Below, piece after piece: positions 1 through 64,000 of a stretch of 64,000 bases of DNA (position 1 is its first letter; each line of letters starts with the position of its first letter). Both the position numbers and the translations under genes were made by a program. The notes under the pieces are model-generated. The model had not been told where the DNA came from. It worked only from the letters and a program-made list of their open reading frames with translations, and searched no databases. Source of the DNA: a virus; IMG/VR virus record IMGVR_UViG_3300025645_000042, positions 55,102 to 119,101 of that record; one strand, given 5' to 3'.

Positions 1-1446
1 GAATCTAAAAAAGAAATAAAATTACCTAATGGTAGTAGAATTAAAGCGGTTGCAACATCTAAAGATGCGCTTAGGGGATTCACACCAACATGGTTAATAA
101 TGGATGAAGCAGCCTTTATTGATGATGGTGCTATTGTATTTGGTGCCGCATTAACTGCTTTAGGTACTGGTGGTAGAGCTACATTAATTTCTACCCCAAA
201 TGGTATGGATGCTTTATATCATAAAACATATGAACAATCTAAAAAGGGTAAAAATGATTTCCATATTATTGAGATGAAATGGTATCAAGACCCTAGATAT
301 ACAACCAATCAACAAACCAAAGTAAGAGACCTTATTTGGATTCATGAAGAGAATAATGATGATGTTATTGAAGAAATTAGATATATTAATTTCGGAGATT
401 CTGAAGAAAGTATATTGGAGGTTTATACCCATTACGAAAATATGGTGAATAAAGGTTATAAACCTAGTTCAAGTTGGTATAGAGAAATGTGTCGTGGTAT
501 GAACAACGACAAAAAAATGATTGCTCAAGAACTTGATGTATCATTTATTGGTTCTGGTGGTAATGTAATTGACGATAAATACATTATTATGCAAGAAAGA
601 CAAAATGTATCTGAACCATTATACACAGCTGGTGATAAAGACGAAATTTGGATTTGGGAAGAACCTATTGAAGGTCATGAATATATTTTATCGGCTGACG
701 TTGCTAGAGGTGATGGTGGAGATAATTCAACAATTGTTGTGATTGATTTCACAACTATGACACAAGTAATGGAATATGAAGGTCAATTACAACCCGATTT
801 ATTAGGTACATTGGTTGATGAATATGCTAGAATATATGACGCATTAGTAGTAGTTGATGTAACTGGTGGTTGGGGAGTTGGTACTATAACACAATGCCAG
901 TACTTAGGTACACCAAATTTGTATTATGATGAAACATCAACAAAACCAATGGAAAGGGCAACAAATAAAGCACCTAAAGAAAGTAACATTGGTAAATATC
1001 CTGGGTTTAATTGTACTGCGGGTAGGAGAGCACCAATAATTAGAAATTTAGAAAAGATGGTAAGGTTAAATGCAATTAAAATACGCTCTAAAAGGATGAC
1101 ATCTGAGATGAGAACATTTGTATTTAAGAATGGAAAAGCTGACCACATGGAAGGGTATCACGATGATTTACTTATGCCATTGGCGTATGCTTTATGGGTT
1201 ATGGAAACATCATTTAAAAAATTGAAAGAGGCTAAGGCTAAAACTAAAGCTATGTTGGCTGGATGGGTTAGAAATGATGGTAGAGTTGGAGTTACAGATG
1301 ACGATTTAAAGCGTAATGGATTTATATCTAAAGCTGATAGAAAAAAGAAAGTAACTGCTAAGAAACCAAACTTTAGTCCACAGGTATCTAAAAATATGCA
1401 AGACCCAAAAGGTAATTACATGTGGTTATTTAGCGGTACTAAATAA
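1..1446 (+). CDS. terL: Terminase large subunit (T4 gp17-like), 5'-truncated by the window edge
   Basis: Frame is open from base 1 (ESKKEIKLPNGSRIKAVATSKDALRG...). Walker B LIMDEAAF, ISTPNG coupling motif, and nuclease motifs SADVARGDGGDNS and HDDLLM are present. Lies directly upstream of the portal. Confidence 0.93.
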   Translation, partial: ESKKEIKLPNGSRIKAVATSKDALRGFTPTWLIMDEAAFIDDGAIVFGAALTALGTGGRATLISTPNGMDALYHKTYEQSKKGKNDFHIIEMKWYQDPRYTTNQQTKVRDLIWIHEENNDDVIEEIRYINFGDSEESILEVYTHYENMVNKGYKPSSSWYREMCRGMNNDKKMIAQELDVSFIGSGGNVIDDKYIIMQERQNVSEPLYTAGDKDEIWIWEEPIEGHEYILSADVARGDGGDNSTIVVIDFTTMTQVMEYEGQLQPDLLGTLVDEYARIYDALVVVDVTGGWGVGTITQCQYLGTPNLYYDETSTKPMERATNKAPKESNIGKYPGFNCTAGRRAPIIRNLEKMVRLNAIKIRSKRMTSEMRTFVFKNGKADHMEGYHDDLLMPLAYALWVMETSFKKLKEAKAKTKAMLAGWVRNDGRVGVTDDDLKRNGFISKADRKKKVTAKKPNFSPQVSKNMQDPKGNYMWLFSGTK

Positions 1447-1501
1447 TAAAAATACATTGATTTATTTAAAAAATATAGTATAATTAATAAAAAGAATTAA
1501 G

Positions 1502-4500
1502 ATGGCAAAAAAACAAACAGTTTTCCAAAGATTAAGTAACACTTTTGGGAAAGAAGGTTTAAACCCAAATGTTGAAAAAAGGAGTAATAAATATTCTCTT
1601 GGTAACAGTAAAGAAATATTACGAACTCAATCTAAACAAGAGTTCGATGTAGCTAAACTACAAGCGCAACAAGATAAGTACTTAGCTGGTATGTGGTCTA
1701 GAGTTGATGGTGAGTTATATCAACAAGCTATTCATTATGAAACTACAAGAGTTGGTTCCTATTCAGATTTTGAAACAATGGAATTTTATCCAGAAATTGC
1801 TGCTACATTAGATGTATTTAGTGAAGAATCAACAACACCAAATGATAAAGGTGATGTTATTAACGTTTACTCTGGTAGTAAAAGGGTTAAAAGAATTCTT
1901 GAAGACTTATTCATAAATAGATTAGATATTCACACATCATTACAAATGTGGGCCAGAAATTTACCAATAAGGAAAGATAGTGTAATTCCATTATTAAATG
2001 GGACTAATAAAACAATTATTGAGATTTCAAAGGAATTAAAAGAAACTCCAGATAAAGAAATCTGGACTTATTCAATTCAAGATGGAACTAAAAATATTTT
2101 ACCAAGTAAAATTGTTTGGTGTGATTTGACTAGAAAAAATAGTGAGTTATATAGAATAACGTTAGATAATGGTACTCATATTGATACCACCCCAGACCAT
2201 GAATTTTTACTAAGAGATGGTTCATATTTACGTGCTGATAAATTAACTGAGGGTCTTAGTCTAATGCCATTCTATACTAAAATTAGTGAAAATGAACGTG
2301 TATCTGGTTATGAGAAAGTTTACAACCCAAATACAAACCACTATAAATTCACACATGGATTAATTGGTCGTGAAATGCATAGAGATTTGAAATATGAAAA
2401 TAGTGTTGATGAAAAGTTTGTTACCCATCACATAGATTTCAATAAATTCAATAACTCACCGTCTAATTTAGTTAGAATGAGTGTTAGTGAACATAATAAA
2501 TATCATGGTAGTTTAGCTGATTTTCACTTGAAGAGTCCTGAAGTCACTGAAAAAAGAATGATTGGTATTAATAAATGGCTTCGTTCTGATGAACGTAGAG
2601 AAATGTTATCTAATAAGATGAAGGGTACATACCCTGACCCATTTAAAAAATATAATTCAAGTTCTTTACATGAAACTCACAATGACATTAGAAGTGATGT
2701 TATGAAAAATTTATGGGGTGATGATGAATATAAATCTAACACATCAAAAAAAATGCGTTATAAATTGAGTGGTAAAGCTATCAACATGATAGAGGTACTT
2801 ATTAAAGAGACTCCAAATTATATGTCATTAGATACTTTATGTGGTAAATTAAAGAATGAACCAAAATTCACCAAAGAATTCATTACATTTAATAAACACA
2901 TTAAGCGTGATGCGATTAAAGGTATAAATAGGAGAACTATAAATGAACTTTTAAAAAGGACGTTTGAAATTGATTATTTAACTTTCGTTGAAGGTTTAAA
3001 GCCTAATATGGTAAATGATAACACTTATATTAGAGCTAAAAATATATCTGAAACTAAAAAAAATAAGACAATTCTTAATCATAAAGTAGTTAGTGTTGAA
3101 TTATTGAGTGAGGGTGATGATGTTTATTGTATGGAAGTGTTAGGACCAAATGGTGAAGGTGATAGACATAATTTCCCAGTTTGTACCAAAGATGATGAAG
3201 GTAATTTTAAACGTGATGGTGTTTTTGTATCCAACTGTAAATATGGTGATAATTTTGTACAATTAAATATTAGTTCTAAAGGTGGCGTTACTGGAGTTAG
3301 ACAATTACCTAACTTTGAGATTGAAAGAAGAGAGAATGATATCAATGGAATTATTTCACCATCTCAATTAGAAGCTATTAATCAAGATGAAACTAGAAAT
3401 AAAACAGTATTCTACTGGAAAGGTAGAGATATTAGTTTTGAATCGTGGCAAATTGCTCACTTTAGACTTTTAGGTGATGATAGAAAATTACCTTACGGTA
3501 CTTCATTTTTAGAAAAAGCAAGACGTATTTGGAAGCAATTAATTTTAGCTGAAGATGCTATGCTTGTTTATCGTGTAACAAGAGCACCAGAAAGAAGAGT
3601 TTATAAGATATTTGTTGGTAATATTGATAATGAAGATGTTGGTGCATACGTGGATGACATAGCTAATAGATTTAAACGTACTCCACTTGTTGACCCACAA
3701 ACAGGTCAAATGGATGTTAGATATAATCAATTAGGTATTGACCAAGATATTTTTATTCCAGTAAGAGATGAAAATGCACAAACACCTATTGATACTTTAC
3801 CAGGTGCGCAGAACTTAGACCAAATTGCTGATATTGAATATTTACAAAGAAAATTATTTACTGCGTTAAGAGTTCCTAAAGCTTTCTTAGGTTTTGAAGA
3901 ACCTCAAGGTGAAGGTAAAAACCTTGCATTACAAGATATTAGATTCTCAAGAACAATAAATAGAATTCAACAGGCATTATTACATGAACTTAATAAGGTT
4001 GCTATTATTCACTTACACTTATTAGGATTCGCTGATGATTTAGATAATTTTACAATTACTTTAAACAATCCTTCAACACAAGCAGAAATGCTTAAAATTG
4101 AGCAGACAGCCGCTAAAGTTTCTTTATATAAAGATGCGGTTGCTGATGCTGGTAATGGATTTGGTTCTATGTCTATGACTAGAGCTAAAAGAGAAATTTT
4201 AGGTTGGAGTGATGATGAAATCAAACAAGATTTACTTGAACAAAGAATCGAGAAAGCAGCTGCTATGGAATTAGAAAATACTGCGAATGTTATTAAAAAT
4301 ACTGGTATCTATGATAGAGTAGATAGAGTTTATGGTGATATGGATATGGCCAAAAAAGGCGGTCAAGTTCCTGAAGATGGTGAAGGTGGTGCCGCTGGAG
4401 GCGGTGGTGCTGGAGGCGGTGGAGGTTTCGGTGGAGGGTTTGATGATGCTGGTTTAGATTTAGAAGGTGACATTGAAGATGCTGAAGCTACTGAAGATAT

Positions 4501-4792
4501 AGGTGGTGACGAAGGTTTCGGTGGTGAAGATTTAGGTGGTGACGAAGGTTTCGGTGATGAAGAACCTACTGAAGAAAATAGACGTTTAAAAAATAAACCG
4601 TTATTAAAAGAAATTAAGAACGCATCAACTAAGGAGTATATGTCCATGTTAAATGGTAAAACAAGTAATGAAGAAAAACTTAGAACTGAAGCTACTAAAA
4701 TCTATGATAAATCAATAATGTTTAATAAAACCATGGATAATATGATAAATGAAATCGATGAAAAACTAGACTCTGATAATGAAACCAAATAA
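1502..4792 (+). CDS. Portal protein (T4 gp20-like) containing an intein
   Basis: Extein motifs ...WARNL/CKYGDNF, AHFRLLGD...PYGTS.LEKARRIWKQL.LAEDAML.YR.TRAPERRVYKI.VGN and DIEYLQRKLF.AL.VPK are typical of T4-like portals. Confidence 0.92.
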   Translation: MAKKQTVFQRLSNTFGKEGLNPNVEKRSNKYSLGNSKEILRTQSKQEFDVAKLQAQQDKYLAGMWSRVDGELYQQAIHYETTRVGSYSDFETMEFYPEIAATLDVFSEESTTPNDKGDVINVYSGSKRVKRILEDLFINRLDIHTSLQMWARNLPIRKDSVIPLLNGTNKTIIEISKELKETPDKEIWTYSIQDGTKNILPSKIVWCDLTRKNSELYRITLDNGTHIDTTPDHEFLLRDGSYLRADKLTEGLSLMPFYTKISENERVSGYEKVYNPNTNHYKFTHGLIGREMHRDLKYENSVDEKFVTHHIDFNKFNNSPSNLVRMSVSEHNKYHGSLADFHLKSPEVTEKRMIGINKWLRSDERREMLSNKMKGTYPDPFKKYNSSSLHETHNDIRSDVMKNLWGDDEYKSNTSKKMRYKLSGKAINMIEVLIKETPNYMSLDTLCGKLKNEPKFTKEFITFNKHIKRDAIKGINRRTINELLKRTFEIDYLTFVEGLKPNMVNDNTYIRAKNISETKKNKTILNHKVVSVELLSEGDDVYCMEVLGPNGEGDRHNFPVCTKDDEGNFKRDGVFVSNCKYGDNFVQLNISSKGGVTGVRQLPNFEIERRENDINGIISPSQLEAINQDETRNKTVFYWKGRDISFESWQIAHFRLLGDDRKLPYGTSFLEKARRIWKQLILAEDAMLVYRVTRAPERRVYKIFVGNIDNEDVGAYVDDIANRFKRTPLVDPQTGQMDVRYNQLGIDQDIFIPVRDENAQTPIDTLPGAQNLDQIADIEYLQRKLFTALRVPKAFLGFEEPQGEGKNLALQDIRFSRTINRIQQALLHELNKVAIIHLHLLGFADDLDNFTITLNNPSTQAEMLKIEQTAAKVSLYKDAVADAGNGFGSMSMTRAKREILGWSDDEIKQDLLEQRIEKAAAMELENTANVIKNTGIYDRVDRVYGDMDMAKKGGQVPEDGEGGAAGGGGAGGGGGFGGGFDDAGLDLEGDIEDAEATEDIGGDEGFGGEDLGGDEGFGDEEPTEENRRLKNKPLLKEIKNASTKEYMSMLNGKTSNEEKLRTEATKIYDKSIMFNKTMDNMINEIDEKLDSDNETK
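1964..3235 (+). mobile_element. Intein (424 aa) with an HNH homing endonuclease, inside the portal
   Basis: Insertion separates WARNL from CKYGD. Block B TTPDHEF, block F VYCMEV...HNF, C-terminal GVFVSN followed by Cys+1. Internal HNH motif THHIDFNKFNNSPSNL...HNKYH. Confidence 0.85.
4501..4563 (+). repeat. 33-bp tandem repeat (GGDEGFG[G/D]E[D/E]) in the acidic portal tail
   Basis: aggtggtgacgaaggtttcggtggtgaagattt followed by aggtggtgacgaaggtttcggtgatgaaga. Confidence 0.85.
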
Positions 4793-4818
4793 TAAACGGA
4801 TTTTATAATTAAAAAGAC

Positions 4819-4826
4819 ATATTTAT
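4819..4826 (+). promoter_or_regulatory. ATATTTAT putative late-promoter motif
   Basis: 15 nt upstream of ATG 4842; the same motif recurs before many structural genes. Confidence 0.55.
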
Positions 4827-4841
4827 TTAAAAACAAGAACA

Positions 4842-5612
4842 ATGCAAAATTTTGGACAAATACATGAAACTTTCAAGGACATTCTAGCGAATGGTATCGT
4901 AGAAGGAAATAATGAATATAAAAAAATATTCAAAACATATGCTAAAGCATTGAAAGAGAATTCTACTCTTAAAAAACAATTTCAAGTGTTTGATAAACTT
5001 GAGAACAAAGTTGTTGTTGAAAATGAAGGTGAAAAGCAAAGATTTTTGGTAGACGAATGTATATCAATGTTAGCGGGATTAAAAGTTAATGAAGCTAATC
5101 AGAAATTAGTAAACTACCTTAATAAAAAAGGGTTTGAATTATTGGAAGATTACGATAATAAAGAATTATATGAACATATCCATAATTTAGCATTTACAAA
5201 AAAGACAGCAAAAAATATTGATTTAATTATTGAATCAAAATTATTTGTTACAAAACACTCTAAAGTAATTTCTGAATCAAAAGAAATAGTTGAGCCATAC
5301 ATGAATAAATTTATGGGACCAGCAATGGTTGAGAAATTTAATTCTAAGTATATGGAGAAATTATCTGAAACAGAGCAAAAAGCTTTTAAGATTATTTCTA
5401 ACGGTACTAATGAAGAAAAAGAAAATTTATATAAAGGCACGCTAATTGAGTGTATTGATTTAATTAACGGTAAATTAAATGAAGAATCAAATATAGATGA
5501 AAAGGACACATATTTAAGAGTTAAAGATAAATTGTTAAGGTATAATTTTTCTCCAGATAAATTTATATCAGAAATTAGCGAAATAGCATATTTAAAGGAT
5601 ACATTAAAATAA
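4842..5612 (+). CDS. Hypothetical head-module protein
   Basis: 256-aa ORF between portal and protease, preceded by the ATATTTAT motif. Confidence 0.6.
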   Translation: MQNFGQIHETFKDILANGIVEGNNEYKKIFKTYAKALKENSTLKKQFQVFDKLENKVVVENEGEKQRFLVDECISMLAGLKVNEANQKLVNYLNKKGFELLEDYDNKELYEHIHNLAFTKKTAKNIDLIIESKLFVTKHSKVISESKEIVEPYMNKFMGPAMVEKFNSKYMEKLSETEQKAFKIISNGTNEEKENLYKGTLIECIDLINGKLNEESNIDEKDTYLRVKDKLLRYNFSPDKFISEISEIAYLKDTLK

Positions 5613-5613
5613 T

Positions 5614-5910
5614 ATGTTTAATTTTAATATATTACAAACATCACCAAGCTTAGTTGATTGGTTGGTACAGCAAGCACCAGTGGTAGTAGTGATGGGTGCT
5701 GCTATATATTGGTTATCTAAAAAATTAAACAAAGCCGAAGGTGATAAGGATGAAATGGCTAAGGATGTTATTAAACTAACAGCACTTTGGGAAGAAAAAA
5801 GTGATAAGTTAGATGTTAAGAATGAAAAAATGGATGAGCGAAACATCAAAGTTAATGAACAAATTCTTGAATTACTTCGGGAGATAAAATTAATTGTTAG
5901 TAGAAAATAA
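5614..5910 (+). CDS. Small membrane protein with one TM segment and a coiled coil, possibly holin-like
   Basis: Hydrophobic segment APVVVVMGAAIYWL followed by a charged helical tail. Confidence 0.4.
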   Translation: MFNFNILQTSPSLVDWLVQQAPVVVVMGAAIYWLSKKLNKAEGDKDEMAKDVIKLTALWEEKSDKLDVKNEKMDERNIKVNEQILELLREIKLIVSRK

Positions 5911-6410
5911 TGAAATCGATATTAGATAAATTTTTTCCTGAGAAAAATGAAAATTATAATAAAGCCAAAACTAGTTTAATGGAAATTAAAAAAAGATTTG
6001 ATAGTTTTGTAATTTCATTTCCTGATGTTACACCAAATGAAATAATAATAATTAAAGAACAGTGGGAAAAATTACCACAGAAAATTTCAAAAGGTGTCGA
6101 AGTCATGGGAATAAAAGCTGTTAAAGAATATAAATCTCTTATTTTAGCTTACAAACCAAATTCTTATATTATGCCACACGTACATAATAATTTATATGAA
6201 TATGGGAAAATATTAAAAGGTTCCATTAAAGATAAGTTAACTGGTAAAATATATAAAACTGGTGAGACTTATAAGTTCAACCCTAATCAACCACATTATT
6301 TAAACACCAACGGAAGTAGTTGTATGGTCTATTCTATATTGACCGAGGATTCGAATTTTAATATGAAACCTTTACCAAAAAAATTGAGAGAGACTCTAAA
6401 TCTGACGTAA
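5910..6410 (+). CDS. Cupin-domain protein
   Basis: Cupin motif 1 PHVHNNLYEYGKILKG and motif 2 GETYKFNPNQPH. Confidence 0.7.
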   Translation: MKSILDKFFPEKNENYNKAKTSLMEIKKRFDSFVISFPDVTPNEIIIIKEQWEKLPQKISKGVEVMGIKAVKEYKSLILAYKPNSYIMPHVHNNLYEYGKILKGSIKDKLTGKIYKTGETYKFNPNQPHYLNTNGSSCMVYSILTEDSNFNMKPLPKKLRETLNLT

Positions 6411-6504
6411 TTAGGACCTTTCAATAATTCTAAAAATTAAAATACCAGGGTTTACGATACTTACCAGGTCTTGACTTTTAATATATTTTATGTATATTTT
6501 ATAC

Positions 6505-6975
6505 ATGGAAAAAATAAGAGGAACAGAATTTACAATAGATATTAATAATAATATTAATGTTATGTTTGGGTCAGTTGATAAGAACAACCCTAAAACCGTT
6601 TATATAAAATTTAGTGGTTGGGGGAATACTATCGACTTTGACGAAGATTTAGAATATAAAACAATAATTAGAAAAATTACTAAAGAAATTAAGAGGTATA
6701 TTTATTTTAATATAAAACCAAATTTATTCAATAGAGAAATGACCATGGTAGATATGGATATGCGGGAATCTGGAATATCTTCAGAAAAATCTAGTTTTAT
6801 GAGTTGTGAAATCACTTTATTTCAAATGAATAACTTTCTATTGGATAGTGACATCTTAAAAGATGAAATGATAAGATTAATTAAACATGTGTGTGAAGAG
6901 ATATTAAATAAAGATTTATATTTTAAATTTTATAAACATAAAAAACAAGCAAAAAAGAAATTACTAGAAGCCTAA
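6505..6975 (+). CDS. Hypothetical protein (likely start ATG 6505, MEKIRG)
   Basis: ORF track gives 6490. TTGACT(6471)-N16-TATATT(6493) overlaps the first codons, which favours the downstream ATG. Confidence 0.55.
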   Translation: MEKIRGTEFTIDINNNINVMFGSVDKNNPKTVYIKFSGWGNTIDFDEDLEYKTIIRKITKEIKRYIYFNIKPNLFNREMTMVDMDMRESGISSEKSSFMSCEITLFQMNNFLLDSDILKDEMIRLIKHVCEEILNKDLYFKFYKHKKQAKKKLLEA

Positions 6976-7000
6976 ACAATTAAAAAGTTTAGGCTTTTTT
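6968..7000 (+). terminator. Rho-independent terminator
   Basis: aagcctaaac-N9-gtttaggctt followed by a T run. Confidence 0.75.
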
Positions 7001-7012
7001 GTTTGTTTGAGC

Positions 7013-7020
7013 ATATTTAT
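7013..7020 (+). promoter_or_regulatory. ATATTTAT putative late-promoter motif
   Basis: Directly after a terminator and 17 nt upstream of ATG 7038. Confidence 0.55.
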
Positions 7021-7037
7021 TGAGAAAGACGGTAAAT

Positions 7038-7730
7038 ATGACAAATGATTTTAAAGTAATTAGAGGCGGTAAGACTGGAACTGGGTTATTAATTGAAGGT
7101 GACGCTGGTTTCATTGAACCTAGAGACCTACGAAATAAACCGTTTATTAGTGAAGCTAACAAAATAGGTTCGGGTCCAGTTATGTTTGAACCTCTTGAAC
7201 TATTCGTAGTACTACAAAAATACGGCATAGAAAATAGAAACGGTAGAATATACCCAGAAGAAATTTTAAAAAGAGAAGCTAGAAGGTATCAAGAACTTAT
7301 TGATATGAGATTAGCCATAGGTGAGTCTGACCATCCTGAGAGTAGTGTTATTTCAAACAGTAGAGTTTCGCACGAGATTAAAAAAATCTGGTGGGAAGGT
7401 CAAACATTGGTTGGAACTATTGAAATAATAATGTCACCTGGTTTTGTTAATCAAGGGATAATTTCTTGCGAAGGAGACCAAATTGCAAACATGCTTAGAA
7501 AAGGAATTAGAGTTGGTGTTTCATCAAGAGGTGTTGGTTCATTAAATGAGGTTGGTGGAAAATTATTAGTTCAAGATGATTTTGAAATTATCTGTTGGGA
7601 TATTGTAACTTCACCAAGTACACCAGGTTCTTATATGTTTAATAATATAGCTGAAGCTCAGCCATTTATGGAATCTGTTGGTAAAAAAGATAACTTGTTA
7701 ATTGATAAATTAAATAAGTTTTTACTGTAA
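7038..7730 (+). CDS. Prohead core protease (T4 gp21-like)
   Basis: NRNGRIYP, GESDHP, GVSSRGVGS and WDIVTSPSTPG motifs. The TTG start at 7020 lies inside the promoter motif, so ATG 7038 is preferred. Confidence 0.92.
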   Translation: MTNDFKVIRGGKTGTGLLIEGDAGFIEPRDLRNKPFISEANKIGSGPVMFEPLELFVVLQKYGIENRNGRIYPEEILKREARRYQELIDMRLAIGESDHPESSVISNSRVSHEIKKIWWEGQTLVGTIEIIMSPGFVNQGIISCEGDQIANMLRKGIRVGVSSRGVGSLNEVGGKLLVQDDFEIICWDIVTSPSTPGSYMFNNIAEAQPFMESVGKKDNLLIDKLNKFLL

Positions 7731-7798
7731 AAAACAAGGGTTAAAAATAAAAATCATAATTTTTTTTAATGAAATGGCGTATTTTGGTAAAATGAGAC

Positions 7799-7806
7799 AT
7801 ATTTAT
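7799..7806 (+). promoter_or_regulatory. ATATTTAT putative late-promoter motif
   Basis: Upstream of the scaffold/capsid operon (59 nt before ATG 7866). Confidence 0.5.
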
Positions 7807-7865
7807 TAAGTAACTGTGCAACAGTAGTTGCATGATAATCTAAATTACAAAAATTTACAAAACAA

Positions 7866-9539
7866 ATGAAAGACGAAAAAAAGTCTGTAATAGAAGAAGC
7901 CTTAGCGGAATTTACTCTTATTCAAGAGAATTTAAATTCGAATACTAAAGAAATACTTCGTTCGGTAGCGAAAGAAGAAATTACCAGTACGCTAAAAGAG
8001 TCCTTATATGAGGATGATTATGATATCGAAGATATCGAAGACGTTGATGCAGAACCAGAAATGGGAGCTGATGTTGACGCATTACCAGTTGATGACGCAC
8101 CTGAAGCGGGACTAGAACCAGAAATGGGGATGGAACCAGAAGGTGGTTCTGAAGAACTTGGAATTGATGACATAGGTATGGACACTGCGGATGGAGACTT
8201 AGGTCTTGGAGCAGAAGAAGGTGGCGAAGACTACGGAATGGACATGACAGGAGCATCAGACGAGGAAGTTATCTCAGTTTATAAAAAATTAAGCGGAGAA
8301 GACGAAATAGAAGTTGTATCACCTAACGAAGTAATTATTAAAGACCCAAATTCAGGGGCAGAATACAATGTAAAAATGGGTGGTGGTAGTCTTATCGACC
8401 AAGGTGAAATGTCAGCAGACGATTTAGGTTCAGAAATGGATTTAGGTATAGATGCAGAAATGGACGTTGAACCAGAGATAGGAGTAGAACCAGAAATGGA
8501 TACGGAAGTAGGTCCAGAAATGGATTCTGAAGAATCAGAAGAAGAAGTGCCAGCTCCAGCAATGGGTGGTGAAGAATCAGAAGAATCTGAAGGTGAATCT
8601 GAAGAAGAAGAAGAAGAAGAAATGGAAGAGTCTGTAGTTTATGAGATTGAATTATCGGAAGATGAGGCGATTGAAGAAGGAATTGAAAATGACCTTAAAA
8701 TAAACAAGGATAGTAAAATTGGTGCAACCGCTGACGGTAAGCCAAGAACAGCTACAAGTGACGTTACATCAAAAGGTGGTTCATTACCAACTGGAGATAT
8801 AGAAGGTCAAAACGCTCCAAACGATTCTGATTCAGGGGATAACCTTGATGGTGGTTTCACAGAAGACCACAATGGTAGCGGTGATGCACATGCACCACAC
8901 GTTATGGAAAGTGAAGAAGTTGTTGAAACTGAAACAATTGAAGAAACTGACGAAGTAACTGAAGAAGTTGTTGAGGAAGAAGATACAATTGAAGAACACA
9001 TTCCAAAAGGACAAGGTGAAGCGCACAGAATGCCAGCTAAAGCTGACATCGGACAACCAGTTGCACCAGGTGCAAAAGGAGTTAAGGGCGTGAAAGGTGA
9101 GAATGTTGAGTCTAAGAAATTAGTGGAAGCTATTTCTAAGTACAATACATTATTATCTGAAGCTAAAGAACTAAAGAAAGAAAATGACATGTTCAGAAAC
9201 TCTCTTAAAGACTTTAGAAAATCAATTACTGAGACTGCTGTATTCAATACTAATTTAACACACGCTACTAAGTTATTTTTAGAGCACTCTACTACATCAG
9301 TAGAAAAGCAAAATATCTTAAGTAGATTCGATGAAGAAGTTAGTACTATTGAAGAGTCTAAAAAACTGTATAAAGCAATTAGTTCTGAATTAGGAAATAA
9401 AACTCCTATCACAGAAGGAATTGAAAATAAACTCGTGTCTGATAAAACTTCAAGTCAGTCTGCTCAATTAAATGAGACGACAGCTTACGTTGACCCAGCA
9501 CAAAAAAGGGTTCTTGATTTAATTAGAAGAACTAGATAA
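7866..9539 (+). CDS. Prohead scaffold/core protein (gp22-like position), highly acidic
   Basis: Between protease and capsid. Long E/D/G/M-rich middle with EPEMG-like repeats and a coiled-coil C-terminus. Confidence 0.75.
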   Translation: MKDEKKSVIEEALAEFTLIQENLNSNTKEILRSVAKEEITSTLKESLYEDDYDIEDIEDVDAEPEMGADVDALPVDDAPEAGLEPEMGMEPEGGSEELGIDDIGMDTADGDLGLGAEEGGEDYGMDMTGASDEEVISVYKKLSGEDEIEVVSPNEVIIKDPNSGAEYNVKMGGGSLIDQGEMSADDLGSEMDLGIDAEMDVEPEIGVEPEMDTEVGPEMDSEESEEEVPAPAMGGEESEESEGESEEEEEEEMEESVVYEIELSEDEAIEEGIENDLKINKDSKIGATADGKPRTATSDVTSKGGSLPTGDIEGQNAPNDSDSGDNLDGGFTEDHNGSGDAHAPHVMESEEVVETETIEETDEVTEEVVEEEDTIEEHIPKGQGEAHRMPAKADIGQPVAPGAKGVKGVKGENVESKKLVEAISKYNTLLSEAKELKKENDMFRNSLKDFRKSITETAVFNTNLTHATKLFLEHSTTSVEKQNILSRFDEEVSTIEESKKLYKAISSELGNKTPITEGIENKLVSDKTSSQSAQLNETTAYVDPAQKRVLDLIRRTR

Positions 9540-9569
9540 TAAAACAAATAAATTTTAAATAAACAAATT

Positions 9570-11366
9570 ATGTCAAATTTTTTAAATTCAGGTAAAGTTG
9601 GTAATATCGGCTTAAACCACATGAAAACAATACGTGAGAACACTATCAACAAATGGGATTCATTAGGATTCTTAGATGGTCTTAAAGGTCACGTAAAAGA
9701 GAACATCGCTCAATTATATGAAAACGAAGCTTCTCACTTATTAAACGAATCAACTGATGCTTCTAGCTCAGGTTCTTTCGAAACCGTAGTATTCCCTATT
9801 GTTAGGAGAGTATTCTCAAAATTATTAGCTAATGACATTGTGTCTGTACAAGCTATGAATATGCCAATTGGTAAATTATTCTTCTTTGTACCACAAACGT
9901 CATCTAGATATGATGCTACTGGTGATGCTTATGGTGACCCTCATAAAGATGGTCCTCAATATTCTGCACACACTTCAATGGGTTCAGATGGTTTACCAAT
10001 CGTAAGAGGTGTAGACCCTTCATATGCTCCTACTCAGTACTTGAGTAAGAACTTATATGATATTTACTATAATGATGGATTATTTGATGCATCAAAAGGT
10101 GAAATATCAATTATTACTGGTACTGGTACGTTAAAAACGTTAGGTGCGGGTGGTACTTTCACTACAGCTGCTGATTTTGCTGCTCTTCCAACTGCTACTG
10201 ATGGTTCTTTAAGAACTGCAATTTTAGCTGTATCTGGATTTAGCTCAATCAATAAAGGTAGATTAAGTGGACCAGATGGTAATCCAATGGATACTGAATC
10301 TTTCTTAGCGTCTTTAAAAGTTGTTACTAATGGTATCGCTTTAACTGACCAAGATAGTAATGTAATTGTTGCTGATGCAACTGAAGTTCCATTTAGATTG
10401 GTAACTCAAAAATACGGTAAAGGTATCGTATCATACGATGATATTTGTGATGATGCTGGTGTTATTTACTTAGAATTAGATATGACTCACCCTGTAGATG
10501 CTGCTGGTACTTCAACATACGATGGTTACATCGGTGCTGACTTAACATTAGCTTCAGGATTCACATCTTCAGATTTCTCAGTATCTTGGGCAGAATATGC
10601 TACATTAGAACTTGAGACTGAAATGGGAGAAGTATCTTTCAAATTAGACGAAGTAGTTGTTTCTGTAGAAGAAAGAAAATTAAGGGCTACATGGTCTCCA
10701 GAATTAGCGCAAGATGTTAGTGCATTCCACAACATTGATGCTGAAGCTGAATTGACTGCTATGTTATCTGAGCAAGTTGCTGCTGAAATCGATAGAGAAA
10801 TCTTAAGAGATATCAGAAAAGCTGCTGCATGGCAATTGAGATGGGATTGGAACGGATGGAGAAAAGCTTCATTAGCTGCTAATGCTTATACTCAAAAAGA
10901 CTGGAATCAAACTTTAATTACTAAAGTTAACCAAATTTCAGCACAAATCCATAAGTCTACTCTTAGAGGTGGTGCTAACTTTGTTGTTGTATCTTCAGAA
11001 ATTTCTGCTGTATTCGATGATTTAGAGTACTTCCACGTATCTGACGCAAGTCCAGAGCAAGACCAATATAATATGGGTATCGAGAAAATCGGTTCATTAA
11101 GTGGACGTTACCAAGTGTACCGTGACCCTTATGCTCCATCTTGGTCACTTATTATGGGACACAAAGGTAAGTCTTTATTAGACACAGGTTACATCTACGC
11201 ACCTTACGTGCCAATGCAACTTACGCCTACAATGTATAACCCATTCAACTTTGCACCAGTGAAAGGTATAATGACACGTTATGCTAAAAAGGTCGTGAAC
11301 AATAGGTTCTACGGAGCTATTAGAGTTGACGGATTACAAACATTCAACGTAAACGAATTAAGATAA
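9570..11366 (+). CDS. Major capsid protein (T4 gp23-like)
   Basis: VRRVFSKL.A.DIVSVQAM..P.GKLFF, RKLRATWSPELAQD..AFH.IDAEAELT, YAPYVP...F.P.KGIMTRYA motifs. Confidence 0.95.
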   Translation: MSNFLNSGKVGNIGLNHMKTIRENTINKWDSLGFLDGLKGHVKENIAQLYENEASHLLNESTDASSSGSFETVVFPIVRRVFSKLLANDIVSVQAMNMPIGKLFFFVPQTSSRYDATGDAYGDPHKDGPQYSAHTSMGSDGLPIVRGVDPSYAPTQYLSKNLYDIYYNDGLFDASKGEISIITGTGTLKTLGAGGTFTTAADFAALPTATDGSLRTAILAVSGFSSINKGRLSGPDGNPMDTESFLASLKVVTNGIALTDQDSNVIVADATEVPFRLVTQKYGKGIVSYDDICDDAGVIYLELDMTHPVDAAGTSTYDGYIGADLTLASGFTSSDFSVSWAEYATLELETEMGEVSFKLDEVVVSVEERKLRATWSPELAQDVSAFHNIDAEAELTAMLSEQVAAEIDREILRDIRKAAAWQLRWDWNGWRKASLAANAYTQKDWNQTLITKVNQISAQIHKSTLRGGANFVVVSSEISAVFDDLEYFHVSDASPEQDQYNMGIEKIGSLSGRYQVYRDPYAPSWSLIMGHKGKSLLDTGYIYAPYVPMQLTPTMYNPFNFAPVKGIMTRYAKKVVNNRFYGAIRVDGLQTFNVNELR

Positions 11367-11369
11367 TAT
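11301..11369 (+). repeat. Direct repeat copy 1: last 22 codons of the capsid gene
   Basis: aataggttctacggagctattagagttgacggattacaaacattcaacgtaaacgaattaagataatat. Confidence 0.95.
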
Positions 11370-11398
11370 AACTTCTTACTCGTTTCGAGATAATAACC

Positions 11399-11432
11399 AA
11401 AAAGGTCTAGATTTTTCTAGACCTTTTTTTTA
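11399..11432 (+). terminator. Rho-independent terminator after the capsid gene
   Basis: aaaggtctag-attttt-ctagaccttt plus a T run. Confidence 0.85.
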
Positions 11433-11465
11433 TTTATATAAAGAACCATAAATTCTATTATTTAC

Positions 11466-11494
11466 TTGTATTTTACAATATTTATTAGTATACT
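11466..11494 (+). promoter_or_regulatory. Sigma70-like promoter for the HNH gene
   Basis: TTGTAT-N17-TATACT, 6 nt before ATG 11501. Confidence 0.5.
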
Positions 11495-11500
11495 TGCATT

Positions 11501-12178
11501 ATGAAAAAAATAGAATTTATAAAAGAAGATATTAAAGAAATTATTAGGTTGTATAACGAAGAAATGTTAGGTACTCCATCAATTGGTGAAATATTTAATG
11601 TTGGTAAGAAGGTTATTAATCGAACCCTTAAAGAAAATGGTGTTGTAATGGGACCATCTGGTAGGAAATTTACTGGCGGTAAAAGTGTGGCCGATAAACG
11701 TTACAGCGAAAAAAATAAAGAAAAATTAACTGAATACCACAAAGTTTGGTCTAAAAATAATAGAAGTAAATTAAGAGATTATCATTCAGAGTGGCGTGAA
11801 GAAAATAAAGAACATATAAATGAATATAAACGCAATTATGAGCGAATGAAGTGTGCGGCTGACCCAAGGTATAAAATATCTAAAAGAACTCGCACAGCGG
11901 TTTATACATGTCTTAAAGAAGCTAACATATCAAAGTATCGTTCTACGTTTAGTATAATAGGTTATGGTATTGATGAATTAATGGAACATTTGGAGAAACA
12001 ATTTGTTGATGGAATGACTTGGGATAATTATGGTGAGTGGCATGTTGACCATATAAAACCAATGTCATCATTCTCATTTAAGAGCGTTGATGACATTGAG
12101 TTTAAGGAGTGTTGGAAATTGGATAATCTTCAACCGCTTTGGGGTGAGGATAATTTATTAAAAGGGTCATTTTATTAA
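11501..12178 (+). CDS. Free-standing HNH homing endonuclease
   Basis: N-terminal HTH-like segment, basic helical linker, and C-terminal MTWDNYGEWHVDHIKP...NLQPLWGEDNLLK. Confidence 0.85.
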   Translation: MKKIEFIKEDIKEIIRLYNEEMLGTPSIGEIFNVGKKVINRTLKENGVVMGPSGRKFTGGKSVADKRYSEKNKEKLTEYHKVWSKNNRSKLRDYHSEWREENKEHINEYKRNYERMKCAADPRYKISKRTRTAVYTCLKEANISKYRSTFSIIGYGIDELMEHLEKQFVDGMTWDNYGEWHVDHIKPMSSFSFKSVDDIEFKECWKLDNLQPLWGEDNLLKGSFY

Positions 12179-12320
12179 GAATTCAATAAAAATTTAAAAA
12201 TAATCATATTTTTATTAAAACTTTTTAAAATTTGGGACTATTCTATATATGTAGACTTTATAAAAAGTCATGATGTATTACATACTTTGTAATATAAATA
12301 ACAATTAATAATTTTTTTAT

Positions 12321-12512
12321 ATGAAACAATTTTATGAAGGTGATTTATGTAAACATAAATCACAAAATATACTATTTGTTGTTGAAATTGAAGACCATCC
12401 TGATTATACCATAAGTCATGTTAACAAATATGGTGACCTACATCGATTCACAACAAAATTTCATTGTTTGGAACCTGTTAATAAGGGTAATGGGTTGAAG
12501 TTACATACTTAA
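12321..12512 (+). CDS. Small hypothetical protein (63 aa) inside the repeat-bounded cassette
   Basis: ORF whose stop codon abuts repeat copy 2. Confidence 0.4.
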   Translation: MKQFYEGDLCKHKSQNILFVVEIEDHPDYTISHVNKYGDLHRFTTKFHCLEPVNKGNGLKLHT

Positions 12513-12580
12513 ATAGGTTCTACGGAGCAATTAGAGTTGACGGATTACAAACATTCAACATTAACGAGTTAAGATAATAT
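12512..12580 (+). repeat. Direct repeat copy 2: orphan 3' end of a capsid gene (NRFYGAIRVDGLQTFNINELR*)
   Basis: 62 of 66 coding nt identical to 11301-11366. The differences are gct/gca, gta/att and gaa/gag. Confidence 0.95.
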
Positions 12581-12601
12581 CTTAATATCGTAGAGATAGA
12601 T

Positions 12602-12629
12602 AAAAGCCTAGCTAATGCTAGGCTTTTTT
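12602..12629. terminator. Bidirectional terminator
   Basis: aaaagcctagc-taat-gctaggctttt between convergent units. Confidence 0.8.
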
Positions 12630-13196
12630 ATTTAATTTTTTTACTTTTTGAACCGTCCCTGAAGATTTATTTGTTAATGACATCACTTTTCTTATTGAAT
12701 ATCCCATATTTAAAAAGGCTGTAACTTTTTCATTTTCTTTTAAAAAATGCAAATCACTTTTTTTGGACCCTCTTTTACGACCTAATTTACCACCTTTTTT
12801 TATATAAAGTTCTCTACCAGCGTTTAACCTTTTTTTAATTCTTTCTGTTTCTAAAGCAGAATCTTCTATTTGCTTTTTTAAGCTATCGTTTTTATCATTG
12901 AAAGCACAAATTATTTTCACATCTAAAATCTTACAATTATCAATAAAATATTTCAAATATCTTTCTTTTCTAGAAACCCTATTTAATTCAGTTACCAAAA
13001 CAATTTTGATGTTTTTCGTATCTAAAAAATCAATATACTTTTCTACATCAATAAAATTTTTAAAACCACTACAATAAGATTCAAATATTTTGACTATATT
13101 ATATTCAGAATATTTATCAACCAAATGATTTATTTGATAATTTGTATCTTGTTTAACTGTACTACATCTAGCAATTATTATTGCGTTATTTATCAT
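12618..13196 (-). CDS. Small serine recombinase (resolvase/invertase family)
   Basis: ARCST..Q catalytic motif, VTELNRVSR, ETERIKKRL..GR...G..LGR and a C-terminal HTH. Confidence 0.85.
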   Translation of the reverse strand: MINNAIIIARCSTVKQDTNYQINHLVDKYSEYNIVKIFESYCSGFKNFIDVEKYIDFLDTKNIKIVLVTELNRVSRKERYLKYFIDNCKILDVKIICAFNDKNDSLKKQIEDSALETERIKKRLNAGRELYIKKGGKLGRKRGSKKSDLHFLKENEKVTAFLNMGYSIRKVMSLTNKSSGTVQKVKKLNKKA

Positions 13197-13502
13197 TTAG
13201 CCAAATTTTATTTCAGCTTGTTCATCTGTTAATTTATTATCCTCATAAAAAATGGTGTAAAAAGTTTGACCATTTTCTTGAACCCAATATAATTCATAAC
13301 CATCAACGATTTCAACTAATTGAGCTGATTCATAACCGTATAAATCATCATCCTCATATGATGAATATTCTAAACTTCCATCAGAATCATAGGGATAATA
13401 CTCGTCATTTAATTTAAATTCGAAGTATTCAGCTTCATCAATCCCAAAAGCGTCTACAAGGGCCTCTCTAGCTTCTTTATAAGCGTCTATAATATCTTTC
13501 AT
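13197..13502 (-). CDS. Acidic hypothetical protein
   Basis: 101-aa ORF, tightly packed in the minus-strand operon. Confidence 0.6.
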   Translation of the reverse strand: MKDIIDAYKEAREALVDAFGIDEAEYFEFKLNDEYYPYDSDGSLEYSSYEDDDLYGYESAQLVEIVDGYELYWVQENGQTFYTIFYEDNKLTDEQAEIKFG

Positions 13503-13729
13503 TATTGTGGCTTTTCTACTAAAACATATTTAGCATATGAAATTTCATCACCAAATTTATTGGTTCCATTTTCAATTTTGGTGTCAATCTTATAACCTTT
13601 TTGCTTTAACTTATGAATTGTTGCAGCTAATCTAGTTTCACCTAAATGATTGAATGCATAGAATGGACTGATTGAACCATGATTCACTAATGCATCCACT
13701 ACCCTTTGTTTTTTCGTTACTTTACTCAT
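13502..13729 (-). CDS. Winged helix-turn-helix protein
   Basis: QRVVDALVNHGSIS...LGETRLAATIHKLKQKGYKIDT pattern. Confidence 0.65.
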   Translation of the reverse strand: MSKVTKKQRVVDALVNHGSISPFYAFNHLGETRLAATIHKLKQKGYKIDTKIENGTNKFGDEISYAKYVLVEKPQ

Positions 13730-13928
13730 CTTTTTTAAATTTATGTTTATTTATTCTTCGATTAAGGATGTTAAATAATTTATCATCCAATAATTTTTCT
13801 TCTTTTAAGTTTAATGTCATGTACCAGTCATTAAACCCTTCACTTTCCTTATATAAAAAGTCTGTTATTTCATGTACACATTTTCTTAACTCTCGCCCAC
13901 TAACTTTATCTAAATCTGAAATACACAT
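13722..13928 (-). CDS. Hypothetical protein
   Basis: 68-aa ORF overlapping neighbours in operon fashion. Confidence 0.45.
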   Translation of the reverse strand: MCISDLDKVSGRELRKCVHEITDFLYKESEGFNDWYMTLNLKEEKLLDDKLFNILNRRINKHKFKKDE

Positions 13929-14065
13929 TATTTTAAATTTTTATTAATTAATTCTAATTTTCTATTTTCCATTTTATTAATCAAATCTAATGACTTTCGT
14001 ATTGGATTCGTTTCAACCCAGAATTTAGCCCTCTTTAATTCAAGGGTTACTTCTTCCAATGACAT
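13928..14065 (-). CDS. Small hypothetical protein (45 aa, MSLEEVTLELKRAKFW...), not in the ORF track
   Basis: Hand translation; fills the gap between neighbouring minus-strand ORFs. Confidence 0.4.
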   Translation of the reverse strand: MSLEEVTLELKRAKFWVETNPIRKSLDLINKMENRKLELINKNLK

Positions 14066-14069
14066 TTCA

Positions 14070-14288
14070 TTAATTTTCATTTAAAAATTTTTTAATAAAT
14101 TCATCTTTAAAACTATCTACATATAATGAAACAAACTCACCCTTTAAATCAGTTGTTAAATAATGTTTCATTTCATCACTTATATAAAATCTAAAATCGA
14201 AAACTTCTAAAATTTCAAAAATATCACCATCATTTACTGTTATTTTATCTAATTCCGTTATTTTTGGTCTAAATTTCTTTGTTCCCAT
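14070..14288 (-). CDS. Hypothetical protein
   Basis: 72-aa ORF in the operon. Confidence 0.45.
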   Translation of the reverse strand: MGTKKFRPKITELDKITVNDGDIFEILEVFDFRFYISDEMKHYLTTDLKGEFVSLYVDSFKDEFIKKFLNEN

Positions 14289-14292
14289 TTAT

Positions 14293-15354
14293 TTATTTTT
14301 TGTAATTCTTAATATTTCCTTTATACTTTATTACGTAATATTTTATTGTTTCTAATATACCTTCCTCAAAATTCTTTTCTGGTTTCCAATTAAGGTTTGT
14401 TTGTAGGTAATTAGAATTGACGGCATATCTTAAATCATGACCCTTTCTATCAGTAACATATTGAATAGGGAATGGTGGTAAATGTGTGATTGGTGATTCT
14501 GCGTAAGTATACGTATTATAAAATAATTCACATATTTTATGAATTATATCAATATTGGTCATTTCATTATCACCACCAACATTGTAAGTGTGACCTTTTT
14601 TACCATTATGAAATATTTCGTCAATGGCTTTTACATGGTCACCAACCCATAACCAATCTCTTACATTTTCACCAGTACCATAAACTGGTATCTTTTCACC
14701 ATTAACAAGTTTTCTAATAACCGTAGGGATTAGTTTTTCATCGTGCTGATGTGGCCCATAATTGTTAGAACAGTTAGATATTACACAATTCATCCCGTAT
14801 GTACGTGCGTATGCCCTCACAAAATGGTCTGAGGCTGCTTTAGAGGCACTATAAGGTGAAGAAGGGTTGTAGGGAGTCTGTTCTGTAAATGGTGCGTCTC
14901 CGAGCTTTAAATCACCATAAACTTCATCGGTTGAAATATGGTAGAATCTATTGGGTGAATTCTCACCCCAAACGTTCTTTGCAACATTTAATAAGTTAAG
15001 AGTCCCAAGTACATTTGTTTGAGCAAATATATTAGGGTTATTAATTGAATTATCTACATGGGATTCAGCTGCTAAGTGAATTATATCGGTTATTTTAAAA
15101 TAATTAAAAACTTCATTAATTAAATTTTCTTTTCTAATATCAACTTTAACAAACTCTACTCGTTCATTAAACCAGAAGCGAGGTCCACCATGAACACCCA
15201 TTTCCAAACCGTTCACGTTGTCATAATTTGATGCATAGGTTAATGAATCCATTACAACTATTCTATAGTTAGGGTATTTATCCATAAAATGATTCACAAC
15301 GTGTGAACCTATAAATCCAGCACCACCAGTAATCAATATATTATTCTCTTTCAT
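14293..15354 (-). CDS. rmlB: dTDP-glucose 4,6-dehydratase
   Basis: GGAGFIG, HLAAESHVDNSI, HISTDEVYG, YSASKAASD and NNYGPHQHDEKLIP motifs. Confidence 0.95.
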   Translation of the reverse strand: MKENNILITGGAGFIGSHVVNHFMDKYPNYRIVVMDSLTYASNYDNVNGLEMGVHGGPRFWFNERVEFVKVDIRKENLINEVFNYFKITDIIHLAAESHVDNSINNPNIFAQTNVLGTLNLLNVAKNVWGENSPNRFYHISTDEVYGDLKLGDAPFTEQTPYNPSSPYSASKAASDHFVRAYARTYGMNCVISNCSNNYGPHQHDEKLIPTVIRKLVNGEKIPVYGTGENVRDWLWVGDHVKAIDEIFHNGKKGHTYNVGGDNEMTNIDIIHKICELFYNTYTYAESPITHLPPFPIQYVTDRKGHDLRYAVNSNYLQTNLNWKPEKNFEEGILETIKYYVIKYKGNIKNYKK

Positions 15355-15670
15355 ATTTCATTTTGATAATTAAACCCCTCCTAAAAGTACTATTAGGGAT
15401 TTCAGGTGTTAAAATTAAATTAGATACAATTAATTTAAGAATATTCCTTTCTGTTCTTTCTTTAGCACGATGTAATAACCATTGTAATTCAAAAAGAATT
15501 TCAGCTATTGAATATTCCTCAGTACCTACATCTATAGAACATCTCAACTTATGTGTTGTACCAGAAATATCATCATTGATTTCCACAAAGGGAATAGCCT
15601 TAATGAAATAATTAAAATTTTCATTTATTTTATCAATAAATTTTTCTTCTTCAGATGTTATTTTATCCAT
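15341..15670 (-). CDS. Hypothetical protein (likely start MDKITS at 15670)
   Basis: The ORF-track extension to 15715 overlaps a promoter motif. Confidence 0.45.
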   Translation of the reverse strand: MDKITSEEEKFIDKINENFNYFIKAIPFVEINDDISGTTHKLRCSIDVGTEEYSIAEILFELQWLLHRAKERTERNILKLIVSNLILTPEIPNSTFRRGLIIKMKYERE

Positions 15671-15674
15671 GTAG

Positions 15675-15706
15675 CAAATGTACAAAAAAAAATGGGAAAA
15701 AACAAA
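15675..15706 (-). promoter_or_regulatory. Bacteroidota-type housekeeping promoter
   Basis: Minus strand TTTG-N20-TACATTTG matches the -33 TTG / -7 TAnnTTTG consensus. Confidence 0.65.
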
Positions 15707-15742
15707 TTTTCCCATTTAAATTTCTAATAATTAATTAATTAA

Positions 15743-16414
15743 TTAGATATTATCATCTACTTCCACATCTTCTTCAACAGAATCTGAAACTAATCCACGA
15801 GTTTTCGCCTCCCCTTCCATTACACTTGAAAAGTACATTTGTTTGGAAAAATTTCTACTTACATTTGCAATTTCAGTTCCTTCGGCTGAATCGGTATAGG
15901 TTAAAGTGTTTGATGCTGCAACACCCCAAGATTGGGCAGCTTTAACGGCCTCTTCTGTTGTGCCCATAAAAGTAACACCCCATTTTTTCTTATCGACTTT
16001 CTTTAGTAATTTTTTAATATCTTTTTGAGTAAACTCTTTAGAAGAATTTTCCTCACCATCAGTTAAGATACTAACAAATACCCCATCTTGTTTTTTACCT
16101 ACCATTGCAAAAGATTTACCGATAGCATCAAATAATGCCGTACCACCATTTGCTTTATAACTTTCAACACAATCAAGAGTTACATTTTTTCTTTTCTTAG
16201 TATCTAATAATACTTCAAACCAACCTTCGTTTATTGACCAACCTTGGCTAGAGAATTGGACTAGAATTGTTCTTATTTTAGCTTCATCTTTATTCTCTTT
16301 CATATCCTTACGAATATCTTGAAGAATTTCAGTTAAACCATCTTTAACTTGTTTTGTTTTTGAATGCATACTTCCTGATGCATCTACAATAATTACATTT
16401 GTGATTTTTTTCAT
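15743..16414 (-). CDS. von Willebrand factor A (vWA) domain protein
   Basis: MIDAS motifs IVDASGSM, GGTALFDAIG and ILTDGEENSS. Confidence 0.9.
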   Translation of the reverse strand: MKKITNVIIVDASGSMHSKTKQVKDGLTEILQDIRKDMKENKDEAKIRTILVQFSSQGWSINEGWFEVLLDTKKRKNVTLDCVESYKANGGTALFDAIGKSFAMVGKKQDGVFVSILTDGEENSSKEFTQKDIKKLLKKVDKKKWGVTFMGTTEEAVKAAQSWGVAASNTLTYTDSAEGTEIANVSRNFSKQMYFSSVMEGEAKTRGLVSDSVEEDVEVDDNI

Positions 16415-16523
16415 TTTATAAAATTTTTAAGGTTTAATATTCCCTGTTAATATACTATTTTTTTTTAATTAAACAAGACAATATTGAATTAGTTATTAAA
16501 TACGTGATTAAACTAATAGTTAT

Positions 16524-17435
16524 TTATTGCTTTGCTCCACAGTATGAACAAAACTTTGTTTTACATTTAGCACCACAACCACCACAATACTTTGTGTAGT
16601 AATCTTTAGCACTTAATTGTTGTTCCGATTTAGGAAATAATTTATACCTTAATACATGAAATGATGTTAATTCAAATTCACCTGTACCTTCACATAATTT
16701 TTGGTCTGATTTTGAACCTTTCTCAACCCTACCAGTTTCGATAGTTGTCGGAGTTTTAGATTTACTCTTTAAGGATTTATTTAATTTACCTTGCAATTTA
16801 GATTCATCTAATTTTGCACCCCTAAGTGATTGACTTGTATTTGTTGTTCCTATCCCAACACCCCCCGTTGTTGTAAGTGTTGTTTCACTTCTAGACGGAA
16901 TAAACATATCTTCATTAATATTTAAATTCGAGTAGGCATTATAGTTACCCGTTGATGAATCAACAAAATTAGCGTTAGTTGTTGTTAAATTGCCATTAAT
17001 ATTATAATCCCCCGATGTCCAATCTAAAGTCACAGTTCCTGAACCACCCATTAAAAAATCTGGTTCTGGTATTACTATTTCTTTAAAGAATGCGATTTCC
17101 ACATCACCGTTAGGTTCAATAGCTTTCTTAGCAGACTTGGTATTATCTACTTTATAGGTATCGAATAGAAACTTTTTATTTGAATCTAAGAACCTATCAA
17201 GGAATACACGTTCACCTGGTCTTAAAATTAAGCCACCTGAAATTGGTTTATTATTTAATTTGATTGTTGTAAGTACTTTATCCTGAGTTGGATTGTACAA
17301 TTCGATTTGGAATTCACTCCCTTTTTCTAGATAGTATGAAGGAATACTCTTGTTCTTCCCATACTTTTTAATCCTACTTTTATTAATAGCAAGATTAGCT
17401 GTCGGATTTTTATCCGAAGTTTTTTTAATTGTCAT
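16524..17435 (-). CDS. Hypothetical protein with a C-terminal zinc ribbon
   Basis: Ends in CGGCGAKCKTKFCSYCG and has a Thr/Ser-rich linker. Confidence 0.65.
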   Translation of the reverse strand: MTIKKTSDKNPTANLAINKSRIKKYGKNKSIPSYYLEKGSEFQIELYNPTQDKVLTTIKLNNKPISGGLILRPGERVFLDRFLDSNKKFLFDTYKVDNTKSAKKAIEPNGDVEIAFFKEIVIPEPDFLMGGSGTVTLDWTSGDYNINGNLTTTNANFVDSSTGNYNAYSNLNINEDMFIPSRSETTLTTTGGVGIGTTNTSQSLRGAKLDESKLQGKLNKSLKSKSKTPTTIETGRVEKGSKSDQKLCEGTGEFELTSFHVLRYKLFPKSEQQLSAKDYYTKYCGGCGAKCKTKFCSYCGAKQ

Positions 17436-17459
17436 TACTTTTTAATTTTAATAATTAAT

Positions 17460-17521
17460 GTGCTAATATTTTTGTTACCATCTGATAACTCAAAAGTCGT
17501 AAATCGACTCAAGACTAACAC
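17460..17521 (-). ncRNA. Candidate structured 5'-UTR RNA (three-way junction)
   Basis: Minus strand GUGUUAGU/AUUAGCAC closes hairpins GAGUCG/CGACUU and GUUAUC/GGUAAC. The G-U pairs only work on the transcribed strand. Confidence 0.45.
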
Positions 17522-17547
17522 GTAAATAGTTTAATCACGTTAATATA

Positions 17548-17575
17548 AATATACGGAAAATATAAAAAATGTCAA
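17548..17575 (-). promoter_or_regulatory. Sigma70-like promoter driving the structured leader
   Basis: TTGACA-N16-TATATT on the minus strand. Confidence 0.55.
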
Positions 17576-17609
17576 GTTTTTTAAAAGAAATAACTATATT
17601 TATAGTATA

Positions 17610-18264
17610 ATGAAGAATATAGTAAAAAAATTATTAAGGGAAAGTTTAATGAATGAGAAGTCTATTTTAGATGTTTCATTGATGGATTTTAATATCAAAG
17701 AAATTATAGATTCTTGGTTAATGAGTTCAAGTGAAACCCCAGTTATGATGTTTAAATATGAAATGCAAGATGAGTATAATTTAAGTCCTGAAGAAAAAGA
17801 ACATATTATGGATATGGATGAAGATGAAATTCTTGAAAGTGATAGATTTAAAAAATGGTTAAAATATGAAGCTGAATACAAAATAGAAAATTTTATTAGT
17901 GAAATTCAAGATTATTTTAATGGAGATACTATTACTATTTGGCGTGAAATGACGGTTCCAATGGATTGGGTTAAAGGTTTATCTAAAGGGGGGTAAACGA
18001 TTAGGTAAATTTTGGTCATTTGAGGAAGATGCAGCGGAAGCTCATTGGGGTGGTAAAGGTGAAAAAATTAAAATACAAACATCTATCAGAGAAGAATATA
18101 TAGATTGGAATCAAACTATTGAAGCTAATATAAATCCACAAATAGGAGAAGATGAAAAAGAAATTACCCTATTCAAGAATACTCCATTAAAAATTGAGCG
18201 GTTGGTTGTTAATGATAAAGATATTGATATATTACCAATTAAAGATAAGGTTTTTAAAGCTTAA
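17610..18264 (+). pseudogene. Frameshifted gene (G6 run at 17988-17993), putative ADP-ribosyltransferase-fold protein
   Basis: The ORF ends GG* at 17996, while the +1 frame continues GKRLGKFWSFEEDAAEAHWG...EDEKEITL...FKA* to 18264. The fused product shows R (IWREM), S (FWSF) and ExE. Confidence 0.6.
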
Positions 18265-19682
18265 CCTTTTCTTTCATCTACCTGAGAAGTGATAGAAAAA
18301 CTAATCACATTTTTGGTAGTTTTAACTTCCGAATTTGAAGTTGCTTTAATATCTAAAAAGTATTCAGAAGGTAATAAACTTTCTGTATCTAAAAGAAAAT
18401 AATTATAATTGAATGCTTTATTAACTGGTTGATAATCAACAACTGAATATTCAGCTTGACCTTCTTTAACATATAATCTATATTCTAAAGAATTAAGAAC
18501 TTCTTGGTCATTAGTTGTGTAAGGTACTTTTGCATTTATTCTAATTTTCCTAACATCACCACGTTTAATTCTTTCACCATTTTTAATTCCAGACACATTA
18601 AATTTATAATCTTTTGGTGTTGAAGCATCGGCACCAATGTTGTAGTATTCGTTTGAATCTTTCAATTCAAATTCTAATTCAATATCTGGACGAGTTACAC
18701 CCTTAATTACTATACCAGACCAAACGTCTTCGTATAATACACAACCCACATCAGTTGTTGGCACTAATAATTCTATTGAATATACACCAGAAGCCTCATG
18801 GGTAATATCTGAAGATGTATAGGCTGAGAATGTTTCACCTAAATTATCTAATATATTTACACTCATACCTGAAAATGTATCAACATCACAAGGTACACCA
18901 CCCACGTTTATATATAAATAAAGTTTATTTAATTTATCTAAATAGAAATCAGCCCTATCATCTTGAATTGAACTTTCATAAACACTTTCAACGTATGGTT
19001 CGTAGAATGTTTGTGTATGTCTAGTAAAAAACCCAACATACTTTAAATTATCTTTGATTGAATCTTCAAGGGTTTCATCAAATGCCAATCCTAAGCCATA
19101 ATTTGTATCACCAGTTAAGTAACCATTAACGATATCAGTAATGTTCATTTCAAGATTTTCAGTTCCATCTTCAAAACTTTGAGTTTTAAGAATTGTTGTT
19201 CCAGTCCATGCGCTAAATATACCAGCACCTTCACTCCAACTATCACCAGTTCTAGCTTCTAACCAGTTTGATGGGTTAGTACTAATTACGGTTGCATCAC
19301 TAGATGAAAAGAATTTTTGACCAGCGAAGTCGTAACCAATACCTTCATCCCAATCTTGGTTAACTGGGAATAAATTTAAATCAAATGATGAAGTTCTATC
19401 TTTACCATCACCAGTTTGTTGCCCTAACAATGATGCATCGAATGTACCAGTATTGGTCATTCTTAAAGTATGTTTTAATTTACTTAAATCAGGGTACATA
19501 CCCTTAGCTCTTAAATCGATTATTCTTTGTACATCGAATTGAAATATATATCTTGTGAATAAAGGTGTATTAGCCTCATAACTACCACCATAGAATAATT
19601 CAGCAACAGGGTTTTTACCCGTGTTTTCGGCTCTATTATAGACAATAGTGTTATTTCGGTCAAAGTAGGTTCTGATTACCAT
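18261..19682 (-). CDS. Putative virion structural protein
   Basis: 473 aa, beta-rich, adjacent to baseplate-type genes, preceded by ATATTTAT. Confidence 0.55.
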   Translation of the reverse strand: MVIRTYFDRNNTIVYNRAENTGKNPVAELFYGGSYEANTPLFTRYIFQFDVQRIIDLRAKGMYPDLSKLKHTLRMTNTGTFDASLLGQQTGDGKDRTSSFDLNLFPVNQDWDEGIGYDFAGQKFFSSSDATVISTNPSNWLEARTGDSWSEGAGIFSAWTGTTILKTQSFEDGTENLEMNITDIVNGYLTGDTNYGLGLAFDETLEDSIKDNLKYVGFFTRHTQTFYEPYVESVYESSIQDDRADFYLDKLNKLYLYINVGGVPCDVDTFSGMSVNILDNLGETFSAYTSSDITHEASGVYSIELLVPTTDVGCVLYEDVWSGIVIKGVTRPDIELEFELKDSNEYYNIGADASTPKDYKFNVSGIKNGERIKRGDVRKIRINAKVPYTTNDQEVLNSLEYRLYVKEGQAEYSVVDYQPVNKAFNYNYFLLDTESLLPSEYFLDIKATSNSEVKTTKNVISFSITSQVDERKG

Positions 19683-19698
19683 GGTATTTGTTTTATTT

Positions 19699-19706
19699 AT
19701 AAATAT
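19699..19706 (-). promoter_or_regulatory. ATATTTAT putative late-promoter motif
   Basis: 16 nt upstream of the start at 19682. Confidence 0.5.
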
Positions 19707-19714
19707 CTATTTTT

Positions 19715-20656
19715 TTAGTTAATTTTGATATTTTTAGATAAGAATGATTGTAAATCATATTCTAATAATCTATCAATATCATTGGCACCAGAAGCGTCTT
19801 GTGGTTTAAGACCTGGATAAGCATGTATGTGATTTATAAATGCTTCAATTAAAACTTGTAAGAATTCTATTAATTCATCACCAAACACCAAAGGGTGAGC
19901 ATCTTTAACTATCTTTTGAATTTCTGTATCTGTTATCGTATCATTTTGATTATTCAATACGAATCTAGGACTACCGTTTTTATGTGTTAGTAAATTAATT
20001 TTATTACTAACAAGATTAATTACACCACCGATTTCAGCACTTGTAGATTCGGTTGCTGGTTTTAAAGTAACATCATGTTTTATTTGAATATATGATGGAT
20101 TAACCTTATTAAATTTAGGAATTTCACCTTTTGATACACTACTATCAAATTGACCAGCTCTAATTAGAACTTGTTTTTCTTTAAGAATGATATCAGAATT
20201 ATCTCTACCTTGTAACGCAATATCTTCAATATTAGGGTATACACCTTTATTTTCAGGTATTGTAAATGGAGATGGTTGTGCTTCTCTAATACCACTACCT
20301 AATGTTGATTTGGCAGAAAATATTTCACTATCTTTATATATAAATTGTGGTTGTGAAATAATAGGACCCATATACATTCTATCAATGTTAGGGTTTTTAA
20401 CGTCAGGAAGGAATATTAATACTGTTTCATTAACCTTTGGTATAACATGTAATAGTTTTTGAACCATTGGGAATGCGTATGGAAGGTCATTTAAAGCCAC
20501 GGCATCATCAACACCAATAATTCTAACTTTAATCCTACTAGCACCTAATTCATCTTGATTAGATACAACCTTAGCATAATAAAATACTGTGGTTTCTAAC
20601 CTACGGCCAGCACCTCTATTATATATACTTGTTCCACCAAATGCGTATTTACTCAT
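19715..20656 (-). CDS. Baseplate hub / spike protein (gp5 N-terminal OB-fold-like)
   Basis: AKVVSNQDELGASRIKVRI..VD...LPYAFP...PKVNETVLI pattern and a C-terminal FINHIHAYPG. Confidence 0.65.
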   Translation of the reverse strand: MSKYAFGGTSIYNRGAGRRLETTVFYYAKVVSNQDELGASRIKVRIIGVDDAVALNDLPYAFPMVQKLLHVIPKVNETVLIFLPDVKNPNIDRMYMGPIISQPQFIYKDSEIFSAKSTLGSGIREAQPSPFTIPENKGVYPNIEDIALQGRDNSDIILKEKQVLIRAGQFDSSVSKGEIPKFNKVNPSYIQIKHDVTLKPATESTSAEIGGVINLVSNKINLLTHKNGSPRFVLNNQNDTITDTEIQKIVKDAHPLVFGDELIEFLQVLIEAFINHIHAYPGLKPQDASGANDIDRLLEYDLQSFLSKNIKIN

Positions 20657-20850
20657 TACCTATAGCTTAATCTTGCGTTTAATACTTTTTTAGATTCAAG
20701 ATATTGAATATCCATTTCATCTAATTCTTTCATTAACTTTTCAATTCTAGTTGAAAGTGCAGCGATTTCATTTTTGGTTGCTTCATACTTTTCATTCATT
20801 TCGATTTGAGCGTTAATGATTTCGTTATTTGTTTTTTCTTCCCAATTCAT
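20656..20850 (-). CDS. Small coiled-coil protein
   Basis: 64-aa heptad-rich ORF. Confidence 0.5.
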   Translation of the reverse strand: MNWEEKTNNEIINAQIEMNEKYEATKNEIAALSTRIEKLMKELDEMDIQYLESKKVLNARLSYR

Positions 20851-20852
20851 AA

Positions 20853-21257
20853 TTATCTTATTACTCCATTACCAGATGCAATATTACTTGTCACACCTTG
20901 ACTTATAATAGGCCCACCTAAATTACCAACCCCAGTTGTTATTACCTGAACACCAGGTGGAATTGCTATTTCTATTTTAGCTTCTAATTGTAATGCACTT
21001 ATAATTTCTTCAGCCATGATAACCATCATTGATTCCATAATATTACTATTTTCAGAAAAAATGTCACCCGCTGGTGCACCAGCTTCAGTTTGTCTAGCAA
21101 TAACCCTAGATGCTATATTCCTAGCACTTAAACCAGGTCTTAAATTAGCACCAACCACTAATAATTGTGGTGGTAATTGAGTAATTGGAGTTCTAGGAAC
21201 ATTAAAAGCCGCTTTAAGGCTATTAATTACTTTTGTCATTGAACTTACATTTGCCAT
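20853..21257 (-). CDS. Putative baseplate-associated protein
   Basis: 134 aa; position next to the gp5-like gene. Confidence 0.4.
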   Translation of the reverse strand: MANVSSMTKVINSLKAAFNVPRTPITQLPPQLLVVGANLRPGLSARNIASRVIARQTEAGAPAGDIFSENSNIMESMMVIMAEEIISALQLEAKIEIAIPPGVQVITTGVGNLGGPIISQGVTSNIASGNGVIR

Positions 21258-21263
21258 ATTATT

Positions 21264-22706
21264 TTATATTAATCCAGATACACCTCTTAATATATCTGTT
21301 GATGAACCAACAAGACTCGCTAATTGAGCTTTCTGACCTTTCACCCTTTCTATTTGAGTTTTTATTATATTTTCAGAAACTAATGTTCTAACTTCTCTTA
21401 AAACTCTTTCTAAAATTATTGATACCACCGCTTCACGGACACTTTTTAAGACTGTTGTTAACAATATCTTATTCTTTTTCATAAAGTCTTCAACATTATC
21501 AAATGTTGACCCATAAATAATGGTATGATTTAATGCTAAAATAGCAATCAATTTTGGTGATAAAATAACACCTACGATTGCATTCATAATAGTCTTCAAC
21601 ATACTTTCAATAAAGTTTAATTGAATACTAAATTTATCACCATTACTAACGTTATTGGCTGATTCATTAGATAATGAATCTAGAGCGTTCCTAACTATTG
21701 TTGTTTTTTGCTCAATTAATTCTGGTGTATTTATTTGGTCATTGAATGAATTTAAATTTTCATCAACTTCCGCTAACGATTCAAATGAAATACTTGACTC
21801 TATATTATCACATGTAGTCACAATCATTATACCTTTTCTTCTCATTTCACTTTTAAATTCTATCTCAGAAATTTCTTGATTACTAAATCGGAAATAACTG
21901 TCATCTAAAATTATATCATCATCAGCATTAATTATTCTATCAATTATTTCTTGTATTTTAATTTCGTTTTCAATGGTGCGCTTATTTTTATTTACTTTTA
22001 AAGAAATTGTACCAAATATTGATTCAATGATAGAGTTTATTAATTTATTAGTGTTTAATAGTTTAATACTATCAATATAATCATTGTTGAAGTCTGTTAA
22101 TTTATTAGAAGCATAAGCTGAATTAGGTTTTAGATTAACGATGTTATTTGGTAAATTAACATCGGTAGCTTCTTGATTAAATTTAACATCTAATATACTT
22201 GTACTTAAAGTTTGGGTACCCCAAGAACTAGTTCCACCATTATCTTGAATGACTTCAAATAAAAATGTATTAAAATCTGTACTGTTTGTACCTGTGTTAA
22301 CATCATTATAAAGAAGTTTACCAGCATCCGATATTGGATTAACTTTAAACATATCAAGTAAATCTATTTTACTTAATTCTAAATCAATACCATCATCTAT
22401 AAATGATTGAGGTAGAGATGGGTTAATACCACAACTCACGAGCTGTTTTAAGGCCAATTTAAGAGCTTTTTTAATCTCAAGCTCTATATCATCCAGATTA
22501 TGGGTTAAAACGTCTACAAGCGTCTCTTTTAACGATTCAAATCCAATAAGAGCTTTAGCCAAATCCACTAAAAAATTTAGACTATTTGGTGATTGAGATA
22601 TTGAAGGTAACGAATTAGAAATAGAAAATTTAGGGAATCCTTCTGAAGAAACCCTTAAAGCGGCTATTTGACCAAATACTTCAGATTTTTCTTTAGTAAT
22701 ATCCAT
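21264..22706 (-). CDS. Hypothetical (probably structural) protein
   Basis: 480-aa ORF in the same operon. Confidence 0.5.
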   Translation of the reverse strand: MDITKEKSEVFGQIAALRVSSEGFPKFSISNSLPSISQSPNSLNFLVDLAKALIGFESLKETLVDVLTHNLDDIELEIKKALKLALKQLVSCGINPSLPQSFIDDGIDLELSKIDLLDMFKVNPISDAGKLLYNDVNTGTNSTDFNTFLFEVIQDNGGTSSWGTQTLSTSILDVKFNQEATDVNLPNNIVNLKPNSAYASNKLTDFNNDYIDSIKLLNTNKLINSIIESIFGTISLKVNKNKRTIENEIKIQEIIDRIINADDDIILDDSYFRFSNQEISEIEFKSEMRRKGIMIVTTCDNIESSISFESLAEVDENLNSFNDQINTPELIEQKTTIVRNALDSLSNESANNVSNGDKFSIQLNFIESMLKTIMNAIVGVILSPKLIAILALNHTIIYGSTFDNVEDFMKKNKILLTTVLKSVREAVVSIILERVLREVRTLVSENIIKTQIERVKGQKAQLASLVGSSTDILRGVSGLI

Positions 22707-22712
22707 TTATTT

Positions 22713-23078
22713 TTATTTATTGTCTCTTTCTTTTAACAATTCTCTAATTTTAGCAAAGCTTTGGTTATTAACAACTTCTGGATTTTCTTTAATCGCTGAA
22801 GATATACTACCATTATGTTTTATAATTTCATTTTGTAGTTTACCAATATCTAATTTGGTTTTGATTGCAGAATCTTTAAGTTTTAGCGCATCAGTTTTAG
22901 CTTTTGCTACTTTTACCCAATCATCAATATCTTCTGGGTCTGAACCAGCAGATACTTCATTAACTACTTTTTGAGCGTCATTAATTTGAGTGCACGTATT
23001 ATTATAAACTTCTTGTAATAACCCTTGTAAAGAATCATTACTATTAATTTCTATTGATTGTTTTTTTTTCCTTGGCAT
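22713..23078 (-). CDS. Hypothetical helical protein
   Basis: 121 aa, preceded by CTATTTAT (23094-23101). Confidence 0.5.
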   Translation of the reverse strand: MPRKKKQSIEINSNDSLQGLLQEVYNNTCTQINDAQKVVNEVSAGSDPEDIDDWVKVAKAKTDALKLKDSAIKTKLDIGKLQNEIIKHNGSISSAIKENPEVVNNQSFAKIRELLKERDNK

Positions 23079-23144
23079 AACTTATGTTTTATAATAAATA
23101 GGTAAAAATAGAGTTTTAGTTATAATAAGAAAATTGATAAGGGT

Positions 23145-23885
23145 TTATAAGTAGCCCTTATCAATTTTATCTGTTTTGGTTAGTTCATATATGGTTTTAT
23201 ACCTTCTCATAGCAATTCTAATATCTTTAGTTACTAATCCAGTATATTCTCTAATGGTACCAAGAATACTATTCTTGTTAAATTTGGAACTCTTATTAAG
23301 AGTTGCAAATAAAGTTTCCCAATCACCTAAGATATATAATAACGCTTCACCAACTTTACGTTCATTTTCTGTCATCTTCTTTTTCTCTATACCTTCTAAC
23401 TCTAATTCGTTTTGAATTTCCCCACACATAGTATCAATTAAATCGCTTAAACCATAATCGGTTTCTGATAAATGGTATACATACTCATCTTTTTCATGTA
23501 CCTTACCTAAAGATTTTTGGAAATCTACAGTTTGGTTAATGTATTTATCATCTTTGATTAATAAACCTAAAATGTAATGTTTACATATAGTCCCATAATA
23601 AGAAAACGCTCTTTTACCTTTTTCTGGTTTGAATTTATCTGCTTTAAGGATAAGATAAGAGAGAGTATCGCTGTGTAAATTCTCAAAAGAGTAGTCTTTT
23701 CTATATAATTTATAACGTCTAATAATAGACTCAATCATTATATTAAAGGCATGTCTAAGATGTTTATTATAAATTCGATTTCTTTCTATTTCATCACCTT
23801 CATTTAAAAATCTAACCACAGCTGCTTCTTGTTCGGGGCCGAAATATAAACCATTTGTTCTTTTTCGTCCTCTTTTTTTAGTCAT
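23145..23885 (-). CDS. Phage sigma-70-like factor (gp55-like late sigma candidate)
   Basis: Region-2-like segment LSYLILKADKFKPEKGKRAFSYYGTICKHY. Confidence 0.6.
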   Translation of the reverse strand: MTKKRGRKRTNGLYFGPEQEAAVVRFLNEGDEIERNRIYNKHLRHAFNIMIESIIRRYKLYRKDYSFENLHSDTLSYLILKADKFKPEKGKRAFSYYGTICKHYILGLLIKDDKYINQTVDFQKSLGKVHEKDEYVYHLSETDYGLSDLIDTMCGEIQNELELEGIEKKKMTENERKVGEALLYILGDWETLFATLNKSSKFNKNSILGTIREYTGLVTKDIRIAMRRYKTIYELTKTDKIDKGYL

Positions 23886-24688
23886 TAAGATTTGTCTATT
23901 TTTTCATAAGAAATATTTCTATCATTTACATGAAAATATTCTTTTTTTGCTAAAGATAACCACCATCTAGATTCATCTATTGATAATTCTTTTTTGTATT
24001 GGTCAAATAGGCTACCTTCCCTGTTATTAATATGTTTATACCCTAATTTAGGAATAACCATAACTTTACATGATTTAAATGTGAATCTTAATAAGAATTC
24101 ATTTATGAAACTTAGTTTTATACTTTCTTTCATACCACCATATTCCTTATAAGCATCTTTTAACATTGCCATACCATCAATATTAAAATTTTGATATCTT
24201 AATAATGCAGCATTATCTAGAACCCCCATTTCATCTGAGAATTGTGAAGCCCATACAGCTTCATTAGTAAACCCTAAAAAATTACCAACTGGGTCAACAT
24301 CTAGAATCATAGGTAAGAAAATTTGAACATTTGGATAGGCTTCTTTATACTTAATAACATTACTAATCCAAATATCACCCAATTCATCATCTTGTTCTAA
24401 GAAAACAAACCATTTGGTTTTACAATTTTTAACTCCAATGTTTAATTGTGATGCAAAATCGGTTGAAGACTTATGAGTGACAATATCAAAGATTAACCCA
24501 TCTTCTTGATTTATTATTTTAGTTAATAAATCTTGGTCATCTTTTCTATCTCCAACCACAAACATTACTGAATCTGGTTTTACTCGTTGTCTAGCTATTG
24601 ATTTTATGGCGTTTATTAATAATCCCTCATCTATATCATAAATAGGGATTATTACCGTAATATCTGTTTTTTCTTTTTTATTGCTCAT
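23885..24688 (-). CDS. Glycosyltransferase, GT-A/family 2-like
   Basis: ITVIIPIY, LNIGVKNCKTKWFVFLEQDD. Confidence 0.8.
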   Translation of the reverse strand: MSNKKEKTDITVIIPIYDIDEGLLINAIKSIARQRVKPDSVMFVVGDRKDDQDLLTKIINQEDGLIFDIVTHKSSTDFASQLNIGVKNCKTKWFVFLEQDDELGDIWISNVIKYKEAYPNVQIFLPMILDVDPVGNFLGFTNEAVWASQFSDEMGVLDNAALLRYQNFNIDGMAMLKDAYKEYGGMKESIKLSFINEFLLRFTFKSCKVMVIPKLGYKHINNREGSLFDQYKKELSIDESRWWLSLAKKEYFHVNDRNISYEKIDKS

Positions 24689-25787
24689 TTTTAATTTCTT
24701 TTTCTTCTTTTATTTTTAACAATGCTTCAAATTCTGACCTTCTATTAGCAATTAATTGAGTATAAACATCTTCAATTACTTTATTTTGCTTTTCTTCAGT
24801 GTATTGGCCCTTAGAAGAATTTGCACCATCGATTAATCCTTGTGGTACATTATCTTCCAACCATACTCTCATAAATTCTGAGATTAAATTAGGGATTGCT
24901 AATTCATTATTTGTCCAAACACCATTATCTTTTAATTGAATTTGTTGTTGGGTTGAATTTTCAGATTCCATCCATTCAGGAATCATAGTTGGAATTTTAC
25001 CAATTACTGGTGTTTCACATTGAATAGCTTCTAATGGGAAAGTACCGAAACTTGATTCATCATCAACCCAAACTGCTAAACATGATTCACCTAACGTTTC
25101 TGCAAACGTCTTTCTTGGTAAACCCCTAAGCTCTCTAAATGTAATCCATTTATACATTGGGAATTGTAAATAAAAAGACTTAACAATTTTAAGTGCCGTC
25201 TTTTGGTCTCTAGTTAAAATAGAAATAATTGGTTTTTTTATTTTAGTAGTTGGTTTAAAATAATCTGGGATTGATATTGGCACTATGTGTGTATCAATAT
25301 TTGGGAATAAATCTTTAATATAATCCACTTGTTTTTGTGATGTGGTGATAACATCCCTAAAACCAAAACTTAAATCCCATCTATTGCCAATTCCTAATAA
25401 TTCTAAAATATAACTATATGATTGGCACATGACAATTTTCTTAGAATTGAATTCTTTAACTTGTTCCATAACATTAGCAAAAATCTCAGGAATTATAATA
25501 TAATCAATTGCAGTGAGATTTAGGTTTTGTGCCTCAATTGAAACGTGGGGTAGTTTTGTATATTCCTCCCCTAACCATTCACCAACACCGTGATAATCAT
25601 TTTTCTCATGCATGATATACGCTTTAAATCCTAAATCATTTAAGACCTTAACGTGTTGGTATATGTTTGCTACACCAGCGGTTGCATTACCTTTAGTATC
25701 TAGTACAAAAAAGTATAGCCCAAAATCTTTATTATCAATTTTCTCTATAAACTCTACTACTTTAACTTGTTTTTCTTTATTTTCCAT
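24678..25787 (-). CDS. Glycosyltransferase, GT-B-like
   Basis: AGVANIYQH, and C-terminal ESSFGTFPLEAIQCETPVIG (EX7E-like). Confidence 0.7.
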   Translation of the reverse strand: MENKEKQVKVVEFIEKIDNKDFGLYFFVLDTKGNATAGVANIYQHVKVLNDLGFKAYIMHEKNDYHGVGEWLGEEYTKLPHVSIEAQNLNLTAIDYIIIPEIFANVMEQVKEFNSKKIVMCQSYSYILELLGIGNRWDLSFGFRDVITTSQKQVDYIKDLFPNIDTHIVPISIPDYFKPTTKIKKPIISILTRDQKTALKIVKSFYLQFPMYKWITFRELRGLPRKTFAETLGESCLAVWVDDESSFGTFPLEAIQCETPVIGKIPTMIPEWMESENSTQQQIQLKDNGVWTNNELAIPNLISEFMRVWLEDNVPQGLIDGANSSKGQYTEEKQNKVIEDVYTQLIANRRSEFEALLKIKEEKEIKNEQ

Positions 25788-25789
25788 TT

Positions 25790-26158
25790 TTAATCAACTT
25801 TTCTTAATATATTATAAAAAACTAACGTGTTGAATGCTAGTTTAAATCTTAGTGACATTTTTTTTAAATTCCTAGAACCTAATGCACTATCAAAATCCTC
25901 TGAATTAAGTTCAGATGCCTGTCCTAAATCCTCAATAAAATTCCTGATGATTTCAAACTTAACACCGTTAACTTCTAGTTGTTTGATATTATCACTTGTA
26001 ATAATTTCTGTTGAAATTACTTTACCTTTAGCGTCTAATGTTTCAGTAACACTTTTTAACTTTTCAATTTTATCTTTACCAATTTTTTTATCTATGATTA
26101 AAAAGTCATCTAATACTTCAAAATCAATATAATATAAATCACCGAATATTTCAATCAT
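25790..26158 (-). CDS. Hypothetical protein
   Basis: 122-aa ORF in the operon. Confidence 0.5.
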   Translation of the reverse strand: MIEIFGDLYYIDFEVLDDFLIIDKKIGKDKIEKLKSVTETLDAKGKVISTEIITSDNIKQLEVNGVKFEIIRNFIEDLGQASELNSEDFDSALGSRNLKKMSLRFKLAFNTLVFYNILRKVD

Positions 26159-26729
26159 GCTTTATTATTTCATTAAATTTATTTTCGTCTTCTATAAATT
26201 CCAAGATTGTATCTAATTCAAAATCAGCCTCAATCTTTTTATTATAACTGGCGTTTATTTTAACTGAAATTTTACCTTCAGGTTTACTTTCCAATGCTAT
26301 TGGATTTGCCGTTACCAATAAATCTACATTATCCCACATCTTAGTGGTATCACTCAAGAATTTAATTGAATCACCTGTGAACCCTAACTTTGAAAGAAAG
26401 AATAATGTTGATGGTCTACTCTTATGCGCATCTCGACTTAAAATAATAATCTCATGTTCTTCATAATCATTAATATCTGAAATAAAACGATTAAGTTTCG
26501 GGATAATATTATTGTGTAATTGGTCTGCGTGTGCGAAAATCTCCATAGGAGATTCGCTGTATAAAAATTCATTTAGTTTTTTTTCACTATCGAATTTAAA
26601 GTACTTAACTAAATCAAAATCTTCTATATCTACACCTTCCATGTTCTCACCATAGTATTTTGTGTAGACATATTTTAATTGCCCAATAAAGTCTCTTATC
26701 ACTTCATCTAATGTTATTCCTATTCTCAT
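26151..26729 (-). CDS. HAD-family 5'(3')-deoxyribonucleotidase-like protein with a degenerate motif I
   Basis: IGITLDEVIRD, where the first Asp of DxD is replaced by Thr. Confidence 0.55.
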   Translation of the reverse strand: MRIGITLDEVIRDFIGQLKYVYTKYYGENMEGVDIEDFDLVKYFKFDSEKKLNEFLYSESPMEIFAHADQLHNNIIPKLNRFISDINDYEEHEIIILSRDAHKSRPSTLFFLSKLGFTGDSIKFLSDTTKMWDNVDLLVTANPIALESKPEGKISVKINASYNKKIEADFELDTILEFIEDENKFNEIIKHD

Positions 26730-26777
26730 AATATAATTTTACATAAATTAAATTTAAAGTAAATAAAAAAGTGAAGA

Positions 26778-27518
26778 TTATTCCTTTTCATTTAAATCAT
26801 CACCTCTTTTATAGTTATTAACGATTTTTGTAATCAAAGGATTACGAACAATATCATTCTCATCAAATTCAAAGAAGCCTATTTCGGAAATATTATTATG
26901 TCTATTCATAGCATCATATAAACCACTTTGTCGGCTATCACGATATTTATCAGATTGGTCCATATCACCAGAAACAACATACTTAGAATTATACCCAATT
27001 CTAGTTAATAGCGTTTTCATTTGAGAAGGTGACATGTTTTGTGCCTCTTCCATTAGTAATACTGAATTGTCGATTGATTTCCCTCTTATGAAACCTAAAG
27101 GTTCCACCATTAATTCTTCTGACTCTTCTAATTGAAGTCTATTCTCTTTACCGATAATTTTATCCACTATATCAATAGATGATGCCATATAAGGTGCCAT
27201 CTTTTCTTTTAAATCACCTGGTAAAAATCCTAGATTCTCTTCAGCCTCAATGGCTGGTTTCACGATTAAGATTTTATTATAAGAATTATTTGAGTCTTGT
27301 AGTAATTGTAAAGCTACCGCAATAGCTACATAAGATTTTCCAACGCCAGCTGGACCAGCACAAAAAGTGATTTCTTTTTTTCTAATTAAGTTAGCAAATT
27401 CTTTTTGTTTAGGGTTTTTACATTTTAAGGATACTTTTCTAGGTAGTATTTGATTTACTGACCTAGTTTTAATCGCAACACTTTTAGTCGTAGTTGCTTT
27501 TTGTTGTCTTTTTGCCAT
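26778..27518 (-). CDS. phoH: PhoH-family ATPase
   Basis: GPAGVGKS, LGFLPGDL.EKM.PY, IRGKSID...DEAQN-like EEAQNM, TRIG, GDMDQSD. Confidence 0.93.
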   Translation of the reverse strand: MAKRQQKATTTKSVAIKTRSVNQILPRKVSLKCKNPKQKEFANLIRKKEITFCAGPAGVGKSYVAIAVALQLLQDSNNSYNKILIVKPAIEAEENLGFLPGDLKEKMAPYMASSIDIVDKIIGKENRLQLEESEELMVEPLGFIRGKSIDNSVLLMEEAQNMSPSQMKTLLTRIGYNSKYVVSGDMDQSDKYRDSRQSGLYDAMNRHNNISEIGFFEFDENDIVRNPLITKIVNNYKRGDDLNEKE

Positions 27519-27522
27519 AAAA

Positions 27523-27553
27523 AAATGTGAGCCTGTTTGATAAGCTCACATTT
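27523..27553 (-). terminator. Hairpin/terminator just upstream of phoH
   Basis: aaatgtgagc-N11-gctcacattt, with a T run on the minus strand. Confidence 0.55.
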
Positions 27554-27581
27554 AATATAATCACAAAAAATAAAAATTAAA

Positions 27582-28616
27582 CTATTTAATCAAATTTTTA
27601 GGTGCTTTATTTTTATATTTTTTTTCTAAATCTTCTAAGCGATAATCTTCCATCATAAATTTACCATTTATAATTGGTGTCGCCATAAATTTTAAAACGT
27701 AGTGTCCATTGAATTCCACCACTTTATGGAAATTTTTAACTTCATAAATATATTCCATTCCATTTGCAGCACCAATTGTTTTATTGGTTATAAACCCCAC
27801 TTTTTCGATGTCTAAAATATCAGATGCCCTAGGATTTTTATTAATTTTCTTAATTTCACTAATTAATAACCTACTTTTCCGATTGAATTCATCTGGGTAC
27901 ATCGTGATATAGAACTCTAGTAATTTAGTTTCACCATCTACATCTCTAACAACTAATTTATTACAGTATTGTTCGATTTCAAATTTAGGCCTTATACTTC
28001 TATGTATCATGATATTTTTATCATTCTTCATACTAGCTACCATATCATCAAAACTAAGTTTAGCTAACGTTCTACCATCTTCTTTTCCTATTTCCACTTC
28101 AATATCTTCTCCAAATTCATTAGTTTCATATCTTACATTAATTAAATCAAACATTTCATTAGTTTCATCGAAAGTTTCAATTTCTTCATCGGTATGAACT
28201 TTTAATTTTTCATTACCAAAAGCCTCTGAAGTTGATTTAACGACCTCATTATTACTAACCACAAGTTCAACTGGATGTGGGTCACCTTTATCAACATTTA
28301 CCTTCCTAAGAATTTGTTTCTCATGTTCAGTAGTTTCAGTTATTGGTAAGTTATCCTCATCATATCCAATGATTTTGGTTTTAAGACTATCCGCAGCATT
28401 CAATACCTTATACATCCTCCATCTCATTTCCTTAACTTCCATTGTGAGAACACCCTTTAACATGTTATCAGCCATAGAACCTTGTTCCATTGTTTCATTT
28501 GAAGCACCTTCTTTACCTAAAGCGTCTGAGGCTTGATTTAATGATGATTTCTCAACTCTTGATAATGCTAATGAAAGCATTGCCATTTTTCTTTTTAGAT
28601 AAGTTGTTATATCCAT
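27582..28616 (-). CDS. Hypothetical protein
   Basis: 344-aa ORF with no recognised motif. Confidence 0.55.
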   Translation of the reverse strand: MDITTYLKRKMAMLSLALSRVEKSSLNQASDALGKEGASNETMEQGSMADNMLKGVLTMEVKEMRWRMYKVLNAADSLKTKIIGYDEDNLPITETTEHEKQILRKVNVDKGDPHPVELVVSNNEVVKSTSEAFGNEKLKVHTDEEIETFDETNEMFDLINVRYETNEFGEDIEVEIGKEDGRTLAKLSFDDMVASMKNDKNIMIHRSIRPKFEIEQYCNKLVVRDVDGETKLLEFYITMYPDEFNRKSRLLISEIKKINKNPRASDILDIEKVGFITNKTIGAANGMEYIYEVKNFHKVVEFNGHYVLKFMATPIINGKFMMEDYRLEDLEKKYKNKAPKNLIK

Positions 28617-29284
28617 TTTTCTAATTTATTTAAATCCATTGTAACATTTTCTGGTACATATGGTGGTCTTAACGTTCCTAATATATTAGGTTTAGTTTCT
28701 TTAGCTAAATTCAACATGGTTTTAGCCTTCGTACCAACATTTATTATTCCTATGGCACCTTTATTGATTAATTTAATAATTAACTCAGAAATGACATCCA
28801 CGTAATCTGCATTCGTATAATAATTGCCCCACGCTTTTTCATAGGGAAATGGTTTTGCTTTATGACTACATCTACATATTAAATAATCATTAGAATTTAA
28901 CATAATTAATTCATCTGCCAATACTTTTGAATATGCATACCATGAATTATCACACCTAGGAATATCTTCTTCCTTCGCAAAAAAGTTATTATTAGCATAT
29001 ACAAAATCACTTGATATGTGAATCAATTTAATATTGTGTTTATTACAATATTTTATTAAATCTCTAACAAAACGAACATTAACATCCATATGAGTGTCAC
29101 GTTCTTTTGAATAAGAGTCTGTATGTGCGATACAGTTTACTATTACATTATAACCTTTAGAAATTAAATGTAAATTATTTATATCAAAATTACCCCACTT
29201 ACGTGAGACAAAATCCCAATCAGTTTGTTTAACCAATTCGGAACCTAATAAACCATCACCTAAAACTAAAACTTTATAATTCAT
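28607..29284 (-). CDS. rmlD: dTDP-4-dehydrorhamnose reductase-like NDP-sugar reductase
   Basis: GDGLLG, HISSDFVY and Y..SK motifs. Confidence 0.75.
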   Translation of the reverse strand: MNYKVLVLGDGLLGSELVKQTDWDFVSRKWGNFDINNLHLISKGYNVIVNCIAHTDSYSKERDTHMDVNVRFVRDLIKYCNKHNIKLIHISSDFVYANNNFFAKEEDIPRCDNSWYAYSKVLADELIMLNSNDYLICRCSHKAKPFPYEKAWGNYYTNADYVDVISELIIKLINKGAIGIINVGTKAKTMLNLAKETKPNILGTLRPPYVPENVTMDLNKLEKWI

Positions 29285-30287
29285 TATTAAGTAAAATATT
29301 ACAAATGTATTTAGAAGCTAATCCATCACCATATGGGCAAATACCTTCTTCTATCTCATAATTTTTAATGTGTTCATTGAATGCATCTTTTAATGATGAA
29401 TAATGTGAAATTAAAAAACTGGATAAACCTAAAGCTTCTGGCCTTTCAGTTGTTTCTCTACAAACTAAACATTTTTTATTAAAAAAAGAACACTCTTCTT
29501 GGAGTCCTCCACTATCAGTAATAACTAATTTAGATTTAATTAACAACTTCATTAAATTATCGTGTGGTAAAGGGTTAGTTACCGTTAGATTTGTTAATAA
29601 ATGTCTATATTTTTGAACCTTTGGATTTGGGTGAATTGGAATTATAAAACTTAATTCTGGATGTTCCCCAGCTAAGTCATTAATTTCTCTAAACCAATTC
29701 GCAATATTATGATGATTCTCACGCCTATGCATTGTAACTAAAACAATGTTTTCATATTGACATATTTCTTTATAATGTATTAGATTATCTAAAACAGTAT
29801 TACCAACTACAAACACTTTTTTATGTATATTTTCTTTGGCTAAATTAATTTTACTTTGTTCTGTTGGACAAAAATGAATATCAGTTATAGTTGAGACCAT
29901 TCTCCTATTATTTTCTTCAGGAAATGGATTTAACTTATCATAAGTTCTTAAACCAGCTTCTAAATGTATAATTTTAATCTGTCTATTCATTGCTGAAATT
30001 GCTAACCCAAGAACTGAAGTTGTGTCTCCTTGAACTAGAATGTGAGTTACACCATCAAACACATATTCAGGAATTGATAAACAATTCTTTAAAATAGCAT
30101 TTAATCTATTTTCATCTTCAGATTCAAGCATTCTCCAAACATAATTAGCATTTTTAGGTGCTATATCTTCATGTTGACCAGTGAATAATATTTTATGTGG
30201 AATTAAATTCATTTTCATTTCCTCAATCAATGGTTTAATTTTTATATATTCGGGTCTGGTTCCGTATGTGACTAATATATTCATCAT
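29274..30287 (-). CDS. wecB: UDP-N-acetylglucosamine 2-epimerase (non-hydrolysing)
   Basis: GTRPEYIK, TGQH, QGDT, HLEAGLRT..PFPEE.NR, TDSGGLQEE, RETTERPE, PYGDG. Confidence 0.95.
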   Translation of the reverse strand: MMNILVTYGTRPEYIKIKPLIEEMKMNLIPHKILFTGQHEDIAPKNANYVWRMLESEDENRLNAILKNCLSIPEYVFDGVTHILVQGDTTSVLGLAISAMNRQIKIIHLEAGLRTYDKLNPFPEENNRRMVSTITDIHFCPTEQSKINLAKENIHKKVFVVGNTVLDNLIHYKEICQYENIVLVTMHRRENHHNIANWFREINDLAGEHPELSFIIPIHPNPKVQKYRHLLTNLTVTNPLPHDNLMKLLIKSKLVITDSGGLQEECSFFNKKCLVCRETTERPEALGLSSFLISHYSSLKDAFNEHIKNYEIEEGICPYGDGLASKYICNILLNNEL

Positions 30288-30967
30288 TCCACAAATTTTC
30301 TTAAATATTCTACATCCTCATTTGATAATCTTTTCCCTGTGATTTCGGATATGTACCATGTTGGTCTTAATTTACCCCCCACTCTATATAAGTGACCCAA
30401 ATCCATCACATGTTTATGTTTTGTCCCAAGTATTATCTTACCATCATTTTTCGCCACATCCCTTAATTCCCATTGCCAAGGACTTAAACCTAATTCAAAA
30501 TGTTTCATAAAATATGATGTTCTCCACATACCATACGAAATAGATAATCTGTAATCGGCATCTTGCCTTGTTTTAATCAAATTATCAGTATAATGACCAC
30601 CTTTATAATAATCTTTACAGTATGGTGTCATTTTAATATTAACCACATCTTTATTTTCATCCATTACTGTTTTAAATTCTTCTATCAAATCTAAATTAAT
30701 CTCATCCAACGTTACTACGTCATCACTACCATATATAAAATATTCATCTTTGAAGTCTTTAAAAAATTTATATATGTCATTGGTAAAAGATTGCGGTCCT
30801 GTATCAACCCCTAAGCTTATAAATTTCCAAGAACCCATATCAAATGTTGGTTGTTTAAAACCGAGTACTGTTACGTCTAAATCTTTACCACCGAATTTAT
30901 CCATGGTAAATTTATTTGCTTGAATTAATTTAAGATATTTATCACAAGTAGGGATTATTATTCTCAT
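30284..30967 (-). CDS. Glycosyltransferase-like protein (GT-A)
   Basis: IIIPTCDKY, YFIYGSDD, W...LSPWQWE pattern. Confidence 0.55.
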   Translation of the reverse strand: MRIIIPTCDKYLKLIQANKFTMDKFGGKDLDVTVLGFKQPTFDMGSWKFISLGVDTGPQSFTNDIYKFFKDFKDEYFIYGSDDVVTLDEINLDLIEEFKTVMDENKDVVNIKMTPYCKDYYKGGHYTDNLIKTRQDADYRLSISYGMWRTSYFMKHFELGLSPWQWELRDVAKNDGKIILGTKHKHVMDLGHLYRVGGKLRPTWYISEITGKRLSNEDVEYLRKFVE

Positions 30968-31962
30968 TATCTAAGTGATTCTTTTTTATTTAAAATATCC
31001 ATCCAATGGTCTACCATTTCATGTAACATCGATTCAAATGTGTATGTCGGTTTCCATCCCAGATTTTCTCTAATTTTTGTAGAATCTCCCTTTAAATAAG
31101 GTAATTCTTCTGGTCTTAAAAATTTAGGGTTTTGAACTACGTAATTTTTATAATCCATATCTAAATAAGAAAAAACAATATCACACATCTCTCTAACCGA
31201 ATGGGTTTCCATTGTAGAAACTACATAATCATCTGGTTTTTCAGCATTCATAATCATATGCATTGCCCTAACATAATCTTTAGAATGACCCCAATCCCTA
31301 TATGAATCCATATTACCTAATTCTAATTTGTCTTGTAAACCTAATTTTATTTTACAGGCAGCTTTAACAACTTTATTTGTTACGAAATTACTACCTCTTC
31401 TAGGGGATTCATGATTAAATAGGATACCATTAACTGCATGTAATCCATACGCTCTTCTATAATGTCTAACTATATTATAGCCAAATATTTTAGAGCATCC
31501 ATATGGGGATACTGGATTCATTATAGTATTTTCTCTTTGGAACCCGTCATCCTCAACGGTTAAACCAAACATTTCCGAAGATGATGCTTGATAAAATTTA
31601 GCATTAGGGCAAATTCTTTTATAAGCCTCTAATATATTTATAACTCCAACTGCGTTTGTTTGTACAGTAAATTGTGGGATATCAAAACTAACTCTAACAT
31701 GACTTTGAGCAGCAATATTATAAATTTCATCTGGCATAATTTCAGTTAGTAACCTTTCTATAGATGTCTGGTCTAATAAGTCTCCATAATGAGTTTCAAT
31801 TCTAGGGATTGATTCAAACGCCTTAACCAACCTAGCTGATTGATTCTCTGATGTAGAATTTCTTCTAACCATTCCATGAACTTTATAACCCAAAGATAGT
31901 AAGTATTCGCTAAGATAAGAACCATCTTGCCCATTAATGCCTGTTATAAATGCTGTTTTCAT
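30967..31962 (-). CDS. gmd: GDP-mannose 4,6-dehydratase
   Basis: ITGINGQDGSYL, AAQSHV.VSF, FYQASSSEMFG, SPYG.SK, LFNHESPRRG.NFVT.K, RDWGH. Confidence 0.96.
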   Translation of the reverse strand: MKTAFITGINGQDGSYLSEYLLSLGYKVHGMVRRNSTSENQSARLVKAFESIPRIETHYGDLLDQTSIERLLTEIMPDEIYNIAAQSHVRVSFDIPQFTVQTNAVGVINILEAYKRICPNAKFYQASSSEMFGLTVEDDGFQRENTIMNPVSPYGCSKIFGYNIVRHYRRAYGLHAVNGILFNHESPRRGSNFVTNKVVKAACKIKLGLQDKLELGNMDSYRDWGHSKDYVRAMHMIMNAEKPDDYVVSTMETHSVREMCDIVFSYLDMDYKNYVVQNPKFLRPEELPYLKGDSTKIRENLGWKPTYTFESMLHEMVDHWMDILNKKESLR

Positions 31963-32549
31963 TTTTTAAAAATTTTCATTTCTGTTAAATCTGGCCAATC
32001 ATTAATAACCCATTTTTTGGGTGATGTTCTAATTGCTTCATCTAATTTATTTAATCCATTTTGTGCAGTTTCTGGTGTCATATAATAATGATAACCCATA
32101 ATGTCAATATTTTGCTCCCTCCAAGGAACATCAGGTAATCTACCATCATATGACATTTTTTTAAGAGTTTCGGCAGCTCTTTTATCGTTGGTTAAAATTA
32201 TCCCACCCCTACCTAAACTTAAATGTTTTCTAAATTGAAAGCTTACACACATAAATGTAGAGTCAATATATGAATCTTTTTTCCAAAGTACAGCGGCATC
32301 AATTATATTTTTAGTTAAATAATAATAATCTTCCCAATTTTCATCTTTCCACGCTAAATCAATATTTAATTTGTTGGCCAAAAAAGGTATCGATATATAT
32401 GTACGTTTTGGTACTTCAATTTTTTCAATTTTTTCATATCTTAAACATAATTCAATTCCATGAGTACAACAATCAACAGCTATAGCATATTTAGAACCGA
32501 AAAATTTAGCTATTTTATTCTCAAAATTTTCAATTACATTAAAACTCAT
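31959..32549 (-). CDS. Short DegT/DnrJ-family PLP aminotransferase (196 aa)
   Basis: AVDCCTHG.EL.L, DAA, SFQFRKHL..GRGG..LT and GYHYYM motifs. Confidence 0.75.
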   Translation of the reverse strand: MSFNVIENFENKIAKFFGSKYAIAVDCCTHGIELCLRYEKIEKIEVPKRTYISIPFLANKLNIDLAWKDENWEDYYYLTKNIIDAAVLWKKDSYIDSTFMCVSFQFRKHLSLGRGGIILTNDKRAAETLKKMSYDGRLPDVPWREQNIDIMGYHYYMTPETAQNGLNKLDEAIRTSPKKWVINDWPDLTEMKIFKK

Positions 32550-33075
32550 AACCTAATTTTTTAGCATTTTCAAGTATAATATCTTTTTCTCTTAATTTTA
32601 CTGGTTTAGCTGGGCTACCCACATAAATTGTCCAAGGTTCAGTATCTTTAGTTAATAAAGAATTTGCTCCTAATACGGAACCTTCAGCCATTCTGACACC
32701 TGGCATAATAGTACAATTAACTCCACAACCAGCAAATCTTTCTATTGTTATAGTTGAATAGGTGATAACTCTAAGTTCTTTAGGTATTGTTGGTCCAATT
32801 AATCCTTTGCCAGTAAAATCTTCACTACCACATACTATTTTACTTCCAGCCCCTATAAAACTAAAATCTTCAAGAATTAAGAATGATTCAACACCACCTA
32901 TTATAGTTACATTTGGTGCTATATGGATATAATCTTTCATTTTCATTGAGGTTGAAATTGTTACCCAATTATCAATGGCATTGTGGGACCCTATATCACA
33001 TTTATGTGGGCGTTTAATTATCGCTGTGTCGTGGATAAAAACATCTTCCCCAATACTTTTATAATCTTTATTCAT
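32539..33075 (-). CDS. Hexapeptide-repeat (left-handed beta-helix) acyltransferase
   Basis: Hexapeptide periodicity and C-terminal GANSLLTKD.EPWTIY.GSPAK. Confidence 0.85.
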   Translation of the reverse strand: MNKDYKSIGEDVFIHDTAIIKRPHKCDIGSHNAIDNWVTISTSMKMKDYIHIAPNVTIIGGVESFLILEDFSFIGAGSKIVCGSEDFTGKGLIGPTIPKELRVITYSTITIERFAGCGVNCTIMPGVRMAEGSVLGANSLLTKDTEPWTIYVGSPAKPVKLREKDIILENAKKLGYEF

Positions 33076-34628
33076 TATTTATTTTTTTTAATTAATATCC
33101 CATAATCATAGAAATATAGATAATCGATATTCGTGCCGAGAAAACAATTTATTGCATTTTCAGGTGTTTCAACTATAGGTTCTCTATCATTAAAACTAGT
33201 GTTAAGTAATATTGGAACGTTAGTTTTATTATACCATAGTTTTATAAAATTATAATACCATTTATTATTGTTTTCAGTAACAGTTTGTAATCTACCCGTA
33301 CCATCATAATGACATACTGCGGCAACCTTAGATTTCATCTCATCTTTAAATTTTATTACAAATGACATGTAAGGACTATCAACATCTCTAACAAACCAAT
33401 CCTTAACATATTCTTTAAGAATTGACGGAGCAAATGGTCTAAACCACTGTCTATGCTTAACTTTTTCATTAATGATATCTTTCATAGTTTCACTTCTAGG
33501 GTCTGCCAATATACTTCGATTACCTAAAGCTCTTCTACCAGATTCAGAACCACCACCAAAAACAGAAATTATTTTTTGTTCATTTAAATATTCTATTACA
33601 TCAGCGTCATTAACATATGATACTTCACACTCATCTTTATGATTATTAATGGCTTCTAATACATCATTTTTACTATATATTTTACCTAAATAGGAACTTG
33701 ATTGGTCCTCCCATTTTATTCTAGGGTTATCTAAAATATGATGCCAGACATATCTAGCACTCCCTAAAGATAATCCACCATCATAAGGTACTGGGTCACA
33801 ATATATGTCTTCTATTTCTGGAAACCAATCGAATACTTTACCCATCATAACACAATTAAGGGAAACCCCACCAGAAAAACATAATTTTTTAGGTTTATAT
33901 TTTTCAATAAATGGTATTAAAGTACTACGAACAATATCTTCAGTATATTTTTGTAAAGAAGCTGCAACGTTAAATCTTTCTTGTTCAGATTTATTAGCTA
34001 TATCTCTTAATTTGCTATAATTTTTAGTTTTTATATCTGTAACATATTTTGGTTCACCTAAAGTGGCCATCCCCATCACAGTACCAGCTTGATTACCAAT
34101 AGGGTGTCCTATTGATAACTCAAATATTTTTTCAGTACACTCAACCCATAAACAACCTAAACAAAGACTATACGGTAAAAGTTCTATTGAGGTTACTTTA
34201 TTATCTTTCCCTTCCCAAATAGTAAAAGCTGAAGGTCTAGAATAATCGTCCCATCCACCACCATCTATAGTGATAATTAAAGCTTCGTCAAAATTACTAG
34301 AAAAAAAAGCGTTAGATGCGTGTGATTGATGATGTCCGATTTCATAATATTTTCCACCATTTTTTGCCGCCATAACATTCATTTTATCTTGATATTTTTG
34401 AATACCACAAATACTTTTCCATCTACCGCCACTTCCACCAAAATTACCTAATGTGAAATACTTAATATCACCCATATCTGGATTTTGGTCAAAAAACATT
34501 TTTAGACCATCACCTAAAGGTTCTTTTAATCTTATAATTCGTTCTAACTCTTCATGTATTAAAGGTACACCATTTTCCAATATTGTATAAGAAACGTCAT
34601 GACCTGATTGAAACCCTACTATTTTCAT
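33075..34628 (-). CDS. Carbamoyltransferase (NodU/CmcH family)
   Basis: EELERI, HHQSHA.NAF, DGGG, GGVSLN, DGGLSLG, GRRALGNRSILADP, RQWFRPFAP, LNTSFN. Confidence 0.92.
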   Translation of the reverse strand: MKIVGFQSGHDVSYTILENGVPLIHEELERIIRLKEPLGDGLKMFFDQNPDMGDIKYFTLGNFGGSGGRWKSICGIQKYQDKMNVMAAKNGGKYYEIGHHQSHASNAFFSSNFDEALIITIDGGGWDDYSRPSAFTIWEGKDNKVTSIELLPYSLCLGCLWVECTEKIFELSIGHPIGNQAGTVMGMATLGEPKYVTDIKTKNYSKLRDIANKSEQERFNVAASLQKYTEDIVRSTLIPFIEKYKPKKLCFSGGVSLNCVMMGKVFDWFPEIEDIYCDPVPYDGGLSLGSARYVWHHILDNPRIKWEDQSSSYLGKIYSKNDVLEAINNHKDECEVSYVNDADVIEYLNEQKIISVFGGGSESGRRALGNRSILADPRSETMKDIINEKVKHRQWFRPFAPSILKEYVKDWFVRDVDSPYMSFVIKFKDEMKSKVAAVCHYDGTGRLQTVTENNNKWYYNFIKLWYNKTNVPILLNTSFNDREPIVETPENAINCFLGTNIDYLYFYDYGILIKKNK

Positions 34629-35038
34629 TCTATAAATTTTTTATCTAAGTTTTGACCTTCATATGGCCCAGTTTTATATTCATACACAATTGTATCATCT
34701 TCCAATATTTCATAAGTATGACCACCATATAAAGTGAAACTAGCATCTCCCTCACCCAATATAGGGGTTGCTATTATTGTATCGTCAATATCATAAAATA
34801 TACATTTCACCCTACCTTTAATTACTACCCATGATTCTTGAGCTATTTGTTCTTTATATGTCCTTTCTTTCTTTATATGTTTATGGGGTTTAAATGTAGT
34901 TCCCTTTTCCATTCTAAGTGTTGCACATTGAATGAATTCTTTATCATCTACAATATTAGTTCTACCCTCTATTTCAGGTTTACGAACTACCATATGTAAT
35001 AATAATTCTGGTTTTATTTTAGAATATATTTTCTCCAT
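34625..35038 (-). CDS. WbuC-like cupin
   Basis: FKPHKH...QESWVVIKG and GGHTYEILEDDT..YEYK.GPY. Confidence 0.7.
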   Translation of the reverse strand: MEKIYSKIKPELLLHMVVRKPEIEGRTNIVDDKEFIQCATLRMEKGTTFKPHKHIKKERTYKEQIAQESWVVIKGRVKCIFYDIDDTIIATPILGEGDASFTLYGGHTYEILEDDTIVYEYKTGPYEGQNLDKKFIE

Positions 35039-35041
35039 TTT

Positions 35042-35764
35042 TTATAATCCCCCATCTATTTTTAAATTAGTACCAGCCACGTACTCATTATCAATAATAT
35101 AATTTATTGTATTATATAATTCTTCGGCAGTACCAAACCTCTTTAATCCTACTTTATCTTTAGCCATTTGAATATATTTTTCATCTACTCTATATGCCAT
35201 TCCACCATCCCAATAACCTAATTGTATTGTATTACATGTAATGCCGAATCTTACATTTTCTTTATTAGCAGTCCCCATCAATCTATCTACGAATGCCTTT
35301 GACGCACAGTATATTGAATTCTTAGGTACGTTCATTTTAGAAAAAACAGATGAAATTGCAATCACTCTACCATACTTATTTTCAATCATTCTTGGTAAAC
35401 ATCCAGCTAATATATTAACATTACCCATCATATTTACATTCATCATTTCAGAAATACTCTCCACATCACTTTCACTAATTTTACTTAAAAAGGTATCATA
35501 TTTCTTTCCACTCATATTAAGTACGATGTCTATCTCATTATCCTTAAAATATTGTTTCATTTGTACCAAATTGGTAATATCTACATCTGAACTACTTAGG
35601 GAAATTACATTATATTTTTCTTTTAATAAGGGAGTAAGTTTTTGTCCTAATCCACCACTTCCACCAAATACTACGATTGTTTTCATATCCTTTATTTTTG
35701 ACCATCCTTTACCAATATCTTCTTGAGTTAAAATAACTCTATTATCTACTATTGATTTTGCCAT
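35042..35764 (-). CDS. fabG: Short-chain dehydrogenase, FabG-like
   Basis: GGSGGLG, VNMMG, YCASK and G.TLKIDGG-type C-terminus; adjacent to fabH. Confidence 0.7.
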   Translation of the reverse strand: MAKSIVDNRVILTQEDIGKGWSKIKDMKTIVVFGGSGGLGQKLTPLLKEKYNVISLSSSDVDITNLVQMKQYFKDNEIDIVLNMSGKKYDTFLSKISESDVESISEMMNVNMMGNVNILAGCLPRMIENKYGRVIAISSVFSKMNVPKNSIYCASKAFVDRLMGTANKENVRFGITCNTIQLGYWDGGMAYRVDEKYIQMAKDKVGLKRFGTAEELYNTINYIIDNEYVAGTNLKIDGGL

Positions 35765-36709
35765 TTAATCTTCATAATTTATTATCATAGACCCCCAAGC
35801 CCATCCAGAACCAACTGCCGAAAATAGTATTTTATCACCTTTCTTAATTTCATTATTTTCAAATGCATCATGTAGAGCTATTGGTATCGATGCGCCAGCA
35901 ATATTTCCATATTTGTGTTGCACTGCTTTTACATTATCCATTGACATTCCAAGTTTTTTGGCAACATATTTTAATATATTGATACTTGGTTGATGAGGGA
36001 CTAGCATTTTAATATCTGATACCTCAAGACCACTTTCTTCCATTACTATTTTAATAGATTCTGGTAATACTTTAATTGCTTGGTCCCAAACTTCTCTTCC
36101 AATCATTGTAAATGGTTCTGATAATGGCATTCTGAAACCAGTCATTCCAGAGCCGTTACCATTTGACGCTATATTACTTATCGCCCAACCTTTTTTAGAT
36201 GTACCTAAAACTAACCCACCAGCACCATCACCGAAAAATACACAATTTCTATCATTTATATGGGTATGCTTTGAATATGTTTCACTAGCAACAATTAATA
36301 TTTTTTTATAAATACCACTACTAATTAATGTTGATGCGAATGACATTGCATAAACAAACCCAGCACAAACTGCATTGATATCAAATGAAGGGACATCTCT
36401 TTTAATATCTAACATAGCGTGTAGTGTACATGCGGTTGATGGTGATATTTGGTCAGGACTTGATGTTACAACCATGATTAAATCTAATTCCTCTTTATCT
36501 ACCTTAGCATTGGCTAATATTTTTATCGCAGCTTTATATGCTAAATCACCTGTAGTTTCATCTACGGTGATTCTACGTTCTAATATACCTAACTTATCTT
36601 CAACCCATTCTGGAGTTGTATCTATGTGTTTACATAATTCTTCGTTACTTACCACGTTACTTGGTAGATAAGACCCAGTACCTAATATTGTTACATTATT
36701 ATTTCTCAC
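35765..36709 (-). CDS. fabH: 3-oxoacyl-ACP synthase III
   Basis: Catalytic triad motifs AVCAGF, PHQPS and YGNIAGASIP; also FGDGAG. Confidence 0.92.
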   Translation of the reverse strand: MRNNNVTILGTGSYLPSNVVSNEELCKHIDTTPEWVEDKLGILERRITVDETTGDLAYKAAIKILANAKVDKEELDLIMVVTSSPDQISPSTACTLHAMLDIKRDVPSFDINAVCAGFVYAMSFASTLISSGIYKKILIVASETYSKHTHINDRNCVFFGDGAGGLVLGTSKKGWAISNIASNGNGSGMTGFRMPLSEPFTMIGREVWDQAIKVLPESIKIVMEESGLEVSDIKMLVPHQPSINILKYVAKKLGMSMDNVKAVQHKYGNIAGASIPIALHDAFENNEIKKGDKILFSAVGSGWAWGSMIINYED

Positions 36710-37353
36710 AATTTTTTATTTTTATATGTTATTTCAAAATGTGTTTTAATACCATTCCCTATTGAATTAATTTCATTATGAGTTTTCTCTATTAACCTTC
36801 TTAATTCTTTCATTTTATCATCACCTAAATGTAAGTGAATTTCAATTGCAATATAATCAATATTACTCAAATCACAATTAATTAAAAAACCATATTCCCC
36901 ACCTTCACAATCTATTTTTAAATAATTTATTTTATCAATATTAAACGTCTTATAAATATCTTCTAAAGATATCGTTTCAACTTCTTCGTAGGTATCAAAA
37001 TCATAATGTTTAGCTGTAATATCACCCTTTAAGGTTGTTGCATTTCCAGAAACATTTCCATTTATAAATGGAAACAATTTAATTATTTCACCACTTTTAT
37101 TTGATACCGCATATCTATATACTGAAACATTTTCAAAATCACTTGTATTTTTAACGCATTTATCATACGTTTCTTTAGCTGGTTCTATAGATATAATTTT
37201 ATCAAATACTTTATGATTTACGTATGAAAATGCTCCAACATTAGCACCTATATCTACCGCAATCCCACCAACTCCTTTTGGAATTATGTATGCTCTTCTA
37301 ACGCCATTAATACGCTCATTAAACCAATTATTACCATCTTCAAATTTTAACAT
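36706..37353 (-). CDS. FkbM-family methyltransferase
   Basis: VDIGANVGAF, IEP and LKIDCEGGEY motifs. Confidence 0.9.
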   Translation of the reverse strand: MLKFEDGNNWFNERINGVRRAYIIPKGVGGIAVDIGANVGAFSYVNHKVFDKIISIEPAKETYDKCVKNTSDFENVSVYRYAVSNKSGEIIKLFPFINGNVSGNATTLKGDITAKHYDFDTYEEVETISLEDIYKTFNIDKINYLKIDCEGGEYGFLINCDLSNIDYIAIEIHLHLGDDKMKELRRLIEKTHNEINSIGNGIKTHFEITYKNKKL

Positions 37354-37357
37354 ATTT

Positions 37358-37999
37358 TTATATTTTTTTATATTTTTTAAACACTGTAAATTCAGTCAAA
37401 TCTCTATATCCGTTTTCTTCGTGTAAATCAGAAACGTGATTAGGATAATTTTGCATTAATGCTATACCATGAGCTGCTATTTGTGGGGTCATATACATAT
37501 TCCACCCTAACATTGTTATATCATCTTCATGATATAATTTTTCGTTTCTACCCTCATATCTAGCTTGTTTAAACCATTTAACAGCTTCTTCATCATCACA
37601 AAGAATCATACCACCTTTACCAAGTTGTAAATGTTTTTTTATATGAAATGATAAACACATGAAACTACCCTTTATATACATGTTAGATGTAAATCTTTTA
37701 GCTGCATCATAAATAGGTAAAGGTTCTAATTGATATATGCCATTCCAAATATCTTTACTAGAATCAAATACTGGTTGAAAACCAGCATGTATTATTGATT
37801 GAGGCACAGATAAATAAGTTTTACATGGTACTTTTATTTCTTTTATGTCTTTATTTTTTTCATTAAAATATTTTAAACATAAAAATAATGCGTTTGTACA
37901 ATTATCAACTGATACTGCGTATTTAGCCCCAGTATATTCAGCAACTGTTTCTTCAAATGAACGAACAATGCTATATGCGTTTTTTCTATTATTTCTCAT
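37358..37999 (-). CDS. Second short DegT/DnrJ-family PLP aminotransferase (213 aa)
   Basis: VDNCTNALFLCL, DAAKRF, SFHIKKHL..GKGGMIL and GWNMYM motifs. Confidence 0.75.
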   Translation of the reverse strand: MRNNRKNAYSIVRSFEETVAEYTGAKYAVSVDNCTNALFLCLKYFNEKNKDIKEIKVPCKTYLSVPQSIIHAGFQPVFDSSKDIWNGIYQLEPLPIYDAAKRFTSNMYIKGSFMCLSFHIKKHLQLGKGGMILCDDEEAVKWFKQARYEGRNEKLYHEDDITMLGWNMYMTPQIAAHGIALMQNYPNHVSDLHEENGYRDLTEFTVFKKYKKI

Positions 38000-38004
38000 T
38001 TTTT

Positions 38005-38799
38005 TTAATTTATTTCATCTAACCAACCATGTAATGTTACCATAAATTTTTGTGGCCTAAACCCTACACTCATATGAGATTTAGTTACCGAAAAATTATC
38101 CATTAAAACATTATGTTCCTCCCAATCAAAATTATTGGCTATGCCCCATTCTAAGGCAATAATATCTATATCAGGGAATAAACCTTTTCTTCTGTGATTT
38201 GGGCTTACAGCACCTATTACTCCAGCGGCATATGTTTTATCTTCTTCAATAAATTTTTTATATGCTATATAACCAGCAACTTCATCATCTTTAGAAGCAA
38301 CAAATATTTTACTTGCCACATTATCATTAATACATGAATTATAAGCCCAATCCACATATGCATTTAAACTATCTTTAGAATCTAATCTTTTATCTGCACC
38401 GTAGTGACCATAATTTTTAAATGATTGTTTTGTTATATCAACAATCATATCAGTATCAGAATCTTTAAATTCTCTTAAAATATAACCATCATTCCTTTCA
38501 ACTTTTTTAAATACGTAATTACCATCTCTATCTGTAAAGGTATTACGAAGTGTACATTGAGTGTCTTTAATTGTGAAACCACGTTTCTCAAGAGAATTTA
38601 TTATATCTAATCGTGAGAAATCTATTCTTGCGAATATTAATTCATAATTAAATTGTTTGAAATACTCTATTGAATCTTCAACACTGATATCATCAAAGAA
38701 GTTATCATCTATTTTACCAATTTTAAATCCAAATCTATTACTATTTATTTCACTATATATACTCATATAATTACCAAATACAAATTTTATGATTACCAT
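38005..38799 (-). CDS. GNAT-fold acetyltransferase, WecD-like
   Basis: HYGADKRL, VAGYIAY...IGAVSPNHRRKGLF (motif A), FSVTKSHMSVGF. Confidence 0.65.
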   Translation of the reverse strand: MVIIKFVFGNYMSIYSEINSNRFGFKIGKIDDNFFDDISVEDSIEYFKQFNYELIFARIDFSRLDIINSLEKRGFTIKDTQCTLRNTFTDRDGNYVFKKVERNDGYILREFKDSDTDMIVDITKQSFKNYGHYGADKRLDSKDSLNAYVDWAYNSCINDNVASKIFVASKDDEVAGYIAYKKFIEEDKTYAAGVIGAVSPNHRRKGLFPDIDIIALEWGIANNFDWEEHNVLMDNFSVTKSHMSVGFRPQKFMVTLHGWLDEIN

Positions 38800-39523
38800 G
38801 TTTTAAATAACCCCTATTAGTGTCAACTCCTAAGAATAAATTTAACCCAGTTCCTATATCAAAATATGTGTTTTCTTTTTCTTCTAAAAATAGTTTATGG
38901 ATTAAAACTTCACTTAATGATGAGGCTGAAAATAAAAATACATGGTCTTTAATATTATTATCTTTTACCCATTTAATGATTTCATCAGATATGTCAAAAT
39001 TGTTAATCATACAATTATTACCAACTCTAAAATCTTTTTCAACTTTAAAAGGTAATTTTTCCAAATTTAAAGTCTCGTTACCAATAAAAACAATTTTTTT
39101 ATCATTAAATAATGGAACTATTTCATTTGTAAACCTATTAAAATTACCATTTATAAAAAGGTTGGCCCAAGTTAAATGTTCATCGTCACCACCTCTAAGA
39201 TTTACTTGCCAATCAAAAGCCTCTTGACCTACACAACACCTACAACTAAGCCCCACAAAATAATTCTCATCTTTATATTTAAACGCATCTTTTAAAGCAT
39301 CATAAAAAAAATGATGTTTACTAGAATCAACTTCTTTATAATTTATTGGGTCATAAGAACCACTATTTCTTACCCCATCAATCTCATACCATCCATTCCC
39401 CAATTTAGTGGTTTTATCCATAAGGAGATACATTTCCCCATCAGAAAATCTACCATATGCGAAATTTTCATTAGCTTTTAATTTTTCTAAAAATAAATTG
39501 AAATGTCCTTCAAATGTTTTCAT
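38771..39523 (-). CDS. GT-D/DUF1792-like glycosyltransferase
   Basis: N-terminal FAYGRFSDGE and C-terminal YFDIGTGL. Confidence 0.55.
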   Translation of the reverse strand: MKTFEGHFNLFLEKLKANENFAYGRFSDGEMYLLMDKTTKLGNGWYEIDGVRNSGSYDPINYKEVDSSKHHFFYDALKDAFKYKDENYFVGLSCRCCVGQEAFDWQVNLRGGDDEHLTWANLFINGNFNRFTNEIVPLFNDKKIVFIGNETLNLEKLPFKVEKDFRVGNNCMINNFDISDEIIKWVKDNNIKDHVFLFSASSLSEVLIHKLFLEEKENTYFDIGTGLNLFLGVDTNRGYLKHGNHKICIW

Positions 39524-40287
39524 TTTCTTACTTTTTTAACTGTTTGCCAATCTTTATCTATTAATTGAGAAACGATACTATTTCTTAATCCAATATGATT
39601 TGAATGAGTTAAAGAATGTGCGTTTTTATCGTAACCCCAATTATTATCCCTTGCTGGTACGTTTGACCAACTTTCAATATCATTTGGATTATGTGCTGGT
39701 ACATAAGTTTTTAACCCCATATACTTTTGAGCCGCATAAGAGAAAAACATATCTTCACCATTATCCCAACTAGGTGGTTTTTCCATCCACATTACCTTAG
39801 CTGTTTCTTGTTTGAAGAACCAAGCATGACCCACTAAATCTACATATGTCTTTCCATCGTTATGTTGACCATTCCAACCGACTACTGTATTTGGTCTATA
39901 TGCTTTATTATGAACTATAATTCCACTACCACCTAAAATTCCATCTTCTTCATTAATACAATTCATACAGTTTCTTAACCAATCTTTACCACATACCACA
40001 TCATCATCAAACATCGCTATATATGGTGTTTTACATAAAAGAGGTAATGTAAATCTACCCCAGAATTTTGTATTATGACTGCAATGATAAAATTTAACAC
40101 CTTTACTCATATATTCAGCAATGACTTTCATCAAAGTTAATGAGTCTTCCATATCACTTTCACCTTCAACTTTATTAACCCAAATATGGATATCTTCAGG
40201 TAATACCAACCCTGTAGCTAATACAGCTTCAATTTGGGATTCCAATGTGTAAGGTCTTTTATAAACGTTTAAAATTACTGATATCAT
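39520..40287 (-). CDS. Glycosyltransferase, GT-A/family 2-like
   Basis: ISVILNVYKRP, YIAMFDDD, GEDMFFS. Confidence 0.75.
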   Translation of the reverse strand: MISVILNVYKRPYTLESQIEAVLATGLVLPEDIHIWVNKVEGESDMEDSLTLMKVIAEYMSKGVKFYHCSHNTKFWGRFTLPLLCKTPYIAMFDDDVVCGKDWLRNCMNCINEEDGILGGSGIIVHNKAYRPNTVVGWNGQHNDGKTYVDLVGHAWFFKQETAKVMWMEKPPSWDNGEDMFFSYAAQKYMGLKTYVPAHNPNDIESWSNVPARDNNWGYDKNAHSLTHSNHIGLRNSIVSQLIDKDWQTVKKVRK

Positions 40288-41141
40288 TCTGGTATATATT
40301 TTCTCATTTTTTTAATATTCATCTTATTTCCAGCTCTTAAGAAGTTAATCATCTCCTTACCTTTCAAACCAAAATAATCTTCAGCTGCCGCACCATAGTT
40401 ATTAAGGTTATTATTCACACTACTTGGTCCAACATAAGTTGTCAAAACATCTAATCCTAAACATTTAGCTTCAACAATAATTCTACAATACGTTTCTCTG
40501 GCCGCTGGAAAGAACACCAATTTAGAATACTTAGACATATCAGTTAAAAAACCTTCACGACCAGTACCATTTTGAATAAACCCGTAAGGGATTTCATTCT
40601 TCGTACAGTAATCAATAGCACCTTGAGAATTCTTAATCCAGTTGTTGGTGTTGTAAATACAAGCTTTACCATTCTTTTCCAAATTCTCATCATATAACCT
40701 TTCCATAAGTTTAAGGTCATCTTCAGACCATATGTTGGTCCTCATATTAATGAAATTTGCTTCAACCCCATTTTTCTTATAAACGTTTAAATGGTCGGCT
40801 GATTTAACAAAAACAGCTTTAGCATTTTTATATAAATCATAATTTTGTCTTAATTCCTTTGGGATGATATCATTTGGGTATCTCCATGGATGTCTTGATT
40901 GGAGGATTTTATAATCACACTCAAAAATTATATAATTAAATTTATATATTTGTGATACTAAATCTGGATGCATAAGTGATATGTTCGAAATAATATAGAA
41001 ATCATCATAACTAAAACCCGTAACTTCTCTTGATTTCCAAAATTTTAAATCAAAATGTTCAATAAGCATTTGATTACCAACTTCTGAACCACCATGTGGC
41101 ATTTCTGCATAACTAAAATCTGATATTAATATATTAGCCAT
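40284..41141 (-). CDS. Glycosyltransferase-like protein (GT-B)
   Basis: GGSEVG and C-terminal ETYCRIIVEAKCLG (EX7E). Confidence 0.6.
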   Translation of the reverse strand: MANILISDFSYAEMPHGGSEVGNQMLIEHFDLKFWKSREVTGFSYDDFYIISNISLMHPDLVSQIYKFNYIIFECDYKILQSRHPWRYPNDIIPKELRQNYDLYKNAKAVFVKSADHLNVYKKNGVEANFINMRTNIWSEDDLKLMERLYDENLEKNGKACIYNTNNWIKNSQGAIDYCTKNEIPYGFIQNGTGREGFLTDMSKYSKLVFFPAARETYCRIIVEAKCLGLDVLTTYVGPSSVNNNLNNYGAAAEDYFGLKGKEMINFLRAGNKMNIKKMRKYIPE

Positions 41142-41284
41142 TTATTACAATTTTAAATTCATTGTATAATTCTTCAGCAGAATAATACTTATTTTCTTTG
41201 ACCCAAACATATTTATTATATTCAAACCCATTTTCTTTAGCCCAATGTAATATGTTAACCGCCAACGCTGTTTCTTTTTCCATA

Positions 41285-42007
41285 TTAAATGACTTTAAAT
41301 TGTTTTTTTTTCATTTCATCCATATACTTCATTGGTGGTCTAGTCCAGTGACCCGATAACCCAGTCTTTTGCATTTGCTCATTTCTCCTTTTAGCTAACA
41401 TATCATATCTCCATAGAACATACTCCTTACCTAAAAACTTGTAATGAAGTAACTTGAATTCTGGTCTTTCTGAAAACTTACCATTCTGTGCTTTGAAAGA
41501 GTGAGAACCGATACCGAATTTAATATCCAGTTTTGGGTCAAAAATAATATTTTTACTCATTACCTCATAAACATCAGAACCATATTTAACTTTATTGGTT
41601 AATAACTCACCATCATATTCAGGAAATTCATCAGAATACATATCATGACCATCAATTTTGGGTACTGTTACACCGCTTTTTTTATACTCTTCCAATTTCT
41701 TTAATAGATTTGGGTGATATAAAAATTCATCACAATCACATACAATTACCCAATCAACACCTTTGGTCCTACTTTGTTTATATGCACTATTCCTAATATT
41801 TACTTGCTGAAATTCATCATACTTACCATCAGCATTTTGCCATTTTTTTACAACAACATTATCATATTCTTTATAAATTTCATCAGAATCGTCATCCGAC
41901 ATATTATCATAAACGTATATTTTTTCACAAAACAGTGAATAATGGTCTAAAGTGTATCTTAATATTTTAGCTTCATTCCAAGCTATTATATGTGCGTGTA
42001 TTATCAT
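41285..42007 (-). CDS. Glycosyltransferase, family 2-like
   Basis: AWNEAKIL, YDNMSDD, WVIVCDCDEFL, LHYKFLG. Confidence 0.8.
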   Translation of the reverse strand: MIIHAHIIAWNEAKILRYTLDHYSLFCEKIYVYDNMSDDDSDEIYKEYDNVVVKKWQNADGKYDEFQQVNIRNSAYKQSRTKGVDWVIVCDCDEFLYHPNLLKKLEEYKKSGVTVPKIDGHDMYSDEFPEYDGELLTNKVKYGSDVYEVMSKNIIFDPKLDIKFGIGSHSFKAQNGKFSERPEFKLLHYKFLGKEYVLWRYDMLAKRRNEQMQKTGLSGHWTRPPMKYMDEMKKKQFKVI

Positions 42008-42822
42008 ACTTCTATAGGTATTTCTAATTTATTTAACCACATATTAAGAATTTGCTCATTCGTAAATGGTGATACTTCATGTTCGGTTTCTTCATTACCG
42101 AAAAATTTAGTTCCAGTTGACCAACATTCGTCTTTAACAAGACATGCCACTTCACCAATTGATGAGTGATAAACCCTACCAATCATATCATACATTTCTT
42201 GTTTACTTTCGGTATAACCATATTCAATTATTTTTGGCGACATTAATAATGGTTTAACTTCTTTATTATAATAATGGTCATTACCTACTTTACCAAAAAG
42301 ATATATTTTAGTACACTTATCTTTTAATGCTCGTTGAATTGAAATATGTGTTTGTTTTCTACTTTCAATACTACCAACAATTCCAGCAACTTTATCAAGT
42401 TCTGGTTTATCTTTTTTCTCTAAGATATTTTTTAAATTCGGTATTATTGAATGTGGTCCAGAATATTTACTTAGATTATTTATGTGATAATTAGCATGTT
42501 CTTGGTGAAGAAAAATCACTTCATCCCAATATGGATTAACACCACCAACATCAAACCACCACTTTTCATGACAAGCCAATACAACTTTTTTAGCGTTAGG
42601 TCTTTCACCTAGTTTAATGAAATGTGTAATTACACTATCTTCTGGGGTTATATTTTTTAAAGCATCAACTGTATATAAAGCACCATTACATTTATTCAAA
42701 TGATATTGATGTGGTCCAAATAAAATTGTTTCATAGCCCATTTCATTTAATTTATTAGTTAAATTAATTAAAACAACGGTTGAGCCACCTCTTTCGCTAT
42801 ATCCAGTTATTATTTTTATCAT
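42004..42822 (-). CDS. Glycosyltransferase-like protein (GT-B)
   Basis: RGGSTVVLINL, IVGSIESRKQ, EVACLVKDEC. Confidence 0.6.
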   Translation of the reverse strand: MIKIITGYSERGGSTVVLINLTNKLNEMGYETILFGPHQYHLNKCNGALYTVDALKNITPEDSVITHFIKLGERPNAKKVVLACHEKWWFDVGGVNPYWDEVIFLHQEHANYHINNLSKYSGPHSIIPNLKNILEKKDKPELDKVAGIVGSIESRKQTHISIQRALKDKCTKIYLFGKVGNDHYYNKEVKPLLMSPKIIEYGYTESKQEMYDMIGRVYHSSIGEVACLVKDECWSTGTKFFGNEETEHEVSPFTNEQILNMWLNKLEIPIEV

Positions 42823-44336
42823 TATTTTTGTTTTTGTAATGTATTAGATGGCACATACATTTTTTGCATATAATTAATACTATTAGGCATTTCTTTGAAT
42901 GCGCTAACTAATTTATTAAAGTCTTTATTAAGAATATCTAAAAAAGCTTTATCTTTAGAAAAAACATGTGATAATTGAATAACCGAATCATTATCAACAT
43001 ATACATTTTTATTGGCCAAAGAACATTTAGTAGCAAAGTCTGATTCATATAAGAATTCTTCATAATCCAACCTAAACCAACCTTGTTTAAGCAAATTATC
43101 ATAAGTGGTCATAAAACAGAACCCTAAATTACCCAACGGTTCTTTCATAAGACCTTGGGTATATAAATAATAACTATTCATACCTTTTAGGTGATATTTA
43201 ATTTGAGTTTCATTTTTCTCATTACCAATAAGGGTTACGTGAATACCAGTAGATAAAATAGTTTCATCTCTGTTTAAAACTCTTGGAAATATACATCCAA
43301 AATTTTTATCTTTTAGGTAAACAGAAACGAATTTTTTAATTACATTGGTTTTTATGGAAACATCATCTGATAAAAACATAATTAATTCATCATTATCATT
43401 TATGAATTCATCATCCCACCTTAATACTGACAAGTTTTTATGTAATGTTTGAAATGAACCTTCGAATATTTTAACATTATCACTTTCCAATTCTTTAATA
43501 TTTTCAACTTCATCTTCATTAGCAATAATATTAACACTGTAATTATTATAACCACATTGTTTTATTTCCTCTAATCTTTCATTAATTAACCTCTTCTCAC
43601 CTGAACTTGATATAAAAATCTTTAAGTTAGGTGTTTTCTTTAATTGAATATCCTCTAATATATATTCAGGGGTAACTTTAATTTTATTAGGTAAGTTTGA
43701 AGCGAATTTTTCAGCAAATAACTTTCTATTAGAATCCCATTCATCATTTGTTTGACCAATTGATTTATGTGTAACCTTAACTTCAAAAGTAACACCTATT
43801 TTAACACCAGCTAAATGATTTCTGAAACAAAAATCAACTTCATAAAAATGGAATCCTTCAACGGTCTCATCAAAATCTTCTTTAATTCTACCCTTGTGTA
43901 CTGCAAAGAATAAACCATCAACCATTACGGTTTCAATTATTTCCCCAGCAAAGTTTCCAGAATATTTAGATTCTAATGTTTTACCTTGGTAAGAATGTTT
44001 AACAATACCAACCATTTTACTTTTATCGGCCCACCATTGACCACTAATATCTAAATCTGTAGTCCCAGCGATACCTAAAATACCATAATCAGTAGTTTCA
44101 AAACTCTTTAAAAGTTTTCTACCCCAACCATTCTTATTAAAGATAATATCATCATGACAAAAAACTACAATATCATTTGTAGCTTGTTTTAATCCTCTAT
44201 TATATGCTTTGGTTAAAGATTCGCCATTATTTATAATTTCGATTACTTCAATCTTATTTGCAAGACCTGAAGTCTTTCTTATGTGGTCGTAATGTTCTCT
44301 ATTCGACTTTCTTGTACAATATATTACTGTTATCAT
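42822..44336 (-). CDS. Two-domain GT-A glycosyltransferase
   Basis: SLTKAYNRG...VFCHDD, VDGLF, FHFYEVDFC; a second GT-A-like half contains FLSDD. Confidence 0.8.
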   Translation of the reverse strand: MITVIYCTRKSNREHYDHIRKTSGLANKIEVIEIINNGESLTKAYNRGLKQATNDIVVFCHDDIIFNKNGWGRKLLKSFETTDYGILGIAGTTDLDISGQWWADKSKMVGIVKHSYQGKTLESKYSGNFAGEIIETVMVDGLFFAVHKGRIKEDFDETVEGFHFYEVDFCFRNHLAGVKIGVTFEVKVTHKSIGQTNDEWDSNRKLFAEKFASNLPNKIKVTPEYILEDIQLKKTPNLKIFISSSGEKRLINERLEEIKQCGYNNYSVNIIANEDEVENIKELESDNVKIFEGSFQTLHKNLSVLRWDDEFINDNDELIMFLSDDVSIKTNVIKKFVSVYLKDKNFGCIFPRVLNRDETILSTGIHVTLIGNEKNETQIKYHLKGMNSYYLYTQGLMKEPLGNLGFCFMTTYDNLLKQGWFRLDYEEFLYESDFATKCSLANKNVYVDNDSVIQLSHVFSKDKAFLDILNKDFNKLVSAFKEMPNSINYMQKMYVPSNTLQKQK

Positions 44337-44350
44337 TTATTTATATCTTA

Positions 44351-44608
44351 TTAATTTCTATTAATTCTTAATAGTAAGTTAAATCTCTTAAAATTTTCCA
44401 AATCTTCCATATCCCTAATTAAATCTTCATGGAAGATTTTACGTATCCTTTTGAAAGCTTCAGCGTCATAATCATTAATGAGTTTATCATTTAATTTTTC
44501 ATCAATTTCAATTAAACGAGTTTTATTAGATTTGATTGAGTCATTAATGAGTTTGATGATTTTTAAATTTTGTTGTAAATGAAATTCATCACTTTCTAAC
44601 GCATCCAT
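44351..44608 (-). CDS. Hypothetical protein
   Basis: 85-aa helical ORF. Confidence 0.45.
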   Translation of the reverse strand: MDALESDEFHLQQNLKIIKLINDSIKSNKTRLIEIDEKLNDKLINDYDAEAFKRIRKIFHEDLIRDMEDLENFKRFNLLLRINRN

Positions 44609-44609
44609 T

Positions 44610-44960
44610 TTATTTATCTTTTACAAAAATCCCATCAACCATTTTACCAGTTCTTTTTGAGATTACGTTATACGCTGATTCTAAACACTCTTCAATTGTT
44701 AATCCTTGCATCTTGGCTTGAATAATAAGAGTTACTAGAATATCACCAATGGCATCTTTTATTTCAAATTTAGTGTTTTTTAACTCACCATTTTCATCAA
44801 TGAATTCTTCTTCACCAGCATATTGAGCTGTGATGGCATCTGATAATTCTTCAATTTCTTCAACAGTTTTACTATGTTGAGAAAACGGAGTCGCTTTACT
44901 CATAATACCCTTATCTTTAGCCCACTTTAATACTTTAATACTTAATTGTTTAAATGTCAT
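44610..44960 (-). CDS. MazG-like nucleotide pyrophosphohydrolase
   Basis: KTVEEIEEL...KDAIGDILVTL...CLESAYNVISKR.G. Confidence 0.85.
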   Translation of the reverse strand: MTFKQLSIKVLKWAKDKGIMSKATPFSQHSKTVEEIEELSDAITAQYAGEEEFIDENGELKNTKFEIKDAIGDILVTLIIQAKMQGLTIEECLESAYNVISKRTGKMVDGIFVKDK

Positions 44961-44961
44961 A

Positions 44962-45525
44962 TTATTTACCCAATTCCTTTTCTTCTAGAATAGAAATTCT
45001 AATAGCTAATTTTAATAGGTCACCAACTGTTGTGTTGTGCCATTCAGCTTTACTATCATCTAATTTATCATAATTAACGATAGCTGAACATTCTTCATCA
45101 GTTAATTGAATACCATTTGATAGTGCGTAATAAACTGAACGCTCACCAATATCCATAGATGCTAATTCATTATTGAATGTGTACATTCTACCTTTATTTG
45201 TTTTCCACCAATCATTAGTTTCTGGAAGATATAATTTAGCTTTACCTATTCCATGTAATAACCCTACTCTGAATAGAGAAGCTTCACTAACTTTTAGATT
45301 ATCTGAAAAGTTATTCTTATTGATTAAGAACATATGTTTTGTTACACGCAGCATATGGTCAATTAACCCACCTTCAAAACAATTATGTAAATGTAAGAAT
45401 GTTGATGCTGGTGCTTTTATAAAATCTTCACCTAAGAATGTTTGTAATTCTGGTGTCGTTGCACCGTATTTTTCTGCTGTTTCTAAATACTTTTTAGTAT
45501 TTGAGATAATTTTGTCTTTTGTCAT
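44962..45525 (-). CDS. HD-domain-like protein with a degenerate HD (HG)
   Basis: H..FEGGLIDH..RV and LLHGIGKA. Confidence 0.65.
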   Translation of the reverse strand: MTKDKIISNTKKYLETAEKYGATTPELQTFLGEDFIKAPASTFLHLHNCFEGGLIDHMLRVTKHMFLINKNNFSDNLKVSEASLFRVGLLHGIGKAKLYLPETNDWWKTNKGRMYTFNNELASMDIGERSVYYALSNGIQLTDEECSAIVNYDKLDDSKAEWHNTTVGDLLKLAIRISILEEKELGK

Positions 45526-45526
45526 T

Positions 45527-45994
45527 TTATTTATTTTTGCTATTTATTTGTTTATTATTAAAAATCATTTCTTTAAGTCTTTCCAATTCACTTTCTAATG
45601 TAACCCCTTTTGGTAATGATTCTCTAAAACTAATTTCATGATTATCCCAACTTTTTTTAATTTCATTTAGATAAAATTTAGTTTCTGGTGATAAACTATC
45701 ACCTTCTTTGTATTTATAAATTTTATTAGGCTTTGAATTAAAGCGTTTAACTTCATTGAGGGTTTTTATCAATATGAAATTACCATTACCAGCCAAATCA
45801 ACGTATTCTTCCTTTGTACAATAATTAATATTACCTTTAATTACATGATTAAATAAATCATTAAATCTATCTTTATTTACTTCTAAAAAAGCATATAAAG
45901 ACTCTTCTTTAGTTAATTTTTCTTTAGTTAATTTTTCTTTAGTAGAAATTTGATAGGTTAACCAATCTTTTATTTTTTTAAAAAAATTCTTCAT
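45527..45994 (-). CDS. Hypothetical protein with a 15-bp tandem repeat (KEKLT)
   Basis: ttctttagttaattt repeated at 45905-45943. Confidence 0.5.
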   Translation of the reverse strand: MKNFFKKIKDWLTYQISTKEKLTKEKLTKEESLYAFLEVNKDRFNDLFNHVIKGNINYCTKEEYVDLAGNGNFILIKTLNEVKRFNSKPNKIYKYKEGDSLSPETKFYLNEIKKSWDNHEISFRESLPKGVTLESELERLKEMIFNNKQINSKNK

Positions 45995-45998
45995 AATA

Positions 45999-46030
45999 CA
46001 AATATACTATTTTTTCTTGTTAAAAACAAG
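45999..46030 (-). promoter_or_regulatory. Bacteroidota-type housekeeping promoter
   Basis: Minus strand CTTG-N20-TATATTTG, 4 nt before ATG 45994. Confidence 0.6.
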
Positions 46031-47245
46031 TGTTTTATAATATTCAGCTCTTTCTTTTGTAACTACATCCATGGAGTATTTATCCTTAACGCTATTATAA
46101 AGATTTTCACCAAATACTGATATTAATTCTGGGTTTTGAATTAACTTTTTTAAATATTGATACCATTGTTTGTGGTTTCTATGTGAATCGACTAAGAATC
46201 CATTTTTAGTTGTGTCTAATTCACCACCTTTCATATAAGCATTTTCGATATCTATAGTATAAGGTCCATAGTTTTGAGCTATTAAAGCTTTTTTATGGAA
46301 ACCACTCTCAATTACTTTTAATTGACTCTTAACCAAGTTGAATGTGTGTTCGGCCAATGGTGCTAAAGAAATATCAAATAAATTATAATTATTCGCATAA
46401 CTACTAATTGGTTTAGTCCAAACTCTTCTATAAGGTTCATTCTCAATCCCATCGAATTCTTGTTCAACATATCTTTGTAAATGTTCTTTATATTCTGGAC
46501 TGATTATTTTATAATCACTGGTAAATATTTTTTCATAATCTACCCAAACAGTCTCATGTGGTTCAATATCCCTTTGTGTTTGTTCACCAGTATCTTTGTT
46601 AATCATATTAACCTTACCTCTAATATCAAAACCACATACCACAAATTGCACTTTATCTAATAAATTATCAGATTTTAATTTATCCGCAAGATTATTAAGA
46701 AGTTTTAAATCATGTAAATGTGAACTACCCCCAAGCCAACCAATTCTGATTTTATCAGATGGTTCTGGGTTTGAGATAAATTGTGTTTCTGTTGGGTCAA
46801 TTGCATTAGGTAATACAATTACATTTTTATTAACCTTTGAAATTTCCTTTGCGAAAATTGCTGTAGTGGTTATAATGTTTTGTGCTATTTTTAAATTATT
46901 TTTAATTTTAACATCTAACGCATTATTTTTAACAATATGATAAGCTGGATGTTTCATATCAGGTAACCAATAATCATCTAAATCCATTACAGTTATAATA
47001 CCTAATGAATGTATATGATTTAATAAAGTTTCCATTTGGTCATAATCACCTAAAGTTCTATGATAATGAATAATATCATATTGTTTTAACCATTCATTGT
47101 CATTTAACTTTGGTTCGTAATCTATATCTATATGAAATTCATCTGGGAAAAGATTTTCCAAATGTATGTGAGGTTTGGTTGACCTATAATAACTTACTCC
47201 AGTTCGGTCACTAGGCACTACTAAAACTTTAATTTTCTTACTCAT
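46007..47245 (-). CDS. Glycosyltransferase, GT-B/family 4-like
   Basis: DLDDYW, RIGWLGGSSH..DL, FDISLAPL....FN..KSQLKVIESG. Confidence 0.85.
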   Translation of the reverse strand: MSKKIKVLVVPSDRTGVSYYRSTKPHIHLENLFPDEFHIDIDYEPKLNDNEWLKQYDIIHYHRTLGDYDQMETLLNHIHSLGIITVMDLDDYWLPDMKHPAYHIVKNNALDVKIKNNLKIAQNIITTTAIFAKEISKVNKNVIVLPNAIDPTETQFISNPEPSDKIRIGWLGGSSHLHDLKLLNNLADKLKSDNLLDKVQFVVCGFDIRGKVNMINKDTGEQTQRDIEPHETVWVDYEKIFTSDYKIISPEYKEHLQRYVEQEFDGIENEPYRRVWTKPISSYANNYNLFDISLAPLAEHTFNLVKSQLKVIESGFHKKALIAQNYGPYTIDIENAYMKGGELDTTKNGFLVDSHRNHKQWYQYLKKLIQNPELISVFGENLYNSVKDKYSMDVVTKERAEYYKTLVFNKKK

Positions 47246-47296
47246 TTAATTTTTAATTATAAGTAAGTATAATAAATTTTTAAATATAAGTAAATA

Positions 47297-47323
47297 AAAA
47301 ATCCCACATTTTTGTGGGATTTT
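47297..47323 (-). terminator. Rho-independent terminator
   Basis: atcccaca-tttt-tgtgggat flanked by A/T runs. Confidence 0.75.
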
Positions 47324-47327
47324 GATA

Positions 47328-47915
47328 TTAATTAGCTGTTTTTGCCTTAACTTTGATTTTTCCTTCTCTTATTAGAGTTGTAATTGTTTTCTTAATTGTA
47401 TTCTCTGTTAAATTTTTTGTAAATGTCTTTGTCATAAAATCCATTAATGCATCATTAATTTTTTTATCTAATTCAGCTTCAGTTAATGTTATTAACATTT
47501 TTCCTTGTGAATTTGTTACAACTGTTTCATTCATTTGTTGCGGAATTTGTTGTTGTGGAATAGCCTGTTGTGGGGTAGATTGTACCATACCTCTAACATC
47601 ATCCATTGAGAAAGTTGGTCCACCACCACTACCCATTTCCATTTGAGGGATAGGTTGCTCAATCATCAATTTTTTAATTGAATCTGGTAATCTTGAACTT
47701 TTAATTTTATCAACACTTGGAGTTCCCATAGGTCTAGCCGCATTTCTTTGTGATACAGCACCATCAGGTAAATTTTCAAGTAATGGTGTTTCACCACTAC
47801 CCATTCTTGATTGAACTGTTGCGTGGTCCACTTTATAATTTCCACTTTCTACTTTAGCCATGGTTTGTTTTGCCCTCATTAGGTTCGCCATGAAATCTGC
47901 TTTCTTATCTGACAT
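47328..47915 (-). CDS. Hypothetical protein
   Basis: 195 aa, with a Gln/Pro-rich middle. Confidence 0.55.
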   Translation of the reverse strand: MSDKKADFMANLMRAKQTMAKVESGNYKVDHATVQSRMGSGETPLLENLPDGAVSQRNAARPMGTPSVDKIKSSRLPDSIKKLMIEQPIPQMEMGSGGGPTFSMDDVRGMVQSTPQQAIPQQQIPQQMNETVVTNSQGKMLITLTEAELDKKINDALMDFMTKTFTKNLTENTIKKTITTLIREGKIKVKAKTAN

Positions 47916-47924
47916 ATTTACTTT

Positions 47925-48320
47925 TTATTTATTAAAATTTGATATAGTAACACTACCACCATGACTTAATGTTTTATCATGGGGTTTAAAATCTTCAGCA
48001 TCACTACCCGCTCTATCTGAAATTGGATTATAGAATTTATATTCTGTTTTTTCAAAATCTGTTATTCTATCTAATCTAAATGTTTTCCAACCACGTCCAT
48101 TAGGTCCAGATAATTGATACACTCTAATTGCATCATTATTACCGTATGTAGTTCCAAAGTTATAAACTTCACAATATCTTTTCATATTAGCACTACCATC
48201 ATTCTTACCGTTATCATATGTAATGTTAACAGTATAATGTTTTTCAATGGCATCCATAACCATCTCAATCTCGGTTGCTTCTAATATAACCTTTTTATAT
48301 AAATTGTAAAGTTTTAACAT
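47925..48320 (-). CDS. Stand-alone WYL-like domain protein
   Basis: AI..H..V.I.Y...R..E.Y..G...IR.YQ...WKTFRLDRI. Confidence 0.65.
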   Translation of the reverse strand: MLKLYNLYKKVILEATEIEMVMDAIEKHYTVNITYDNGKNDGSANMKRYCEVYNFGTTYGNNDAIRVYQLSGPNGRGWKTFRLDRITDFEKTEYKFYNPISDRAGSDAEDFKPHDKTLSHGGSVTISNFNK

Positions 48321-48325
48321 AAAAA

Positions 48326-48652
48326 TTAATCAATTGTTACTTGACCAATATTTCCACTAGTATCAGGATGAGTATAACCATTTTGGTCATCATATTGATT
48401 TGTTGCTAAATTAGCGATTCTACCAGAACCAGCCGCATTAGGAACTCCGTAGATATCGTTGTATCCACCACCATTATAACTGTCAAAGTTTACACCAGTA
48501 CCTTTACCATTAACTGGAGTTATATCGTCACTCTTAGCTCTTGTATGAATTGCTGAGTAATTATTACTTGCATCCGCACCATTGTAAATGTTTCTTGGTA
48601 TTAATGATGCTCTTGCTGCAATTGCAGCTTCTTCTAATTTTGATTGTGCCAT
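48326..48652 (-). CDS. Small hypothetical (possibly structural) protein
   Basis: 108 aa, Gly/Asn-rich. Confidence 0.5.
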   Translation of the reverse strand: MAQSKLEEAAIAARASLIPRNIYNGADASNNYSAIHTRAKSDDITPVNGKGTGVNFDSYNGGGYNDIYGVPNAAGSGRIANLATNQYDDQNGYTHPDTSGNIGQVTID

Positions 48653-48659
48653 AATTTAT

Positions 48660-49202
48660 TTATTTATTTTTATTCATATATTCTATTAAATATTTAATAG
48701 ATTGAATTTCTTTATTATAAGCCTCGTTTTTTCTTTCACTTGACTTATATACTTGCTTACCCGTCATTATATTATCCATAGTACTTCCTTTGGAAAAATC
48801 TACCAAACCACCATTAGGGTCTGTTGGGTCTGCGTTATCATTATCTTTTGTATGTGCTTTAATAAATTGGTTTTGCATTCCACCATCCATCTTAGCTTTC
48901 TTTTGTTTTTTAATACTTTCAGTATCTTGACTTAATGAATCATCAACCCATTTTCTAGTCATTTTACCACCAATCAGTTTAAACTCATTATCGCTACCAT
49001 CACCTTTATAATTATCGAAATAATTTTTAAGTCTATTCATTTGAGAATAAGAAACTTGTCTATCAGCTACAATATCTTTGGCTCTTTGAAACCCTTTAGC
49101 TTGGTCATCAGATACTTTAATTTGTTTTAGCATTTGATTAATCCTATTAAAGACTTTATCTGGTACCGAATAAGTTTTATATTGTAATTGATTATTTGGC
49201 AT
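48660..49202 (-). CDS. Hypothetical phage protein
   Basis: 180 aa. GFQRAK...VS...RLKNYF...LIGG...W resembles a small domain seen in phage head-associated proteins. Confidence 0.45.
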   Translation of the reverse strand: MPNNQLQYKTYSVPDKVFNRINQMLKQIKVSDDQAKGFQRAKDIVADRQVSYSQMNRLKNYFDNYKGDGSDNEFKLIGGKMTRKWVDDSLSQDTESIKKQKKAKMDGGMQNQFIKAHTKDNDNADPTDPNGGLVDFSKGSTMDNIMTGKQVYKSSERKNEAYNKEIQSIKYLIEYMNKNK

Positions 49203-49734
49203 TTAATTTAGTATTTATGTATTTTACTACAATTTGTGTTTTCTCACTATTTAAGTTGTTATTCACTACTGAATCAACTAAATCAGTTAATTTTCTAGCA
49301 ACATTAGATGGTAACTCATTAATATCAACAACATCGTTATTATTAAAATCAGTTATTGTTTTATCTGAACTAAGTTGTGGTCCAGTAACATCTTCTAATA
49401 AATCTAACATTTTCTTTTTAGCAATATCATAACCAGCGGCAATGTTTATAGAGCCATTTGCGGCACCCGCACGCCCAACACCACCGATATTATATAAATA
49501 TCTATTAGGTTGAATAGCGGCAGCGGCATGGTCAGCTGAAGTAGCTTGTGGAGCAGTTTCTATCTCACTATTATTTACATTCTTTTCATCACCTGAAATT
49601 CCAGCACCCATTCCGTTAACGAATTCTTCTAACTCTTCAACTTCTTCTAACTCTTCTATTTCATTATCAATCTCATCATTAACCTTAACCTTTGATTCAT
49701 ATTTTGAAATATCTTTTTTCTTTAATGTTTGCAT
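49192..49734 (-). CDS. Hypothetical acidic protein
   Basis: 180 aa, preceded by ATATTTAT on the minus strand. Confidence 0.5.
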   Translation of the reverse strand: MQTLKKKDISKYESKVKVNDEIDNEIEELEEVEELEEFVNGMGAGISGDEKNVNNSEIETAPQATSADHAAAAIQPNRYLYNIGGVGRAGAANGSINIAAGYDIAKKKMLDLLEDVTGPQLSSDKTITDFNNNDVVDINELPSNVARKLTDLVDSVVNNNLNSEKTQIVVKYINTKLNAK

Positions 49735-49748
49735 AAGTAGCTTTTTAT

Positions 49749-49778
49749 ATAAATATAAGTGAAAACATTAATATTTAT
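49749..49778. promoter_or_regulatory. Back-to-back ATATTTAT motifs (divergent late promoters)
   Basis: Minus copy at 49749-49756 is 14 nt before 49734; plus copy at 49771-49778 is 16 nt before 49795. Confidence 0.6.
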
Positions 49779-49794
49779 ATAAAAACATATATTT

Positions 49795-52700
49795 ATGCCT
49801 TTTGTTACAAAAGTAGATTATTCTGATAATAGACAAATAAAACAATTTCAATTAACCAACACTAACCTTTCTGGTACAACAGTATTTGGAATGGACTATA
49901 GTGGCTTAACTGGTGGGGTTAACGCAAGTAGTGTTGTAGTAACAGGTACATACGCTAATATTATATCAACATTTTCAGGGAATTCAACTACTACCACCTT
50001 CTTTTTTGGACAACCAGAAATGGTTCCAGGTGTTATAACATTAGAACCTATAACTAGTGCTAATAGTGGTGACACCCAAGTTGGTATAGGATATGAAGGT
50101 ATTAACCCTACAATTATTGATGGAAATACTGTTTATGGTGCTTACACTGGCTCCACGTTTGATTTAACAGTTACTTCAATTGAAGAAATTGGTGTTGACG
50201 AATGGACTGGGATAACAAATTCAATAACCGTAACATTATTAAGTGGCTCGTCATCTGATTTTATTGATAGAACAATATGGGTTGATGTAAAAGGTATAAC
50301 TAGAACAAAACGTTTAATATTAACAGATGAATTAGATAATGGTGACGGTAATTCAACTGTTTTAGGTAGAGATTTAGAAGGTAATGTCGTAGGAATACAA
50401 TTAAGTGGATTGACTGGTACAACTGGTGTAAGTAGCGATGATTATACAACTGGTGCTACATTTAATAATACAACAGGAATTATTGGATTTACTAGATTAT
50501 CAGGTGGTACATATAATGTTGATATTGGAATCACTTCAGGAGATACAACCAATTGGAATTCAGCTTACGGTGATACTATAACTGGAATGACTGTCACTGG
50601 GTCAGCAACCAAAACTATTACCCTTTTTCAAACTGATGGTGGTACGATAACTGCAAACTTTACTGATAATATAGGTGGAGTAGGTGGTTCTGGTGATGTG
50701 GTAACTGGTATGACATTTAATACGGGTAATGGTATACTAACTCTCACAACATTATCTGGTGATACAATTACGGAAGATTTGGATGGAAGATATTTAACTG
50801 GTAGTACCGAAGATTCTGGTACAACTATATTATCTTTAGATAATCCAATTGGGACATATTATGATATGGCAAGTGCAAATTCTGCAACTGGTTATACATT
50901 AAGTAATCAAGTATTAGGTGGTTGGGCTAAAGTATTAATCAACGCACCAAGTGAACCATCCGTAACTGGTGCAACACAAGAAGTTGGAAGTACCTTTATT
51001 GATAATACAGATATGTATCTAGTTGCATATCATGATGGGGTTATTGATAAATATTATTTTATTTTAAAGACTGGTGCAACGAGTGGTACAACAGATACAG
51101 ATGATTATGTAACTGGTGGTACATTTAATACATTAACTGGTGATTTAACTTTAACAAGATTATCAGGCGGTACAGTTATAACTAATTTAGATGATAGATA
51201 TTCATTAACTGGTCATACTCACCCTGAATATCTTACTGGATTCACTCAAACTGATGATTATGTAACTGGTGCAACATTTAACACTGGTGATGGTATATTA
51301 GAGTTTACAAGATTATCAGGTGGTACATTCAACGTAGATTTAGATGATAGATATAGCCTTACTGGACATACTCATTCTGAATATCTTACTGGATTCACTC
51401 AAACTGATGATTACCTAACGGGACATACATTTAATACAACAACTGGACTATTCGAATCAACGTTACAATCAGGTTCAACTGTTTCGGTTAATCTTGATGG
51501 TAGATATTCATTAACTGGTCACACTCATTCTGAATATCTTACTGGTTATACTGATACATTTGTTACTGGAAGTACATTTAATACTGGTGATGGTATTCTT
51601 GAGTTCACCAACACATCAGGTGGTACATTCAATGTAGATTTAGATGGTAGGTATCTTACAGGCTTCACCGAAACACCAAATACAGACGATTATCTTACAG
51701 GTCATACATTTAATACAACAACAGGGTTATTTGAGAGTACTCTACAATCAGGTTCAACAGTTTCAGTTAATTTAGATGGTAGGTATTTAGAAATATCGGC
51801 TTATACTGATAATTATGTAACTGGATTTACATATTCTTCAACTGGAAATACATTCACTATTCAGAGAAATAACGCTTTGAATGATTTGGATGTTGAAGTT
51901 AATACCTTTAGTGGTCTTACTATAACTAACGAATTATCTGCTTATAATGTTTCAGCAACAACAATCAATCCAGTTGATTTTATACAATTTAATACTGGTT
52001 ATACTGGAAATACCGTTGTCGAAGGGCGAATGTATTGGAGTGAAGATGACCAAACGATTGTTCTGGGCATGCACACCGCCAATGGAGATGTCTTACAACA
52101 AATAGGTCAAGAATTATATTATCTTATTAAAAATCAAAGTGGTTCTACAATAAATGATGGTAGGGTTGTTAGAGCTGCTGGCACATTGGGTTCTAGTGGT
52201 AGAATTTTAGGTGAGTATATGATTGCTGACGGTAGTATTGAAGAAAAGTATACGTTAGGGGTTGCAACACAAGATATACCAAATGGAGAAGATGGTTATG
52301 TTACTGAATTTGGTGTTGTTAGAGGTATTGATACGACTGGTTCACCTTATGGTGAAACTTGGAATGACGGAGATGTATTATGGGTTTCCGCAACAATTGC
52401 TGGTGGTTTGACTAATGTTGAACCTATAGGACCTAATTTAAAAATAGAAATTGCTATAGTTGTTCATAGTGACGCTAACGGTAGTATTTTTGTTAGACCA
52501 AATAGATACCCACATTTTCACGATTTACAAGAAGCGACTTGGAGTGGTGGTACTGAAAGTAATTTAGATATTATACAATGGAATGATAACCTTTCAGGTT
52601 GGACTATCACAAGTAACCCTACTTTTAATTCTATTTCAGCAACAACAATTAGTGGTGATACAATATATAGCGGTGGTACTAACTTAATAGAAATAATAAA

Positions 52701-55700
52701 TAATTCTAATACAGATGATTTTACAACTGGCGCAACTTGGAGTTCGGGAACTGAAATAATAGAATTTACTAGACTATCAGGTGGAACATATAATGTAGAC
52801 CTTTCAAATACATATTCATTAACTGGTCATACTCACCCTGAATATCTTACTGGATTCACTCAAACTGATGATTATTTAACTGGTCATACATTTAATACAT
52901 CAACTGGATTATTTGAAAGTACATTACAGAGTGGTTCAACAGTTTCAGTTAATTTAGATGGAAGATATTCATTAACTGGTCATACTCACCCTGAATATCT
53001 TACTGGATTCACTCAAACTGATGATTATGTAACTGGAAGTACATTTAATACTGGTAATGGTATATTAGAGTTTACAAGAATAAGTGGTGGTACGTTTAAT
53101 GTTGATTTGGATGGAAGATATTTAACTGGAAGTACCGAAGATTCAGGTACAACTGTCTTATCACTACATAATCCAGTTGGTACATATTATGATATGGTAA
53201 GTGCGAATTCTGCAACTGGATATACAATCAGTAATGAAGTGTTGGGTGGTTGGGCTAAAGTATTAATTAATGCTAGTGCTGAACCTACGGTTTCTGGTGC
53301 TACCAAAGAATCAAGTATTGAATTTGTATCAGGTGATGATATGTATTTAATTGCATATAATAACGGTGTTGGTAATAAATTTTATATTTTACCTACCACT
53401 GGAACCACAAGTGGTGGTACGGGTGGGTCGTTTGATGATGATTATGTTACTGGAAGTACATTTAATACTGGTGATGGTATTCTAGAATTCACAAGAATAT
53501 CAGGTGGTACATTCAATGTTGATTTGGATGGGAGATATTCATTAACTGGCCATACTCACCCACAATATCTTACTGGATTCACTCAAACTGATGATTATGT
53601 AACTGGAAGTACATTTAACACTGGGACAGGTGATTTAACTCTAATAAGATTATCAGGTGGGACAATTGTCACTAATTTAGATGATAGGTATTCATTAACT
53701 GGCCATACTCATGACATATCTGAAATAAGTGGTTATACTGATACATTTGTAACTGGAAGTACATTTAATACAACTAATGGAATTCTTGAGTTCACCAACA
53801 CATCAGGTGGTACATTCAATGTTGATTTAGATAATAGATATAGTCTCACAGGTCATACTCACGATTTAATTAGTAGAACTGTTGTGGTTGATGCCTCTAA
53901 TTTAGGTAATAGTGGGACTACTAAATCAAAAGTAATTAATTATATTAATTCTTTAGGATATAATAAACAAACAGATAATCCAGACTTATGGTTTAAAGTA
54001 AATCCAAATTATCTAATAAATGCTAATTTAACATTTGATGTTTCTGGTGAACCTTTAGGTTTAACTGTTTCTAGTGGTGGTACAATTTTATATATTAGTA
54101 GACATAACTCATCATTGGTTCAATATAATTTAAGTACACCTTGGGATGTGTCAACCGCAGTTCAGAACACTACCAATGCTACTTTAGGTCAAGGTGGTGG
54201 GTTACATATAACTTCAGATGGTATGCATATAGTATTTTCCAATGGTGATATTACCAGTGGTGATACTACAGTATATTTAATGACTTCTCCACATGATTTA
54301 ACTACTTTATCTGCTATAAGTACAACAGCACTTAGTGCATTTACTGGTGGGGCCCTTAAAGAATTATATATCACTGATGATGGTTTAGAATTTTATGCTA
54401 AAGCAAATACAGAGCTTATACATTATACATTATCAACTCCGTGGGATATTACTACCGCAACTGAAACTGATTCATGGACTAAATCTATAAATCATGGATT
54501 TACTTTTAATTCAGATTTAACTAAAGTTTATATAACTCAAAATGGGGATATTTTAGAAGTATATCCATTATCAAGTGCTGGTGATTTATCTACAGTTGGT
54601 TCACTTGAAAAGTCTATTGATTTGACTTCAGTTATCTCTGGCAATTTTAAAAAAATATTTTTATCACCAAATAATAAAAAACTTATTATCACAAGTTATT
54701 TAGAATCTCCAGATGTTATTACCCTTACATTAAATGTTGCAGATGAAATTGGCTCAATTTATGAAACTGATAATCCTGATTTAGTTATTGGTGACTCTTA
54801 TTATAGATTAATTAATTTTAGTGATGGTATAGTTTCTGGAGTAACAAATGATGACCTTGAAGAAATTGTAAATGGATTATCCACAAGTTTCTATGATTTA
54901 GATAATATCCCAGCATTATCCGATAATTATTTAACTGGTCATACATTTAATACAGCCACTGGTTTATTTGAATCAACTTTACAAAGTGGTGGAACTGTTT
55001 CAGTTAATCTTGATGGTAGATATTTACAAATTACTGGTAGTACTGGGGATGATTACCTTACAGGTGGTACATTTAATACATTAACAGGTGATTTAGATTT
55101 AACACTTCAAAGTGGTTCAACTGTTACGATTAATCTAGATGATAGATATTCATTAACTGGTCATACACACCCTGAATATATTACTGGAAGTACCACAGGA
55201 ACTGATGATTACCTAACTGGTCATACATTTAATACATCAACTGGATTATTTGAAAGTACATTACAGAGTGGTTCAACAGTTTCGGTTAATTTAGATGGAA
55301 GATACTTACTTTTATCCGCAACAACTGGTCAAGCTGCCTTAATATTCTCACCAACTGGAAATACAACAGGTATAATAAAAAGTGGAAGGACTGAAGCTAA
55401 TTATGGTGATATTGGGTTAGAGGCTGTAGATTTAAGTAATTCTATAACTCTTTCAGGGGTTTATGGTGCCACTGGGGACTATTCATTGGCAAGTGGGGAC
55501 CGCTCAACAGCTTCTGGGTTTGCTTCAGTTGCTTTAGGAAATGGTCCAACATCTACTGGAACATCAGCAACATCATTTGGGTTTTTAACTAATTCTTGGG
55601 GAAATGCTTCATTTGTAGGTGGATATTATTCATCTGCAAAAGGTGATTATTCAACTGCTTTTGGTTCTTTCAATAATGCGTTAGGGACTAATTCCACAGC

Positions 55701-56880
55701 TTTTGGTAATGCCACAACTGCGAATGGTTTATCTTCAATGGCATGGGGTAGTGCCACTAGTGCAAACGCTAGTTATTCAACTGCTTTTGGTGGTGATTCT
55801 GTTATTGCAAATGGTCAGTATTCAACAGCTAGTGGTAGGCATAATATAGCACCATCATATGGTGAAACAAATATTGGTTTATTTTCAACAACTGGAAATA
55901 CGATTGGAAATCCTAGTTCATGGGTTGGTGCAGATAGAATATTTAATGTGGGTAATGGCATAAATACTGGGTTACGTAGTGATGCTCTAACTATATTAAA
56001 ATATGGTGATGTAATTGCTCCTAGTTTAAGTATTGGTATAATAAATTCAGCTGACACAAGGGTATTAATTACAAAGGAATATGCTGATGCAAATTATTCA
56101 GGTGGAACTGGTGGTAGTAGTGACGATGATTATCTAACTGGTGGGACATTTAATGATTTAACTGGTGATTTAACTCTTAGTAGACTTTCAGGTGGAACAG
56201 TTGTCACTAATTTAGATAATAGATATCACCCTATTCATTTACCTATAACCCAAGCATCACATGGATTTAATATTGCAGATGCTGTTAGACTTGATGGTTC
56301 AACTTGGGTTTTGGCTATCGCTGATTCACCAGAAAATTCTGGAACATTAGGGTTAGTATCTGCTAGTGCTGATACCAATAACTTTACAATACAAACAAGT
56401 GGTGTATTTAGTGGTGGAACGTGGACTAGTGGCACTGATTATTTTTTAAGTAATACTGTAAGTGGTTCTGTTGTAACTGAACCAACTTATTTACTTAATG
56501 AAGTTAGACAATATATTGGTACTGCATTAAGTACTACTGAATTATTATTAGAGGTCGATTTAGGTGATGAGATTGTTGAGGATTTAGATAATTATATAGA
56601 AAATTTAAATGTGGTTAGTCCCCATAATATTAATTGGTATTATGAAACACATCGAATATCGTTGAGTGGAAATACTACGTTGACTGATTCTAATTTACCA
56701 ACTTCAGGTGTCTATAGTAAAGCAATTACTCTATACGTTGATGGTGATTTTACTTTAACATTACCAGCGGCTTGGCAAACTTATGTGACTGGAACATATG
56801 ATGGTACAACAATAAATCAAATTGTGGTAGAATATATAAAATCAGGTTTATACTGGGTTGATATTAATAGAGCAGACTAA
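49795..56880 (+). CDS. Giant modular tail/virion fibre protein (2361 aa)
   Basis: Many ~50-aa DDY.TG.TFNT..G...LDGRY(SLTGHTH.EY) repeats, a STPWD-repeat propeller-like insert, and YadA-head-like repeats. Confidence 0.75.
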   Translation: MPFVTKVDYSDNRQIKQFQLTNTNLSGTTVFGMDYSGLTGGVNASSVVVTGTYANIISTFSGNSTTTTFFFGQPEMVPGVITLEPITSANSGDTQVGIGYEGINPTIIDGNTVYGAYTGSTFDLTVTSIEEIGVDEWTGITNSITVTLLSGSSSDFIDRTIWVDVKGITRTKRLILTDELDNGDGNSTVLGRDLEGNVVGIQLSGLTGTTGVSSDDYTTGATFNNTTGIIGFTRLSGGTYNVDIGITSGDTTNWNSAYGDTITGMTVTGSATKTITLFQTDGGTITANFTDNIGGVGGSGDVVTGMTFNTGNGILTLTTLSGDTITEDLDGRYLTGSTEDSGTTILSLDNPIGTYYDMASANSATGYTLSNQVLGGWAKVLINAPSEPSVTGATQEVGSTFIDNTDMYLVAYHDGVIDKYYFILKTGATSGTTDTDDYVTGGTFNTLTGDLTLTRLSGGTVITNLDDRYSLTGHTHPEYLTGFTQTDDYVTGATFNTGDGILEFTRLSGGTFNVDLDDRYSLTGHTHSEYLTGFTQTDDYLTGHTFNTTTGLFESTLQSGSTVSVNLDGRYSLTGHTHSEYLTGYTDTFVTGSTFNTGDGILEFTNTSGGTFNVDLDGRYLTGFTETPNTDDYLTGHTFNTTTGLFESTLQSGSTVSVNLDGRYLEISAYTDNYVTGFTYSSTGNTFTIQRNNALNDLDVEVNTFSGLTITNELSAYNVSATTINPVDFIQFNTGYTGNTVVEGRMYWSEDDQTIVLGMHTANGDVLQQIGQELYYLIKNQSGSTINDGRVVRAAGTLGSSGRILGEYMIADGSIEEKYTLGVATQDIPNGEDGYVTEFGVVRGIDTTGSPYGETWNDGDVLWVSATIAGGLTNVEPIGPNLKIEIAIVVHSDANGSIFVRPNRYPHFHDLQEATWSGGTESNLDIIQWNDNLSGWTITSNPTFNSISATTISGDTIYSGGTNLIEIINNSNTDDFTTGATWSSGTEIIEFTRLSGGTYNVDLSNTYSLTGHTHPEYLTGFTQTDDYLTGHTFNTSTGLFESTLQSGSTVSVNLDGRYSLTGHTHPEYLTGFTQTDDYVTGSTFNTGNGILEFTRISGGTFNVDLDGRYLTGSTEDSGTTVLSLHNPVGTYYDMVSANSATGYTISNEVLGGWAKVLINASAEPTVSGATKESSIEFVSGDDMYLIAYNNGVGNKFYILPTTGTTSGGTGGSFDDDYVTGSTFNTGDGILEFTRISGGTFNVDLDGRYSLTGHTHPQYLTGFTQTDDYVTGSTFNTGTGDLTLIRLSGGTIVTNLDDRYSLTGHTHDISEISGYTDTFVTGSTFNTTNGILEFTNTSGGTFNVDLDNRYSLTGHTHDLISRTVVVDASNLGNSGTTKSKVINYINSLGYNKQTDNPDLWFKVNPNYLINANLTFDVSGEPLGLTVSSGGTILYISRHNSSLVQYNLSTPWDVSTAVQNTTNATLGQGGGLHITSDGMHIVFSNGDITSGDTTVYLMTSPHDLTTLSAISTTALSAFTGGALKELYITDDGLEFYAKANTELIHYTLSTPWDITTATETDSWTKSINHGFTFNSDLTKVYITQNGDILEVYPLSSAGDLSTVGSLEKSIDLTSVISGNFKKIFLSPNNKKLIITSYLESPDVITLTLNVADEIGSIYETDNPDLVIGDSYYRLINFSDGIVSGVTNDDLEEIVNGLSTSFYDLDNIPALSDNYLTGHTFNTATGLFESTLQSGGTVSVNLDGRYLQITGSTGDDYLTGGTFNTLTGDLDLTLQSGSTVTINLDDRYSLTGHTHPEYITGSTTGTDDYLTGHTFNTSTGLFESTLQSGSTVSVNLDGRYLLLSATTGQAALIFSPTGNTTGIIKSGRTEANYGDIGLEAVDLSNSITLSGVYGATGDYSLASGDRSTASGFASVALGNGPTSTGTSATSFGFLTNSWGNASFVGGYYSSAKGDYSTAFGSFNNALGTNSTAFGNATTANGLSSMAWGSATSANASYSTAFGGDSVIANGQYSTASGRHNIAPSYGETNIGLFSTTGNTIGNPSSWVGADRIFNVGNGINTGLRSDALTILKYGDVIAPSLSIGIINSADTRVLITKEYADANYSGGTGGSSDDDYLTGGTFNDLTGDLTLSRLSGGTVVTNLDNRYHPIHLPITQASHGFNIADAVRLDGSTWVLAIADSPENSGTLGLVSASADTNNFTIQTSGVFSGGTWTSGTDYFLSNTVSGSVVTEPTYLLNEVRQYIGTALSTTELLLEVDLGDEIVEDLDNYIENLNVVSPHNINWYYETHRISLSGNTTLTDSNLPTSGVYSKAITLYVDGDFTLTLPAAWQTYVTGTYDGTTINQIVVEYIKSGLYWVDINRAD

Positions 56881-57734
56881 TGAGAAAGAAACCCTTTTTT
56901 AATGGAAATCCACTACCTAATACATTTATTGGGGGTGTTGGTGCGTCATCTGTTACAAGTACAACAGCTTTGGCTAGTAAATTATCAATATTATCACATC
57001 AAATAAAAAATTTTAAAATTGATAATAATAATAATGTTTCTTGCTACATAAACAGAAATTATTCAATCAATAGCACTGCATGGTCAACAGATTCTATCAT
57101 AACATATTATATAGATATAGGTGGGAATTGCACATATTTAAACACATTTGCATTTCAAAATGCTTTTAACCCAGCCACACGTAAAACATTGATATTTCCA
57201 AATGTAACTGGATGTGATGTTAGAATTGTTTCAGGTGGTGGGGCTGGAACAAGAAATAAATTAGGTATTATATGTCTACCACAATTAGAACCAATAGGTG
57301 GTTCTGGGACAACAAATGATAATAATTTTAGTTGGGCAGATTTCTTCTATAACGTATATGTTCATTCGGGAAATACAATAAATAATGCTGGTGGTGTTGA
57401 CGCTGATATTAGTAGTCCAATATCTTCTAATATTGGGACTTATATTAAGTATTCAGATAATCTCGATAAACCAAGTGGTGCAACAGGGCTATATACTGTA
57501 AGCGCAACCACAAGTTCTATAGAATTAGCGTGGAATTCCGTTACACATACTAATATTATTGATTATTATGTGGTATTTGGTGATGGAGTGATAAAAGGGA
57601 CCCCAAATTCATCAACATCACTTAATGTAACTGGATTATCATCAGGTACAACGTATGAGTTTAAAATATTGGTTATAGATGAAATGGGTAATAATAGTAA
57701 TTTTAGTAATGTTTATAGTGGAAGTACGTTATAA
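56880..57734 (+). CDS. Virion protein with a C-terminal fibronectin type III domain
   Basis: TTSSIELAWNS...Y.V...VTGLSSGTTYEFKILVIDE.GN.S. Confidence 0.75.
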   Translation: MRKKPFFNGNPLPNTFIGGVGASSVTSTTALASKLSILSHQIKNFKIDNNNNVSCYINRNYSINSTAWSTDSIITYYIDIGGNCTYLNTFAFQNAFNPATRKTLIFPNVTGCDVRIVSGGGAGTRNKLGIICLPQLEPIGGSGTTNDNNFSWADFFYNVYVHSGNTINNAGGVDADISSPISSNIGTYIKYSDNLDKPSGATGLYTVSATTSSIELAWNSVTHTNIIDYYVVFGDGVIKGTPNSSTSLNVTGLSSGTTYEFKILVIDEMGNNSNFSNVYSGSTL

Positions 57735-57761
57735 TAAAATTTAAAAACATATTTATAGTTA

Positions 57762-60518
57762 ATGAGAGCTAATAATAGAAATATATTTGTTGAGATTGAT
57801 AGTGCTGGTGGTGATTATGTAACTTCTGGTGATTTTAATACAGCTACTGGTGACGTAACCTTAACAAGATTATCAGGTGGAACTGTAGTTTATAACTTGG
57901 ATAATAGATATAGTCTTACGGGACATACACATGATATATCTGAAATAACTGGGTTTACTCAAACTGATGATTATTTAACTGGTCATACATTTAATACATC
58001 AACTGGACTATTTGAATCAGCATTGCAATCAGGTTCAACTATTTCAGTTAATTTAGATGGAAGATACTTACATTTATCCGCAACAACTGCTCAAGCTGCA
58101 TTAATATACTCACCAACTGGAAATACAACAGGTATAATAAAAAGTGGAAGGACTGAAGCTAATTATGGTCCTGTAGGGTCTGGTGCATTTGATTTATCTA
58201 ATTCTTTTTTACCATCATCTACTGTAGGTGCAACAGGTAGTAATTCATTTGCATTAAATTTTCAGACAACTGCAAGTGGTCAAGGTTCAACTGCAAGTGG
58301 TTTTAAAGCAATTGCTTCAGGTTCTTATTCAACTGCTAGTGGTTATGAAACAATTGCTTCAGGAGATTATTCAACTGCTTTTGGTAGAAGTACAACTGCA
58401 AACGTTAATGATTCAACTGCTTGGGGTGTTGGCACAACTGCATCAGGGCTCTACTCAACTGCATGGGGTCAAAACACAACTGCAAGTGGGGACCGCTCAA
58501 CAGCATGGGGTAGAGATGCAACTGCAACTATTGGATATGCAACTGCTTGGGGTAGAAATACGACTGCAAGTGCTGGTGCTGCAACTGCATGGGGTAGATT
58601 TACAACTGCATCAGGTTCTTATTCAACTGCATGGGGTTATAATAACACAGCACCTTCATATGGTGAAACAAATATTGGTTTATTTTCAACAACTGGAAAT
58701 ACCGTTGGACAACAATTTTCTTGGGATGGTGCTGATAGAATATTCAATGTAGGTAACGGAACAGGAGTTGGCTCACGTAGTGATGCTTTAACTATATTAA
58801 AATTTGGTGATGTAATTGCACCATCATTATCAATTGGTATAATAAATTCATCTGACGCAAGGGTATTAATTACGAAGGAATATGCTGATGCAAATTATTC
58901 AGGTGGAACTAATACAGATGATTATGTAACTGGTCATACATTTAATACAAGTACTGGTTTATTTGAATCGACATTACAATCAGGTTCAACTGTTTCAGTT
59001 AATTTAGATGGTAGGTATAGTCTCACGGGGCATACACATGTAGAATATCTTACTGGTTATACTGATACTAACGATTATGTAACTGGTGGCACATTTAACA
59101 CTGGGACAGGTAATTTAACTCTAACAAGATTATCTGGTGGAACTGTTGTGACCAATTTAGACAATAGGTATAGTGTTACAGGTCATACTCACTCACAATA
59201 TCTTACTGGATTCACTCAAACTGATGATTATGTAACTGGAAGTACATTTAACACTGGGACAGGTGATTTAACTCTAATAAGATTATCAGGTGGAACAATT
59301 GTCACTAATTTAGATGATAGGTATTCATTAACTGGCCACACTCATGACATATCTGAAATAAGTGGTTATACTGATACATTTGTAACTGGTCATACATTTA
59401 ATACAGCCACTGGTTTATTTGAATCAACTTTACAAAGTGGTGGAACTGTTTCAGTTAATCTTGATGGTAGATATTTACAAATTACTGGTAGTACTGGGGA
59501 TGATTATCTTACTGGTGGGACATTTAATGATTTAACTGGTGATTTAACCCTTGATTTATTATCAGGGAATACAGTAAATGTCAACCTAGATGGAAGATAT
59601 TTAACTGGATTTACCGAATCACCAAGTCAAGCTGCCTTAATATTCTCACCAACTGGAAATACAACAGGTATAATAAAAAGTGGAAGGACTGAAGCTAATT
59701 ATGGTCCTGTAGGGATAAGGGCTATAGATTTAACTAATTCATTGACAGCATCAGCCACAAGAGGCGCAACAGGTCAAGAATCAATGGCTTGGGGTAGAAA
59801 TACGACTGCAAGTGGTGACTATTCAACCACTTGGGGTTCTAACACAACTGCTAGTGGTGATACAACAACCGCTTGGGGTAGAAGTAATTTAGCTGGAGGT
59901 GATTGGTCAACCGCTTGGGGTCAAGGAAATAGAGTTTTATCCATTGGTGAAACGGCATTAGGTTTATATGGAAGTGAAGTCTCTGGTAATGGAACTACTT
60001 GGGTTGGTGCAGATAGAATATTTAATGTGGGTAATGGCATAAATACTGGGTTACGTAGTGATGCTCTAACTATATTAAAATATGGTGATGTAATTGCTCC
60101 TAGTTTAAGTATTGGTATAATAAATTCAGCTGACACAAGGGTATTGATTACAAAGGAATATGCTGATGCAAATTATTCAGGTGGAACTGGTGGTACTGGT
60201 TCAGGAATTACTTGGACTGCTGTAACTTCAAATACAACTTGTTCTTTTGATACTGGTTACATTGCTAATTCAGGTTCGTTAATAACATTCACATTACCAG
60301 TAAGCAATAATTTAAAAACAATTAGAGTTACTGGTAAAGGTACTGGTGGTTGGCAAGTCGATGTACCTTCTGGGTGGACTATAAACTTTGCTAGTATAGC
60401 TGTAACTGATAATTTACAATCTAACGATTCATCTGATTCCATAGAACTATTAGGTTTAGGAGATGATGAATATCAAGTAATATCGTCAATTGGTAATATT
60501 ACTTTTAATAATCTTTAA
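57762..60518 (+). CDS. Modular fibre protein (918 aa), a mosaic of modules shared with 49795-56880
   Basis: Same repeats, long ASG.YSTAWG.NTT (YadA-like) runs, and DNA blocks nearly identical to the upstream gene. Confidence 0.75.
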   Translation: MRANNRNIFVEIDSAGGDYVTSGDFNTATGDVTLTRLSGGTVVYNLDNRYSLTGHTHDISEITGFTQTDDYLTGHTFNTSTGLFESALQSGSTISVNLDGRYLHLSATTAQAALIYSPTGNTTGIIKSGRTEANYGPVGSGAFDLSNSFLPSSTVGATGSNSFALNFQTTASGQGSTASGFKAIASGSYSTASGYETIASGDYSTAFGRSTTANVNDSTAWGVGTTASGLYSTAWGQNTTASGDRSTAWGRDATATIGYATAWGRNTTASAGAATAWGRFTTASGSYSTAWGYNNTAPSYGETNIGLFSTTGNTVGQQFSWDGADRIFNVGNGTGVGSRSDALTILKFGDVIAPSLSIGIINSSDARVLITKEYADANYSGGTNTDDYVTGHTFNTSTGLFESTLQSGSTVSVNLDGRYSLTGHTHVEYLTGYTDTNDYVTGGTFNTGTGNLTLTRLSGGTVVTNLDNRYSVTGHTHSQYLTGFTQTDDYVTGSTFNTGTGDLTLIRLSGGTIVTNLDDRYSLTGHTHDISEISGYTDTFVTGHTFNTATGLFESTLQSGGTVSVNLDGRYLQITGSTGDDYLTGGTFNDLTGDLTLDLLSGNTVNVNLDGRYLTGFTESPSQAALIFSPTGNTTGIIKSGRTEANYGPVGIRAIDLTNSLTASATRGATGQESMAWGRNTTASGDYSTTWGSNTTASGDTTTAWGRSNLAGGDWSTAWGQGNRVLSIGETALGLYGSEVSGNGTTWVGADRIFNVGNGINTGLRSDALTILKYGDVIAPSLSIGIINSADTRVLITKEYADANYSGGTGGTGSGITWTAVTSNTTCSFDTGYIANSGSLITFTLPVSNNLKTIRVTGKGTGGWQVDVPSGWTINFASIAVTDNLQSNDSSDSIELLGLGDDEYQVISSIGNITFNNL

Positions 60519-60536
60519 TTAAATAACTAATAAGTT

Positions 60537-60544
60537 ATATTTAT
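60537..60544 (+). promoter_or_regulatory. ATATTTAT putative late-promoter motif
   Basis: 14 nt upstream of ATG 60559. Confidence 0.5.
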
Positions 60545-60558
60545 AAATAAATAATAAA

Positions 60559-61053
60559 ATGGAACACACAATTAACATAAATCAAAGGTATAAAGTAGAA
60601 TGCTTTGATAAAGATGGAAATGAAAAATGGGAGGAAACTTTCGATAATTTAGTTGTAACTGCTGGTAGAAACCAATATTTAGACGCAACGCTTAAAACGG
60701 GTGACGCATCTCCAGCATGGTATGTTGGTTTAAAAGGAACTGGTGCACCTGTAGCTGGAGATACTATGGCATCTCATGGCGGTTGGACGACACTAACACC
60801 ATACTCAAATGCAACAAACCCAGTCTATACACCAGGTACAATAGCTTCTGGTAGTGTTGATAATGACGCTTCTAAAGCTGTATTTAATATTAACGCAACA
60901 TCAACGATATTTGGTGCGTTTTTAAGTGATAATAGTACTAAAGGTGGGGCTACTGGTATCTTATTAGGTGCTGGAGATTTTGCATCATCAAGAGCTGTTT
61001 TAGATGGAGATACTTTAAATGTAACTGTAACCTGTTCAATAACATCATCTTAA
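60559..61053 (+). CDS. Small beta-rich virion/tail protein
   Basis: 164 aa. NLVVTAGRNQYL...WYVGL...F.S.RAV..GDTLNVT pattern is typical of phage tail-associated proteins. Confidence 0.55.
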   Translation: MEHTININQRYKVECFDKDGNEKWEETFDNLVVTAGRNQYLDATLKTGDASPAWYVGLKGTGAPVAGDTMASHGGWTTLTPYSNATNPVYTPGTIASGSVDNDASKAVFNINATSTIFGAFLSDNSTKGGATGILLGAGDFASSRAVLDGDTLNVTVTCSITSS

Positions 61054-61067
61054 TAAAATAACGCTTT

Positions 61068-62108
61068 ATGGCCCAGTTTGGTAGACCTATATCTGATTTA
61101 CAGAATACTAGCATAACTGGTGGATTTGGTGCAATTGATGAAACTAGTGCTAGTGATGCTGACTTTTTATACAGTGCTGATAATACGGATACTGTATACG
61201 AGTGTGGGTTAACTTCAACGTTAGCTGACCCAGTAACTGGTGCAAGCCACACATTTAGATATAGAATTGCTGAAAGTGACGGTGGAGTTTTAGGTGATGG
61301 GGCTGGAAATGGAACTATAACTGTAGCAGTTTCATTACGTCAAGGTGCAACTGTTATTGCAACAGATACAACTAGAAATTGTACCAATGCTTGGACCACA
61401 CATACATTAACAATAACCACAGGTGAGGCTGATAATATAACTGATTATACCGACTTACGTTTGTATTTTGATATAGTAGGTTCAATGGGTGGTTCTCCAG
61501 GTGGTAGGCGTGGTGCTGGGATATCTTGGGGTGAATTAGAAATACCTGACAGACCAGAAATATTTGAAACTGTTACATTATCAGCTGGTAGTGATACTAC
61601 AACTGCGGCTATTTTAACAGCAAACACTTCGACAACTTTAACTTCAGATAATACAATAGATGATACAGGTGGTAAAGATGTAAGTGATTTAACTACATTA
61701 AGTGGTGATTCAACATTAACAACATCATACTTATTAACAGTTGATAGGTCTGTTACGTTAAGTACAGATAATACAATAAGTGATTCTGCAATTCATGAAA
61801 TGCTAGATAGTGTATCGTTAAATTCAGATAATTCAGTTTCTGACAGTAATTTAACTCTATTTAATAATATTACCACAGAAACTATTGATATTTCAGATGA
61901 TTTTCAAGGTAGTCAAAATTTTGATAGAAGTATTATATTAACTTCCGACCATTTATTGGATTCTGAAGCAATTATTAGTAGTACATATAATGAAAGTATA
62001 GAATTAAATTCAGAACACATATTACAATCATTAATTAGAAAAACAGATAAATTAACTATTATTAATATAGGTAAAATAACAGGAATAGGTAAAATAACAG
62101 GGTTATAA
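61068..62108 (+). CDS. Virion protein with C-terminal ~20-aa Ser/Thr/Asp repeats
   Basis: Repeated (V/I)TLS.D...-like units after a globular N-terminal domain. Confidence 0.55.
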   Translation: MAQFGRPISDLQNTSITGGFGAIDETSASDADFLYSADNTDTVYECGLTSTLADPVTGASHTFRYRIAESDGGVLGDGAGNGTITVAVSLRQGATVIATDTTRNCTNAWTTHTLTITTGEADNITDYTDLRLYFDIVGSMGGSPGGRRGAGISWGELEIPDRPEIFETVTLSAGSDTTTAAILTANTSTTLTSDNTIDDTGGKDVSDLTTLSGDSTLTTSYLLTVDRSVTLSTDNTISDSAIHEMLDSVSLNSDNSVSDSNLTLFNNITTETIDISDDFQGSQNFDRSIILTSDHLLDSEAIISSTYNESIELNSEHILQSLIRKTDKLTIINIGKITGIGKITGL

Positions 62109-64000
62109 TGAGAATAAATTCAATAGGGTCGCATTTTGAAAATATATTAAGTGGTTTTACATTTGGTACTCAAACAGAACAATTAACTGTTACTGGTGGA
62201 GATATTGATTTTGAAGCGGCAGCAATACCTGGTTTTGAATATACATTCCCTGAAAAATCTGGCGAAGTTGCTTTAACATCTGATATCAATTATTTAACTG
62301 GCACCACATTTAATACTGGTACAGGTGTATTGAGTTTGAGTATGTTAACTGGTAACACCTTTAATGTTGATTTAGATGGAAGATACCTTGAAGAATCCAT
62401 TTTTAACACATATACTGGTTCGACAACTGGTACTGATGATTATACAACTGGTGCCACATTTAACGACATTAATGGGGTTATTGAATTCACTAGATTATCT
62501 GGTGGAACATTTAATGTTGATATCGATGGTAGATACTTACCTACATCAGCTTATACAGATAGTAACGTGTTTGTTACTGGAAGTACATTTAATACGGGTA
62601 ATGGTATATTAGAATTCACCAATACATCAGGTGGTACATTCAATGTTGATTTAGATGGAAGGTACCTTGAATCTCACCCAATTATAACTGCCGCATCAAG
62701 TAGTGATAACTCAGGTAGAACTTATATTCAAGATTTATTAGTTGATGAATTTGGTCACGTAACTGGAATAACTACTTCTACAGAAACAGTTGTTGATACA
62801 AATACCACATATACTACTAGTGCTGTTGATTCTGGTGCTAACGCTATTATTAGGTTAACTGGTAGTGATGCATCAACAGATGATATCACATTGGTTGCTG
62901 GTTCTAATATGACAATTACACCATCTGGTGATAATATTACCTTAGCGGCAACTAATACAACTTATGGTACGGCAACGTCCACTGTTCAAGGTCTTATTGA
63001 GTTATTTAGTGATACTGTTCAAACCGTTGCATCTAATTCAGTTACCACAACTGCTAGTAGAACATATGGATTACAATTAAATTCTTCAGGACAAGCAGTT
63101 ATTAATGTACCTTGGACAGATACTCAAAATACTTATACTGCTACACTTACTGCTGGTACTGGATTAGCTGGTACGACATATAATCCTAGTACGAGTACCA
63201 CATTTAGTTTAGATTTTTCAGAATTAACTGTTGGTGGAACTTTAATTGCTACTGATTATTTAATAGCCGAAAATGGTGGGGTTGAAAATAGGCAATTAAT
63301 AAGTTCAATTCCATTATCTATTTTTAATAATGATTCTGCTTGGACTAGTAACGCTGGTACTGTAACATCTGTTACTGCTGGTGCTGGTATGACACAAACT
63401 GGTACATCAACTATTAACCCAACATTAAATGTAATTGGTGGCACTGGAATAACAGCAAATGCAAATGACATACAATTAGATTATACTGGCACTGATAACT
63501 TTATTGATAGCGCAACGAATTTAGAAGGTACTCCAATAGCTTCTAGTGATACAATTATTTACCATGATGCTACTGATAATAATATAAAAAAAGGATTTGT
63601 TAGTGATTTACCATTTACCACACCTACTGACTTGAACAGTTATTTACTTAATACAACCGATACACTTACAGGTGTATTAACAGTTACTAGTGATATAGAA
63701 ACTGGTGGTGATGTAAAATTAAATAGTAATAATAGGATAATACTTGATGGTGAATCAGATGAATTTGCATTTATAGTAAATGATTTAGCTAACACTTACG
63801 GTAAAGGTGCATCAGAAATAATAATTGCATCTACTGGTAATGGATTCCACTTTGTAGAAGGTGAAACCCTAGCTTACCAAGATGTAACTGCATCAGCTTT
63901 CATAACAGATGCTGGTACTGCCTCACAATTTGTTAAAGGTAATGGTACTTTAGATTCTAATACCTATTTAACATCATTTGATATAACAACTCAAACAGAC
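62108..64000 (+). CDS. Third modular fibre protein, 3'-truncated by the window edge (absent from the ORF track)
   Basis: ATG 62108 gives MRINSIGSHFENILSGF...LTGTTFNTGTG...DLDGRY. The same frame reads ...ITDAGTASQFVKGNGTLDSNTYL at the window end. Confidence 0.75.
   Translation, partial: MRINSIGSHFENILSGFTFGTQTEQLTVTGGDIDFEAAAIPGFEYTFPEKSGEVALTSDINYLTGTTFNTGTGVLSLSMLTGNTFNVDLDGRYLEESIFNTYTGSTTGTDDYTTGATFNDINGVIEFTRLSGGTFNVDIDGRYLPTSAYTDSNVFVTGSTFNTGNGILEFTNTSGGTFNVDLDGRYLESHPIITAASSSDNSGRTYIQDLLVDEFGHVTGITTSTETVVDTNTTYTTSAVDSGANAIIRLTGSDASTDDITLVAGSNMTITPSGDNITLAATNTTYGTATSTVQGLIELFSDTVQTVASNSVTTTASRTYGLQLNSSGQAVINVPWTDTQNTYTATLTAGTGLAGTTYNPSTSTTFSLDFSELTVGGTLIATDYLIAENGGVENRQLISSIPLSIFNNDSAWTSNAGTVTSVTAGAGMTQTGTSTINPTLNVIGGTGITANANDIQLDYTGTDNFIDSATNLEGTPIASSDTIIYHDATDNNIKKGFVSDLPFTTPTDLNSYLLNTTDTLTGVLTVTSDIETGGDVKLNSNNRIILDGESDEFAFIVNDLANTYGKGASEIIIASTGNGFHFVEGETLAYQDVTASAFITDAGTASQFVKGNGTLDSNTYLTSFDITTQTD

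Follow-up and report, generated by a model that had tools for sequence, protein, structure and literature searches.

Orphaned capsid-gene ends beside an HNH-like nuclease gene suggest one-sided homing in uncultured T4-like phages

A duplicated capsid-gene end encloses an HNH-like gene

The window, by which we mean the whole 64,000-nucleotide stretch of viral DNA analysed here, encodes a major capsid protein of the Gp23 family. Behind it lie an HNH-like gene, a 63-codon open reading frame (ORF63) and a second copy of the capsid gene's own end (Table 1). The two copies form a 69-nt direct repeat with a spacing of 1211 nt, in which 65 of 69 bases are identical, and the 119-kb virus record contains no further copy (E 1.9e-31 and 5.1e-26 for these two). 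The 598-aa capsid gene has its true 3' end in copy 1, and the pair encloses the HNH-like gene together with ORF63. Copy 2 is an orphan, as its reading frame has no start codon and is closed by stops eight codons upstream. The copies differ at 11318 (GCT/GCA, synonymous), at 11349 and 11351 (GTA/ATT, Val/Ile) and at 11357 (GAA/GAG, synonymous), exactly the two synonymous changes and one Val/Ile change that an initial annotation of this DNA had described. The separate terminator that it gave to each copy was borne out by strong hairpins followed by T-runs, and the HNH gene and 63-aa ORF that it placed between the copies were both recovered. The promoter that it also placed there could not be confirmed: sigma-70-like matches stayed at chance level, being no commoner than in shuffled sequence, and TATAAATA, at 12293-12300, was not enriched within the window.

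Table 1 Features of the capsid locus, in window coordinates.
Feature	Position	Strand	Evidence
Major capsid protein gene, Gp23 family, 598 aa	9570..11366	+	PF07068 E 1.1e-70; phrog_138 E 9e-65
Candidate site of nuclease cleavage and hotspot of gene conversion, codons 569-583 (protein TRYAKKVVNNRFYGA)	11274..11318	+	Near-identical HNH-bearing/HNH-less pairs
Repeat copy 1: functional last 21 codons, stop and 3 nt	11301..11369	+	Sequence comparison
Terminator 1, 13-bp stem and T-run	11399..11428	+	Folding z -4.7
Free-standing endonuclease gene, HNH-like, 225 aa	11501..12178	+	phrog_1035 E 1.1e-11; invariant motif residues
ORF63, cargo, possibly truncated gene	12321..12512	+	Stop codon overlaps junction
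Putative illegitimate join of donor cargo to the broken capsid end of the recipient	12511..12512		Capsid homology sets in abruptly at 12512
Repeat copy 2: orphan, untranslated capsid end, codons 578-598 and stop	12512..12580	+	Frame closed upstream
Terminator 2, 11-bp stem and T-run; putative capsid terminator of the recipient	12602..12627	+	Folding z -4.9
Small serine recombinase gene, 192 aa, recipient-side flank	12618..13196	-	PF00239 E 1.7e-10; phrog_125 'DNA invertase'

To the left of the point where capsid homology sets in, no sequence is shared with the capsid gene. ORF63 may be a truncated gene, given that its stop codon overlaps this junction. Profile searches gave no family match for it, a search of 5.8 billion protein clusters returned only ORF63 itself among proteins of near length, and the viral contigs held no full-length relative, only one partial match of 23 residues at 57% identity (L083).

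The serine recombinase gene on the far side has no relative in the viral contigs. Since this resolvase/invertase-type gene abuts the orphan, the copies could be read as a functional switch that the recombinase uses to excise or exchange the capsid end. We regard this as hardly credible: the gene is absent from the three other loci with orphan capsid ends described below, relatives lack the recombinase altogether, and the copies are direct repeats within coding sequence and have no recognisable recombinase sites.

It is very improbable, too, that the assembler merged two co-occurring strains into a chimera, only one of them having the HNH-like gene. The source is metagenomic, the copies have an exact 30-mer in common, and the junction was seen in no other viral contig, where an exact 23-mer spanning 12511/12512 was not found. 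Against this, the junction between ORF63 and the orphan contains no shared k-mer able to mislead an assembler, and the same architecture recurs in three unrelated metagenome contigs. Moreover, 4, 4, 8 and 5 contigs are recorded with proteins identical to ORF63, the HNH protein, the recombinase and the capsid protein, respectively, those for ORF63 and HNH coming from several sources.

The HNH-like gene is tied to one site and patchy among relatives

In the HNH-like protein, a helix-turn-helix at the N terminus is followed by helical repeats and, at the C terminus, by an H-x-D-H...N...N motif. Its phrog_1035 match is labelled 'endonuclease VII', Pfam and NCBIfam did not recognise it, and a profile search of PDB sequences gave no match. 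Across 12 homologs of 48-64% identity, H181, D183, H184, N209 and N218 are invariant. The predicted structure (pLDDT 84.5) has strands at 182-184 and 210-212 and a helix at 216-224, and the protein has the His general base, central Asn and distal His/Asn of beta-beta-alpha-metal nucleases. When the whole model was used in a fold search, the N-terminal helix-turn-helix was the sole match (Z 7.9 for this DNA-binding fold); the nuclease domain alone reached Z values of at most 3.1 and matched HNH nucleases too weakly to confirm the fold (4h9d, Z 3.0; 8ee7, Z 2.6; 5h0o, Z 2.2). A DHHRN or Endo VII motif (D-H-x-H...R...N) was rejected, as the sequence reads H-V-D-H-I-K, without the second His, and the central N209 is invariant. 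The protein resembles F-CphI and the DHHRN enzymes (PMC6083498) in being a free-standing phage endonuclease with a C-terminal motif of the beta-beta-alpha-metal type, and differs from them in having Lys rather than His at position 186 and N209 at the centre, the classical HNH type.

Scans of this group gave more than 598 matches each, of which the best 80 were kept each time, and 160 capsid relatives were fetched. The phages that carry the gene are T4-like, aquatic and uncultured, and their group is large. Among the best 80 HNH homologs, all 80 lie 94-153 nt past a capsid stop. The gene is present in 26 of the 127 non-redundant relatives, and the capsid tree implies 18 changes between presence and absence. 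In the closest relative, L001, a deleted remnant of the gene persists (94.6% identical), and capsids that are 90-93% identical may carry HNH proteins of only 51-58% identity. An optional gene at a fixed intergenic site, patchy in close relatives, is the distribution expected of a free-standing homing endonuclease, and that is the distribution observed, in line with the initial annotation's proposal of such a gene tied to the capsid 3' flank. We also considered a group I intron and rejected it, since the capsid ORF runs intact to a stop and terminator of its own and Rfam returned no intron match over 9000-14000 at E values up to 1. Judged by this distribution, the gene behaves like a free-standing homing endonuclease.

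The DNA past the capsid terminator differs in nearly every lineage. The island behind the capsid gene includes fusions of a nuclease with Mom (DNA modification) and a second nuclease family with the same DNA-binding head.

The two copies come from two parent phages

The initial annotation had named a test in advance, the number of copies in relatives that lack the HNH gene; the close relatives L005, L003/L004 and L006/L007, all HNH-less, have one copy, as its proposal requires. Comparison with relatives also separated the two copies of the window. The 3'UTR of copy 1 matches that of L005, which is HNH-less, while the 3'UTR of copy 2 is of the type that immediately follows the capsid stop of L001 and L003, and the hairpin of terminator 2 can be aligned to that of L001. 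The 3'UTRs and terminators of the copies are thus different natural alleles, each of which adjoins the capsid stop of some relatives, yet the coding differences are only synonymous or conservative. This pattern calls for divergence under purifying selection in two genomes rather than to duplication in place, and on this comparison the two copies derive from two parent phages. It also agrees with the proposal that the functional end arrived with the HNH side and that copy 2 is the displaced old end. Copy 1 is, we infer, donor-derived, and copy 2 is most likely what was left of the recipient's gene after one-sided repair of a nuclease cut.

A further part of the initial annotation fared less well. 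It had taken the four differences within the repeat as recoding for resistance to cleavage, but both variants of each site segregate among relatives, and the HNH-less L005 carries essentially the copy 1 allele, in the repeat as well as in the codons upstream. Sliding identity between the window's capsid gene and those of L001, L005, L003 and L006 did not disclose a clear-cut mosaic border ahead of the repeat, the relatives being too diverged for one to appear. The metagenomes yielded no closer capsid relative above ~91% identity among the matches listed, and the parental genotypes were not found among the capsid relatives listed.

Orphaned ends recur within nine codons

Independent orphan capsid ends were detected in three other contigs, L108, L170 and L010. 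All four scars share one layout (a replacement end, a terminator, cargo and the old end), their cargo differs in each, and the differences between functional and orphan copies are all synonymous or conservative. The left ends of the orphans fall at codons 573-581: N578 in the window, N577 in L170 (with 10 synonymous codon differences from the functional copy), Y581 in L108 (where the cargo ORF is 6 codons shorter than in L094) and K573-N577 in L010. The L010 scar counts against homing, as its cargo is a GNAT-type gene and it has no HNH gene. A product of one-sided homing should have a homologous left junction, a non-homologous right junction and recipient sequence kept distal to the break, and the scar of the window has this form; in L108 it is likewise at the junction that the donor-type ORF loses its 6 codons.

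These scars could also stem from illegitimate recombination independent of any nuclease, with out-of-register exchange between co-infecting relatives in a hypervariable island and the HNH gene as a passenger. The variability past the capsid terminator and the L010 scar both speak for such exchange, and with the HNH gene in ~20% of loci, its presence in three of four scars is suggestive at most. Short orphans should, in addition, survive longer than long ones, which may inflate the clustering of the left ends. We nevertheless consider this origin unlikely, because four independent left ends lie within 9 codons and coincide with R579 and with the 90-nt patch of differences described next, a coincidence unexpected of random breaks.

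Codons around the left ends differ between HNH-bearing and HNH-less relatives

Near-identical relatives with and without the HNH gene differ almost only at codons 569-583. Clustering was tested in pairs that are >99% identical over the 300 nt upstream, with a patch of 90 nt around codons 560-588: L097/L105 had 9 differences in the patch versus 1 (p 1e-5), L023/L018 had 12 versus 1 (p 1e-7), and L004/L005 had 15 versus 4 (p 2e-7). An unbiased scan of HNH-bearing versus HNH-less neighbours ranked R579 first among 229 codons. This codon differs in 19 of 20 HNH-bearing/HNH-less pairs, versus 50% in controls (p 2e-5; Bonferroni p 0.0045). Codon choice at K573, V576, R579 and G582 tracks HNH presence with odds ratios of 10-21, which are uncorrected for relatedness; single-codon tests on phylogenetically independent pairs went in the right direction and were underpowered (median p 0.06-0.13). 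From the scars and the signal at codon 579 together, we infer a cut site near codon 577.

Two observations run against homing: in L170 the direction is reversed, the functional copy having codons of the HNH-less type and the orphan codons of the HNH-bearing type, and the direction at R579 is reversed in the L097/L105 pair as well. A rule by which functional copies carry resistant codons and orphans sensitive ones fits L010, fails in L170 and was rejected. The turnover signal straddles the left edge of the repeat, and there the copies are almost identical, differing at 11318 alone, so that it lends no support to resistance through the differences within the repeat.

The same data bear on the form in which the initial annotation had cast the locus, a discrete cassette with fixed ends that integrated at codon 577/578 and brought a recoded, cleavage-resistant capsid C-terminus. 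The common layout of the four scars and the correlation of codon choices at 573-583 with HNH presence would suit such a cassette. Its left border is not fixed, however, since the differences extend to both sides of codon 577 and end at ~583-588, while close pairs agree throughout the last 30 nt of the capsid gene. No two cases have the same cargo or right-hand junction, the supposedly recoded end is the L005 allele noted above, and ~100 HNH-bearing relatives show no duplication. A fixed-end cassette is accordingly improbable, and the duplication is a rare by-product that lies outside the element proper.

One-sided repair as the probable origin of the orphan

The reading that we favour, with a probability of roughly 65%, is that a nuclease cut near codon 577 led to copying of the donor's capsid end, HNH gene and cargo, and that an illegitimate join then linked these to the broken end of the recipient. 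In a mixed infection, the HNH enzyme would cut an HNH-less relative within the conserved end of the capsid gene (~11290-11310). The left broken end would invade the HNH-bearing genome through capsid-gene homology, and repair synthesis would copy the donor's capsid end, its terminator, the HNH gene and the cargo next to it, ORF63. As what follows the HNH gene on the right differs from lineage to lineage, the second end would lack homology, and the new strand would be joined illegitimately to the right-hand broken end. The recipient's last 21 codons, 3'UTR and terminator would remain as an untranslated orphan (12512-12640). The whole process would amount to one-sided 'intronless homing', in which the HNH enzyme as the maker of the break, like the break's position, is deduced from sequence comparison. 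The class of mechanism is known; natural fossils of it are new.

Free-standing homing endonucleases are considered one of the forces that shape phage genomes, and to our knowledge their targets are known for only a few T4 enzymes, all of them discovered in laboratory work. For the present nuclease family, which is uncharacterised and comes from uncultured phages, the orphaned capsid ends and the patch of synonymous differences together predict a concrete cut site. The scars would also illustrate how, in nature, one-sided repair lets such a nuclease bring in unrelated cargo beside an essential gene, and such import would help to explain the hypervariability behind the capsid gene. More tentatively, and with the odds against it, the observations may be joined into one picture: the HNH family and capsid codons 569-583 are in an arms race, and one-sided repair builds and reshuffles the island of accessory genes behind the capsid gene. 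Diverged HNH lineages of differing specificity would then chase synonymous variants of a conserved 45-nt coding stretch, and the island would be the work of repeated cutting across widespread aquatic T4-like phages.

Relation to known phage nucleases

In T4, free-standing endonucleases cleave at sites hundreds of bp away from their own gene, and localized gene conversion results (PMC2988022). As with T4 SegF, SegG, SegE and MobE (PMC2988022), we see an optional nuclease gene between conserved genes, patchy among relatives, with a distant candidate target in a conserved neighbouring gene and putative gene conversion localized around the cut. Unlike in these cases, the family here combines a helix-turn-helix, helical repeats and an HNH-like motif, its hosts are uncultured aquatic phages, cleavage is predicted, and orphaned gene ends survive as natural scars.

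Experiments with the td intron of T4 have demonstrated homing that relies on one side and closes the other by an illegitimate junction (Parker et al. 1999, as recounted in PMC2988022). The likeness to the scars lies in homology on one side, a non-homologous or microhomologous junction on the other and retention of distal recipient sequence, whereas the td case concerned an intron in an engineered plasmid-phage system, and the scars described here are natural, heritable and recurrent, involve a free-standing gene and imported extra cargo.

The position directly behind the major capsid gene is shared with another gene of the homing-endonuclease type, T4 segD, which lies between genes 23 and 24 (PMC2988022). 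That gene is of the GIY-YIG type, antisense to its neighbours, and its target is listed as unknown; the gene in the window is HNH-like, co-oriented and set in a slot bounded by terminators. Nuclease genes clustered beside capsid and other essential genes likewise occur in the HEG islands of ICP1 and further phages (PMC10448857) and in SegB-driven segmental amplification (PMC13096335), where, as here, they mark recombination boundaries and can drive rearrangements with truncated junctions. Those systems feature exchange boundaries and tandem amplification, in contrast to the orphaned gene ends that appear to mark the cut site here.

A duplicated capsid gene end encloses an HNH-like gene

The duplication described in the initial annotation is a real feature of this 119-kb IMG/VR virus record. 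The major capsid protein gene, preceded by an acidic scaffold-like gene, ends in a repeat that recurs downstream as an orphan. This second copy is untranslated: stops close its frame eight codons upstream and a start codon is absent. The copies differ at four bases (two synonymous changes and one GTA/ATT Val/Ile change) and were the sole occurrences of the repeat when the whole record was scanned. ORF63, one of two genes between them, matched no family, and a search of 5.8 billion protein clusters brought up no relative. Around the other, the HNH-like gene (HNH), a group I intron was not detectable. The promoter proposed between the copies could not be substantiated, as sigma-70-like matches were no commoner than in shuffled sequence.

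Features of the capsid locus, orphaned capsid ends (scars) and second-family nucleases in relatives
Locus	Feature	Position	Strand	Remarks
Window	Major capsid protein gene, Gp23 family, 598 aa	9570-11366	+	PF07068, E 1.1e-70
Window	Repeat copy 1	11301-11369	+	Last 21 capsid codons, stop, 3 further nt
Window	Terminator 1	11399-11428		Strong hairpin and T-run behind copy 1
Window	HNH-like ORF, 225 aa	11501-12178	+	Between copies; phrog_1035 "endonuclease VII", E 1.1e-11
Window	ORF63, 63 aa	12321-12512	+	Between copies
Window	Repeat copy 2, orphan	12512-12580	+	Matches copy 1 except four mismatches
Window	Terminator 2	12602-12627		Strong hairpin and T-run behind copy 2
Window	Small serine-recombinase gene	12618-13196	-	PF00239; abuts orphan, other strand
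Window	Scar	Orphan start N578		Cargo HNH and ORF63
L108	Scar	Orphan start Y581		Cargo HNH fused to Mom-family domain
L170	Scar	Orphan start N577		Cargo HNH and two reverse-strand genes
L010	Scar	Orphan start K573-N577		Cargo GNAT-type gene, no HNH
L018	Second nuclease family	5930-7633
L035	Second nuclease family	6043-7632
L036	Second nuclease family	5976-7565
L058	Second nuclease family	5906-7594
L114	Second nuclease family	4158-5747
L115	Second nuclease family	5270-6055

The copies point to two parental phages

Aligning both copies with relatives across the coding end, 3'UTR and terminator revealed that the duplication continues, diverged, through the 3'UTR and terminator. The sequence behind copy 1 is the allele that follows the capsid stop in L005, a relative lacking the HNH, and that behind copy 2 is the allele of L001, L003 and L006. 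Coding sequence is 94% identical between the copies, every change being silent or conservative, whereas the non-coding parts diverge far more. Duplication in place is excluded, because an orphan under no selection could not yield this pattern. The copies diverged while each was a working capsid gene end, and so trace to two parents: the capsid, terminator 1, the HNH and ORF63 belonged to one, and the capsid, terminator 2 and the recombinase to the second. The proposed layout of replacement end, HNH and old end is upheld. Since capsid homology begins abruptly at 12512, with nothing in common to its left, the junction there is illegitimate.

The recombinase is of the resolvase/invertase type, with a catalytic "ARCST" motif near its N-terminus and a C-terminal helix-turn-helix, and its gene directly adjoins the orphan's terminator. 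We found no relative of it in viral contigs, and it was absent from all fetched loci.

The HNH is patchily distributed behind capsid genes

Capsid relatives (80 from viral contigs and 80 from metagenomes) and 80 HNH relatives were retrieved, the best 80 of more than 598 matches per scan. All of these best 80 HNH homologs are co-oriented with a capsid gene and sit 94-153 nt 3' of its stop. Of 127 non-redundant capsid loci with sufficient flanking sequence, 26 have the gene, with 18 state changes on a capsid tree built without the last 34 codons. HNH proteins as low as 51-58% identical lie behind capsids 90-93% identical, and almost every lineage has different DNA 3' of the HNH. L001, the closest fetched relative (92% capsid identity), retains only the last 41 HNH codons (94.6% nucleotide identity to the window's), its deletion starting in the upstream intergenic region common to both. 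The comparison with HNH-less relatives, which the initial annotation had proposed, gave the expected single capsid end in L005, L003/L004 and L006/L007 (86-90%). Such a distribution is typical of free-standing homing endonuclease genes, here at a hypervariable site, and the earlier homing idea holds. About 100 HNH-bearing loci show no duplicated capsid end, so the duplication is a rare by-product and not, as first supposed, part of the element.

Behind its HNH remnant, L001 carries four tandem paralogous genes (5999-9344, minus strand) in place of the usual neighbours, encoding a repeated motif of ~45 aa (W-x-K...GW...EC..HM).

Scars recur at a hotspot of sequence difference

When each locus was searched for a duplicate of its capsid end, three further scars emerged. 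The copies differ only synonymously at L108 (8/8 differences) and L170 (10/10 codon differences), and by 12 synonymous differences at L010. A different terminator of its own stands behind each orphan except L010's. The four scars thus record independent events, in capsids only 71-75% identical to the window's, and their orphan starts fall within nine codons. An assembly chimera is very improbable, as the junction has no shared k-mer and the same architecture appears in three unrelated contigs. A switch driven by the recombinase is more doubtful still, finding no support at the other scar loci.

In L109, a second capsid piece (3186-3361, 87% identical) directly 3' of the capsid terminator spans ~codon 367 to the contig end; this could be an orphan of far greater length or else a fault of the assembly. 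A 365-aa ORF in L010 (7141-8238), 400 nt past the orphan, looks GIY-YIG-like by eye at its N-terminus and had no Pfam match; it could be another nuclease acting there.

In HNH+/HNH- pairs of loci near-identical over 300 nt upstream, and in one HNH-less pair, differences cluster in 90 nt around codons 560-588 and disappear again over the last 30 nt of the gene (9 within these 90 nt against 1 upstream for L097/L105, p 1e-5; 12 against 1 for L023/L018, p 1e-7; 15 against 4 for L004/L005, both HNH-less, p 2e-7). When the 20 nearest HNH+/HNH- pairs were compared with matched HNH-/HNH- pairs over 229 codon columns, R579 ranked first (19/20 pairs differing, compared with 50% of the control pairs; p 2e-5, or 0.0045 after Bonferroni correction), G582 third and V576 sixth. 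Association with the HNH had odds ratios, uncorrected for relatedness, of 10 for AAA at K573 and 21 for CGC/AGG/CGG at R579; phylogenetically independent pairs ran in the same direction but were underpowered. In L170 the direction is reversed, the "HNH-type" codons lying on the orphan and not on the functional copy, a pattern that would be compatible with HNH lineages having diverged in specificity. Together, scars and synonymous-difference hotspot predict the HNH target.

The suggestion of a recoded, cleavage-resistant capsid end was not supported. Copy 1 and its upstream codons are the allele of HNH-less L005, both variants of each of the four differing sites occur among relatives, and the target-turnover signal sits largely 5' of the repeat and over its left edge, where a single synonymous site separates the copies.

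One-sided homing as the likely origin of the scar

We consider one-sided intronless homing the best reading of the scar, with a probability of roughly 65%. The HNH would cut an HNH-less relative near codon 577, and the donor would template repair of the left end through capsid homology, copying in the donor's capsid end and terminator together with the HNH and part of the cargo. With homology absent on the right, an illegitimate join would link the new DNA to the broken end of the recipient, stranding the recipient's last codons and terminator. That the HNH is the cutting agent, and where exactly it cuts, we infer. That illegitimate recombination struck a variable island at random is unlikely, as all four orphan borders coincide with the codon-579 hotspot; a cassette with fixed ends is less plausible again, given a difference patch that straddles the border and right junctions that vary. 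There are precedents: free-standing T4 endonucleases cleave at a distance from their own genes and bring about localized gene conversion, experiments have demonstrated one-sided homing that ends in illegitimate junctions, and in T4 segD sits directly behind gene 23, as the HNH does behind the capsid gene here (PMC2988022). Deletion of the cassette by recombination between the copies, as the initial annotation suggested, would be a reasonable expectation. To specialists, scar and hotspot may be unsurprising in principle; they are unusually informative and directly testable.

The HNH-like protein and other nucleases at the slot

The protein is probably a new, uncharacterised free-standing homing endonuclease. 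H181, D183, H184, N209 and N218 are invariant in 12 homologs (48-64% identity) and form a classical HNH motif of the H-N-N type. Membership of the F-CphI/Endo VII family was rejected, as the motif does not match that family's D-H-x-H...R...N pattern (PMC6083498). In an AlphaFold model (pLDDT 84.5), the N-terminus forms a helix-turn-helix (Z 7.9 against the DNA-binding domain of GcrA), helical repeats make up a second part, and a third, at the C-terminus, is a small strand-strand-helix unit. Used by itself in fold searches, the C-terminal domain had only weak matches, several to HNH nucleases (Z 2.2-3.0), and Pfam, NCBIfam and PDB sequences gave none, so we call the protein HNH-like on its motif. 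A 29-nt direct repeat at 90-nt spacing within the gene (11708-11826) mirrors repeated helical "EKNKE...EY" units; repeats in DNA-binding regions of other phage nucleases are linked to specificity changes (PMC10448857).

In L108 (1534-2989) and L094 (+122 to +1612 after the capsid stop), the HNH and a domain of the Mom family (PF25680, E 6e-25) share a single ORF, which in L108 is truncated by 6 codons relative to L094. Mom is the family of the phage Mu DNA-modification enzyme, and the fusion hints at self-protection by modification. A second nuclease family (~530-570 aa) occupies the HNH's slot in other loci, combining an N-terminal helix-turn-helix 35-42% identical to the HNH protein's with a MucR-type zinc finger, REase_MTES_1575 (PD-(D/E)xK) and a GNAT-like C-terminus. 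That two different nucleases have this DNA-binding head in common suggests that domains have been shuffled while the target stayed one. In L163 (3118-5097), the capsid gene matches as aa 1-113 and aa 141-598, 264 nt apart; inserted sequence, or else extreme divergence of a segment in the N-terminal part, may account for the gap.

Follow-up and report, generated by a model that had tools for sequence, protein, structure and literature searches.

We conclude that this virus carries an entirely soluble set of glycan genes, the middle of which is a cassette swapped between related phages, and that the best single reading of the island, held with somewhat less than even confidence, is glycosylation of virion proteins. 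The island lies on the minus strand at positions 23145 to 47323 of the window (the whole stretch of 64,000 nucleotides that was analyzed), and its soluble sugar-synthesis and sugar-transfer genes, all on that strand, form an operon of ~24 kb. The phage glycan-gene block recognized in an earlier sequence-only reading is confirmed. The features are as follows, with genes named by their lower coordinate.

14293 to 15354, minus: additional nucleotide-sugar epimerase, outside the island (phrog_540, E 6e-92)
23130 to 23168, minus: hairpin of 16 pairs at the island end (the scan lists the palindrome on the plus strand)
23145 to 23885, minus: sigma-70-family-like gene, last in the island operon (NCBIfam SigK, E 1e-5)
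23885 to 26729, minus: left frame, with GT2 23885, Agt-like GT-B 24678, 122-aa protein 25790, and NT5C/HAD-like 26151
26735 to 26765, minus: second promoter candidate of the island class, TTTACT-N17-TAAAAT
26778 to 27518, minus: PhoH-like ATPase, left boundary of the variable region (PF02562, E 2e-64)
27523 to 27553, minus: terminator-like hairpin, 12 pairs plus T-run, immediately ahead of PhoH
27582 to 28616, minus: conserved 344-aa protein with no recognized fold
28607 to 30967, minus: short RmlD-like reductase 28607, WecB UDP-GlcNAc 2-epimerase 29274, and tentative GT-A-like 30284
30967 to 38799, minus: sugar synthesis and tailoring block, with GMD 30967, mini-DegT 31959, hexapeptide acyltransferase 32539, carbamoyltransferase 33075, WbuC cupin 34625, SDR (FabG-like) 35042, FabH-like 35765, FkbM methyltransferase 36706, mini-DegT 37358, and GNAT 38005
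38771 to 42822, minus: semiconserved glycosyltransferase module, with 38771 (tentative), 39520, 40284, 41285, and 42004
42822 to 44336, minus: frame GT2_5 glycosyltransferase (PF13712, E 1e-29)
44351 to 45994, minus: nonglycan interlude, with a 155-aa protein, HD-type phosphohydrolase (44962 to 45525), MazG (44610 to 44960), and an 85-aa protein
46007 to 47245, minus: frame GT-B glycosyltransferase, 412 aa (phrog_7162, E 9e-39)
47266 to 47294, minus: island promoter candidate, TTTACT-N17-TATACT
47298 to 47323, minus: terminator-like hairpin, 11 pairs plus T-run, the top-ranked terminator-like site
49795 to 64000, plus: giant repeat-rich fiber genes (2361, 284, 918, 164, 346, and >631 aa) with late-type promoters

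About ten glycosyltransferases had been counted at first reading; eight are well supported and two (30284 and 38771) are tentative. Pfam assigns 23885, 39520, 41285 (GT2_4), and the N-terminal domain of 42822 (GT2_5) to GT2-type enzymes. A profile built from six homologues of 24678 matches the AmGGT/Agt-type glucosyltransferase of PDB 8xsg over almost its full length (E 2e-10), and 46007 matches viral GT1 clusters in the Atlas. The models of 42004 (AF2 pLDDT 85) and 40284 (pLDDT 78.5) are compact GT-B folds, for which the top Foldseek matches are all of GT4 type (E 7e-9 and 4e-6, respectively). Gene 38771 is tentatively GT-D-like, given an NCBIfam match at E 0.09 and a match of its homologue in the complete relative G004 to PF22882 at 8.5e-4. 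Gene 30284 gave no database match; its sole glycosyltransferase signs are a GT-A-like N-terminal strand and a DD motif, and it is tentatively GT-A-like. In 42822 the N-terminal GT-A domain (residues 15 to 210) is conserved, relatives match the first 43% alone, and database searches with the variable C-terminal ~290 aa gave no match. Pfam recognized no known type of priming transferase for protein (NGT/GT41, GtfA/B, or Maf).

Most of the tailoring genes named in the sequence-only reading are as described: GMD (E 5e-116), WecB (E 1e-68), the carbamoyl-, hexapeptide, GNAT, and FkbM transferases, the WbuC cupin, the FabH-like protein, and the SDR. The gene called rmlD does encode an RmlD-like reductase, in a short form of 225 aa. 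The two proteins taken for DegT aminotransferases keep the catalytic lysine but are half-length (196 and 213 aa), with neither the C-terminal domain nor ~40 internal residues, and may not be aminotransferases. Nonglycan genes (PhoH, MazG, the HD hydrolase, and the NT5C-like gene) are interleaved with the glycan genes.

The proposal of a swappable "serotype" cassette, with conserved flanks around a variable core, was examined by comparative genomics in 52 related phage contigs, and both parts of it were seen. The flanks are kept, one with the sigma-like gene, the GT2, the Agt-like GT-B, and PhoH and the other with the GT2_5 and the second GT-B, while the region from 28.6 to 42.8 kb takes 32 architectures drawn from 171 protein clusters across the 52 loci. 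This strongly supports a cassette that is swapped between relatives; even in the relative closest by capsid (92% identity), only 6 of its 14 cassette clusters are common to the window. Nearly all cassette clusters encode glycan enzymes and none a polytopic membrane protein, and a Pfam tally of 150 cluster representatives gave GT2 (16), FkbM (11), epimerase (9), GT11 (5), DegT (4), GT25 (3), GT10 (3), and others. The carbamoyltransferase and GNAT clusters occur in the window alone among the 52 sampled relatives, the glycosyltransferase module at 38771 to 42822 reappears as a block in four loci (L140, L143, L153, and L175), and the 344-aa protein 27582 is present in every relative at shifting places within the island. 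Homologues of the epimerase at 14293 to 15354 are located inside the cassette in several relatives. The interlude position is occupied in relatives by DHFR, a GMP-reductase-like gene, an AAA ATPase, or dUTPase.

After the capsid protein, the frame GT-Bs show the strongest conservation in the region: identity is 59 to 62% for 46007 in distant relatives and 58 to 78% for 24678 in relatives, and the sigma-like gene 23145 shows 51 to 79%. This conservation argues for a conserved acceptor. In metagenomes the 24678 family comprises >4000 clusters at 90% identity and 200 clusters at 50% identity (E ≤ 1e-30). Among 185,579 species genomes it was found in only one, where the contig, of 103 kb (57% identity) and binned to a Methanobacterium MAG, looks like a misbinned phage contig; this distribution, too, speaks for a conserved acceptor. 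An assembly chimera is ruled out for the window because GC is uniform (0.27 to 0.31) and >50 viral contigs share its frame, one of them a complete 345-kb genome with terminal repeats.

The terminase, portal, protease, and gp23-like capsid protein mark the lineage. The contig, at 119 kb, is estimated to be 33% complete, and the phage is a T4-like jumbo phage with a gp23-type capsid and a genome of about 350 kb. Its early region contains about 45 promoters of the form TTTG-N19-TAnnTTTG, which we take to be the Bacteroidota sigma-A consensus; from this form, the host is most probably a member of the Bacteroidota.

The island is a separate operon outside the late virion regulon, and its timing is probably pre-late. 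The hairpin at 47298 to 47323 closes the upstream late unit (49734 to 47328) and marks the island start, and the same −35/−10 arrangement as in the promoter candidate at 47266 to 47294 lies upstream of 46007 homologues in G003, G004, and G005. The second candidate (26735 to 26765) is conserved in G001, G003, G004, and G005. This promoter class is distinct from both the early promoters of Bacteroidota type and the late motif. Of the 10 sense-oriented upstream copies of late-type motifs, none falls within 23145 to 47245, whereas every virion gene flanking the island is preceded by the late-class motif, and the one for 22713 comes after the hairpin at 23130 to 23168.

A hydropathy scan of the proteins of the block found no membrane span, in agreement with the claim that the glycosyltransferases have no transmembrane anchor. 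None of the 533 cassette proteins in the 52 relatives has two or more hydrophobic segments. The complete 345-kb relative has no match to Bac_transf, Glycos_transf_4, or Wzx and no open reading frame with >4 hydrophobic segments; with neither flippase nor initiating transferase matched there, the export machinery is absent. The earlier observation that wzx/wzy/wzz, an ABC exporter, and a polyprenyl-P transferase are missing thus extends from the island to the 52 relatives and the complete relative, which supports a glycan machinery that is entirely soluble throughout the lineage.

The island was placed by the first reading between baseplate/sigma genes and Ser/Thr-rich fibers, and this is where it lies, with the sigma-like gene 23145 and baseplate-side genes at one end and the fibers from 49795 at the other. 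The fiber genes run divergently from the island and encode proteins of 26 to 28% Ser+Thr; in the 2361-aa protein, the first ~180 aa alone are conserved in relatives. A fiber "sequon," [ST]-G-x-[ST], was rejected as an artifact: both its enrichment and the Ser/Thr richness stem from structural tandem repeats of 51 aa and 7/14 aa. We regard the fibers only as candidate glycan acceptors.

Islands of this kind have been described before in large aquatic phages, as cyanophage "LPS" clusters, pelagimyophage host-recognition clusters, and moraphage core glycosyltransferases. The pelagimyophage and cyanomyophage host-recognition clusters and the "LPS / cell-wall" clusters of P-SSM2, S-SCSM1, and S-SCSM2R (PMC7029224, PMC12801897) likewise belong to large T4-like aquatic myoviruses, form a nonsyntenic island in or next to the tail-fiber part of the structural module, and contain many glycosyltransferases (GT2, GT10, GT11, GT25, and others) with nucleotide-sugar enzymes. 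The present island differs in phage lineage and in host phylum (Bacteroidota, as inferred here), and for it we define a four-transferase frame around a swappable core in 52 relatives, a lineage-wide absence of membrane proteins, and a promoter class of its own. Moraphages are recently named aquatic Bacteroidota jumbo phages of 200 to 307 kb, mostly from freshwater, with four core glycosyltransferase orthogroups (PMC12619734). Likened by description, our phage would lie within or beside that lineage: both have a T4-like structural core, a core genome with a sigma factor, PhoH, and dUTPase, hosts predicted to be Bacteroidota, and four conserved glycosyltransferases, to which no role is assigned. 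The swappable cassette and its transcription are described here and not in the moraphage paper (PMC12619734).

Precedents for glycosylated virions come from further afield. Megavirinae (Mimivirus) glycosylate their own fibers by means of clade-specific clusters of 6 to 33 genes (PMC10117803). As in our island, rare bacterial-type amino-sugar clusters are virus encoded and accompanied by soluble transferases, and there the glycans decorate virion fibrils; these are eukaryotic giant viruses with a different gene order and an acceptor proven chemically. Mycobacteriophage glycosylation systems are reportedly small, with just a few genes, and lack a nucleotide-sugar pathway. As relayed in PMC12619734 and PMC12801897, Freeman et al. 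(2023) describe virion O-glycosylation in Che8, Corndog, and Myrna, where phage-encoded soluble transferases act in the cytoplasm on capsid and tail proteins of the phage itself. The targets are reported to be the C termini of capsid and tail-tube subunits, and the phages are siphoviruses of Actinobacteria. In the Actinobacillus NGT/Agt system and the serine-rich-repeat adhesin pathway, giant fibrous proteins are glycosylated by soluble enzymes before export or assembly, and Agt homologues extend N-linked glucose on glycopeptide acceptors (PMC12159676). Gene 24678 is a distant Agt/AmGGT-type homologue, and the many GT4 folds matched by the 40284 model include AmGGT as well as Gtf3 and GtfC of the adhesin pathway. 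This likeness is one of GT4 fold and family and is no proof of a protein acceptor, and unlike those systems the island has no recognized NGT (GT41) or GtfA/B-type primer.

A doubtful but serious competitor is remodeling of the host envelope, in which soluble phage enzymes, working on the cytoplasmic face, would lengthen or substitute undecaprenyl-PP-linked glycans of the host (O-antigen, capsule, or the Bacteroidota general O-glycan), which host flippases and ligases would then export. The altered cell surface might, e.g., block superinfection or stop the loss of progeny on cell debris. The papers on pelagimyophage and cyanophage clusters, for which no function is experimentally known, favor such modification of the host O-chain (PMC7029224, PMC12801897). 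The enzyme families present, namely GT10, GT11, GT6, GT25, WavE-like, WbuC, WecB, GMD, and many FkbM methyltransferases, are the usual ones of O-antigen and Bacteroidota O-glycan pathways, in which cytoplasmic glycosyltransferases are also soluble, and a change of the cell surface, which takes time, would be served by pre-late expression. In Bacteroidota O-glycans the core is conserved and the outer part varies, a layout that frame plus cassette would mirror. Position beside the fibers is not decisive, because receptor-modifying enzymes are also expected near receptor-binding fibers if both must match the same receptor. However, no flippase, polymerase, ligase, or Gtr-type or acetyltransferase-type membrane protein occurs among the 32 architectures and 533 proteins or in the complete relative, whereas the phage seroconversion modules known so far are membrane proteins. 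The substrate specificity of Wzy and of many Wzx proteins makes it hard to see how such diverse phage glycans could all pass the host machinery. Moreover, the frame glycosyltransferases are ~60% identical across phages with 58 to 92% capsid identity, which implies a single conserved acceptor, unlike the variable glycans of host surfaces.

It is improbable that the glycan goes to another cytoplasmic product, such as a nonvirion phage protein, a host protein, a small molecule, or a free oligosaccharide serving as a decoy or nucleotide-sugar sink. The soluble-only machinery, the nonlate class, and the nucleotide-metabolism neighbors (MazG, HD, NT5C-like, and PhoH, with dUTPase and DHFR in relatives) are consistent with such a product, for which the mobile, conserved 27582 could be a dedicated carrier or partner; a pathway of 8 to 10 transferases for this purpose is without precedent in phages, however, and the strong diversification of the outer enzymes suggests a surface structure exposed to selection by other organisms. 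We give very little credence to hypermodification of DNA, in which modified bases of the phage genome would be glycosylated as in T-even and TET-associated-GT phages. DNA is a known substrate of phage GT-A and GT-B enzymes (Pyle 2024, as cited in PMC12619734), the operon, probably pre-late, has nucleotide-metabolism neighbors, and the 40284 model has a distant structural match, at rank 39, to T4 alpha-glucosyltransferase. Yet in both the window's contig and the complete relative, the thymidylate-synthase family is represented solely by a canonical ThyA (259 bits against the S. aureus enzyme, with PPCH and PFNIASY motifs and the Asn of the latter), which makes DNA glycosylation unlikely. Neither has a dCMP or dUMP hydroxymethylase, and Tet_JBP gave no match in a weak search whose control found nothing. 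No known DNA modification pairs ten transferases with acyl, methyl, and carbamoyl tailoring.

Of the proposed cytoplasmic glycosylation of virion proteins, the soluble machinery and the swappable cassette stand, and the virion acceptor is the part we infer. Set against this reading are the island's place outside the late class that drives the flanking virion genes, its O-antigen-type enzyme families, the published interpretations of comparable islands, the lack of a protein-priming transferase of known type, the origin of the fiber motif in repeats, and the truncated DegT-like proteins. In the picture that we favor, the island and the sigma-like gene form one unit, transcribed, probably pre-late, from TTTAC(A/T)-N17-TAnAnT promoters. 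Four fixed frame transferases (GT2 23885, Agt-like GT-B 24678, GT2_5 42822, and GT-B 46007) bracket a cassette swapped by recombination, which here encodes a GDP-mannose 4,6-dehydratase, two DegT-like proteins, enzymes to form UDP-ManNAc, and another five or six transferases. The hexapeptide and GNAT enzymes would transfer N-acyl groups, the FabH/FabG-like pair would probably supply a short 3-oxo/3-hydroxyacyl group, and O-methylation and O-carbamoylation would follow from the remaining tailoring genes. The product may be an oligosaccharide with a decorated, perosamine-like 4-amino-4,6-dideoxyhexose, and since no initiating transferase, flippase, polymerase, or ABC exporter occurs in the island, the 52 relatives, or the complete relative, it would be built in the cytoplasm. 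The acceptor is most likely a phage-encoded particle protein, with the neighboring giant fibers as prime candidates; the frame enzymes would prime this conserved acceptor, with the cassette setting a "glycotype" particular to each phage.

We conclude that the glycan genes of this phage form a swappable cassette held in a conserved frame. The sequence-only reading had proposed such a cassette, and we regard the proposal as confirmed because the flanks are fixed and the core is a mosaic across relatives. In tblastn comparisons with five relatives, including a complete genome (G004), the left flank is kept (20853, 21264, 22713, the sigma-like gene, a GT2 gene, an Agt-like GT-B gene, 25790, 26151, PhoH and 27582; genes are named by their start in the window). 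The right flank is kept as well (the N-terminal domain of the GT2_5 gene 42822, 44962, the GT-B gene 46007, four small late genes and the first ~180 residues of the giant fibre). The window's 28.6-42.8 kb is swapped in the five relatives for 6.6-10.6 kb of different genes, which are also glycan enzymes but of other families, for example:

Cassette contents in three relatives (Pfam)
G001: GT10, GT11, NodZ-like, GDSL
G003: GT6, GT11, two FkbM methyltransferases, sulfotransferase
G004: HAD-nucleotidyltransferase fusion, WavE-like, GT-D-like

In G003, GT11 (E 2e-26) adjoins GT6 (E 4e-48) at L092:10492-11995, in the company of the sulfotransferase and both FkbM methyltransferases; blood-group H and A/B-type epitopes are made by such a pair.

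A wider sample comprised 68 loci found through the 27582 family, with the cassette taken as the stretch between GT2_5 and PhoH. Its 533 cassette proteins fell into 171 clusters when grouped at 30% identity or more over 60% of length, and the cassettes of 52 loci showed 32 different architectures. The cassettes are mosaics built from recurring modules: a relative with 92% capsid identity has 6 of its 14 cassette clusters in common with the window, and the best match, L175, has 9 of 16. The carbamoyltransferase and GNAT genes occur in the window alone within the sampled loci. Among 150 cluster representatives, Pfam assignments are mainly GT2, FkbM, NAD-epimerases/dehydratases, GT11, DegT, GT25, GT10 and GT4. 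All G004 homologues of cassette families are located in its island. The right boundary of the cassette falls within 42822, and a second, smaller variable spot, with nucleotide-metabolism genes, lies between 42822 and 46007.

Every gene from 23145 to 47245 is on the minus strand, most with translational coupling. Assignments are as follows:

Genes of the island and a related gene outside it (single numbers are gene starts; Pfam unless stated)
14293-15354, minus: nucleotide-sugar epimerase, outside the island (phrog_540, E 6e-92)
23145, minus: sigma-like gene (NCBIfam)
23885, 39520, 41285, 42822, minus: GT2-type domains
26778, minus: PhoH
28607, minus: short RmlD-like SDR
29274, minus: WecB
30967, minus: GMD
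31959-32549 (196 aa) and 37358-37999 (213 aa), minus: DegT-like, two copies
32539, minus: hexapeptide transferase
33075, minus: NodU/CmcH-type carbamoyltransferase
34625, minus: WbuC cupin (NCBIfam)
35042, minus: SDR
35765, minus: FabH-like KAS III
36706, minus: FkbM methyltransferase
38005, minus: GNAT
44610, minus: MazG
44962, minus: HD hydrolase (PHROGs)
46007, minus: glycosyltransferase (PHROGs, E 9e-39)

The enzyme families read from the sequence are thus borne out, with the amendment that the DegT-like proteins are ~200 rather than ~370 aa and the RmlD-like protein is short. The block does consist of glycan genes as described, with several non-glycan genes interleaved and a further epimerase outside it, at 14293-15354; the latter sits among structural-side genes 8.5 kb from the island, and several relatives carry its homologues within the cassette. 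About ten glycosyltransferases is a fair count, eight being solid and two tentative: two separate searches give 38771 a weak GT-D-like match, and 30284 has a GT-A-like motif and nothing more. As a profile with five homologues, 24678 matches a solved Actinobacillus AmGGT/Agt-type glucosyltransferase over nearly its full length (E 2e-10). Two compact GT-B proteins, 42004-42822 (272 aa) and 40284-41141 (285 aa), both on the minus strand, gave AlphaFold models that are confident and come from small alignments, and Foldseek matched these models to GT4-type transferases exclusively. Typical GT4 enzymes have ~350-400 aa, and by these models 42004 and 40284 are unusually compact GT-B glycosyltransferases. 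Sequence-profile searches of the PDB gave nothing useful for 46007, 27582, 42004, 40284, 30284 or the C-terminal half of 42822, and hhalign found no relation between that half and the two compact GT-B families or between 24678 and 46007.

Both DegT-like proteins keep the catalytic Lys and its flanking motifs and lack the C-terminal domain and ~40 internal residues of the ~370-aa sugar aminotransferases. Relatives conserve the short form, the G001 copy being 68% identical, and it turns up in 9 loci. We considered whether the two are halves of one gene split by a 4.8-kb insertion and rejected this, since the two proteins align to identical stretches of the fold (about 36-108 and 176-250 of PseC or perosamine synthetase) and each retains the Lys; they are paralogous short forms. 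The gene at 27582-28616 (minus strand; 344 aa) is present in every relative and has no family or fold match, nor any usable match in an Atlas search. It shifts within the island, from the left end in the window to a place directly behind GT2_5 in many relatives, while others have it between their homologues of 40284 and 39520. Its product may act as a carrier or partner, or be a passenger without any such link.

The predicted chemistry is that of a decorated sugar. GMD would yield GDP-4-keto-6-deoxymannose, and because PseC and perosamine synthetase are the best matches of the DegT-like proteins, C4 amination may follow if they are active despite their shortened form. The hexapeptide and GNAT enzymes would provide N-acylation, and the FabH/FabG-like pair a short 3-oxo/3-hydroxyacyl group. 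FkbM would add O-methyl and the carbamoyltransferase O-carbamoyl groups, WecB would be the source of UDP-ManNAc, and the short RmlD-like reductase possibly contributes a 6-deoxyhexose.

The island lacks any membrane component. No island protein of the window has a predicted membrane span, in keeping with the anchor-free glycosyltransferases seen at first, and each of the 533 cassette proteins has at most one hydrophobic segment. With positive controls, Bac_transf (PF02397), Glycos_transf_4 (PF00953) and Polysacc_synt (Wzx, PF01943) are absent from G000 (the window's contig), G003, the complete G004 and G005. No ORF of G004 has more than four hydrophobic segments. The earlier statement that wzx/wzy, an ABC exporter and a polyprenyl-P transferase are missing extends to the relatives. 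Wzx/Wzy- or ABC-dependent O-antigen and capsule loci, in contrast, have an initiating polyprenyl-phosphate glycosyl-phosphate transferase and a flippase, polymerase or ABC-2 permease, and phage seroconversion modules (GtrABC, Oac, Wzy-beta/Iap) have integral-membrane modifying enzymes, none of which is found here.

The island also appears to be transcribed separately. Three promoter-like classes can be told apart: an early Bacteroidota-type class, an island class and a late virion-gene class. Because a generic sigma-70 scan gave counts no higher than in shuffles of this AT-rich DNA, promoter calls were limited to motifs conserved in relatives. The early type, TTTG-N19-TAnnTTTG, is confined to the early region. 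The late motif, ATATTTAT(A/T), stands 10-70 nt upstream of the terminase gene, 4842, 7020, 7866, 17610, 18261, 49192, the 49795 fibre gene, 57762 and 60559. As ATATTTATW it is not over-represented overall (18 observed vs 16 expected) and position alone is significant, 10 of the 18 occurrences being sense-oriented in upstream zones (p about 2e-5, corrected for AT-richness); none of these ten lies within 23145-47245. In G003-G005 it likewise precedes the homologues of the fibre gene and of 49192, and most of the five relatives have it before their homologue of 22713. The island, of which the sigma-like gene is the last gene, has signals of its own:

Transcription signals of the island
47298-47323, 27523-27553, 23130-23168: terminator-like hairpins, the three strongest of the region, bounding the island
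about 47266-47294, about 26735-26765: promoter candidates TTTAC(A/T)-N17-TAnAnT, before the island

The promoter candidates are kept at both places in most relatives checked. From sequence we infer a pre-late unit, probably expressed before or independently of the virion proteins. With its own promoter class and no late-type motif, the island may not share the regulation of the virion genes, which removes co-regulation as an argument for virion glycosylation; a non-late class would neither prove nor exclude it.

As acceptor of the glycan, DNA is very unlikely. Known DNA-glycosylating phages (T-even hmC, hmU-derived, TET-associated glycosyltransferase) have a route to a hydroxymethylated base that was not found here. 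The thymidylate-synthase family is represented by one gene per genome, a canonical ThyA with the catalytic PPCH and the Asn of PFNIASY that scores 259 bits against S. aureus ThyA; the window phage's copy (L098:13586-14683, equal to G000:C1:48687-49784) encodes 365 aa, with two insertions relative to the 264-aa bacterial ThyA, and matches in three stretches. Since ThyA is canonical and alone, and a Tet_JBP search, run without a positive control, gave no match, a hydroxymethyl-pyrimidine substrate seems not to be made by any known route.

We lean, at somewhat under even confidence, towards a virion or other phage protein. Such a cytoplasmic acceptor is favoured because export genes are wholly missing lineage-wide despite very diverse products, and because the frame GT-Bs are highly conserved (58-78% identity in relatives for 24678, 59-62% for 46007). 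Metagenomes contain over 4000 variants of the 24678 family, which has a single match (57% identity) among 185,579 species genomes, on PLXT01000052.1 (L185), a 103-kb contig in a Methanobacterium MAG that is probably a mis-binned phage contig of this lineage. By tblastn, 24678 has no match in isolated phages; 46007 matches a 735-kb uncultured phage, whose neighbourhood has nothing else in common with the window, and weakly some Klebsiella phages, and no others. Mycobacteriophages are reportedly a precedent for virion glycosylation. Megavirinae fibrils are another, run by the virus itself (PMC10117803), and systems of both types, in which the glycan is attached covalently to virion proteins, share with the island virus-encoded soluble transferases without export machinery. 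Agt members of the enzyme family of 24678 extend protein-linked glucose (PMC12159676), and we count this homology for a phage-encoded acceptor as well. The NGT/Agt N-glycosylation system differs in its HMW1C-like GT41 N-glycosyltransferase, which Pfam does not detect in any island protein, whereas the Agt-like partner is present.

Other observations speak against a phage-protein acceptor or appear neutral: the non-late promoters, enzyme families characteristic of O-antigen and O-glycan pathways, the lack of any recognised protein-priming transferase in the island, and a fibre motif explained by repeats. The motif [ST]-G-x-[ST] occurs 100 times in the 49795 fibre (2361 aa) against 19 expected, and we rejected it as a sequon, as 153-nt and 21/42-nt tandem repeats explain the enrichment; N-x-S/T is not enriched. 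These repeats (51100-53841 and 58286-59324) are a 153-nt (51-aa) tandem and a 21/42-nt 'T-A-S-G-x-x-S' type, and the fibre genes 49795 and 57762 have the 153-nt unit in common. Remodelling of host glycans through host machinery is less likely; a change of the host surface is the reading favoured in publications (PMC7029224, PMC12801897). Another cytoplasmic product we consider improbable. For the preferred phage-protein acceptor we tentatively suggest that a very widespread lineage of Bacteroidota jumbo phages has a complete cytoplasmic system of protein glycosylation, independent of membranes, in which the four hallmark glycosyltransferases would prime a conserved fibre or capsid site and the recombining cassette would add a strain-specific outer glycan. 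Phage particles would then have exchangeable 'serotypes', like bacterial O-antigens and Mimivirus fibrils.

The window is the final 64 kb of its source contig (119 kb), which is an estimated 33% complete. The window encodes a large terminase, portal, prohead protease and gp23-like major capsid protein; an HNH-containing insert interrupts the portal gene (1502-4792), giving 1096 aa against 687 aa in G004, and the extra part carries the HNH endonuclease matches. A serine recombinase or DNA-invertase-like gene lies just downstream of the capsid region (12618-13196, minus strand; phrog_125, E 2.5e-13). Among named phages, the capsid protein comes closest to those of Microcystis phage Mel-JY01, Flavobacterium phage immuto and Rhodothermus phage RM378 (36-43% identity), alongside uncultured phages of 484-735 kb in the same range. 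More than 598 IMG/VR contigs have a capsid protein 58-93% identical to the window's, among them G004, which is 345 kb long with terminal repeats. From these capsid matches and the size of G004, the phage is a jumbo, distantly T4-like member of a very common uncultured lineage. In the 55 kb upstream of the window, some 45 TTTG-N19-TAnnTTTG promoters precede small genes, at G000:C1 about 1,400-35,400. As they match what we take to be the primary-sigma consensus of Bacteroidota, the host is probably a member of that group. Moraphages, which share 26 core orthologous groups, are jumbo phages of Bacteroidota whose structural core is T4-like and which have a sigma factor, PhoH, dUTPase and four glycosyltransferase orthogroups in their core (PMC12619734). 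The sigma factor, PhoH, dUTPase, four glycosyltransferases and Bacteroidota host are common to both and make a circumstantial case for kinship. Megablast of the island block against 50,697 phage records gave no match.

"LPS-like" gene islands have been on record for large phages of sea and fresh water ever since cyanophage genomes were first described. The locus shares with the glycan islands of aquatic T4-like phages (host-recognition or 'LPS' clusters) a large T4-like myovirus genome (here with relatives to 345 kb), a cluster of glycosyltransferase and nucleotide-sugar genes in or beside the tail-fibre part, and hypervariability without synteny between relatives. Islands of this kind are already published, and the present one is a well-delimited case. 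It adds a four-enzyme frame, at least 32 interchangeable cassettes without any membrane component, a separate transcription class and the lack of a route to glycosylatable DNA bases. Because the frame is defined and the membrane parts and base route are missing, the choice narrows to phage proteins on one side and host lipid-linked glycans on the other. The main value is that 24678, 46007, 23885 and 42822 are named as the enzymes to take first in an old question. Soluble fucosyl-, galactosyl- and methyl-transferases can moreover be drawn from the cassettes in large numbers, as can GT-B and DegT-like enzymes of unusually small size. Should the virions bear the glycans, marine phage particles would have variable glycan coats, with a bearing on host recognition, defence evasion, grazing and aggregation, and the counting and capture of viral particles.
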